33,554 nucleotides of DNA, taken from NCBI GenBank assembly GCA_902796205.1, contig CADBOE010000115.1, forward strand, positions 1 through 33,554, in the 5' to 3' direction. This stretch comes from an uncultured Ruminococcus sp. GTDB taxonomy: Bacteria > Bacillota > Clostridia > UBA1212 > UBA1255. Below the pieces are notes generated by a model. That model was not told the DNA's origin. It saw nothing but the letters and a program-made list of their open reading frames with translations, and did not search any database. Positions 1 to 33,554 of the stretch are shown here, piece by piece. Numbering within the stretch: position 1 is the stretch's first letter; every line of letters begins with the position of its first letter. Made by a program: the position numbers and the translations under genes.

Positions 1-104
1 AATATTGTTTTATCATTTGTATCACCCGTATGAAGGATATACATTATTGCAGTTCCTTTGTCAAATTTTTCATGCGTGAGCCCTGCCGGGAGAGGCCCGC
101 GTCG

Positions 105-134
105 TTGACCGCGCCCCCGTTCGTATGATATAAT
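105..134 (+). promoter_or_regulatory. sigma-A promoter of ackA
   Basis: TTGACC (105-110), 18 bp spacer, TG-n-TATAAT (129-134); GGAG RBS before ATG 168. Confidence 0.7.
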
Positions 135-167
135 CTGCCGGAAATCAAAAACGAACGGAGACGCACA

Positions 168-1376
168 ATGATAGTACTTGTTGTAAACGCGGGAAGCTCA
201 TCGCTGAAATATCAGCTCTTTGATACTGCCGGTAATTCCGTCCTGGCAAAAGGTATCTGCGAACGGATCGGTATCGGCGGCGAGATCACGCATAAAATGA
301 GCGGGCGCGACGATTATAAACGCGCCGTGGAAATGAAAGATCACACCGAGGCCACGAAGGTGCTTATCAGAACACTTACGGACCCTGCGGTCGGCTGCAT
401 AAAAGACATGAGCGAGATCGAGGCGGTCGGGCACCGGATAGTTCACGGAGGCGCGTATTTCAGCGAATCAGTGCGCGTTACGGACGAAGTCATAGCGAAG
501 CTCGAGCTATGCCGCGACCTTGCCCCGCTCCACACCGGAGCGCACCTGATGGGGATCAGAGGCTGCGTTGCCGCCATGCCTGAAACGCCGCAGGTGCTCG
601 TTTTTGACACCGCGTTCCACCAGACGATGCCGGATTACGCGTACACCTACCCGATCCCGTATGAAATGGCGCAGGAATACCGGATCAGAAGATACGGCGC
701 GCACGGAACGTCGCACAGATACGTCGCGGGTGAGATGTGCGGGATACTCGGAAGGATCGAAGGCACGAAGATCGTTACGTGCCACCTCGGAAACGGCTCG
801 TCGATATCCGCCGTGAAGGACGGTAAGGTCATCGACACGTCCATGGGATTCACGCCTCTCGACGGTCTCGAAATGGGAACGAGATGCGGCGCGATCGACC
901 CCGCCATAGTTCCGTTCATAATGGACAAAAAAGGATTTACTCCGGATGAAATGAGCTCATTCATGAATAAGGAATGCGGGCTGCTCGGCGTTTCCGGCCT
1001 TTCTCCCGACTGCCGCGACCTCGGCGAAGCCGTCAAAGCGGGCAACGGACGCGCGGCGCTCGCCGTCAATATTCTTACGTATCAGATCAAAAAATATATC
1101 GGCTCATACGCTGCGGCGATGAACGGCCTCGACGCTGTCGTTTTCACGGCGGGGATCGGCGAGAACCGCGACGAGATAAGAGCGGCCGCCTGCCGCGATA
1201 TGGACTGGCTCGGAATAAAGCTCGACGAAGAGATCAACGGGCGCACCAAGAAGCAGGGCGACAACGTATGTATTTCCGCCCCGGACTCGAAGGTGCTCGT
1301 TTACGTCATACCAACAAACGAGGAACTTGTCATCGCATCCGACACTGAGCGGATAGTAAAGGGAGGAAACTGCTGA
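168..1376 (+). CDS. ackA: acetate kinase
   Basis: Motifs VNAGSSSLKYQ, GHRIVHGG, LAPLH, VFDTAFHQT, CHLGNGSS, DTSMGFTPL, FTAGIGEN, IPTNEE. Confidence 0.97.
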   Translation: MIVLVVNAGSSSLKYQLFDTAGNSVLAKGICERIGIGGEITHKMSGRDDYKRAVEMKDHTEATKVLIRTLTDPAVGCIKDMSEIEAVGHRIVHGGAYFSESVRVTDEVIAKLELCRDLAPLHTGAHLMGIRGCVAAMPETPQVLVFDTAFHQTMPDYAYTYPIPYEMAQEYRIRRYGAHGTSHRYVAGEMCGILGRIEGTKIVTCHLGNGSSISAVKDGKVIDTSMGFTPLDGLEMGTRCGAIDPAIVPFIMDKKGFTPDEMSSFMNKECGLLGVSGLSPDCRDLGEAVKAGNGRAALAVNILTYQIKKYIGSYAAAMNGLDAVVFTAGIGENRDEIRAAACRDMDWLGIKLDEEINGRTKKQGDNVCISAPDSKVLVYVIPTNEELVIASDTERIVKGGNC

Positions 1377-3988
1377 TGCAAAAAACGATTGACGAAAGGA
1401 ACAGGAACGGAACGGCCGCCGTCAGGTTCGGCGCCTGGCTGCTGGCGGCAGTGATGATCTTCACGCTCGCCGGAATAGGCGGCGCGCGCGGAAGCCGGGT
1501 AGAAGCTGCCGGAAGCGACACGTATTCTCTCGGCGGGGGCGGAGGCTCCGGCTCCGTGTCAGTCCTCAAGGGAGAAAGCATTTACGTGCAGATCAAAGTT
1601 TCGGCGGCGTTCAGATCGCTGAGCTTCGATATTCATGGCTCCGGAGAAGGAAAAAAAGCGACAGTCTCGCTTCATAGATGGAACAAAAACATTATCGACA
1701 GCGGAAACGGCGCCCCCGTTGCTTCGACGGAGATCTCCGGCTGGGAGTCGGGCGGACAGGTCTCAATCTCAGGCGACGGATTTGACGCCGGGGAATACGT
1801 CGTGAAGTTCACGCTCAACGAAGCGGAAAGCGCGAAGGGAAAATTCGGAATAAAGCTCGAAAAGAAAAGCCGCACGGGAGTCGCCGTCTTCGGCAAGGGT
1901 TACTCCACGGAAGGCTCCCCGAAGGGACAGATCGTGCTCAGCGCAGCCGGCGGCGATCCGTTCGTGAAAGTATCCGCGAATAAGGATTATCCCTATCATC
2001 AGGCCCCGCCGGCGTATCAGTTTACGGACGATACCGCTGTCGTAAAGCTCGGCATCGACCCCACGCAGTGGAGCGCGGTGGACGGACTCGGGCGCACGGT
2101 TCCGGGCTACCGGGAGGTCGGCGCGAAGAAAGACAAGGTCGTCGGAATGTTCTACTGGACGTGGCACACGGGCAATATGCAGTCCAAGGCCGTCAACGTC
2201 AACAATATTATCCTTGAAAACCCCGACGCCATCCACGACTACAAGCACAAGATCTGGAAGAACAACTCGGTCGGATCGTATTTCTGGAACGAGCCGATCT
2301 ACGGATATTATACCGAAATTGACGAATACGTTCTCAGAAAGCACGCCGAGCTTCTTGCCGACGCGGGAGTCGATTTCGTGCTGTTCGACTGCACGAACGG
2401 CGACCTTACCTGGGAGGACGCCTACCTCAATCTTCTGAAGGTCTGGTCCGAGGCGCGCGAACAGGGCGTCCGCACCCCGCAGATCGGCTTCATGATGCAG
2501 TTCTGGTGGGATGACAAAAACACGCCTTCCTCGCTGAAGCAGGTCTACGACGCCATTTACCGCGACGGAAAATATCAGGATCACTGGTTCTACTGGGAGG
2601 GAAAGCCGCTCATCATGAGCATGCACGGCGGCCTTAACAAAAACGATCTGCTCGAGGAGGAGATCCGCCAGTTCTTCACGTGGCGTCAGGGCGTTCCCTC
2701 GTACTGGGAGGGCGACGGAGACGACAGCATGTGGGGCTGGCTCCACGTATATCCCCAGGCCGTCTACAGAAACGCCGACGGCACCGTGGAGCAGACTACC
2801 GTAGGCGTCTGCATGAACGCCGACTGGTCGACGCGACAGCTCTCCGCTCAGAACGGCGAGCACAACATGGGCCGCAGCTATACCGAGCAGAAGGATTTCA
2901 GTTATTCGTACGATTACAGAGGAAAAACGGTAAATGTTGACAAAAATATAGAGAACGTCTCGTTTTACGGACTGAATTTCCAGGAACAATGGGATTTCGC
3001 GATGTCCGTTGACCCGGAGATCGTATTCGTCACCGGATGGAACGAGTGGATAATGGGCCGTTTCGAAGAATGGATGGGCGTGAAGAACGCGTTCCCGGAT
3101 CAGTTCAACGACGAGAATTCGCGCGATCTGGAGCCGTCCAAGGGTGCGCTCAAGGACTATTATTACTACCAGCTCGTCGCCAATATCCGCCGCTTCAAGG
3201 GCGCTTCTCCCGTGAACGTTCAGGAGACCGCGAAAACCATCGACATCAACGCCGGCGCGGAGCAGTGGAACGATCCCGGTATCGTAACGTATAACCATTA
3301 CACCAAAAACACTTACGAGCGCAACGCGAGAACGTGGGGCGTGAAATACGTCGGCGATCCGATCCGCAACGATTTCAGAACGGCGAAGGTCTCTTTTGAC
3401 GCTGACAATATCTATTTCTACGTCGAAACGGAAGAGCCTGTGACGGCCTCCACCGACGCGAACTGGATGCGTCTCCTTCTCGACACTCAGGCGGCAACGG
3501 CCGATTCGAAGGACTGGGAGGAATTTGAATATATCATAAACCGCGAATCGCCTTCCGGCACGACGCTGACCGTCGAAAAGAGCACCGGCGGCTGGAACTG
3601 GGAAAAGACGGGCGACGCCGATTTCACCGTCAGCGGAAATATCATGCAGATCCGCGTTCCGAGAACGGCTCTCGGCCTCACGGATACGGACTCGTCACTG
3701 TCGTTCGGATTCAAGTGGTGTGACAACAATCTCACCGGCGGCGATATAATGACGCTCTATACCGAAGGCGACGCCGCTCCCGGCGGACGGTTCACGTTCG
3801 CTTTCACGTCGGACGCCAAAGCGGCCGCGCCGGCTTCTTCCGATCCCGGATCGGATCACGGCGGTACTGACGGAAAGCCTTCCGGCAACAATTCGCTTAC
3901 GGTCCTTTCCATTGTCGCCGGAGGCGCGGCTGTGGCAGCCGTTGCGGCCGCGGTCGTGGTGGTGACCGGGAAAAAGAAGAAATCGTGA
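1376..3988 (+). CDS. secreted, C-terminally membrane-anchored glycoside hydrolase-like protein (GH99/GH71-like barrel plus beta-sandwich domains)
   Basis: N-terminal hydrophobic signal; VGMFYWTWH, FWNEPIYGYY, LRKHAELLADAGVDFVLFD and IVFVTGWNEW motifs; Ser/Gly/Asp linker, TM helix and KKKKS tail; TGATG overlap with ackA. Family is inferred. Confidence 0.7.
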   Translation: MQKTIDERNRNGTAAVRFGAWLLAAVMIFTLAGIGGARGSRVEAAGSDTYSLGGGGGSGSVSVLKGESIYVQIKVSAAFRSLSFDIHGSGEGKKATVSLHRWNKNIIDSGNGAPVASTEISGWESGGQVSISGDGFDAGEYVVKFTLNEAESAKGKFGIKLEKKSRTGVAVFGKGYSTEGSPKGQIVLSAAGGDPFVKVSANKDYPYHQAPPAYQFTDDTAVVKLGIDPTQWSAVDGLGRTVPGYREVGAKKDKVVGMFYWTWHTGNMQSKAVNVNNIILENPDAIHDYKHKIWKNNSVGSYFWNEPIYGYYTEIDEYVLRKHAELLADAGVDFVLFDCTNGDLTWEDAYLNLLKVWSEAREQGVRTPQIGFMMQFWWDDKNTPSSLKQVYDAIYRDGKYQDHWFYWEGKPLIMSMHGGLNKNDLLEEEIRQFFTWRQGVPSYWEGDGDDSMWGWLHVYPQAVYRNADGTVEQTTVGVCMNADWSTRQLSAQNGEHNMGRSYTEQKDFSYSYDYRGKTVNVDKNIENVSFYGLNFQEQWDFAMSVDPEIVFVTGWNEWIMGRFEEWMGVKNAFPDQFNDENSRDLEPSKGALKDYYYYQLVANIRRFKGASPVNVQETAKTIDINAGAEQWNDPGIVTYNHYTKNTYERNARTWGVKYVGDPIRNDFRTAKVSFDADNIYFYVETEEPVTASTDANWMRLLLDTQAATADSKDWEEFEYIINRESPSGTTLTVEKSTGGWNWEKTGDADFTVSGNIMQIRVPRTALGLTDTDSSLSFGFKWCDNNLTGGDIMTLYTEGDAAPGGRFTFAFTSDAKAAAPASSDPGSDHGGTDGKPSGNNSLTVLSIVAGGAAVAAVAAAVVVVTGKKKKS

Positions 3989-4018
3989 TTTCTCACGGGT
4001 TCTGAATAACGGATAATA

Positions 4019-4075
4019 TAAAAGCCGGTAAACTGACGAAACGATGCGAAAGTTACCGGCTTTTATTTTTTTTAT
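4019..4075. terminator. probable bidirectional intrinsic terminator
   Basis: 13-bp inverted repeat TAAAAGCCGGTAA (4019-4031) / TTACCGGCTTTTA (4053-4065) followed by a T tract, between convergent genes. Confidence 0.75.
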
Positions 4076-4098
4076 TCAGCCCGCGGCCGCCCGTCTGC

Positions 4099-4905
4099 TC
4101 AGCCGCAGAAGTGGAAGCCCGTGCCGATCAGGCCGGACTGATTGAAATTGTCGATGTCGTGGCGGATGATATAATCCATGTAAGACGCGACCATTTTAGC
4201 GGTGAGAAGATATCCGGCGGCGTTCATATGGCCGCTCGTGAAGAATCTGCGCTTGAAATCGCCGTCATATTCGGGAGCGAAATCGTGAAGATCGATCACG
4301 TAGGTGTTGTCGAAATGGGCGGCGAGATCGTACATGAGCGCGCGGTGGGCGATCCTCTTGTCCTCCGCGGCTTTTTCGGCGTCGTTGTTCACCGGTTCGC
4401 GCGGCATCGTGATAAGGAAGAATTTCGCCTCCGGCTGGAGCTCTTTATAGTGCTGTATCATGCGTGCGTAATAGCCGCAGAACGTCGGATTGTTGTAATG
4501 CCAGTTCGGCTTTACGTCCTCGGCGACGCTGCCGATCTCCTGATTGAGGCCGAACAGGTCGTTGCAGCCCATCGCGATGAGATACGCCTGCGCGAGCTTG
4601 TCGCGGCCCCACCATCCCATGGCGTCCGCGTAGTTGTTGCAGTATTCCGACGCGGTCATGCCGCCGCGCGAGAAATTGTAGACCGTCGTGCCGGCAAGGC
4701 GGGCGAGATACTGTCCCCATGAATAATCGAACCAGTCGTGGTACGTGGTGGGGCTTCCGACGTCTCTCGCTTCGAGTTCGCCGGACGAAAGGCTGTCGCC
4801 GACAACGGCGATCGTCCTGAAAATTCCCGTGAAGCCTCCGTCCGTTACGATATTGTCGAGAGGCTTCTCGTCCGGGTCGCAGCTGTAAAGTTGTTTAACG
4901 TTCAT
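4099..4905 (-). CDS. SGNH/GDSL family hydrolase (esterase)
   Basis: Block I VVGDSLS, block II NFSRGG, block III MGCND, block V GHMNAAGY. Confidence 0.85.
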   Translation of the reverse strand: MNVKQLYSCDPDEKPLDNIVTDGGFTGIFRTIAVVGDSLSSGELEARDVGSPTTYHDWFDYSWGQYLARLAGTTVYNFSRGGMTASEYCNNYADAMGWWGRDKLAQAYLIAMGCNDLFGLNQEIGSVAEDVKPNWHYNNPTFCGYYARMIQHYKELQPEAKFFLITMPREPVNNDAEKAAEDKRIAHRALMYDLAAHFDNTYVIDLHDFAPEYDGDFKRRFFTSGHMNAAGYLLTAKMVASYMDYIIRHDIDNFNQSGLIGTGFHFCG

Positions 4906-5048
4906 TTGAATCGATCCTTTCAGTGTATCAGTTTAGTAAACGCGTGCAGATCGCGTCGGTCGTGCCGGCCGCGATAATCGCATTGATCGCGTAGAATAAA
5001 TCGGGTGCCCCGGCGAGGCAGTAACGCAGTAATGCAGTAAAAAGCAGG

Positions 5049-6215
5049 TCAGTAAACCGCTTTTTCGAAGCGAATCGTTGCCGCCGCGCCCGCGCCGCCG
5101 TCAATTCTGGAATTCCGCATCATTATGGCGGTAACACCGTTTGACGGGTCGATCCAGAAGTGGGTGCCGTACGCCCCGCTCCAGCCGAACGAGCCCGCCG
5201 GCAGAGTAGGATGGCCGTCTCTGATCACGCGTACGCCGAGCCCCCACGTTTCGACCGGCCCGATGCCTGCCGTTCCCGGAAGAGGCCAGGGCGCCTGCAT
5301 GACCCGTACCGCCGCGGGAGAGAGCACCCTCGCCCCGTCGAGCGTTCCGTCCAGGCGGAGCATTTCGGCGAATTTCGTATATGCGTTCAGCGTGCCCGCG
5401 AGCGAAGCGCCGGCGCAGAAATACGTCAGCGGGAATCCCTCGAACGTCGTGCGGCCGAGCGAGGTGTCCATGAAGCCGTTTCCGTTTTCGTCGCGCGAAA
5501 ACATGCACATCATGCGGCTCCACTGCTCATCCGAAGGCGTGAACGTTATGTCGGTCACGCCGATCGGGTCAAAAATATTCTTCTGCACGAATTCGTTGAA
5601 CGGCATTCCGGAGACGAGCTCCACGATTCGGGCGGCAACGTCCTGCGCCGCCACGGCGCTGTAGCCGGTGGCTTCGTCCGGCTGGAAATCGAGCGGCAGA
5701 TTTTTGCCCATCCAGTCGGTTATGTCGCGGAGCGTTTTCATGTTGCCGGCGCCGGCGCGTCCGAGCGCCTGATAGCCCATTTCTCCCGAAGCGATGCCGT
5801 TGACGTGGCTCAGCAGATGGTGGATGCGAAGCGGCTTTTTAAGCTTTTCGCCCGGGACGAAGTCCGCCGTGCCGTCCTCGCGGAGCTCCTTGCGGCCGAC
5901 GCGCATTTCGTAATAATCGGGCAGATATTGTCCCACGCAGTCGTACAGGCTCAGAAGCCCGCGGTCCTGGGCGGCGAGCACCGCCGCGGCGGTGACGGGC
6001 TTTGTCATTGACGCCAGTCTGAACATCGTGTCGGCCGTTACGGGTTGTTTCGTTTCGAGATCCGAAACGCCGTCGATCACCTCCGCCACCGTTTCTCCGT
6101 TCTGCAGCACACGAAGAGCGATGCCGGAATAGAGGCTTTCGCTGATTCCTTTTGTTACGAGCGCTGACAATCTTTCCTGCAGCGCGTTTCCGTCGAGTTT
6201 TATCATATTTATCAC
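5049..6215 (-). CDS. serine hydrolase, beta-lactamase/class C-like esterase
   Basis: FRLASMTK (SxxK), LLSH, GYS and FGWSGAYGTHFWIDP motifs. Confidence 0.88.
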   Translation of the reverse strand: MINMIKLDGNALQERLSALVTKGISESLYSGIALRVLQNGETVAEVIDGVSDLETKQPVTADTMFRLASMTKPVTAAAVLAAQDRGLLSLYDCVGQYLPDYYEMRVGRKELREDGTADFVPGEKLKKPLRIHHLLSHVNGIASGEMGYQALGRAGAGNMKTLRDITDWMGKNLPLDFQPDEATGYSAVAAQDVAARIVELVSGMPFNEFVQKNIFDPIGVTDITFTPSDEQWSRMMCMFSRDENGNGFMDTSLGRTTFEGFPLTYFCAGASLAGTLNAYTKFAEMLRLDGTLDGARVLSPAAVRVMQAPWPLPGTAGIGPVETWGLGVRVIRDGHPTLPAGSFGWSGAYGTHFWIDPSNGVTAIMMRNSRIDGGAGAAATIRFEKAVY

Positions 6216-6288
6216 TGTTTGCTTTCTGGTTTCTGACGTGCGGTTATGGCCGGGGCAGGGGCCGCAGCCGCAGCCGGAGCGATCGGCG

Positions 6289-7242
6289 TCAGCCGAGGTC
6301 GACCGGTTCGGTTTCGTTTTCGTTTCCGGTTTCGGATCCGGTTTCGTTGTCCTTTGCCTGATCGTTATTCGCCGTGTCGGTGTTGTCGGGAAGATGCACG
6401 AGGCCTTCCTTTACGCCTCTCGTCTGGCAGGTCTGGCACATGCGCGTCTTGCCGTTTTCGACGGCGGCCTGTGAAGTTCCGGTAAGAAGATCGGGCGAAT
6501 TGTTCAGGTGACCGCAGTCTTCATAGAGATGATATACGGTCCCGCTCTTCGTCCAGTAAACGGATTCGTAAACCTCGCCGGTCTCGATGCCGGCCTCTTC
6601 AAGAACCTGCTCCTGAGAAACGGGATTCCAGTCGATTCCGGAGAGGACGCCAACGGCAAGCAGCACGACGGCAACGCCCGCGGCGATCGCTTTCGACTTT
6701 CCGTCGGCTTTCTTGTCGGTGAGAGCGAAAATAATGAACGGAACGAACGCAACGACCGCGATGATAACGCCAAGATTGTTCTGGATCCAGAATTTTGCCT
6801 TGTTCTTTTCAGACGCGGGATCAAGATGGTTTGCTTTTTTCCACAGCTGCGAACCGATAACGACGAGGATGAGGTCGAGCGCGAGGCAGACGATCCACGA
6901 AATGGTCCAGCCGGGATTGTCGGCAATGAATTTCCAGGGGATGACTTTTTTGAAGCAAAGGATGGCCAGAACTTCAAAACCGAGCCCAAGCAGCCACAAA
7001 ATAACCGCGATTATTCTGTAGGGCTTCGCGTTTTTGTTCATGATCCCGAGCAGATCCTGTTTTCCGACGCTTTGCTGCTCCACGTGTGTGATATTGTGCT
7101 GCACCCGGGCTTTCGTGCCGGCCGATCTCGTGTCGTTTCCTCCGGCGGTGCGGGTCTTCTCCGCTTCTTTTTTTGCTTTTACAGCTTCAAGCGCTTTTTT
7201 CGCGGCTTCGGCTGCCGCGGAATTCTGATTTTTTGTTGCCAT
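6289..7242 (-). CDS. hypothetical 4-TM membrane protein with C-terminal His/Cys metal-binding domain
   Basis: AGGAG RBS before ATG 7242 (MATKNQ); four hydrophobic segments; VYWTKSGTVYH..C..L...CxxC motif. Confidence 0.8.
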   Translation of the reverse strand: MATKNQNSAAAEAAKKALEAVKAKKEAEKTRTAGGNDTRSAGTKARVQHNITHVEQQSVGKQDLLGIMNKNAKPYRIIAVILWLLGLGFEVLAILCFKKVIPWKFIADNPGWTISWIVCLALDLILVVIGSQLWKKANHLDPASEKNKAKFWIQNNLGVIIAVVAFVPFIIFALTDKKADGKSKAIAAGVAVVLLAVGVLSGIDWNPVSQEQVLEEAGIETGEVYESVYWTKSGTVYHLYEDCGHLNNSPDLLTGTSQAAVENGKTRMCQTCQTRGVKEGLVHLPDNTDTANNDQAKDNETGSETGNENETEPVDLG

Positions 7243-7282
7243 CTTGTCTGCTCCTTTTCTTTTGTGTAGAAATAGTGTCTGC

Positions 7283-7311
7283 ATTCTAACATAATGCCCG
7301 GCGGCAGTCAA
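7283..7311 (-). promoter_or_regulatory. sigma-A promoter of the membrane protein gene
   Basis: Minus strand TTGACT, 17 bp spacer, TG-n-TAGAAT. Confidence 0.7.
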
Positions 7312-7317
7312 TATCCG

Positions 7318-7702
7318 TGCAACGGGGGACAGACCCCGGTTTTGACCCTGCCCCTGTGAGGATGCAACGGGGGACAGACCCCGGTTTTGACCCTGCCCCC
7401 GGGAGGATGCAACGGGGGACAGACCCCGGTTTTGACCCTGCCCCCGGGAAGGTGCAACGGGGGACAGACCCGGGTTTTGACCCTGTCCCCGGGAGGATGC
7501 AACGGGGGATAGACCCGGGTTTTGACCCTGTCCCCGGGAAGGTGCAACGGGGGACAGACCCGGGTTTTGACCCTGTCCCCGGGAGGACGCAACGGGGGAC
7601 AGACCCCGGTTTTGACCCTGTCCCCGGGAAGGTGCAACGGGGGACAGACCCGGGTTTTGACCCTGCCCCCGAGAGGATGCAACGGGGGACAGACCCGGGT
7701 TG
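7318..7702 (+). repeat. tandem array of 45-bp hairpin (REP-like) units, 8.5 copies
   Basis: Unit TGCAACGGGGGACAGACCCSGGTTTTGACCCTGYCCCCGGGARGR starting at 7318, 7363, 7408, 7453, 7498, 7543, 7588, 7633, partial at 7678; internal inverted repeat GGGGACAG/CTGTCCCC. Confidence 0.97.
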
Positions 7703-7726
7703 CCGGGGTTGTTTCGGCCGTGTTTT

Positions 7727-7754
7727 TTGACAAATGCCGGCGGATGTGTATAAT
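7727..7754 (+). promoter_or_regulatory. consensus sigma-A promoter
   Basis: TTGACA (7727-7732), 16 bp spacer, TATAAT (7749-7754); AAAGGAGG RBS at 7768-7775. Confidence 0.8.
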
Positions 7755-7785
7755 AAAATTCACCGCAAAAGGAGGCGCATGGAAA

Positions 7786-8088
7786 ATGCAGGCGACAGTC
7801 ACAAAAGACGGCGAAACAATTAAAGCCGCGATCTGCGGAAGGCTCGATACCGTAACAAGCGCGGAACTGAACGAGCAGTTGAAAAGCGCGGGGATCGACA
7901 ATTGCGATATTGACCTCGATTTTGTCGGGGTGGAGTATATTTAATCGGCCGGACTGCGTTTGCTCGTAGCGCTCCGCAAACAGGCAGACACGACGGGAAA
8001 CAGTATGACGGTCAGAAGAAATATCAACAGAGTTGTCCGCGAGGTGTTCCGCGTGGCAGGATTTGAAAAAGTATTCACGGTCGTTTAA
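7786..8088 (+). pseudogene. STAS-domain anti-sigma factor antagonist with internal stop
   Basis: MQATVTK..GRLDT..LDFVGVEYI*SAGLRLLV..VREVFRVAGFEKVFTVV*; TAA at 7942-7944 interrupts the YISSAGLR motif and the frame continues in register. Confidence 0.88.
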
Positions 8089-8166
8089 GATCCGAAATAG
8101 ACCTTAACGGTCGGTTAAACCTGAACCGCTCCCGCGCACGCGCACGCGCGCCGGAATGGAGCTGAA

Positions 8167-8418
8167 ATGAAAGCGACAAAATTCACCATTGGCCGAAAAC
8201 TGTTTCTCCTTTCATTGATACCGATCGCGGTGATGATCGCCGCGGCGCTCGTTGTGTCGTCGATGCTTTTCGACCGCAAGATCCGCCAGGACGCCCGCAA
8301 AGTGACGACGCAGGCCGCAGACAACACCGCCGCCGGACTCAACGTACTTTCGTTCCTGAAATATACCGACCGGTCCGTATCAGGCAGCCGCGACGCCGGC
8401 GGGACCGCGGAGGATTAA
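8167..8418 (+). pseudogene. probable N-terminal remnant of a membrane-bound sensor/signalling protein
   Basis: GGAG RBS; TIGRKLFLLSLIPIAVMIAAALVVSSMLF resembles the first TM of MCP/kinase/PP2C sensors; ORF ends after 83 aa. Confidence 0.5.
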
Positions 8419-8421
8419 CGC

Positions 8422-10551
8422 ATGTCCGTCAGCGTTACGTTTCTGAAAGGCGTAAAAGGAAAGCGCCGGCAGCAGTTGAATGAACTCGGCGTCGAGACCG
8501 TCGACGATCTCGTGCGCCTCATGCCGCGGTATTACGAGGACAGGTCCGGTATCAGGAGCTGCTCGGAGCTTTCGGACGGTGCGGGCGCGACCGTGAAGGT
8601 CCGGATAATGCGTATATCGTTCAGGCAGATAAACAGGAGCAGGTCGGTGCTGAATCTCCTGTGCGAGGACGACACGGGCCGGATCGGCATATCGTTTTTC
8701 AATCAGAGATATATACGCGACAGATTTGAAAAGGGGCAGGAGGCTCTCTTCTTCGGAAAAGTTGTCCGCGGCTACAGGGGCGGCCTGGAAATGGTGAATC
8801 CGGAATTCGTGCTGCCGGAGGACGGCGTCATGCTGACCGACGGGGAAATAAAAGGCTTCAGCGGCGTTTATCCGGTTTATCCGCTTACAAAAGGGCTTTC
8901 CCAGAAAATGCTGCGGAAATTCATCGGCGAGGCGCTTTCGCTCGTGCCCGAATTTGCCGATCCGCTTCCCGAAAGCATAAAAAAAGAATATTCACTTATC
9001 CGGCTGAACGACGCGATCAGGCGGGTCCACAGGCCGGAAACGGTCGGCGACGCGGAAGAAGCGCGGCGGAGGCTCGCTTTTGACGAGCTTCTCGGGACAA
9101 GGCTCATGCTGCTGCTGATGAAGCAAAGCTATGCCGGCGGGGCCGGAGGCAACCGATTCAACGACGAACCGCTCACGCCCGCTCTCAGAAAGCTGCTCCC
9201 GTTCGAACTGACCGATTCGCAGGAGGCCGTCTGGCGCGATATTCAGGCGGATATGGCCGTAAACAGGCCGATGAACCGTCTGGTTATGGGCGACGTCGGC
9301 TCCGGCAAAACGGTTCTTGCCATGCTCGCCATTCTCCGCGCCGCCGGAAACGGTTTTCAGTCCGCGTACATGGCTCCGACCGAGGTCCTCGCCGAGCAGC
9401 ATTACGCCAATATCGCGCCAGTGTTCGGGAAGCTCGGCGTTTCCTGCGCGCTCCTCACGGGCGCCGTGACCGGGAAAAACAGGGCCGAGATCCTGGAGCG
9501 TATCGCCGACGGAACGCTGTTGTGCGTCATCGGCACGCACGCGCTCATTCAGCGCGGCGTCAGCTGGAACCGCCTCGGCCTCGCCGTTACCGACGAGCAG
9601 CACCGGTTCGGCGTGCGTCAGCGGGGGATGTTTTTTGAAAAATCAAAGGGCTCCGCGGTTCCCGACATACTTGTAATGACCGCGACTCCCATACCGCGCA
9701 CGCTCGGCATGATCCTTTACGGGGACATGGATATCTCGCGGGTGGAGACGCTTCCGACGGGAAGGAAGCCGATACAGACCTACCTTGACGACGGACGCCG
9801 GCGGGAGAGGATTTACCGCTGGGCCGCGGAGCTTGCCCGACAGGGAAGGCAGATCTATATCGTTCACGCCGCCATCGGAGACGAAAAGGGAGCGGACGGG
9901 GCTGACGGAGAGGAAGCGGAGGAAGACGCGGGGGTCACGACGGACGTTCTCTCCGCGACGGACAATTTTGCCGAAGCGTCGGGTACGTATTTTTCCGGGT
10001 TGACAACGGCGCTTCTGCACGGCCGCCTTCCCGACAGGGAAAAGAACGATATCATGCGCCGTTTTGCCGGAGGCGAAATCAGCGTGCTCTTTTCGACGAC
10101 CGTTATAGAGGTCGGCGTCGACGTGGCCAACGCGTGCCTGATGATCATAGAAAATTCCGAGCGTTTCGGCCTTTCGCAGCTTCACCAGCTGAGAGGCCGC
10201 GTAGGGCGCGGGAGCGAGCAATCATATTGCGTACTCCTGACGACGCATCATATAAACCCGGATCCGCCCGACGACGATCTTGTTTCCCGCCGTCTGCTGA
10301 CGCTGAGGGACTGCCTGAGCGGCGAAAAAATCGCCGAAGAGGATCTCAGGCTCCGCGGTCCGGGAGACTTTTTCGGCGTAAGCCAGCACGGCCTTCCGGC
10401 TTTTCATGCCGCGAATCTCTATACAGACGGAAAATTGCTGGAAATAACGGAAAATATTGCCGCCCGCATCGCCTCGGCGCCGGAAAACAGCGAATATTCG
10501 GAATATATCGACCACGTGCGAAAGCGTATGCCGGAGGCCGCCGTGCTCTGA
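8422..10551 (+). CDS. recG: ATP-dependent DNA helicase RecG
   Basis: Wedge-domain N-terminus, ARRRLAFDEL, GDVGSGKT, MAPTEVLAEQH, DEQHRFG, MTATPIPR, QLRGRVGRG, DLRLRGPGDFFG. Confidence 0.96.
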   Translation: MSVSVTFLKGVKGKRRQQLNELGVETVDDLVRLMPRYYEDRSGIRSCSELSDGAGATVKVRIMRISFRQINRSRSVLNLLCEDDTGRIGISFFNQRYIRDRFEKGQEALFFGKVVRGYRGGLEMVNPEFVLPEDGVMLTDGEIKGFSGVYPVYPLTKGLSQKMLRKFIGEALSLVPEFADPLPESIKKEYSLIRLNDAIRRVHRPETVGDAEEARRRLAFDELLGTRLMLLLMKQSYAGGAGGNRFNDEPLTPALRKLLPFELTDSQEAVWRDIQADMAVNRPMNRLVMGDVGSGKTVLAMLAILRAAGNGFQSAYMAPTEVLAEQHYANIAPVFGKLGVSCALLTGAVTGKNRAEILERIADGTLLCVIGTHALIQRGVSWNRLGLAVTDEQHRFGVRQRGMFFEKSKGSAVPDILVMTATPIPRTLGMILYGDMDISRVETLPTGRKPIQTYLDDGRRRERIYRWAAELARQGRQIYIVHAAIGDEKGADGADGEEAEEDAGVTTDVLSATDNFAEASGTYFSGLTTALLHGRLPDREKNDIMRRFAGGEISVLFSTTVIEVGVDVANACLMIIENSERFGLSQLHQLRGRVGRGSEQSYCVLLTTHHINPDPPDDDLVSRRLLTLRDCLSGEKIAEEDLRLRGPGDFFGVSQHGLPAFHAANLYTDGKLLEITENIAARIASAPENSEYSEYIDHVRKRMPEAAVL

Positions 10552-10616
10552 TCAGCCTGCGGGGGATCACATGCCGGACGTCGCCGTAAGCCGTACCTCC
10601 GTACCACATACCCTGT

Positions 10617-11582
10617 TCATCCCGCGCCGAAAGCGGAATCGAGAGCTTTGTTCAGGCGGTTCAGAACGCCTTTTTTGTCCGTGCACCACGCGGGGGCGAT
10701 GAGCAGCTTCCGGGGAGGATCGCCGGTGAAGCGGTGTATGACGATCTCCGGAGGCAGCAGCCGTACGGCGGAAACGATCAGCTCCCTGTATTCTTCTTCG
10801 GTCAGCGCGGGAAACGCTCCGGCGAGATACAGACCGGCGAGATCGGTCCCTTTCAGCACGTGCAGAAGCTGGAATTTCACGCCGCAGACTCCCGAGCGGG
10901 CAACGTATTTTACGGATTCGAGCATCATTTCCCTGCTTTCGGGCACGAGGCGATCTCCTTCCGCGGGATACGGAAGCCCGAATATCAGATGCGTGACGAC
11001 CCTCGCGCCTGCTTTTTTCAGATCGCTGACGGCTCTGTCGTACGTTTCGAGCGGATAGCCGCGGCGAATGAAGGCGGCCGTCTTTTCATGTATCGTCTGC
11101 AGCCCGAGTTCTACGAAAAGGACCGTTTTTTTCGCGAGTCTTTCGAGCATTTCGATTATCTCCGGCGGCAGGCAGTCGGGACGGGTGGCGATCGAGAGCG
11201 CCTTCACCGACGGGTCGGAAAGAGCCGCGTTGAAAAGAGGCTCCAGCCGTTCCGCGGGGCCGTACGTATTTGTGAAATTCTGAAAATATGCTATAAAGCC
11301 GGCTTTGCCGACGTCGATCTTGCGCCCGAGCCGCTGCTTTGCCCTGTCCAGTTCCTCCTGCCTGCCCGTAAAGCGTTCCGCGAAGTCGCCTCCGCCCGCG
11401 GAAGAGCAGAAAATACAGCCACGGCTCCCGGCGCGCCCGTCCCTGTTAGGGCAGGTGCATCCGATATCGAGGGCGAGCTTGTAGATCTTCCGCCCGAATT
11501 CGGCGCGGAGACTTTCTCCGGCGGTCAGAGGGCGCGTGCCGTATGAACGTTCTGTGAAAGCACTATTATCCGTTGTATTCAC
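10617..11582 (-). CDS. TIGR01212/YhcC-like radical SAM protein
   Basis: TCPNRDG..GCIFC, YFQNFTNTY, IATRPDCL, VELGLQT; start uncertain (GTG 11582 overlapping the upstream stop, or the ORF-track start at 11603). Confidence 0.88.
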   Translation of the reverse strand: MNTTDNSAFTERSYGTRPLTAGESLRAEFGRKIYKLALDIGCTCPNRDGRAGSRGCIFCSSAGGGDFAERFTGRQEELDRAKQRLGRKIDVGKAGFIAYFQNFTNTYGPAERLEPLFNAALSDPSVKALSIATRPDCLPPEIIEMLERLAKKTVLFVELGLQTIHEKTAAFIRRGYPLETYDRAVSDLKKAGARVVTHLIFGLPYPAEGDRLVPESREMMLESVKYVARSGVCGVKFQLLHVLKGTDLAGLYLAGAFPALTEEEYRELIVSAVRLLPPEIVIHRFTGDPPRKLLIAPAWCTDKKGVLNRLNKALDSAFGAG

Positions 11583-12061
11583 TTTTTTCTGTTTACAAGA
11601 CAAAAAACGGCTGCCGCAGCGGCCGTGCCCGCGGCGAATCCGGCGAAGTCGATCACAACGTCGATGACTTCAGGGGAACGGCCGGGCGAAAAATATTGCA
11701 GCGTTTCGTCGGCAATTGCGGAGAGGAGCCCGAACGAGGTCAGCCAGCCGAAAGCCGGGAACGCGGCGGACGGCAGTTTTCCGCCTTTCATCTTCACGCG
11801 CAGCAGCACCGTCAGCGAAGACAGGACTCCGAGCAGGAGAAATTCGACGAAATGCGCGGCTTTTCTGACGAGATGATCCGTTATGCCCGGAAAAATATCC
11901 CGGAGCAGGGAAAGAAGCCGGCCGCTGTCGTCGGAAGAATCGGCGGCGGTTTTCAGCGAATTCGAGAAAAGGAAGAAAAGCCAGATAACGGTCAGGCAGA
12001 GCAGAATGATATTGACCGCGGTCCCGCGCCGGTACGTCCGGCTTTTCTCCCTCTGAAGCAT
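11579..12061 (-). CDS. VanZ-like family membrane protein
   Basis: VRKAAHFVEFLLLG, ADETLQYFSPGRS and DVVID motifs; several TM segments. Confidence 0.85.
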   Translation of the reverse strand: MLQREKSRTYRRGTAVNIILLCLTVIWLFFLFSNSLKTAADSSDDSGRLLSLLRDIFPGITDHLVRKAAHFVEFLLLGVLSSLTVLLRVKMKGGKLPSAAFPAFGWLTSFGLLSAIADETLQYFSPGRSPEVIDVVIDFAGFAAGTAAAAAVFCLVNRKK

Positions 12062-13788
12062 CAGCGAATTACCGTTATCTCTGCGGGAGCTTCGATCCTG
12101 GATACGATCTCGCCCTTCGTGTTGTATTTGTGAATAACGTGTATCGTGCCGTAAGGCGTCGGATAAGTGCCTTCCGCGAAGCGGAGATCCCCGAGCCTCG
12201 GAGCGATGCGGACGGTCTTGCAGCCGGGCTCAACGGGCGTGATTCCGAGCACGTATTTCGAGAGGAACGCGGCGGGGCCGGACGCCCAGCCGTGGCACAG
12301 GCTGTGGCGGAAGCCGACGTAGCAGTACGCGCCGTAATCGCCGTGAAGGTCTTTTACTCCCTCGGGGACGAGCTCGTCGATCCTGCCGGAGCCCTCGAGC
12401 CATTCGAGATTGAAGTCCTCCCAGAACGTTGTCGCTCCGCGGTCGAGCATCGCTCCCCAGAAATCGCGTATCATATCGAGGGCGGCGCCGGTCTCGTCCA
12501 GCTCGGCGAGAGCCTGAAGAACGTAGAAGCCGAAGAAAGTGGAAATGCGGTAGGCGCCGTCTTTTTTTATGACGTTGTCAGCCAGTGCGCGGGCCGCGGA
12601 GCCGTCCGCGATACCGGCGAGGATGAGCATTGCCGCCGCCTGCTTGTTGCCGTTCGGGTCGGGCATATGAGAGCGGAGCTTTTCCGAGGCCTCGCGGCAC
12701 ATTGCCGCCGCTTCGGCTTCGCCGAGCTCGTCGCACAGGAACGCTCCGGCGTCGAAGCACATTTTCAGCATACCCTGATAACCTGCGTGGATGGCGGCGG
12801 GATCGTTGTCGCTGGGCCAGTCGAGAAGGCGTCGGCCGGGGAGCTTTTCGCTGCCGTCGTTACCGACGTAATCGCGGAAAAATCCGAGAAGCTTTACGAG
12901 GTATTCGCGCTGCTCCGCCAAGTATTCCTTGTTTCCGTTCTGCATGTACCAGCCGTAATGGACGAGCACCCACCATACGGAATAGCCGGATATCCCGCAC
13001 ATCATGAGCGGAAGCGGAGATTCGTCGCGCGCCAGGTCGAGGCTCTTTTCGACGCTCGGATCGTGACCGAAAACGGCCTGGATGGTGGAGGTTTCGGGGT
13101 GAATGTCGCCGATCCACACGAGCCGGTCGCGCTTTATGCCGTCCCAGACGTATTCCTGCATGTTGAGGTGAACGGTGTACGCGGCGGTGTTCCAGATGCG
13201 GTCGAGCCTTGCGTCGTTTGAGTGGAACGAGCCCTTGTATTCGAGCTCGCGATATACGAATATGCCGTCGACGGCCATTATCCTGATCGAGGCACCCGGG
13301 TCGAGAAGGTCGATCCTGGCGAACCTGAATCCGGAAGGCCCGAGCTCAGGCATGCTGTAGTGGCCGACGTCGATAATCTGGTCGCGGTTAATGTGATCGT
13401 TCGTGGCGTTCTGCTTTCCGCCAAGCTCGGACATCGCCTCCTGGGCGGATTCGCCGAAGCGGACCCTCAGCTTCACGCGGGAGGGATTCGGGCTGTGAAT
13501 GAATATTTTCAGATTTCCGTGAAATTCCACGCCGTAATCGATGAGGATCGCCGCGGGCGAAAAACCGTCGCCTTCGGGACCGTTGGCCATTGTCATCATT
13601 TTCTGTATATTGAAGTGGATCTGTTCGGGATGAGGCTCGAGCAGGCATTCCTCTCCGGTGACGCCGGGCGTTTTCCAGAGAATACGCTTCGGCAGCATGA
13701 AGCGGCGAACGCGCGGATCGGGCTCGGTTCTGCAGAGCGTTTCGGGCGCACGGATCCCGGCGGGAACGAAGTTGGGATTCTGGTTCAT
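12061..13788 (-). CDS. alpha-L-rhamnosidase-like protein (GH78, short form)
   Basis: DGIKRDRLVWIGD, GATTFWE, SLCHGW, PTPYGTI; GGAGG RBS. Confidence 0.85.
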   Translation of the reverse strand: MNQNPNFVPAGIRAPETLCRTEPDPRVRRFMLPKRILWKTPGVTGEECLLEPHPEQIHFNIQKMMTMANGPEGDGFSPAAILIDYGVEFHGNLKIFIHSPNPSRVKLRVRFGESAQEAMSELGGKQNATNDHINRDQIIDVGHYSMPELGPSGFRFARIDLLDPGASIRIMAVDGIFVYRELEYKGSFHSNDARLDRIWNTAAYTVHLNMQEYVWDGIKRDRLVWIGDIHPETSTIQAVFGHDPSVEKSLDLARDESPLPLMMCGISGYSVWWVLVHYGWYMQNGNKEYLAEQREYLVKLLGFFRDYVGNDGSEKLPGRRLLDWPSDNDPAAIHAGYQGMLKMCFDAGAFLCDELGEAEAAAMCREASEKLRSHMPDPNGNKQAAAMLILAGIADGSAARALADNVIKKDGAYRISTFFGFYVLQALAELDETGAALDMIRDFWGAMLDRGATTFWEDFNLEWLEGSGRIDELVPEGVKDLHGDYGAYCYVGFRHSLCHGWASGPAAFLSKYVLGITPVEPGCKTVRIAPRLGDLRFAEGTYPTPYGTIHVIHKYNTKGEIVSRIEAPAEITVIR

Positions 13789-13822
13789 GTTGACCTCCTG
13801 GATATTAGGATTTGATGGGCCA

Positions 13823-13852
13823 ATGCTAACACTTTTGCGCGGTCGTTGTCAA
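13823..13852 (-). promoter_or_regulatory. sigma-A promoter of the GH78-vanZ-radical SAM operon
   Basis: Minus strand TTGACA, 18 bp spacer, TG-n-TAGCAT. Confidence 0.65.
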
Positions 13853-13870
13853 CGGATTTGTGCCCGTTCC

Positions 13871-14139
13871 GGGGCTGTCCCCCGTTGCATCTTTGCCAGG
13901 GACAGAAGGCGAAACGAGGGTCTGTCCCCCGTTGCATCTTTGCCGGGGACAGTGGTGAAACGAGGGTCTGTCCCCCGTTGCATCTTTGCCGGGGACAGAG
14001 GGCGAAACGAGGGTCTGTCCCCCGTTGCATTTTTGCCGGGGACAGAAGGTGAAACGAGGGTCTGTCCCCCGTTGCATTTTTGCCGGGGACAGAGGGCGAA
14101 ACGAGGGTCTGTCCCCCGTTGCATGTCCCCGGGTGCACC
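13871..14139 (-). repeat. tandem array of 47-bp hairpin (REP-like) units, about 5.4 copies plus head segment
   Basis: Plus-strand unit GGGTCTGTCCCCCGTTGCATYTTTGCCGGGGACAGARGGYGAAACGA at 13871, 13918 (46 bp), 13964, 14011, 14058, partial 14105; reverse-complement homologue of the 7.3 kb unit. Confidence 0.97.
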
Positions 14140-14179
14140 TCGTTGCCGCGTCGAGCTTCTCCGCATTTCAAATTAACAG

Positions 14180-14209
14180 TAGACACGGGGCGCCCGCGGT
14201 CGCTATAAT
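14180..14209 (+). promoter_or_regulatory. putative sigma-A promoter of the PHP gene
   Basis: TAGACA, 18 bp spacer, TATAAT (14204-14209). Confidence 0.6.
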
Positions 14210-14263
14210 GGCGGTACCGTAAATCAATATCCCGACGAGGGATCGGATCCGGGCAAATAATAG

Positions 14264-14363
14264 TTTTCCACAGCGAGACTGTTGAAAACCCGCGGGCGGT
14301 TGTGGAAAAACCTGCGGGAAATTCCGGGGAAAGTGTGGAAAATAAAAAGGAAAAGGTGGAAAA
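14264..14363. promoter_or_regulatory. DnaA-box-like cluster
   Basis: TTTTCCACA 14264-14272; TGTGGAAAA 14301-14309 and 14334-14342; one-mismatch copies at 14280-14288 and 14355-14363. Confidence 0.6.
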
Positions 14364-14364
14364 T

Positions 14365-15318
14365 ATGAGGAAATATCTGCTGCCGGCGGACGGGAAGCCG
14401 ATCAAGGCAAATCTCCATTGTCACAGTACGTATTCGGACGGGAAATATACCGTCGAACATCTGAAGAAAATTTATGAAGAAAAAGGTTACGGCGTGGTCG
14501 CTTTTTCGGATCACAACCGTCTTCTTCCGCACCCGGAGCTCAGGAGCGACGGGTTCGTCCCGCTCACCGCGACAGAGATCGACGTCAACGGGCCGGAGGA
14601 GCGCACGTATCATCTTAATTTCTTTTCGGCGGATCCGGACAGGACCGAATTCCCGGAGATAGACAGGATTTACGGCGTCGACGGAGTTAACGAAATAATC
14701 CGCAGAGGCAACGAGGCCGGCTTTCTCTGTCAGTACAACCACCCCCGCTGGTCGCTCCAGACGCCCGAGGACTTCACCGGACTGCGCGGACTCTGGGGTT
14801 TTGAAGTTTTCAACACCGGCTGCGAGGTGTCGATGTGCGACGGCTGGGGAGATTACGAATACGAAGTGATGTGCCGGGACGGGAAGGAACTGCCGGTCGC
14901 CGTTGCCACCGACGACAATCACAACTGGCCGGTAGAGCCGGGCGATGCGGGCGATCCCTACGACGACTCGTTCATGGGCTGGACGACGATAATTGCTCCC
15001 GAGCTGTCGTATTCCGCGGTCATTGACGCGATGAAAAAAGGCAACTGCTACGCGACCACGGGACCGGAAATAACCGGACTTTACGTCGAAAACGAGAAAC
15101 TTCACGTCGAATGTACGCCCGCGAAGGCAATATTCATACGTTTTGAGAGAAGACGTTCGGACTACAGGAGAAGCAACGGCCGCGACATCACCGGCGCCGA
15201 ATTCGACGTCAGCGGCGACTACCGGTTTTTCCGCCTTGAGATACACGACGGCGAGGGCAACAAGGCGATGACAAGGGCCTACAGCCGCGACGAGATATAC
15301 GGAAATGCCGACCGCTGA
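14365..15318 (+). CDS. PHP-domain metallohydrolase
   Basis: NLHCHSTYSDG, FSDHN, ATEI, YNHP, FEVFN, TDDNH; start placed at MRKYLL because the upstream extension is translated DnaA-box DNA. Confidence 0.85.
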   Translation: MRKYLLPADGKPIKANLHCHSTYSDGKYTVEHLKKIYEEKGYGVVAFSDHNRLLPHPELRSDGFVPLTATEIDVNGPEERTYHLNFFSADPDRTEFPEIDRIYGVDGVNEIIRRGNEAGFLCQYNHPRWSLQTPEDFTGLRGLWGFEVFNTGCEVSMCDGWGDYEYEVMCRDGKELPVAVATDDNHNWPVEPGDAGDPYDDSFMGWTTIIAPELSYSAVIDAMKKGNCYATTGPEITGLYVENEKLHVECTPAKAIFIRFERRRSDYRRSNGRDITGAEFDVSGDYRFFRLEIHDGEGNKAMTRAYSRDEIYGNADR

Positions 15319-15324
15319 GCACGG

Positions 15325-15374
15325 ATTATTTCCCGGGAAATAATTTGTCTTCCGAATGAAACTGCCTGTATCAT
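15325..15374 (+). promoter_or_regulatory. perfect 20-bp palindrome abutting a putative promoter
   Basis: ATTATTTCCCGGGAAATAAT (15325-15344), then TTGTCT, 18 bp spacer, TATCAT. Confidence 0.5.
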
Positions 15375-15451
15375 ACGTGCCGCGAAGCACGTGCAGCAGC
15401 AGAAATAATTCGGAAAGGCGGTGCCCCGCGCACGGGCGGGGCGAAAACAAA

Positions 15452-16159
15452 ATGCTTGTTGATTTGATCGAGTTCAGATTCGGAGGCGCGGCAGATACGC
15501 GCGGAGAGAAAGAGGTCATTTTCGAAGGGTGGTTCCCGGAGGGAACGGAAAAAGAAACGGTGATACGGCTCCTGAACACGGAGCCGCCCGGGTTCGGGAA
15601 AAGGAAAAAATGCGGCCGGGACGACAGCGGTTGCGGAGACGACTGCGAAAAATGTATGTTCGGACCTGCAGAAACGGTCAGCAGAGTCGTTGAGTTTTAC
15701 TACGGCGACGGGACCCGGGAAAAGTGCGACACCGAAGGCTCGCCGGCGGCGCCGGAGTACGAGGCAGGGAAGGCGCAGCCTGTATTTATGGAAAAAACGG
15801 GACACAGAATGCTTGTGCTGCTGCCGGGCGAGGCTCCGTACTGCGCCGTCATACAGGACAGACTCGGCGAGCTGCAGCGCTGTGTCGGGGGACTTATAGA
15901 GATCACATATCCGTTTGACGACGACTGCGTTGTTATCGGAAACGAAGAAGCAAAGCTGATCGGTATGGCGGGAAACCGCCGGATAAACGGCGAAATATAC
16001 GCGGGGCCGCTTCTTATCGCCGGCGACGACGGAGAGGGGGGCCTGTGCAGCCTGACCGAAGAGCAGATCGGCAGATACGCGGGAGCTTTTGCGGAGCCGG
16101 AATATATTTCCGACGCGGAAGTGGAGAGAAGCATAGGTTTTACGATATACGCGGTATAG
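15452..16159 (+). CDS. DUF3846-like domain protein with Cys-rich N-terminal region
   Basis: C-terminal LQRCVGGLIE..YPFDD..NEEAKL..NR..I.AG..SLTEEQI..F.EPE pattern; start uncertain. Confidence 0.72.
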   Translation: MLVDLIEFRFGGAADTRGEKEVIFEGWFPEGTEKETVIRLLNTEPPGFGKRKKCGRDDSGCGDDCEKCMFGPAETVSRVVEFYYGDGTREKCDTEGSPAAPEYEAGKAQPVFMEKTGHRMLVLLPGEAPYCAVIQDRLGELQRCVGGLIEITYPFDDDCVVIGNEEAKLIGMAGNRRINGEIYAGPLLIAGDDGEGGLCSLTEEQIGRYAGAFAEPEYISDAEVERSIGFTIYAV

Positions 16160-16246
16160 GGAACATACGGCAGAATATGTGGCGGCGCCGGTGAAAAAGG
16201 CGTCGCGGAAAACGGAAAATGACAATACGGAAAGGCGCGGTTGATC

Positions 16247-18700
16247 ATGGACAGATTCAAAGGATTCCTGAAGGCAAAACCTGTTTTTATCGGAGATTAT
16301 GACGGAAAAGGGAATATGCAGGTAGGATTCTGCAGGCTCATCCGCGGTCTCCGTAAAGGAGACAGGGTAAACGCGGCTGTGGCGGCAGGTACGTTTTACC
16401 GGCTGTTTATCAACGGCCGGTTTTCCGCTCACGGGCCTGCCCGGGCGGCCGAGGGTTATCTTCGCGTCGATGAGCTCGACGTGAGTTCTTATATCGCGGA
16501 CGGCGACAATTTTTTCGCGTTCGAGGTGTGCCATTACGGCTTTCCGTTCGGCGGATATTCAAACGACGTCGCCCCGGTGGACGGTCTTCTGCAGGCCGAG
16601 ATCACGCGGCCCGGAAAAAGCGGGGACGTGACCGAGGTGCTCGACGCCACGTCGGCAGACTGGAAGGCGAGGGTCGTCGACAGCCGGGTGAGAGCGACCG
16701 AAAGAATATCTCATTGCCGCGAAAATACTGAGAATTATATACTTAAAGAGGGCTGGAGCGACTGGCGTACCGATCCGGCGCTCTGCACCGCGGGGACAGT
16801 CGAGCTCGGGGACAAATATGTGCTCCTCCGGCGCGGGATGGCGCTTCCATCGTTCGCGCGCGAGGGCGGAGCCAGACTTACGTCCTTCGGAGCGGCAAGG
16901 ACGGACGTGGACAAAGAAGTCGGAGACGACTGGTTTTCCGCGTCGATAAGAGATTATCTTAAAAACGTTCCGGAGCGTCCCGTGCTCGATTACAGGCGGA
17001 CGGAGGATCTGCCCGCCCCGGCGTCGATGTTGTTCACGGGAACAGCGGGCGGCGGGATCGATATAAAAGGCATCGCTCCCGGCGAGACGGCGTATTTTCA
17101 ATACGACATCGGAAAACCGCGCGTCGGTTTTATCTCGCTGACCGCGGAAACGGCGGCTCCTTGCGTGCTCGACGTGGTACACCTTGAGAGCATGAGCCTT
17201 TTTGACCGCAAAAACGAGATTTCCGGCGGAGCGAATCCGGTGGCGCGGCTGCATCTTCCCGCCGGGAGAACGGAATTCGTGTTTTTTGAGCCCGTTCTCG
17301 TCCGCTATCTCAAATTTTACGTGCGGCCGGAAGCGGAAAACGGCGCCGCGGGCGTAAAGCCCGGCACCGGCACGCCGTGGTTCTCGATGAACGCCCCGGA
17401 GATCATCGATTATTCGGCGCCGGATAACGGGAACGGCAGTTTTCTGTGCAGCGACGAGGACGTTAACCGCCTTTACGAGGCCGCGCGCCTTACGCTCAAG
17501 CTGAATACGCTCGATATTTTTATGGATTGTCCGGAGCGCGAACGCGGCGGCTGGCTGTGCGATTCCCTCTGGACCGCGAGAGCCTTCAGGCATATGAAGG
17601 GAGACTGTTCGGTCGAAAAGGCGTTCATCGAAAATTTCCTTCAGACGGACGCGGAAAAGATTTGGCACGGCTTTTTCCCGGAATGCTATCCCGGAACGAA
17701 GCCTGATTTTTCTGCCTGCCCGGGCCTTCTCACGTGGAGCTTCTGGCTGATGCTGGAGCTTTGCGAATACGTCCGCAGAAGCGGCGACACGGAATTTGCC
17801 GCCGAATATGCCGGCCGCGTCGATGCGTTTGTCCGCGGCAGCCTCGAGCTTCGGGGCGAATCCGGATTGCTCGAAAATACGCCGTGGCTGTTTATCGACT
17901 GGTCGATGTCGAACGAATACTGCCGGCCCGTTTCGACCGCGGCGAACGCCCTTTACGCGCTGATGCTCCGGCGTCTCGGCGAGCTCTACGGAAACGGCTC
18001 GTGGAAGGAGATCGCGGCGCAGATAAGATCCGTACTTCGGGAAACGCTCGCCGGAAGCGACGTGAACCCTTCCGACACCGGAGGATTTTTAGACGACGGA
18101 CTCGGTTTTTCGGACGGAAAGCTTTCGAAACGCGGATATTATTCCGAAAGCGCTCAATATACGATGATATGGTCGGAGCTGTTCGACCGCGGCGAAATGC
18201 CTGATTATTTCTGGAGGATCGTCCACACGACCGGCGCGGACAGGGATTTTGAATGCGACACGAAGCTGGGCAAGGCCGGACTGTTCATCGGACTCGGCAT
18301 ACGGCTCGATATGCTGTCCAAACTCGGCGAGTACGAAAAAATGCTGAGCGAAATGAAAAAGATATTCATGCCGCAGCTTTCGGAAGGGCCCGGTACGCTC
18401 TGGGAAACGCAGGATCCCCTGAACACAAGCCGCTGCCACGGCTTCTGCGCTCACGCCGGAGTGCTGCTGACAAGGGATATTCTCGGTCTCGGCGAGCCGG
18501 ACGAGCTTACCAAAACGGTCAGGATCGCCCCTCATCCGTGCGGTCTCCGCTGGGCTCGCGGCGTGGTCAATACCTCAGACGGCCTTATTTCCCTTAGCTG
18601 GCGGAATCCGCGCGGCGAAAGAGGCGACCGCACCGCCGTTCTCACGGATATGGAGCTTTCGCTTCCCGCCGGCTGGAAGGCGGTTTTTCCCGAGGAATGA
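16247..18700 (+). CDS. alpha-L-rhamnosidase-like protein (GH78)
   Basis: YRLFING..GPAR N-terminal domain, FMDCPERERGGWLCD, FIDW, GTLWE, SRCHGF; start at 16241 or 16247. Confidence 0.82.
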   Translation: MDRFKGFLKAKPVFIGDYDGKGNMQVGFCRLIRGLRKGDRVNAAVAAGTFYRLFINGRFSAHGPARAAEGYLRVDELDVSSYIADGDNFFAFEVCHYGFPFGGYSNDVAPVDGLLQAEITRPGKSGDVTEVLDATSADWKARVVDSRVRATERISHCRENTENYILKEGWSDWRTDPALCTAGTVELGDKYVLLRRGMALPSFAREGGARLTSFGAARTDVDKEVGDDWFSASIRDYLKNVPERPVLDYRRTEDLPAPASMLFTGTAGGGIDIKGIAPGETAYFQYDIGKPRVGFISLTAETAAPCVLDVVHLESMSLFDRKNEISGGANPVARLHLPAGRTEFVFFEPVLVRYLKFYVRPEAENGAAGVKPGTGTPWFSMNAPEIIDYSAPDNGNGSFLCSDEDVNRLYEAARLTLKLNTLDIFMDCPERERGGWLCDSLWTARAFRHMKGDCSVEKAFIENFLQTDAEKIWHGFFPECYPGTKPDFSACPGLLTWSFWLMLELCEYVRRSGDTEFAAEYAGRVDAFVRGSLELRGESGLLENTPWLFIDWSMSNEYCRPVSTAANALYALMLRRLGELYGNGSWKEIAAQIRSVLRETLAGSDVNPSDTGGFLDDGLGFSDGKLSKRGYYSESAQYTMIWSELFDRGEMPDYFWRIVHTTGADRDFECDTKLGKAGLFIGLGIRLDMLSKLGEYEKMLSEMKKIFMPQLSEGPGTLWETQDPLNTSRCHGFCAHAGVLLTRDILGLGEPDELTKTVRIAPHPCGLRWARGVVNTSDGLISLSWRNPRGERGDRTAVLTDMELSLPAGWKAVFPEE

Positions 18701-18818
18701 AAAGGGCACCGTCGGTTCCGCACGCGAGGTTTCCTGTCAAATAACGTTCGCCGAAGTAAATACAAAACGCAAAAACGGCACAAAAATCGGGAAAACAAAA
18801 AAATCCATGCAAAACGTG

Positions 18819-18873
18819 TTGACTCTCCGTACGCCGCGAGTATAATTAACGCGTTAACAATTAACACGTTAAC
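18819..18873 (+). promoter_or_regulatory. promoter with tandem palindromic operator (probable MarR sites)
   Basis: TTGACT, 16 bp spacer, TATAAT (18841-18846); TTAACGCGTTAA 18846-18857 and TTAACACGTTAA 18861-18872. Confidence 0.8.
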
Positions 18874-18930
18874 AAATGCCCGCCCTCAAGGCGCGGGTCG
18901 TTACATACGAAACAGAACGGAGCGGTGAGA

Positions 18931-19461
18931 TTGGACGGTAAGAATAACGGCATCCTGAAAAATACGGTGCGGCTGCTCGGGTGCGTTGATCGCGAACACA
19001 GGGCGATAATAGAGTCGAAAGTAGAGAAGCTCGGCGTCCACCGGACGCAGCACATGATAATCATGTATCTGGCGAGGCACGACGGAGCCGCTCAGAACGA
19101 GCTGGCAAGGGCCTTTGACGTGAGTTCGTCCGCTGTGACGAGCTCCATAAAAAAGCTCGAGGCAGCCGGATTGATCGAGCGCACGAAAAAACCGGGCGAC
19201 GAACGCATAAACTGCCTGTCGCTGACAGCGGAAGGCAGGGAAATGGTGGAGAGATCGCGCAGACTGTTCCGTACGGTCGACGAGGCGATGTTCGCCGGAT
19301 TTACCGCTGAGGAGATCGACCGGATCACCGACTATCTCACAAGGCTGAAAATAAATCTTAAAGAATATGCCGCGGCTGAGCTCCGCGACGGACCGGACGC
19401 TTCCGGCGATAGCCGCGGCGCCCGGAGCGAAGCAGACGGCACGAAGGAGGCGCGTAAATGA
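18931..19461 (+). CDS. MarR family transcriptional regulator
   Basis: QNELA..VSSSAVT..IKKLE..GLIER..DER..LSLTAEG winged HTH; start TTG 18931 or GTG 18925. Confidence 0.92.
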   Translation: MDGKNNGILKNTVRLLGCVDREHRAIIESKVEKLGVHRTQHMIIMYLARHDGAAQNELARAFDVSSSAVTSSIKKLEAAGLIERTKKPGDERINCLSLTAEGREMVERSRRLFRTVDEAMFAGFTAEEIDRITDYLTRLKINLKEYAAAELRDGPDASGDSRGARSEADGTKEARK

Positions 19462-21188
19462 AAAGATGGTTTAAATACGTGCGGCCGTACATGAGCTACT
19501 TCATCATCGGGCCTCTTTGCATGATCGTCGAGGTCGTCGGCGAGGTCGTCATGCCGAAGCTGTTCGCGTCCGTGATCAACAGCGCGAACGAAGGTACGCT
19601 TACGACCGGCGGCAGCATAACGACGATGGTCCTTATGATATTGACCGCGATCATAATGATGGCGGGAGGCGTCGGAGGCGCGTACTTCAGCGCGAAGGCT
19701 TCGGTCAATTTCGCGGCCGATCTGAGGCAGGACCTTTATTCGAAAGTACAGGCGTTCTCGTTTGCGAACATCGACCGCTTTTCGACCGGTTCGCTGGTAA
19801 CGCGGCTCACGAACGACGTGACCCAGCTTCAGAACTTCATCGCGATGGTGCTCCGGATGGCGTTGAGAGCTCCCGGCATGATGATCGCCGCGCTCATAAT
19901 GGCAATATTCATAAAGCCGTCGCTCTCCGTCGTATTCGCCGTCAGCATACCGCTCATGCTGATCACGCTGCTGTTCATTATCCGCACGGGCTTCGCGCGG
20001 TTCTCGAAAATGCAGGAAAAGATCGATGCCCTTAACTCGACCGTGCAGGAAAACGTAACGAACGTGCGCGTCGTAAAAAGCTTCGTGCGCGAGGAGCACA
20101 GCATTGGCCTCTTCCGCAAGGCAAACAGAGATCTCAAGGACGCCGGCATCTCCGCCGTGTCGGTAATGATATTCCTGCAGCCCGTAATGACGCTGTTCAT
20201 GGATATCACGATCATCGTGGTCATATTGATCGGCGGCAGCATAGTGCTCGGCAACGGCATGCAGGTAGGCGATCTTTCCGCGTTCATAACGTACGTAATA
20301 CAGATCCTCTCGTCTCTCGTGATGATCACGTTCATGCTGATGATGTCGTCGCGCGCGATGGCCTCCGGGAAGAGGATCATAGCGGTTCTGGACGAAAAGC
20401 TCGATATTTCCGATGAAAATGCCGCATATCCCGACAAAAAAGTGGAAAGAGGAAGCATCGAATTCCGCAACGTCTCGTTCCGTTACTATAAAAGCAGCGA
20501 GGACAAGGTGCTGGACGGTATAAATCTCTCCATCCCGGACGGATCGATCGTAGGTATCATCGGCTCGACAGGCTCCGGAAAAACTACGCTGGTATCAATG
20601 ATCCCGCGCCTTTACGACTGCGACGACGGAGAGGTGCTGGTCGACGGCGTCAACGTCCGCGATTACTCTCTCGTGAATCTTCGCGACGGCATCGGCATGG
20701 TGCTCCAGAAAAACACGCTGTTCTCCGGAAGCATCGCCGACAATCTCCGGTGGGGCGACGAGAACGCCACCGATGACGAAATGCGCGAATTCGCCGTATA
20801 CGCACAGGCGGACAAATTCGTCAGCACGTTCACCGAAGGATACGATACGATGCTCGTGCAGGGAGGCACGAACGTTTCGGGCGGACAGAAGCAGCGGCTG
20901 TGTATCGCGAGGGCAATGCTGAAAAAGCCGAAAATACTGATCCTGGACGACTCCACGAGCGCGGTCGACACCGCTACCGAAGCGCAGATCAGAAAGGCGT
21001 TCAGAGAAGAGCTCTCCGGCTGCACCAAAATAATCATTGCCCAGAGGATATCGTCTGTGCGCGACGCGGATATGATAATCGTCCTCAACGACGGGCGGAT
21101 CACCGGGATCGGAAAGCACGACGAGCTGCTTGAAAACAATACCGAATACCGCGAGATATACGAATCCCAGAGCGGAAAGGAGGAATGA
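19458..21188 (+). CDS. heterodimeric ABC exporter, subunit with degenerate catalytic residues
   Basis: TMD plus NBD; GSTGSGKT, VSGGQKQR, LILDDSTS (D for catalytic E), IIAQR (Q for H). Confidence 0.95.
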   Translation: MKRWFKYVRPYMSYFIIGPLCMIVEVVGEVVMPKLFASVINSANEGTLTTGGSITTMVLMILTAIIMMAGGVGGAYFSAKASVNFAADLRQDLYSKVQAFSFANIDRFSTGSLVTRLTNDVTQLQNFIAMVLRMALRAPGMMIAALIMAIFIKPSLSVVFAVSIPLMLITLLFIIRTGFARFSKMQEKIDALNSTVQENVTNVRVVKSFVREEHSIGLFRKANRDLKDAGISAVSVMIFLQPVMTLFMDITIIVVILIGGSIVLGNGMQVGDLSAFITYVIQILSSLVMITFMLMMSSRAMASGKRIIAVLDEKLDISDENAAYPDKKVERGSIEFRNVSFRYYKSSEDKVLDGINLSIPDGSIVGIIGSTGSGKTTLVSMIPRLYDCDDGEVLVDGVNVRDYSLVNLRDGIGMVLQKNTLFSGSIADNLRWGDENATDDEMREFAVYAQADKFVSTFTEGYDTMLVQGGTNVSGGQKQRLCIARAMLKKPKILILDDSTSAVDTATEAQIRKAFREELSGCTKIIIAQRISSVRDADMIIVLNDGRITGIGKHDELLENNTEYREIYESQSGKEE

Positions 21189-21191
21189 CCC

Positions 21192-23129
21192 GTGGCGAGA
21201 AATCTTGAACAGCTTCAGAAGCAGTATAACAGTGCCGCGGGCGGTCCGGGAGGCCGTGCGGGCGGCGGGATGATGCGCGGCGGGAGAAGCCAGGCCGCGA
21301 AGGGAAAGCCTAAAAACGCGGGAAAGACCGTAAAAAGACTGCTTGCGTACCTGAAACCGTACAGATGGAGGATCGCGCTGGTGTTTCTGTGCATGTTGTT
21401 CAGCACGCTCACGTCGCTCGGCGGATCCTACCTCATGGCTCCGATAATAAACAAACTGACGGTCGCCGTAAATCCCGCGGCGCAGATAAAAATGTCGCAG
21501 ACCGAGCGTATCGCGGACGGCATCATTTCGTCACTTACAGGGAGCAGCGCGGAGCCGTTCAGATATATCGTGGCCGCGGCGATGCTCCTTGCCGCCGTAT
21601 ATTCGGTCGGTACCGTTACGTCGTATCTGCAGAGCCGCCTTATGCTGCGGACGACGCAGAACGTTATGGAAAAGATAAGAAACGAGCTGTTTGAAAAGCT
21701 CCAGCGCCTTCCGCTCAGATATTTCGACTCAAAGCCGACGGGCGAGATAATGTCGCGCTTTACCAACGATATCGACAATATGGAGGCGATGGTGAACAAT
21801 TCTCTGACGTCGACGTTCTCCGGAATCGTCACGCTGGCGGGAGTGCTCGTGTTCATGATATCGACGAACTGGATTCTGACCCTGATCACCGCGGCGTTCG
21901 TGCCGGTATTCGCTTGGGGGGGAGCCGCCATCGCGAAACTGTCACGGAATTATTACGGGGCGCAGCAGGCGGCGCTCGGCGCGCTCAACGGCTACATAGA
22001 AGAGACGGTCACCGGGCAGAACGTCATCAAAGTATTCAATCACGAAGACGAATGCGAGGAGGAATTCGGCGCCCTCAACGGCGACATGCGTGGGAAGCAG
22101 TTCCGCGCCACGTTCTGGGGCGGCCTCATGGGGCCGATAATGGGAAACACCTCGCAGATCTCTTATGCGGTCACGGTCGGCATCGGCGGCGTGTTCATGG
22201 TAACGGGCAGACTGACGCCAGGCGGCCTTTCGGTATTTGCGCATTATTCGCGCCAGTTTTCGATGCCCATCAACCAGATCTCGCAGCAGATGGCGTCGAT
22301 ATTCTCGGCTCTCGCGGGCGCCGAACGCGTCTTCGACATGATGGACGCCGAACCGGAGCTGCCGGACGGCGAGGACGCGAGGGAGATGCCCGATATGAGC
22401 GGATACGTCGTCCTTGACCACGTGAGCTTCGGCTATATACCGGGGAAAACGGTGCTGAAGGACATCAGCCTTTACGCGAAGCCGGGGCAGAAGATAGCTT
22501 TCGTCGGTTCAACGGGCGCGGGAAAGACGACCGTCACGAATCTGCTGAACCGCTTCTACGACATTGACGAAGGGTCGATAACGATCGACGGCGTCGACGT
22601 GAGAAATATCCGGAGAGACGTTCTCCGCAAAAATATCGCGATGGTGCTTCAGGATACGCACCTGTTTACCGGGACGGTAATGGAAAATATCCGCTACGGA
22701 CGTCTCGACGCGACCGATGAAGAAGTCATAGAAGCGGCGAAAACGGCTTCCGCTCACAGTTTTATCATGAAACTGGCCGACGGATACGACACGGTCATTG
22801 AGGGGGACGGCGCGAATCTGTCGCAGGGGCAGAGGCAGCTGCTCAACATCGCCCGCGCGGCCATAACAAAAGCGCCGGTACTTGTGCTCGATGAGGCTAC
22901 CTCATCGGTCGACACCCGTACCGAGCGCCATATAGAGAAAGGGCTGTCGATGCTCATGCGCGACCGCACCACGTTCGTTATCGCACACCGGCTTTCAACT
23001 GTCCGCAACGCCGACGCCATCATGGTCCTCGAGCAGGGGCGGATCATAGAGCGCGGCGATCACGACGATCTGCTCGCGCAGAAAGGGCGGTATTACGAGC
23101 TGTACAACGGCATTACGGAGCTCGCCTGA
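21192..23129 (+). CDS. heterodimeric ABC exporter, subunit with consensus catalytic residues
   Basis: TMD plus NBD; GSTGAGKT, LSQGQRQ, LVLDEATS, VIAHR. Confidence 0.95.
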   Translation: MARNLEQLQKQYNSAAGGPGGRAGGGMMRGGRSQAAKGKPKNAGKTVKRLLAYLKPYRWRIALVFLCMLFSTLTSLGGSYLMAPIINKLTVAVNPAAQIKMSQTERIADGIISSLTGSSAEPFRYIVAAAMLLAAVYSVGTVTSYLQSRLMLRTTQNVMEKIRNELFEKLQRLPLRYFDSKPTGEIMSRFTNDIDNMEAMVNNSLTSTFSGIVTLAGVLVFMISTNWILTLITAAFVPVFAWGGAAIAKLSRNYYGAQQAALGALNGYIEETVTGQNVIKVFNHEDECEEEFGALNGDMRGKQFRATFWGGLMGPIMGNTSQISYAVTVGIGGVFMVTGRLTPGGLSVFAHYSRQFSMPINQISQQMASIFSALAGAERVFDMMDAEPELPDGEDAREMPDMSGYVVLDHVSFGYIPGKTVLKDISLYAKPGQKIAFVGSTGAGKTTVTNLLNRFYDIDEGSITIDGVDVRNIRRDVLRKNIAMVLQDTHLFTGTVMENIRYGRLDATDEEVIEAAKTASAHSFIMKLADGYDTVIEGDGANLSQGQRQLLNIARAAITKAPVLVLDEATSSVDTRTERHIEKGLSMLMRDRTTFVIAHRLSTVRNADAIMVLEQGRIIERGDHDDLLAQKGRYYELYNGITELA

Positions 23130-23145
23130 CTCCGCTGTTTAACGA

Positions 23146-25758
23146 TTATTTAAGCCAGACGCCGGAGCCGAGTATCTGCGGCTCCGCGTATTCCGGCACC
23201 TCGAGCACGGCCTGCGTATTCGCCGGGACCGTGACCGTATAGGAATAACCGGGTCCGTCCTTGCGTTTGTTATAAACGATTCCTATCCTGCCGAACGGCG
23301 AGTCGAATTCCGCCGCGAGGCGCGAGACGCCTTTCACGAACGAGGGCTTTATCCTGAAGCGCCTGAAGCCGGGAGCCAGCGGCTCGATGCCCGCGAGGCA
23401 GGTGGTCAGGCTGTATAGGAAGCCTCCGTGCATAGGATGGTTGTACGAAGCCACGGAAACGGGTCTTTTTTCGACAAAATGCATATCCGGCTCTTCCCAG
23501 ATGGTGGTCGCTCCCTCGTCCATCATCGTGCCGAAGCTCGGAGCGAAGCGGTTGAACAGATAAGTCACTGCGTCGTTACCGTATCCGGCTTTCATCAGAG
23601 CGGGAACGAGATATTTGTTGCCGTAAATACCCGTCGGCATCCTGTATCCGTCGTCGCGGATCATGCGGACCGTTTCTTCGAGAAGCGCCGCCCTGTCTCC
23701 GTCGGGGAAGATCCCGAGGAGGAGGGCCACTCCGTTCGAGCCCCAGTAACCGTAAGTATGCTTTCCGGCGTCGTAAAATTCCTTTATGAGCGCGGCTTTT
23801 ATCTCTTCCGCGAGGGCTCTGTATTTATCGCCGTCGCCGTAGCCGAACGCGTCGGATATCTCCGCCATGCGGGCGCAGATCTCGTAGTACATGAAGGTGG
23901 AGGAGTGGGCGACGGGCATGCGGCGGGGATTGTTGTTGCCGCCGGCGGGATCCCAGTCGCCGAGACCCTCGGATATTATGTGATCCGTTGCTCTCGCCGT
24001 CTCGTGATCGACCCATTTGCGCATAAGATCGATATTGTCCTCGATAACGGAGCGGTTTCCGGTATATTGCCACATATAATACGGAATGATTATCTGGGCG
24101 CAGCCCCAGAGCGGGCTGGCCTCGCCGCAGCCGCGTTTTCCGGGAGAGATCATCTGCCACGTGCCGTAAACCTCGGTCGTCGTGCGTATGTCGTCCATAT
24201 ATTTCTCGTATGACGAGGTCATGTCGTAGTTGAGCAGCGCCCAGTTGGAAACGACCTCCGCGTCGCCGAGCCAGCCGCATTTTTCTCTCGCCGGGCAGTC
24301 CTCGGGATAGCCGTGGTAGTTCGAGCGGAAAGTGTTATGCATGAGCTTCTGGAGGTCGTTGATGTCGTCGCACGACGAATCAAAATAGGACGTTTGGCGA
24401 AGATCTGTCGACAGCTGGAGTCCTTTGATCATATCCGCCTCCGGCATCGTGCCGTATCCTTTCGAGAAGTCGTGAATGCCGGTGATCTCCACGTACCTGA
24501 AGCCGTGATACGTAAACCGCGGCCTGTATATCTCGGGCTCCGGACCGCCGCGGGCGATATAGATATCCTGCTGTATGCACTGTGTGGCAAACGCGCCGGT
24601 CGATCTGTGGTCCAGCGCGCCTCCGGCGTTGAGCGCCTCCGACGTTCTGAAAACGTAAACGGCGCCACGGGGAGAATTCGCCGGGATCCGCACCTCGTAT
24701 ATTCCGGCAAAATTTTCGCCGAGATCAAATATCCACGCGCCGTCCGAAGCGCCGCTCGCGCATTTTACCGAAACGGCGGGAAGCTCGCGCATTATCCTTA
24801 CGGGCGGCATCAGGCAGCCCGTGAGCCTGCCTTTGGGCGTCGTATCCTCGACGACGCGCCCCCAGCCGTCGTCCGTGGCGTCCGGATCGCAGAAATCCGG
24901 AGTTTCGAGGCGGCAGTCGTACGTCTCGCCGGCGTAAATGTTGTTGACGGAGATGGGGCTGTATTTGTATTTCCAGTTTTCGGTGTCGGAAACGACGTTC
25001 TGAACGGAGCCGTCCGTGAACCGGATGCGGAGAAGGACTATCGCGCATACGTCGCCGTAAACGAATCCGGCGGAGCCCCATACGCGGCTCTGGGAATAAA
25101 ATCCTTCGCCGAGCCAGACCGCCAGCGCGTTTTTGCCGTGACGGACGAGTCCCGTGACGTCCGTTCCGCGGTAGAGTACCGTTTTTTCGTAGTTCGTCGC
25201 GGGCGGATCGATATAGTAATCGTCGGTACGGAGGCCGTTCAGATAGAATTCGCCGCAGCCGAGGCCGCACGCGTACAGCCTCGCGTCCGCGATCTCCTTT
25301 CCGGGCAGTTCGAAACGGACGCGCAGATAGGGCGCCCATCCGGGGATGTGCGTTTCGGGCTTGATCCATTTCGCGCCCGACCAGCCGCCGCTGCCGTCGC
25401 CGTTGCCGCTGCCGTCGCCGTTGCCGCTGCCGTCGCCGTTGCCGCCGTCGTCCGGGCCGGTCGAGAAGGCCGCCGTCGTCTGAGCGGTCTCGCCGTGGTT
25501 GTCGGTACACGTTACGGAGACCTCGTAATCGGTAAGGCTTCGGAGGACGAGGTCCTTCGCCTGTACGTCGACGCTGTTTCCGTCGTTGACCTCGCCGGTG
25601 TCGAAAATGACGTTTTTGCCGTCGGAAACCGTGAGCCTGCGGGAGATCTGGAAGGTGTCGGGTTTATCCGAATCCATTTTCCAGCTGAAGCGGAGACCCG
25701 CGAGCGGGGCCGTGAGTGTGGTTTTCGTGCCGTTTACGGTCAGATCGTATAATCTCAT
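23146..25758 (-). CDS. alpha-L-rhamnosidase (GH78, full length)
   Basis: DLGENFAG, PRFTYHGFRYVE, EDCPAREKCGWLGD, LGDW, GATTIWE, SYNHPMHG. Confidence 0.92.
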   Translation of the reverse strand: MRLYDLTVNGTKTTLTAPLAGLRFSWKMDSDKPDTFQISRRLTVSDGKNVIFDTGEVNDGNSVDVQAKDLVLRSLTDYEVSVTCTDNHGETAQTTAAFSTGPDDGGNGDGSGNGDGSGNGDGSGGWSGAKWIKPETHIPGWAPYLRVRFELPGKEIADARLYACGLGCGEFYLNGLRTDDYYIDPPATNYEKTVLYRGTDVTGLVRHGKNALAVWLGEGFYSQSRVWGSAGFVYGDVCAIVLLRIRFTDGSVQNVVSDTENWKYKYSPISVNNIYAGETYDCRLETPDFCDPDATDDGWGRVVEDTTPKGRLTGCLMPPVRIMRELPAVSVKCASGASDGAWIFDLGENFAGIYEVRIPANSPRGAVYVFRTSEALNAGGALDHRSTGAFATQCIQQDIYIARGGPEPEIYRPRFTYHGFRYVEITGIHDFSKGYGTMPEADMIKGLQLSTDLRQTSYFDSSCDDINDLQKLMHNTFRSNYHGYPEDCPAREKCGWLGDAEVVSNWALLNYDMTSSYEKYMDDIRTTTEVYGTWQMISPGKRGCGEASPLWGCAQIIIPYYMWQYTGNRSVIEDNIDLMRKWVDHETARATDHIISEGLGDWDPAGGNNNPRRMPVAHSSTFMYYEICARMAEISDAFGYGDGDKYRALAEEIKAALIKEFYDAGKHTYGYWGSNGVALLLGIFPDGDRAALLEETVRMIRDDGYRMPTGIYGNKYLVPALMKAGYGNDAVTYLFNRFAPSFGTMMDEGATTIWEEPDMHFVEKRPVSVASYNHPMHGGFLYSLTTCLAGIEPLAPGFRRFRIKPSFVKGVSRLAAEFDSPFGRIGIVYNKRKDGPGYSYTVTVPANTQAVLEVPEYAEPQILGSGVWLK
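25387..25440 (-). repeat. in-frame 18-bp tandem repeat, 3 perfect copies (GNGDGS)
   Basis: GCCGCTGCCGTCGCCGTT at 25387, 25405 and 25423. Confidence 0.95.
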
Positions 25759-25794
25759 TCCGGAACATCCTTTCTTGAGTTTGAATATTCTTGT

Positions 25795-26727
25795 TTATTC
25801 GAGCGGTATCGAGGAAAGCACCGTTTCCATGTCGGGTATCGACACCGCGGCGCCCGCGACGGTAATCGATATTCCGGCGGCCTTGCCCGCGAGCTCCATG
25901 CAGCTTTCGAGAGACAGTCCGCGCGCAAGACCCGCGAGGAAGTAGCCGGTAAACGTATCTCCGGCGCCCGTCGTATCGACGCGTTTGCCGTACGTGTACG
26001 TTCTGCCGGTGACTTTTTCACCGCCGCGAAGGCATACGGCGCCGTGTTTTCCGAGAGTCATCACGATGCCGGCACGCGGATAACGCGTACGGAGCGCCGC
26101 GAGCACCGCGTCGGGATCCTTTGCCTTGCCGCCGTCCGCATCGCCGTCTTCGGCGAGCCCCGAAAGAGCCTCCGCTTCCCCGCGGTTTACGATCAGCCAG
26201 TCAAGCAGCCCGAGATTTTTGTACGAGAGCAGCTCGGCGGTGATGGGAGAGGGATTCAATACGGTGATCATCCCTTTTTCGTGACCCTTTTCTATCAGAT
26301 AATCGACGTTTGAGATCTCGTTCTGGAGCAGCAGATAATCGCCGGCCGAAAAATGCCCGAGCGTTTCGTCGATCTCCTCTCTGCTCACCATCCGGTTCGT
26401 GCCGCCGTAGATCATAATGCAGTTTTCGCCCGACGGTACCACCTGGATGATGGCGTGACCGGTCGGAACGCCGGGATCGGTCCTCAGGAAAGTGCAATCA
26501 ACGCCGGCTTTTTCCAGAAAAGCTCTGAGCGTTTCGCCGTCGGCCCCGATCTTTCCGCCGTGGTACACCTCCGCGCCCGCCCGCGCCAGCGCGACGGACT
26601 GGTTGAGCCCCTTGCCGCCGGTGTGAGTGGCGCAATCCGTGGCCGAAAGCGTCTCTCCGGCCGTGACGAAAGCCGGCATCTGATATACGTGGTCAACGTT
26701 CAGCGATCCGTAATTAAGTATTTTCAT
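25795..26727 (-). CDS. rbsK: ribokinase / PfkB family sugar kinase
   Basis: GSLNVD, GGKGLNQS, LLLQNEI, LNPSP, VDTTGAGDTF; substrate not certain. Confidence 0.85.
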   Translation of the reverse strand: MKILNYGSLNVDHVYQMPAFVTAGETLSATDCATHTGGKGLNQSVALARAGAEVYHGGKIGADGETLRAFLEKAGVDCTFLRTDPGVPTGHAIIQVVPSGENCIMIYGGTNRMVSREEIDETLGHFSAGDYLLLQNEISNVDYLIEKGHEKGMITVLNPSPITAELLSYKNLGLLDWLIVNRGEAEALSGLAEDGDADGGKAKDPDAVLAALRTRYPRAGIVMTLGKHGAVCLRGGEKVTGRTYTYGKRVDTTGAGDTFTGYFLAGLARGLSLESCMELAGKAAGISITVAGAAVSIPDMETVLSSIPLE

Positions 26728-26749
26728 TCCGAAAAACTCCCCTTCCTTG

Positions 26750-27547
26750 TCATAATTCTGCCGTTATTATCAGCGGGCAATGATCGCTCAGGATCATCGC
26801 GTCGCCGTCCGTTATTACTTCATATTCCCTGATCGTGACGCCGCCTCCGCCGGTCACGATATGGTCGATCGAGCGCCGGTCGGATTTCGTCGAAGGCTCC
26901 GCCGGAACGTACCGGTCTGCGTTTTGATCGTAAAAAGGATTTTTGTGATGGGATCTGACCGGATTCTTCTTCACAGCGGCGAGCGTCGACGCGCACCTGA
27001 CGCCGTGCTCTTCGAGAAGCCGGAAAGGCGCCGACAGGACGTCGCAGTTGAAATCTCCGCCGCAAAAGCAGGGGATCCCGCTGAAAACGTGGTCGAACCA
27101 TTCGGCCAGCTCCGCCGCGTTCGACATCCGCGCTTCGTTTCCCGCCTCCGTCTGGGCGTAATAAAAATGGGTCGACATTGCGCCGATCAGCCTGTTCTCG
27201 CCCCTGTGCCGGAGAAGCGACGCGCTTACGGACTTCGAAAGATAATCGTTTGGCCCCGAAAACAGGCGGAAACCGTTTCCTTCTTCGGTGAAAACGTCCG
27301 TTTTGTAAAGCACGGGGGTGTAGTTGAGCGGATTTCCGAGAAGGTCCGGCCGGCTCACGGCATAACCGAGTCTCCCGAAGGACTCCGTGAAAGCCGCCGA
27401 GCGCTGCCAGTTCGGATGAGCCTCCTGAAGCATGACGATATCCGGCCCGTACCGGTCAATTACAGACACAAGAGCCGCGTCGCGCCATTTTACCGGATTT
27501 CCGAACACGTCAGCCCAGATATTCGAAGTCAACAGCTTTATTTCCAT
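26750..27547 (-). CDS. endonuclease/exonuclease/phosphatase family protein
   Basis: TSNI, DIVMLQE, STHF, GGDFN, IDHI, SDHCP. Confidence 0.9.
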   Translation of the reverse strand: MEIKLLTSNIWADVFGNPVKWRDAALVSVIDRYGPDIVMLQEAHPNWQRSAAFTESFGRLGYAVSRPDLLGNPLNYTPVLYKTDVFTEEGNGFRLFSGPNDYLSKSVSASLLRHRGENRLIGAMSTHFYYAQTEAGNEARMSNAAELAEWFDHVFSGIPCFCGGDFNCDVLSAPFRLLEEHGVRCASTLAAVKKNPVRSHHKNPFYDQNADRYVPAEPSTKSDRRSIDHIVTGGGGVTIREYEVITDGDAMILSDHCPLIITAEL

Positions 27548-27580
27548 GCTTTCCCCTTTTTTTCAATACGTCTCCACCGG

Positions 27581-27653
27581 TTTTTAACAGGCACACAGGG
27601 GTTTTCCTCAGGGTTTTCCACAGTTTTTGGCGGGCGATCCGGGGTTTTCCACA
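27581..27653. promoter_or_regulatory. second DnaA-box-like cluster
   Basis: TTTTCCACA at 27614-27622 and 27645-27653; one-mismatch copies at 27602-27610 and 27581-27589. Confidence 0.5.
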
Positions 27654-27734
27654 GCGGATTTACGGATTGAGTTTTTAAGCGCCGCCGCTGCAAAGCCGTT
27701 CTCCGCAACCGCATCCCCGTCTGATACGGCGGCC

Positions 27735-28154
27735 TCAGCCGTTCCAGCGCGTCTCGCAATAAACGCAGCGGTAGATCTTCCGCTCCCTGTCCGTCAGCCG
27801 GAACAGCTGATCGAGCTCCTGCTCGCAGGACGTTATGCACCGCGGATTTTTGCACCGGATAACGTTTTTTAGCGTTTCGGGCATGTCGATCGTCCGTTTT
27901 TCGACGAGTTTTCCGTCCCTGATATAATTGACCGTCGCGCCGGGATCGGCGAAACCGATTATATCTATATTGACCGGTATGTCCGCGTCGATCTTTATGA
28001 TATCCTTCCGGCCGAGCTTCCGGCTCGCAACGTTCTTGATGAGCGCCACGGAGACGTCGATCGAATCGAGGCCGAGCAGATTGTAAAGGGTCATTCCGTG
28101 ACCCGCGGCGATATGGTCTATAACAAGTCCGTTCTGTATGGAATCAACGTTCAT
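27735..28154 (-). CDS. pyrI: aspartate carbamoyltransferase regulatory subunit
   Basis: IQNGLVIDHI, KDIIKI, CKNPRCIT and YRCVYCE zinc site. Confidence 0.95.
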   Translation of the reverse strand: MNVDSIQNGLVIDHIAAGHGMTLYNLLGLDSIDVSVALIKNVASRKLGRKDIIKIDADIPVNIDIIGFADPGATVNYIRDGKLVEKRTIDMPETLKNVIRCKNPRCITSCEQELDQLFRLTDRERKIYRCVYCETRWNG

Positions 28155-28172
28155 CGCAAAATCCTCCGAAGC

Positions 28173-29099
28173 TCATCTGATCGTGCCGGCGTCACGCAGA
28201 AGCATCAATATAAGCGCCATGCGCATGTATTTGCCGTTCAGTACCTGCTTGAAATAGCAGGCCCGCGGGTCGTCGTCGATGGAAACGCTTATCTCGTTGA
28301 CCCTCGGAAGCGGGTGAAGCACGCACATATCGGGTCCGGCGAGCTTCATCTTGTCCGGAGTCAGAACGTAGCTGTCCTTCAGGCGGAGATAATCCTCCTC
28401 GTTAAAGAAGCGTTCCTTCTGGACGCGCGTCATATACAGCAGGTCGAGCTCAGGAAGCGCCTCCTCGAGGCTGGCCGTCTGCGAGTAGGGAATGCCGTTC
28501 GGCTTCAGGACGTTGTCCTTCACGTAGCTCGGGAGCTTCAGCTCCTCGGGTGAGATCAGCACGAAACGGACGTCTTCGTAACGCGAGAGCGCGTTGATCA
28601 GCGAATGTACGGTGCGGCCGAATTTCAGATCGCCGCAAAGCCCGACGTTGAGACCGCCGAGGCGGCCCTTTTCCCTGCGGATCGTCAGCAGATCGGCAAG
28701 CGTCTGCGTCGGGTGGCAATGCCCTCCGTCGCCGGCGTTGATCACCGGGATGGAGGCGTTGTTCGCGGCAACGAGCGCGGCCCCTTCCTTCGGATGTCGC
28801 ATCGCGATGATATCGGCGTAGCAGCTGACGACTTTTGCCGTATCGGCGACGCTCTCCCCCTTGGAAGCTGACGACGTCCCGGCGCCGGTAACGGAAAGCA
28901 CGTTTCCGCCGAGCTCGTACATCGCCGCCTCGAAGCTGAGCCGCGTCCTCGTCGACGGCTCGAAAAACAGCGTCGCGAGCTTTTTGCCGCCGCATACGCC
29001 GTAATAATCGCCGGGATGCGCTATGACGTCCTGCGCCGTTTCTATGAGCGACCGTATCTCGTCCGTGCTGAGATCAAGAATATCTATGACGTGTCTCAT
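28173..29099 (-). CDS. pyrB: aspartate carbamoyltransferase catalytic subunit
   Basis: [38 protein letters not shown]. Confidence 0.97.
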
Positions 29100-29111
29100 T
29101 CTGCAGCCCTC

Positions 29112-30503
29112 TCACTTTTCTATCCAGCTCTCGTCGGAAGGATCGTCGCGGAAAGCGATCAGCCTTCTGACGTCCTCAGGCGCTATATATCCGCTTCCGG
29201 CGGCAACGGCGGCGACCGTGTCGAAATCGGTCAGCGAAACGTTCCGCACGTTCGCCTCGGCCAGGCGGTCAATTCCCTTTTTCATGCCGTACGTAAATAT
29301 CGACGCTATTCCGAGCACGACGGCGCCGGCCTCGCGGAGCACGTTCACGACCTCGATGACGCTTCCGCCGGTGGAAATGAGATCCTCGATAACGACGACC
29401 TTCTGTCCCGGTTCGAGGCGCCCCTCGATCTGGTTCTTGCGTCCGTGATCCTTCGATCCTGATCTGACGTAGCCCATCGGCAGCCCGAGCAGGTGTCCCG
29501 CGATGGCCGCGTGTGCGATCCCGGCGGTAGACGTTCCCATCAGCACTTCGGCGTCCGGATAATACTTTTTCACCGTCTGAGCGAGCCCCTGCTCCACGTG
29601 AAGCCGGACCTCCGGCGCGGTGAGCGTGAGGCGGTTGTCGCAATAAACGGGACTTTTTATGCCGCTCGCCCATATGAACGGCTCGTCAGGGCGGAAGAAA
29701 ACGGCTTTAATTCCGAGAAGATCCGAAGCGATCGTTTTGCTTGTCACCGGGTCGGCGCACGAAGAGACCGGCGCGGTATCACGCGCGTTGTCCGCGGGTG
29801 CGCTGACGCCGAATTCCGAGAGAGCCCGCGCGTAAGCCGCGGCGGGATCCGGGACTCCGGTTATCGGACGGCCCATCACTATGTAGTCGGAGCCGAGCCC
29901 GGCGGCCCCGGCCGGCGTGGTGACGCGCTTCTGGTCGCCGGCGGCGTTGTCGTCGAAACGGACGCCGGGTGTCACGGTCAGGAAGTCTTCTCCGCAGGCG
30001 GAATGGACGAGCGCCGCTTCGAGAGGGGAGCAGACGACTCCGTCGAGACCGGCGTCGCGGGCGTTTTTCGCGTATCGCATGACGACCTCGCTCATCGGTT
30101 CGCGGATGAGTATCTCGTTTTCAAGCGCGGTCTGGTCGGTGGACGTGAGCTGGGTGACCGCGAGAAGGATCGGGCGGGTGCCGTCGGGTCGCGTAAGACC
30201 TTTTACGGCGGCTTCCATCATTGCGCGCGTTCCGGCGGCGTGGAGGTTCACCATGTCCACGTCGAGCTTCGACAGAACGGCCATCGCTTTTCCGACGGTG
30301 TTCGGTATGTCGTGAAGCTTCAGATCGAGAAATATCCTGTAGCCGCGCGCTTTTATCTCGCGCACGACGTCGGGACCCTCGGCATAAAACAGCTCCATTC
30401 CGATCTTGAGGAAGGGGCGCGATGAACTGCCGAGCCTGTCAAGAAAAGCGAGTGTAGACGCCCTGTCGGGGAAATCGCACGCTATGATAACGTCTTTGCC
30501 CAT
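29112..30503 (-). CDS. pyrF-pyrE: fused orotidine-5'-phosphate decarboxylase / orotate phosphoribosyltransferase
   Basis: N-half IFLDLKLHDIPNT, VTPGVR, GRPI; C-half WASGIKSPVYCDNR, VVVIEDLISTGGS; one uninterrupted 463-aa frame. Confidence 0.95.
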   Translation of the reverse strand: MGKDVIIACDFPDRASTLAFLDRLGSSSRPFLKIGMELFYAEGPDVVREIKARGYRIFLDLKLHDIPNTVGKAMAVLSKLDVDMVNLHAAGTRAMMEAAVKGLTRPDGTRPILLAVTQLTSTDQTALENEILIREPMSEVVMRYAKNARDAGLDGVVCSPLEAALVHSACGEDFLTVTPGVRFDDNAAGDQKRVTTPAGAAGLGSDYIVMGRPITGVPDPAAAYARALSEFGVSAPADNARDTAPVSSCADPVTSKTIASDLLGIKAVFFRPDEPFIWASGIKSPVYCDNRLTLTAPEVRLHVEQGLAQTVKKYYPDAEVLMGTSTAGIAHAAIAGHLLGLPMGYVRSGSKDHGRKNQIEGRLEPGQKVVVIEDLISTGGSVIEVVNVLREAGAVVLGIASIFTYGMKKGIDRLAEANVRNVSLTDFDTVAAVAAGSGYIAPEDVRRLIAFRDDPSDESWIEK

Positions 30504-30518
30504 ATTTATATGCTCCTT

Positions 30519-31448
30519 TCAGCTTAAAGCCGCTCCGATTATTTCATTTATATCTTTTACGCCGAGCCGCGACAATACCTCCGGCAGCTCACGCACGATC
30601 CTGAGGCTCGCGTACGGATCAACGAGATTCGCCGCTCCGATCTCCACGGCGGTCGCCCCGCACATCATCATTTCGATCACGTCCTCGGCCGATGAAACGC
30701 CGCCCATGCCCACGACGGGGATCTTTACCGCTTTTGCCGTCTGAAAGACCATGCGGAGAGCGACGGGGAAAATGGCCGGGCCGGAAAAGCCGCCGGTCGC
30801 GTTCGCTATGACGGGCTTGCGTTTCCTCAGGTCGACGCGCATCCCGAGCAGCGTGTTTATGAGGCTGATGCCGTCCGCGCCCGCGGCTTCGCACGCCTTC
30901 GCGATGACGGTTACGTCCGTCACGTTCGGCGAAAGCTTCGCTATCAGCGGTTTTTTCGTGACCCTCCGTACGGCGGAAACGACGGACGCCGCCGCGTCGG
31001 GATCGGTGCCGAAGCTCATGCCGCCCCCGTGAACGTTGGGGCAGCTTATATTTATCTCAAACCAGCCGATCTGCGGCTCCCCGTCGAGCTCGGCCGCCGT
31101 GAATACGTAATCGTCCGTCGAAAAGCCGCTGATATTGGCCATGACGGGCTTGCGGAAAACCTCGCGCAGCCGCGGCAGCTCGGTCTCCTTTACGGCACGC
31201 ACGCCGGGATTTTGCAGTCCCACCGCGTTTATCATGCCGGCGGTGCATTCGGCGATGCGCGGCGTCGGGTTTCCGAAGCGCGGCTCCCGCGTCGTTCCTT
31301 TGAAGGAAAACGTGCCGAGCTCGTTTATGTCGTACAGTCCGGCAAATTCATATCCGTAGCCGAAGGTTCCGGAGGCGGGGATAACGGGATTGTCGAGCGT
31401 TACGCCGCAAAGGACGACGGCCGTTTTAGGCGCGGTCAGTTTTTCCAT
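30519..31448 (-). CDS. pyrD: dihydroorotate dehydrogenase, family 1B catalytic subunit
   Basis: ASGTFG, NAVGLQNPG, EINISCPN, AKLSPN, INTLLG; GGAGG RBS before ATG 31448. Confidence 0.95.
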   Translation of the reverse strand: MEKLTAPKTAVVLCGVTLDNPVIPASGTFGYGYEFAGLYDINELGTFSFKGTTREPRFGNPTPRIAECTAGMINAVGLQNPGVRAVKETELPRLREVFRKPVMANISGFSTDDYVFTAAELDGEPQIGWFEINISCPNVHGGGMSFGTDPDAAASVVSAVRRVTKKPLIAKLSPNVTDVTVIAKACEAAGADGISLINTLLGMRVDLRKRKPVIANATGGFSGPAIFPVALRMVFQTAKAVKIPVVGMGGVSSAEDVIEMMMCGATAVEIGAANLVDPYASLRIVRELPEVLSRLGVKDINEIIGAALS

Positions 31449-32173
31449 ATTATCTCCTCCTTCCTGAGCACGGGGCCTTCCCTGCATATGCGCTTGCTTC
31501 CCGTGACCGTAAGGCAGCTGCAGCCCATGCACGCCCCGAAGCCGCAGCCCATGCGTTCCTCGAAGCTGAACTGGCCGGATGTGGCGGCGGCATTGAAAAC
31601 GGCCCTGAGCATGGGCTCGGGACCGCAGGTGTAAAAATATGAATAGCCGGAAGGCAGGTGGTCGGTAACGAAGCCTTTTTTTCCGGCGCTGCCGTCAACG
31701 GTCACGACGGTGACGCCGTTCCCGCAGAGACGTCGGAATTCATTTTCGCCGAACACGTCGCCGGCCGTGTTGAAGCCGAGGACGACGGACGGTTTCGCGC
31801 CGCGGGCAACGAGCTCGCGGCACAGCCAGTAGAGAGGCGGCACGCCGGCGCCTCCGCCGATGAGGAGGGGAGAGGGGCCGGAGGCGGACAGGTCATAGCC
31901 GTTGCCGAGACCTGTCAGGACGTCGAGCGCGGTTCCGGGGGCGAGGCGCGAGAGGGCCAGCGTGCCGGCGCCGACGGTTTTATATATTAAGGTGAGAGTT
32001 TTGTTTTCAAGGTTGCATACGGACAGGGGGCGCCTGAGATAGAAGCCTGAAAGGCGTATATTGACGAACTGGCCGGGCCTCTCCACCGCGGACGTGTCGC
32101 CGTTCAGTCTGATAAGATACACGTTGTCCGCGATCCGTCTGTTTTCGGTTATTTCGAAAAGCCCCTGTTTCAT
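31436..32173 (-). CDS. pyrK: dihydroorotate dehydrogenase electron transfer subunit
   Basis: PGQFV, LRRPLS, GGGAGVPP, TCGPEPM, EERMGCGFGACMGC..C [2Fe-2S] motif. Confidence 0.95.
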   Translation of the reverse strand: MKQGLFEITENRRIADNVYLIRLNGDTSAVERPGQFVNIRLSGFYLRRPLSVCNLENKTLTLIYKTVGAGTLALSRLAPGTALDVLTGLGNGYDLSASGPSPLLIGGGAGVPPLYWLCRELVARGAKPSVVLGFNTAGDVFGENEFRRLCGNGVTVVTVDGSAGKKGFVTDHLPSGYSYFYTCGPEPMLRAVFNAAATSGQFSFEERMGCGFGACMGCSCLTVTGSKRICREGPVLRKEEIIWKN

Positions 32174-32586
32174 CAGCTGTTTTCCTTTCCGCCGTTGCCT
32201 TCGCCGTTGTCTTCGCCGTTGTCTCCGCCGTCCGGCGAGAGCAGGTTTTTCCGCGTCTTTCCGGCGCGCCTCAGCAGTCTGAACGGGATGACCAGCAGCG
32301 CGACAATTCCGGCGACCGCGGCGAGCAGCACGAGCACGATCAGCGCCACGATCCAGGCGGGGAGAACTTCGTTGCCTTCGTTTTCGGAAAGCTGTGCTCC
32401 CCCGGTGGTTCCGGACGGCGCTTTTTCAGGCGCGGATAAAACGCTTTCGCCGGCATAGACCACCGCCGGATTTTTCTGCGCCGCTTCGGCTTTCATTTTC
32501 GGGGTCAACGCCGCGGCAGCGAGCAATATCGCCGCAATTACCGCCGCTGCTATGGCTGCGAATGCCGCCGGTGCTGTTTTTTTCAT
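32173..32586 (-). CDS. hypothetical small membrane protein at the head of the pyr operon
   Basis: MKK plus hydrophobic N-terminus, second TM, GAAAGGA RBS; TGATG overlap with pyrK. Confidence 0.65.
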   Translation of the reverse strand: MKKTAPAAFAAIAAAVIAAILLAAAALTPKMKAEAAQKNPAVVYAGESVLSAPEKAPSGTTGGAQLSENEGNEVLPAWIVALIVLVLLAAVAGIVALLVIPFRLLRRAGKTRKNLLSPDGGDNGEDNGEGNGGKENS

Positions 32587-32673
32587 CGCGCTTTTCCTTT
32601 CCGGCTCCGTTCAGTTTTCCGCCGTGCTCCGGCGTGTTCCTCAGCCGCCGCTCCGTTCGCAGCGGTCAACGCC

Positions 32674-32702
32674 ATTATATATTATCCGGGCTTCTGTTGC
32701 AA
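32674..32702 (-). promoter_or_regulatory. sigma-A promoter of the pyr operon
   Basis: Minus strand TTGCAA, 17 bp spacer, TATAAT. Confidence 0.7.
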
Positions 32703-32782
32703 TTATAAAACGCCTGATTTCCGGGCTGTTTCATAGCTGTTTCAAAGCAGCGAATTCCGGCCTGCCGCCGGATCGCGGCGAG

Positions 32783-32830
32783 GGTGCAACGGGGGACATG
32801 CAACGGGGGACAGACCCGGGTTGCGGGGTT
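32783..32830 (+). repeat. compact copy of the REP-like family
   Basis: GGTGCAACGGGGGACATGCAACGGGGGACAGACCCGGGTTGCGGGGTT. Confidence 0.9.
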
Positions 32831-32931
32831 CATCCTCGTTGATGCCGAAATGGCGAAAGTCGTTTATTTGCAAGGTTTTTTCGGTTTTATTTCCCGATAT
32901 TTCCTTAAATTTCCCGAAAATTCCCGGGCAC

Positions 32932-33019
32932 GGATGCGACTGCAACTGGTGGGGCAACGGGGGACAGGGATGCGACTGCAACTGCAACTGATGGGGCAAC
33001 GGGGGACAGACCCGGGTTT
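32932..33019 (+). repeat. two-unit variant array of the REP-like family
   Basis: GGATGCGACTGCAACTG.TGGGGCAACGGGGGACAG at 32932 (36 bp) and 32968 (42 bp, 6-bp duplication), then ACCCGGGTTT. Confidence 0.9.
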
Positions 33020-33286
33020 CCTGACGGGTGATTTCAGCTGCATTTGGGCAAAAACGGCATCTGCGGCTGAAATTTCAGAATGGTTTGGTTTCAGCTGCAT
33101 TCCGCCTCACAGCACAAAAGACAACATAAAACGCGGTACAAACCAAAGAATCCTAAAAACCACCAAAACGACTCGATTCATAAATCCGAAGCTGCACTCA
33201 AAACAGCTTAAACCCACTCAAAAATGAAATGGATTTTTCGGTATTTCGCTTGAATGACTTTCTTATATGAACATCGTAAAAAATCG

Positions 33287-33316
33287 TTGCGAAAAAAAAC
33301 AAAGATATGTTAAAAT
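33287..33316 (+). promoter_or_regulatory. candidate cas9 promoter
   Basis: TTGCGA, 18 bp spacer, TG-n-TAAAAT, with A-rich upstream DNA. Confidence 0.5.
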
Positions 33317-33349
33317 CCCAAAGTCAGCAGGAACAAACTGCGCACAAAA

Positions 33350-33466
33350 TAAAAAACCTCCCGAGGGAGGAGCGCACACTGCGCGACCGGATAAACCGGT
33401 GGAATCGGATTCAAAAAATCCTTATTTGAACTTGTAGTGCGAATTTATAGGGGTCTATAAACCACG
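33350..33466 (-). ncRNA. tracrRNA (type II-A-like)
   Basis: Minus strand anti-repeat ..CACTAC-AAGT-TCAAAT-AA, nexus GGATT/AATCC, hairpins ACCGG/CCGGT and GCGCA/TGCGC, terminator CCTCC-CTCG-GGAGG-TTTTTT; ends approximate. Confidence 0.85.
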
Positions 33467-33471
33467 AATGT

Positions 33472-33500
33472 ATGTTAACAGTTTTTGCGGAGGTTGTCAA
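33472..33500 (-). promoter_or_regulatory. tracrRNA promoter
   Basis: Minus strand TTGACA (33500-33495), 17 bp spacer, TG-n-TAACAT (33477-33472). Confidence 0.75.
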
Positions 33501-33501
33501 C

Positions 33502-33554
33502 ATGAAAAAAGAGAAAAAAATTCAAAAAATTGACAGTTATTATCTCGGCCTTGA
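33502..33554 (+). CDS. cas9: probable Cas9 N-terminus (truncated by window end)
   Basis: GGAGG RBS 33489-33493; MKKEKKIQKIDSYYLGL then GA(n), matching the start of the RuvC-I YxLGLD motif; adjacent tracrRNA. Only 17 full codons visible. Confidence 0.75.
   Translation, partial: MKKEKKIQKIDSYYLGL

Follow-up and report, generated by a model that had tools for sequence, protein, structure and literature searches.

A REP-like palindrome family in arrays upstream of promoter-like sites of an uncultured Ruminococcus

Why does a short repeated sequence fill the long spacers between diverging genes of an uncultured Ruminococcus sp., and what kind of element is it? To address this question, we analysed a 33,554-nt stretch of DNA (contig CADBOE010000115.1, here called the window), the genome to which it belongs (G000) and other genomes of the same genus (G001–G007), among which G003 represents a sister species. 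Repeats of the REP/REPIN type and their RAYT transposases have been studied mainly in Proteobacteria; the repeats lie in transcribed DNA behind genes and their function is debated.

Three clusters of a palindromic core

A search of the window with the pattern GCAACGGGGGACAG, allowing up to two mismatches, revealed 20 matches, whereas dinucleotide shuffles averaged 0.39 and never exceeded 2. One match with two mismatches (32185) lies inside an ORF and was taken as a chance occurrence. The remaining 19 genuine copies, in three clusters, agree with the number of about 19 given by an earlier, sequence-only reading of this DNA. Nine of them are found on the forward strand at 7319–7692 (one with a single mismatch), six on the reverse strand at 13875–14122 and four on the forward strand at 32786–33009 (again one with a single mismatch). 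Analysis of ORFs and Pfam domains identified three full divergent gaps in the window (7311|7786, 13788|14302 and 32586|33504). Each of them holds one cluster, and the remaining gaps of the window contain no core copy, in agreement with the sequence-only reading. The genes flanking the arrays are functionally unrelated.

The first cluster is an array of nine cores in 8.5 head-to-tail units of 45 bp (7318–7702, forward strand); the tandem-repeat scan found 92% matches for this period at 7318–7701, and the final core is a complete 25-nt palindrome (7679–7703). The second array (13871–14124, reverse strand) comprises six cores in 5.4 units of 47 bp with 93% matches. The third locus, on the forward strand, starts with a duplicated half-core of 14 nt and, behind it, a complete palindromic core (32785–32824), continues with an inner module between the cores (32825–32953) and ends with two cores 42 nt apart (32954–33020). 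The inner module belongs to a 133/154/179-nt spacer class found genome-wide. Its ATTTCC(C)G motifs (about 32876–32930), in which ATTTCC tracts recur in phase about every 10 bp, also occur in elements of another species, G001.

Promoter-like sites, which are sigma-70-like consensus matches only and were scored out of 12, border all three clusters. The six −35 positions named by the earlier reader were all recovered with scores of 9–12. The site of the 340-aa gene on the left of array 1 (TTGACT-17-TAGAAT, 7283–7311, reverse strand, 10 of 12) is separated from the first core by 7 nt, and the core orientation in this array is away from the gene; on the right, 25 nt past the array end, we found a site with the maximal score (TTGACA-16-TATAAT, 7727–7754, forward strand, 12 of 12). 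Array 2 lies 19 nt from the site of a rhamnosidase-like gene (13823–13852, reverse strand, 10 of 12) and 56 nt from that of a PHP-domain gene (14180–14209, forward strand, 11 of 12), with its cores pointing away from the latter. Locus 3 is placed between a site on the reverse strand (32674–32702, 10 of 12) and one on the forward strand (33287–33316, 9 of 12). As far as consensus matches can tell, the clusters are indeed situated outside, that is upstream of, the promoter-like sites on both sides. A terminator scan scored no site inside the window arrays, and a tRNA scan of the window gave no match.

The core comprises 25 nt and forms an imperfect palindrome (GCAAC-S-GGGG, loop ACAGA, CCCC-S-GTTGC), its arm being 10 bp and its loop 5 nt long; positions 2–4 and 7–9 are paired in most of 558 copies. 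The two S positions showed no covariation; they are most frequently G:G (240 of 558 copies), and the middle S:S pair is often mismatched. In the 5′ arm and the loop, sequence is conserved more than pairing. Each array unit of 45–47 bp consists of one full palindrome and a truncated inverted copy, CTGTCCCC, which is found at an offset of about 29 in 122 of 173 units. A GTAG/CGTC tag next to the palindrome is absent, and conservation is weak at the positions immediately preceding the core on its 5′ side (71% T at −1); the sole GTAG belongs to the 133-nt module and precedes the next core by about 10 nt. The 3′ arm is followed by only one or two unpaired T, in contrast to the T run that comes directly after the GC-rich hairpin of intrinsic terminators. 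The designation of the repeats as hairpins holds only weakly for single units of G000, with z = −0.8 to −2.5 in DNA folds of four units or cores. In G003, cores form inward-pointing doublets folding into long hairpins (z = −7.3 and −9.2).

Two other classes of repeats were ruled out. Periods of 45, 46 and 47 exclude a coding repeat, and a CRISPR array was rejected on the basis of the period of only 45–47 bp, linkers 89% identical within an array and the lack of a cas domain among the 26 window proteins.

Family size, genomic position and polarity

Cores with at most one mismatch occur 564 times in the 2.06-Mb assembly of G000 (88.5% complete), 458 of them exact, and account for about 1.6% of its DNA. 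They are distributed over 161 loci, namely 119 direct arrays, 25 loci of mixed orientation and 17 singles, although copy numbers within arrays may be wrong, as the assembly is fragmented and contigs of other sequencing runs break at arrays. Cores are most often spaced by 45 nt (79 times), followed by 46 nt (63) and 47 nt (21), and linker identity is 0.89 within arrays versus 0.57 between arrays. The family would have grown mainly by local head-to-tail duplication of the 45–47 bp unit, possibly via slippage, unequal exchange or nick-and-religate events. Among the pieces listed for four DNA runs, none bridges an array or an empty site; contigs of run X1, entering from the flanks, stop inside both window arrays. 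In the assembly itself, 75 of 482 contig ends are found within 400 nt of a core. The repeat family accounts for much of the fragmentation of this assembly.

Gene positions were obtained with a crude custom ORF scorer, and 26 called ORFs containing cores were discarded as doubtful. Elements were found in 36 of 91 divergent, 30 of 1080 co-directional and 4 of 127 convergent gaps, counts which leave out the 97 of 161 loci that touch contig ends. The occupied co-directional and convergent gaps contradict the original statement that the repeats exist only between divergent promoters. The enrichment by gene orientation withstood the control for gap length: considering residual gaps of at least 150 bp, elements occupy 34 of 72 divergent, 25 of 195 co-directional and 3 of 49 convergent gaps (divergent versus co-directional, odds ratio 6.1, p = 1e-8). 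With 564 copies genome-wide the family is no peculiarity of the window, and its distribution is not proportional to gap length. The occupancy of divergent gaps (34 of 72) is about twice the 24% expected from two independent promoter sides (p = 2e-5).

Gene starts face the loci of G000 157 times and gene ends 57 times (p = 5e-12), and in 105 of 145 array-facing upstream regions a promoter match scoring 9 or more out of 12 separates the array from the start codon. Divergent gaps are favoured because the arrays sit in the spacers immediately upstream of sigma-70-like promoters. In addition, the arrays are polar: the core nearest to a gene start points away from the gene in 73 cases versus 18, and at gene ends this polarity is absent (25:28). 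The distance to the −35 box is not fixed (median 42 nt, 10–90% range 17–114), and promoters beside arrays resemble the consensus no more than the promoters of divergent gaps without arrays do (9.3 versus 9.1 of 12, p = 0.36). A replication-oriented motif was ruled out by comparing the core strand with regional GC skew, which gave 36, 33, 29 and 23 cases over the four combinations.

The sister species G003 showed no bias to gene starts (23, versus 27 gene ends) or to divergent gaps. Its loci are found in 17 co-directional, 5 convergent and 3 divergent gaps, which corresponds to the classical REP context.

Relatives, a Y1 HUH transposase and rival explanations

Counting a 12-mer gave 474 occurrences in G000, 139 in G003, 89 each in G001 and G002, 37 in G007, 15 in G004, 10 in G005 and 3 in G006; in 33 genomes outside the genus it was found at most twice each. 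In both G004 and G005, one core of unchanged orientation occupies the gap orthologous to that of array 2, immediately upstream of the −35 box, compared with six copies in G000. Orthologous gaps in G001, G002 and G007 are without arrays, and one divergent gap is occupied by different palindromic families in four species. The relatives have not retained synteny to the right of array 1, and the comparison for this array is confined to the upstream region of the left gene.

The sequence-only reading had suggested looking for a Y1 HUH gene with these hairpins on its flanks. Such a gene was found in G003, where a 260-aa ORF (Pfam Y1_Tnp, E = 2.5e-14) has a core 343 nt past its stop and, about 130 nt ahead of its start, a doublet. 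Homologues are present in seven of the eight genomes of the genus, at 13 loci with one to three divergent paralogues per genome, and variant-specific AACSGGGGACAG cores are present in the retrieved flanks of 10 of these 13 loci, the nearest copy being 117–810 nt from the gene. Across the homologues, both the HUH motif (NHVHLL) and the Tyr motif (RYIHxNP) show almost no variation, and the protein carries an extra C-terminal HTH-like tail. The best NCBIfam match was 'REP-associated tyrosine transposase' (REP_Tyr_transpos) with 54–77 bits, which is below the curated cut-off of 80, and IS200 reached at most 24 bits. The family profile matched a single PDB entry, TnpA-REP from E. coli (4ER8, E = 1e-5); a search of the PDB with a single transposase sequence gave no match. 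In the 88.5% complete G000 assembly, Pfam Y1_Tnp had no match and no complete transposase gene is assembled. Only tblastn with the G003 protein detected part of a homologue, its C-terminal 75 aa, where contig C26 ends (44% identity, E = 1e-14), with a core doublet about 285 nt away.

These results support the earlier proposal of a non-autonomous REP/REPIN-like family tied to a Y1 HUH transposase, probably of the RAYT type. With a probability of about three in four, the repeats are genus-specific REP/REPIN-type palindromes, mobilised now or formerly by a RAYT-like Y1 HUH tyrosine transposase and amplified locally into arrays upstream of promoters. The RAYT-like enzyme would move these elements, and the positional bias would reflect where arrays can arise or persist, not a host function. 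The polarity of 73:18 is not predicted by simple tolerance and counts against this explanation.

Y1 enzymes act on single strands. The bias might be of mechanical origin, which we regard as possible but tentative: negative supercoiling that transcription creates upstream of active promoters, or single-stranded DNA at that place, would drive insertion or tandem expansion, most strongly between divergent promoters, and extruded palindromes could serve as substrates for the single-strand-specific enzyme or for slippage. The location upstream of promoter-like sites, the twofold excess of filled divergent gaps and the four species with different palindromic families in the same divergent gap are consistent with this mechanism. 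Cruciform extrusion is non-polar, however, while the arrays are polar; moreover, array-side promoters do not approach the consensus more closely than array-free divergent ones, and the sister species, which shares the core and has a transposase, shows no bias. It is rather doubtful that the arrays are more than tolerated junk and represent a polar DNA element coupled to promoters, with spread or retention of the REPs depending on the DNA upstream of active promoters, either through strand-specific Y1 chemistry on supercoiling-extruded hairpins or through domestication as a multi-copy protein platform which blocks backward transcription and insulates divergent promoters. If this were true, 40% of the genome's divergent gaps would now be shaped by the element. 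A takeover by the host, in which arrays act as cis-acting promoter-upstream elements, appears unlikely. They might then provide a multi-site platform for protein binding, with a nucleoid protein or the transposase's own HTH tail as candidate binders, or a polar block to backward transcription that would insulate neighbouring units. Strong polarity at gene starts only, conservation of the 5′ arm and loop beyond pairing, the conserved and phased inner module shared with another species and the single core kept just upstream of the −35 box by two relatives all point in this direction; the variable distance to −35, the unrelated functions of the flanking window genes, copy numbers ranging from 1 to 9, the absence of arrays from orthologous gaps in G001, G002 and G007, the window arrays without a scored terminator-like site and the lack of bias in the sister species argue against it.

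Inward-facing core pairs 60–300 bp apart in G003 resemble the ends of MITEs, and the core could accordingly be the terminal inverted repeat of an ordinary insertion sequence with a merely coincidental Y1 association. This is very improbable, as the core is found at 10 of the 13 Y1-gene loci of the genus, each with its own variant, is itself palindromic as in REPs, and encloses as an inward-facing pair no gene other than the Y1 gene at the 34 G003 loci inspected. An RNA element (sRNA, 5′ leader, terminator series or CRISPR-like array) is highly improbable. The units can form small hairpins, and most published REPs are transcribed (PMC3733652, PMC4550694), but here the promoter-like sites face away from the arrays on both sides. 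Rfam gave no match on the window at the gathering threshold, nor on locus 3 when E values up to 1 were admitted, the ratio of G:T to A:C mismatches (198 versus 108) contains no clear strand signal, spacers within an array are alike, unlike those of CRISPR, and the array periods exclude coding.

The two sister species provide a natural contrast, since they have the same core and transposase type and differ in repeat placement: one contains ordinary doublets behind and between genes, the other hundreds of copies in polar head-to-tail arrays before promoters. This pair makes it testable what sets the location of REPs, whether supercoiling or transcription directs Y1-mediated spread and whether arrays alter promoter output.

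Comparison with known repeat systems

MITEs such as Correia, RUP and BOX are small non-coding interspersed repeats in intergenic DNA, and mycobacterial MIRUs are tandem units of 40–100 bp within operons. The repeats described here are likewise small, non-coding and intergenic, with tandem units as in MIRUs; to our knowledge, neither MITEs nor MIRUs have a Y1 transposase association or a palindromic core of this kind. RIP/RIB-type BIMEs consist of two REPs flanking a central IHF site. The conserved inner module between cores, with its ATTTCC tracts at a phasing of about 10 bp, may be an analogous protein-binding-like sequence, although the flanking cores of G000 are often direct and not inverted. 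A tandem unit with two palindromic parts and linkers is also characteristic of BIME-2 type clusters of E. coli such as REP325, for which PMC4550694 describes six repeats with two palindromic units each. These clusters are located in transcribed 3′ regions, whereas 119 of 161 loci in G000 are polar arrays facing gene starts.

The closest resemblance is to the REP/REPIN-RAYT systems of Enterobacteria and Pseudomonas. Common features are a short GC-rich imperfect palindrome (within 20–40 bp) in hundreds of extragenic copies, inverted doublets forming long hairpins in G003 (mixed orientation is a minority in G000, 25 of 161 loci), a low-copy Y1 HUH gene flanked by repeats, variant-specific repeat-gene pairs within the genus and TnpA-REP (4ER8) as the only solved relative of the Y1 family profile. 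In contrast to these systems, our family belongs to an uncultured Clostridia lineage, its transposase has an extra C-terminal HTH-like tail, and it lacks the GTAG/CGTC tag which marks one palindrome end in the tagged REP superfamilies (Di Nocera 2013). The passages of Bertels 2017 (PMC5581495) on flanking 16-mers report highly abundant ones only with RAYT groups 2 and 3, and few for the RAYT group reported in Clostridia. According to the account of genomic context in PMC3733652, published REP families are found mainly between unidirectional and convergent ORFs, whereas the elements of G000 favour gene starts and divergent gaps. A non-exhaustive literature search gave no paper on a REP family with a preference for divergent gaps or for the DNA upstream of promoters. 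New here are the location of a REP-type family upstream of promoters instead of downstream of genes, opposite to published REPs and with head-to-tail arrays outnumbering doublets, and its polarity toward gene starts.

The repeat clusters and their building blocks

The 14-nt core of the repeat matches the window 20 times at ≤2 mismatches, compared with a mean of 0.39 and a maximum of 2 in dinucleotide shuffles. Nineteen of these matches form the three loci to which a sequence-only reading had assigned about 19 copies: nine at 7319-7692 (+), six at 13875-14122 (-) and four at 32786-33009 (+). Tandem Repeats Finder identified the first two as head-to-tail arrays with 8.5 copies of period 45 and 5.4 copies of period 47, respectively. 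The remaining match, at 32185 with 2 mismatches, is inside an ORF and looks like a chance occurrence. It adjoins the edge of an in-frame short tandem repeat of period 12 (32190-32231) within this 137-aa ORF; others, with periods 6, 12 and 18, occur at 25386-25452 within a rhamnosidase gene.

Genes were placed by ORF listing, Pfam and a custom ORF scorer. Each of the three divergent gaps that are complete in the window contains one cluster, and no core copy was found in its other gaps, in agreement with the placement originally claimed. The -35 boxes proposed on both sides of each locus also stood: all six positions are predicted sigma-70-like elements (consensus matches of 9-12 out of 12) directed away from the arrays. 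Directly downstream of a 12-of-12 promoter match lies an ORF with a STAS domain of the anti-sigma antagonist type (7786-8088, +; Pfam STAS_2, E 8e-5 on its second half). It is broken by an in-frame TAA at 7942-7944 and may be a pseudogene or reflect a sequencing error.

Alignment of 507 genomic copies on the core revealed conservation over about 25 nt, which form an imperfect palindrome with the arms GCAAC-S-GGGG and CCCC-S-GTTGC and the loop ACAGA. Within the window's own genome (G000), hardly any variation is seen in the 5' arm and loop, in part an effect of the search, which used these as its definition; the 3' arm has in many copies decayed to GGTTTY. The S positions of the two arms did not co-vary, G:G being the commonest combination (240/558). 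The array unit is a 45-47-nt element common to the whole family; as 122 of 173 units carry CTGTCCCC, an inverted half of the core, at an offset of about 29, each unit consists of a full palindrome and a truncated inverted copy. Linker identity is 89% inside arrays vs 57% between arrays, the signature of local tandem duplication. As DNA, single units fold weakly (z-scores -0.8 to -2.5). A second building block, a conserved module, lies between cores at spacings of 133 nt (15 cases), 153/154 nt (4) or 178/179 nt (11). It contains ATTTCC(C)G tracts with a phase of about 10 bp plus a short inverted repeat, TCTAC...GTAGA, and is present once in the third locus (32785-33020).

Genomic position and polarity

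The family is abundant beyond the window, which represents contig C115 of the G000 assembly (2.06 Mb, 241 contigs, 55% G+C, 88.5% complete). At ≤1 mismatch and with the S variant included, 564 cores (458 exact) were found in 161 loci, namely 119 direct arrays, 25 mixed-orientation loci and 17 singles, which occupy about 1.6% of the genome. Of the 482 contig ends, 75 lie ≤400 nt from a core, and 22 of the 25 mixed-orientation loci are themselves located at contig ends. The repeat family is a main reason why this assembly is fragmented.

Gap classes were assigned after leaving out the 97 loci that touch a contig end. According to our own crude gene calls, 36 of 91 divergent, 30 of 1080 co-directional and 4 of 127 convergent gaps are occupied; hence, the proposed restriction to divergent promoters is incorrect, the placement being an enrichment. 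The bias persisted when gap length was controlled by subtracting element length and keeping gaps with ≥150 bp remaining: 34/72 divergent gaps were occupied vs 25/195 co-directional (odds ratio 6.1, p 1e-8) and 3/49 convergent ones (p 6e-7). Loci are faced by 157 gene starts vs 57 gene ends (p 5e-12), and the unchanged proportion at contig-end loci indicates that this bias was not created by assembly breaks. The enrichment upstream of promoters in G000 is genuine.

The asymmetric loop gives the core an orientation. Uniform arrays in divergent and convergent gaps, where a 1:1 ratio is forced, were omitted from the polarity count. The core nearest to a gene start points away from the gene in 73 cases and toward it in 18 (p 5e-9); gene ends showed no orientation bias (25:28). 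Mixed loci are arranged + + + - - -, with cores inward. This polarity, newly found here, is genuine. A role of core orientation as a replication-linked signal was rejected, as no relation to regional GC skew was found.

Relatives, transposase and orthologous sites

The exact 17-mer was found in just one of 40 relatives, the sister species G003 of the same genus (43 copies); the 19-mer, scanned in one genome per species, is repeated in one Clostridia MAG record, with two single matches elsewhere. A generic 12-mer is abundant in this genus only (474, 139, 89, 89, 37, 15, 10 and 3 copies), with ≤2 copies in each of the 33 genomes searched outside it. The G003 cores are arranged as in REPINs, in inward-facing doublets (60-300 bp apart) that fold into long hairpins (z = -7.3 and -9.2). 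Doublet interiors contain runs of small hairpins spaced by ATTTCGC or ATTTAGC (L008, G003:C107, e.g. 1400-1590 and 9480-9570), a second repeat layer not seen in G000. The 34 G003 loci in the fetched pieces comprised 17 co-directional, 5 convergent and 3 divergent ones, 6 inside ORFs and 3 at contig edges, per-gap rates being inflated because the pieces were selected for containing elements. With 23 gene starts vs 27 gene ends in these pieces, the sister species clearly lacks the gene-start bias of G000 (p 3e-4 for sides).

The search for a core-flanked Y1 HUH (RAYT) gene, a lead of the sequence-only reading, was successful. Three Y1_Tnp genes are present in G003, one of which (260-aa ORF) lies between a doublet, about 130 nt ahead of its start, and a core 343 nt past its stop. 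Thirteen loci in 7 of 8 genus genomes contain homologues; in the fetched flanks, AACSGGGGACAG-type cores accompany 10 of these loci, the nearest copy being 117-810 nt from the gene, and the variant after ACAG differs with each transposase paralogue. The alignment retains the HUH motif (NHVHLL) and the Tyr motif (RYIHxNP). The top NCBIfam model is "REP-associated tyrosine transposase" (54-77 bits, cut-off 80), with IS200 at ≤24 bits, and the sole solved relative of the family profile is E. coli TnpA-REP (4ER8, E 1e-5). All RAYT-like proteins (13 loci, L050-L062) carry a tail of about 110 aa with an HTH-like end (RGLSYxQI; Q and I invariant), which the 165-aa PDB chain of TnpA-REP lacks. No Pfam Y1_Tnp match was obtained in the 88.5% complete G000 assembly; tblastn with the G003 protein detected 75 C-terminal aa of a homologue (44% identity, E 1e-14) at the extreme end of contig C26, where the gene runs off the contig, with a core doublet about 285 nt beyond its stop.

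Orthologous intergenic regions were compared with those of relatives, as envisaged earlier. The genes flanking the second array are kept in two other genomes of the genus (G004, G005), where the gap is not empty: each has one core, oriented as in G000 and located a few bases upstream of the predicted -35 of the PHP-domain gene. The difference between one core there and six assembled in G000 provides direct evidence that a long-resident copy underwent local amplification. The G003 counterpart (L069, G003:C107:5400-5550) contains 3-4 tandem units of about 40 nt with unrelated sequence and no REP cores. Upstream of orthologues of the 340-aa gene next to the first array (6289-7311), contents vary by species, from an array of three head-to-tail units of a different variant, GGGGACAGACTT, in G003 (L018) to short gaps without arrays in G001, G002 and G007, which indicates that arrays are dispensable there and that the site was colonised repeatedly. 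At this position, G005 (L016) and G004 (L019) contain palindromic repeats of other families, with 3-4 copies each of a hairpin based on GGGACAAAAA or AAGACAAAC.

Window positions 5001-15000 were compared with contigs from four other DNA runs. The run X1 contigs (about 98% alike) extend from the flanks 18-57 nt into both arrays and then end, assembled copy numbers thus being provisional; run X5, labelled bovine gut metagenome, provided short near-identical pieces. The arrays are thus not peculiar to one assembly.

Origin of the bias and comparison with known systems

The repeats constitute a genuine REP/REPIN-type family of very high abundance, associated with a RAYT-like transposase. As to the cause of their bias, we favour, with a probability of roughly one half, that untranscribed spacers upstream of promoters are the only places where arrays can arise or persist. 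Arrays might instead be driven by transcription-coupled supercoiling or single-strandedness, a possible though less probable cause; in its favour, divergent gaps are about 2-fold fuller than expected from two independent promoter sides (p 2e-5), and against it, predicted promoters flanking arrays do not score higher than those of array-free divergent gaps. That the arrays serve the host appears improbable: their distance to the predicted -35 is not fixed (median 42 nt, 10-90% range 17-114).

REPs are located predominantly between unidirectional and convergent ORFs, according to the cited part of Di Nocera et al. (2013, PMC3733652). Excerpts of Bertels et al. (2017, PMC5581495) tie only RAYT groups 2 and 3 to highly abundant flanking 16-mers and report few of them for the RAYT group found in Clostridia. 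REP325 of E. coli is described (PMC4550694) as a tandem cluster of six two-palindrome repeats. The present family shares the structural and genetic features by which REP/RAYT systems are recognised, with a probable RAYT as its transposase; it differs from them in having no tag and another host lineage, in consisting mostly of head-to-tail arrays, and in its promoter-upstream position and core polarity.

Follow-up and report, generated by a model that had tools for sequence, protein, structure and literature searches.

A tracrRNA gene and the first cas9 codons at a contig end of an uncultured Ruminococcus sp.: the probable left end of a type II-A CRISPR-Cas locus

Introduction

In CRISPR-Cas systems of type II, the tracrRNA pairs with the repeats of the pre-crRNA, RNase III trims the resulting duplex, and the dual guide directs Cas9 to PAM-flanked DNA; Cas1, Cas2 and Csn2 add spacers. 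Among the Cas9 orthologs of clade III, those called Esp2 (Eubacterium sp.), Tpu (Treponema putidum) and Vpa (Veillonella parvula) were characterized by Gasiunas et al. in 2020 (PMC7606464, in its accessible part). The type II-A locus of Faecalibaculum rodentium, which encodes FrCas9 (PDB 9JWK/9JWN; PMC12926199), contains cas1, cas2 and csn2; its tracrRNA gene lies upstream of cas9, with transcription demonstrated to run opposite to that of the cas genes (PMC8931148). In Streptococcus pyogenes, Workman et al. described autoregulation by tr-L, for which the criteria are a long tracrRNA with its own lower stem and a match of 11-15 nt to Pcas9, and reported that the position of Pcas9 relative to the tracrRNA varies (10.1101/2020.05.21.102756, accessible part). 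In S. agalactiae, a short antisense RNA overlaps the tracrRNA 3' end (PMC4448216). Metagenome surveys list such loci by the thousands, with 17,173 type II loci in one of them (PMC11043407).

We analyzed a stretch of 33,554 nt (hereafter, the window), the entire contig C115 of an uncultured Ruminococcus sp. assembly (2.06 Mb, 241 contigs, 88.6% complete). We conclude that its right end very probably holds the gene of a tracrRNA and codons 1-17 of cas9, and that together they make up the left end of a CRISPR-Cas locus, likely of type II-A, the rest of which is missing from the assembly. This missing remainder would consist of the rest of cas9 and, presumably, cas1, cas2, csn2 and an array. Both the tracrRNA and the Cas9, the latter by way of the full-length protein P0003 described below, place the locus in type II.

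Judged by its relatives and by type II biology, the tracrRNA would be transcribed leftwards. It would pair with 36-nt repeats that begin with GTTTGAGAGTAGTG, forming a lower stem of 7 bp, then a bulge and an upper stem. RNase III would then trim the tracrRNA-repeat duplex, and Cas9 loaded with the tracrRNA and crRNA would cut PAM-flanked foreign DNA.

Comparison with characterized systems

The locus resembles the three clade III systems in several ways, as far as the accessible part of PMC7606464 describes them. Their repeats begin with GUUUGAGAGUAGUG, like those of the group to which the window belongs, and are 36 nt long (34 nt for Tpu, as listed); their tracrRNA lower stem is GAGUUCAAAU, as in the window; and their proteins, at 1,345-1,398 aa, are comparable to P0003 at 1,375 aa. 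The tracrRNA of Esp2 also shares the CACAGUGUGUG hairpin ahead of the terminator with the window. The window differs from these systems in its upper anti-repeat, its longer nexus stem and its unnamed protein, and no PAM is transferable from Esp2, Tpu or Vpa because the PAMs given for them in that text differ among themselves. Since Esp2, Tpu and Vpa, which have this repeat start and this tracrRNA lower stem, are already characterized there, the locus is an ordinary addition to a thoroughly studied group of type II CRISPR systems and would work like those three. The "possibly uncharacterised Cas9" of the original prediction is right in that the protein is unnamed and too generous in that its group has been characterized biochemically.

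The best PDB match to P0003 is FrCas9, aligned over the full length (E 8.7e-206), with 689 bits; the large set of Cas9/Csn1 entries that comes next reaches about 432 bits. The layout is also the same as that of the FrCas9 locus in the accessible description, with a tracrRNA gene upstream of, and opposite to, cas9. In contrast, the PI domain of P0003 is far from that of FrCas9 and aligns weakly with it (E 5e-6). By our count on this alignment, only N1137 is kept among six PAM-contact residues of FrCas9, while Y1198, R1213, T1214, K1321 and Q1334 differ; because five of the six contact residues differ, the NRTA PAM of FrCas9 should not be assumed for P0003.

Organization of the tracrRNA gene

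The tracrRNA gene, of about 115 nt, lies on the minus strand at 33351..33465, with a 5' end near 33465 predicted from the -10 box. Its predicted promoter, TTGACA-17-TAACAT, occupies 33472..33500 (-) and matches 10 of 12 consensus positions, with the -35 box at 33495-33500 and an extended -10 box at 33472-33477. The distance from -35 box to core is 72 nt in the window and 63-76 nt in 31 of 32 cas9-linked loci. Downstream of the predicted start on the same strand is the anti-repeat (33424..33461), which pairs with a natural repeat of the same class in a co-fold and consists of an upper stem (33434-33461), an AAGT bulge (33430-33433) and the lower stem TCAAAT (33424-33429), the last followed by AA. 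A nexus-like hairpin at 33407..33421 (-) was predicted by folding; its stem of 6 bp, compared to a 3-bp consensus in its group, is kept in the metagenome locus L063, where the loop is changed. The first 3' hairpin (33386..33400, minus strand, 5 bp, from the MFE fold) keeps 4 of its 5 pairs in L063, again with a changed loop, and the second (33372..33384, minus strand, 5 bp with a GUG loop) is defined by covariation across 31 loci. A terminator scan placed an intrinsic terminator at 33351..33370 (-), with a 5-bp stem and 4-nt loop at 33357-33370 and a U6 run at 33351-33356 that is present on the minus strand only. All parts of the minus-strand RNA of about 115 nt that had been called from the letters alone (promoter, anti-repeat, AAGT bulge, TCAAAT-AA, nexus, two hairpins and U-tailed terminator) were thus located in the window.

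The 126-nt minus strand folds with an MFE of -36.7 kcal/mol (z = -3.63), and none of 200 shuffles folded equally well. We also observed that the free anti-repeat at 33438-33461 (-) folds on itself as a UUUAUAG-ACCC-CUAUAAA hairpin, the opening of which would be needed for repeat pairing; L063 keeps the same palindrome.

Conservation of the tracrRNA

An Rfam scan of 30000-33554 (E<=5) matched no tracrRNA family, and its sole match was a chance mir-503 elsewhere. As Rfam had no matching family, we trained a covariance model (R1) on 29 further tracrRNA loci, a set that excluded both the window and L063, its closest relative. R1 places the tracrRNA at 33344-33461 (-) with 62.4 bits (E 2.2e-10), a match unique in the window and in the genome, although this score is partly built in because most training loci were chosen by a shared 19-nt core. 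The second 3' hairpin sits outside that core, and across 31 loci 98% of its cells are paired with 17 two-sided changes, a result reached by 0 of 500 shuffles; controls slid along the alignment gave at most 80% paired. A search of the window for the 17-nt core at up to 3 mismatches gave a single occurrence, compared to 0.05 expected.

The metagenome locus L063 is 83% identical to the window tracrRNA over 161 nt, with most changes in the 3' part falling in loops and linkers, and the tracrRNA there precedes a Cas9. Among 49 genome loci with the 19-nt core, 31 have a Cas9-type, LGLDIG-like ORF directly downstream. The other 18 lack a downstream Cas9 motif: four are apparent chance matches in unrelated taxa, and the remainder are contig ends, other layouts or missed motifs. 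The record titles of the genome loci with the core mostly name Clostridia, Oscillospiraceae or Eubacteriales.

Three DNA matches (L003, L004 and L065) were discounted as homologues, as they covered the AT-rich RBS or start region only. Several loci with the core (L017, L021, L048, L051, L054 and L062) vary in layout or have a start offset by the array finder at the anti-repeat, and in L017 and L051 the anti-repeat is apparently continuous with spacer and repeat sequence.

The cas9 start and protein P0003

An ATG at 33502 opens the ORF MKKEKKIQKIDSYYLGL, followed by GA at the contig end, so that the window holds the first 17 codons of cas9 plus 2 nt (33502..33554, plus strand) and stops right at the RuvC-I aspartate. 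The ribosome-binding site GGAGG at 33489..33493 (+) has the same motif ahead of cas9 in L063 and in the same-genus genome G007. The original prediction had put an RBS-led ORF about 40 bp from the tracrRNA, and the interval from predicted tracrRNA start to ATG indeed measures 37 nt, with the tracrRNA promoter and the RBS inside it.

A protein search with residues 1-300 of the L063 Cas9 gave 4,019 matches, the best 120 of which were listed. Among 121 proteins, those listed matches included, the N-terminus of P0003 is identical to the window's residues at 17 of 17 positions, and the runner-up agrees at 9 of 17. It is very likely that the window ORF is the start of this full-length, 1,375-residue Cas9, a link made by protein identity only, over the just 17 codons that the window holds. 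P0003 continues the 17 codons with DIGTDSVG and is a full Cas9, as had been proposed for the ORF; a continuation as a non-Cas9 protein such as a sugar kinase, named beforehand as the outcome that would speak against this assignment, did not occur. The homologous junction in G007 continues as YYLGLDIGTDSVG, and that in L063 continues as a Cas9 scoring 800 bits on TIGR01865.

P0003 is unnamed and scores 854 bits on TIGR01865. It contains five Pfam domains (bridge helix (BH), REC, HNH, RuvC and PI) and intact LGLDIG, VEMAR, IDHIYP, NKVLV and DLHHAKDA motifs. Its RuvC and HNH catalytic residues, placed by motif position, are D18, E801, D887/H888, N903, N912, H1019 and D1022, which we take to correspond to those of SpCas9. 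The protein forms a single-member unnamed ENA cluster and is encoded on 3 ENA contigs, the longest of 13,671 nt. Its closest relatives among the matches listed are P0002 (55% identity) and P0004 (53%), and the Cas9 of L075, the closest complete genome locus, is 46.6% identical. An intact, unnamed 1,375-aa Cas9 at 55% identity to the closest of these, together with its own tracrRNA, is ready for a PAM screen. A plasmid tblastn returned distant Cas9s only (28-32% among the best rows listed), and the relative L063 was all that a metagenome scan for P0003 DNA yielded. For residues 1-168 of P0003, a single-sequence AlphaFold model had a pLDDT of 50, too poor for use.

Repeat, array and adaptation genes

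Because the array, cas1, cas2 and csn2 were not found in the assembly, the repeat, csn2 with the subtype, and the PAM have to be read from relatives. As no spacers were seen, we offer no PAM prediction. The locus order in relatives is tracrRNA-cas9-cas1-cas2-csn2-array, with 36-nt GTTTGAGAGTAGTG repeats, and the two relatives that were tested by HMM, L043 and L075, have cas9, cas1, cas2 and csn2 all above cut-offs. In 26 loci with the core and at least 3 copies of the repeat, which had been chosen by the GTTTGAGAGTAGTG repeat-start motif, repeat and anti-repeat of the same locus pair through a lower stem of 7 bp and a bulge in every case (26/26), with energies of -18 to -51 kcal/mol.

Arrays whose repeats begin with the predicted 27 nt are present in 3 of 401 same-class genomes, exactly in two and with one mismatch in the third, and these array repeats pair with the window anti-repeat at -28 to -31 kcal/mol. 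The co-fold of repeat and anti-repeat that had been suggested as a check bore out the pairing: the natural repeat of genome G114 and the window anti-repeat reach -30.7 kcal/mol, far below the -11.9 ± 3.0 kcal/mol of 1,000 shuffles, of which the best reached -23.3 kcal/mol. No natural repeat that we found pairs along the full window anti-repeat; roughly the last 9 bases of the repeat are not covered. The array repeats of the same class support the 5' 27 nt of the predicted repeat. The prediction had also named the lack of a matching repeat in the genome as counting against it, and this literally holds for the assembly, where periodic repeats are present but none has the predicted motif; we attribute the lack to the contig break. 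A viral-contig scan gave 0 matches to the predicted repeat, and no cognate repeat was found in contigs from runs X3, X4, X8, X10, X11 and X5; runs X8, X10, X11 and X5 yielded just one relative's partial contig, in X11.

We noted an unusual array in another relative, L076 (G029:C8:81000-93249): this type II-A array has more than 40 repeats with very uneven spacers (about 14-39 nt), and the L076 anti-repeat pairs poorly with its own repeat (-18 kcal/mol).

Alternative explanations

The tracrRNA and cas9 start could be real and yet belong to the remnant of a locus that has decayed, either cut short or split by a mobile element, and that confers no immunity. We consider this improbable. Consistent with a remnant, a search of all 241 contigs found no further part of cas9, no cas1 or cas2 and no cognate array (csn2 was not found either, in a family search that had no positive control), and Cas9 was seen in only 1 of 7 same-genus genomes. 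Moreover, a contig from run X4 is identical to the window over 33468-33554 and at 33468 gives way to foreign sequence. The latter recurs at the end of contig C99 in the genome analyzed here, so disrupted alleles occur in close strains. Against a remnant, the window ORF is open through the last base of the contig, the X4 record runs 58 letters beyond the window end, 3 ENA contigs encode an intact protein of 1,375 aa that shares this N-terminus, every RNA module and promoter box is intact, and the cas9 of G007 likewise breaks at a contig end.

The X4 record is a single contig of 531 nt at depth 6, without differences to the window over the shared stretch, and the first 30 letters of its foreign part equal the AT-rich end of C99 (L096, G000:C99 19692-19776). 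The junction looks like the end of a mobile element inserted between the -10 box of the tracrRNA and its predicted start, and such an insertion would likely separate both the tracrRNA and cas9 from their promoters in the X4 strain. This C99-end element had no match in 24 same-family genomes.

It is considerably less probable still that the locus, while type II, falls in a different subtype (II-C-like, lacking csn2), or that it is an orphan tracrRNA-cas9 pair with no adaptation genes. Such a reading would fit csn2, cas1 and cas2 not having been seen for this locus, but the size of P0003 and its best structural relatives are those of type II-A (FrCas9), and L075 has csn2. We give next to no credence to the idea that the ORF encodes an RNase H-fold protein other than Cas9 (a sugar kinase, transposase or IscB) beside some other RNA: although just 17 codons are visible and Rfam lacks a tracrRNA match, the exact N-terminal match to a full Cas9 effectively refutes it, the closest RNA homologue precedes a Cas9 at 800 bits, and the covariance-model match is unique in the genome.

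Promoter layout and possible regulation

A consensus scan predicted a cas operon promoter, TTGCGA-18-TG-TAAAAT, at 33287..33316 (+), which matches 9 of 12 consensus positions plus the TG and faces cas9 across the tracrRNA gene. To judge from the sequence, cas9 is likely transcribed from this site. Because the promoter-like site that faces cas9 lies past the tracrRNA terminator, the leader would be antisense to the tracrRNA; it likely measures about 180 nt and spans the tracrRNA in full. The terminator could be passed by plus-strand transcription, as the U-run is on the minus strand only.

Promoter-like sites were counted by consensus scan, a method that predicts promoters but does not prove them, in 33 related loci, de-duplicated from 39, with expected values from base shuffles. 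A sigma-70-type site facing cas9 was present just past the tracrRNA terminator in 19 of the 33 loci (5.2 expected), or in 12 (1.1 expected) at a stricter cut-off, and 14 of the 33 lacked such a site; the scoring had been loosened after a first pass that gave 22 of 39 (7.1 expected). On the opposite strand of the same zone there were 7 (6.3 expected). In the interval between tracrRNA and ATG, sites numbered 5 on the cas9 strand (7.0 expected) and 30 on the tracrRNA strand (7.2 expected).

The tracrRNA gene of S. pyogenes is likewise divergent from, and close to, cas9, as described in the accessible part of Workman et al. Unlike in S. pyogenes, the predicted cas9 promoter lies beyond the tracrRNA and we found no tr-L signature in 33200-33554, because this region has no repeat-like lower stem of a long-form tracrRNA and just 37 nt separate the tracrRNA start from the ATG. 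Between the Pcas and Ptracr regions no match exceeds 8 nt, compared to the 11-15 nt of the tr-L criterion.

We put forward tentatively, and as a doubtful proposal, that throughout this gut-Clostridia Cas9 group the cas and tracrRNA promoters flank the tracrRNA gene and point towards one another, and that the leader is a full antisense of the tracrRNA. Cas9-free tracrRNA would pair with the leader to form an RNase III substrate and the promoters would interfere, coupling the Cas9 level to tracrRNA occupancy independently of tr-L. A regulatory role of this layout is speculation. Our literature search found no description of a cas9 leader antisense to the tracrRNA; most subscription journals and bioRxiv supplements were outside its scope, so novelty is unproven. 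The face-to-face promoters are a testable candidate for what limits Cas9 expression in type II-A loci without tr-L, and the wider interest of the locus is confined to this predicted layout.

Genomic context

Left of the tracrRNA-cas9 start, on the minus strand, is a pyrimidine operon (Pfam domains DHODB, DHO_dh, OMPdecase, OTCace and PyrI). Across the final 300 nt of the window, GC content drops from some 60% first to 39%, then to 28%. Runs X3 and X4, both with bovine gut as the recorded source, yielded near-identical pieces of the window end. Six ORFs of 137-870 aa in the window have no Pfam match at E<=0.001, among them 1376-3988 (+), 15371-17668 (-), 6289-7311 (-), 13785-14405 (-) and 32173-32586 (-).

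In the same-genus genome G007 (L077, G007:C153), the tracrRNA-cas9 module follows an RNA-polymerase-like gene (read from its N-terminal sequence only) and is not beside the pyr operon, and the three same-genus genomes examined at pyrK (L078, L079 and L080) have other genes upstream of it. The tracrRNA-cas9 locus looks like a recent acquisition at the pyr-adjacent site. We also observed a family of GC-rich palindromic repeats with copies at 7319-7691, 13876-14122 and 32786-33019, four of which lie directly left of the tracrRNA region.
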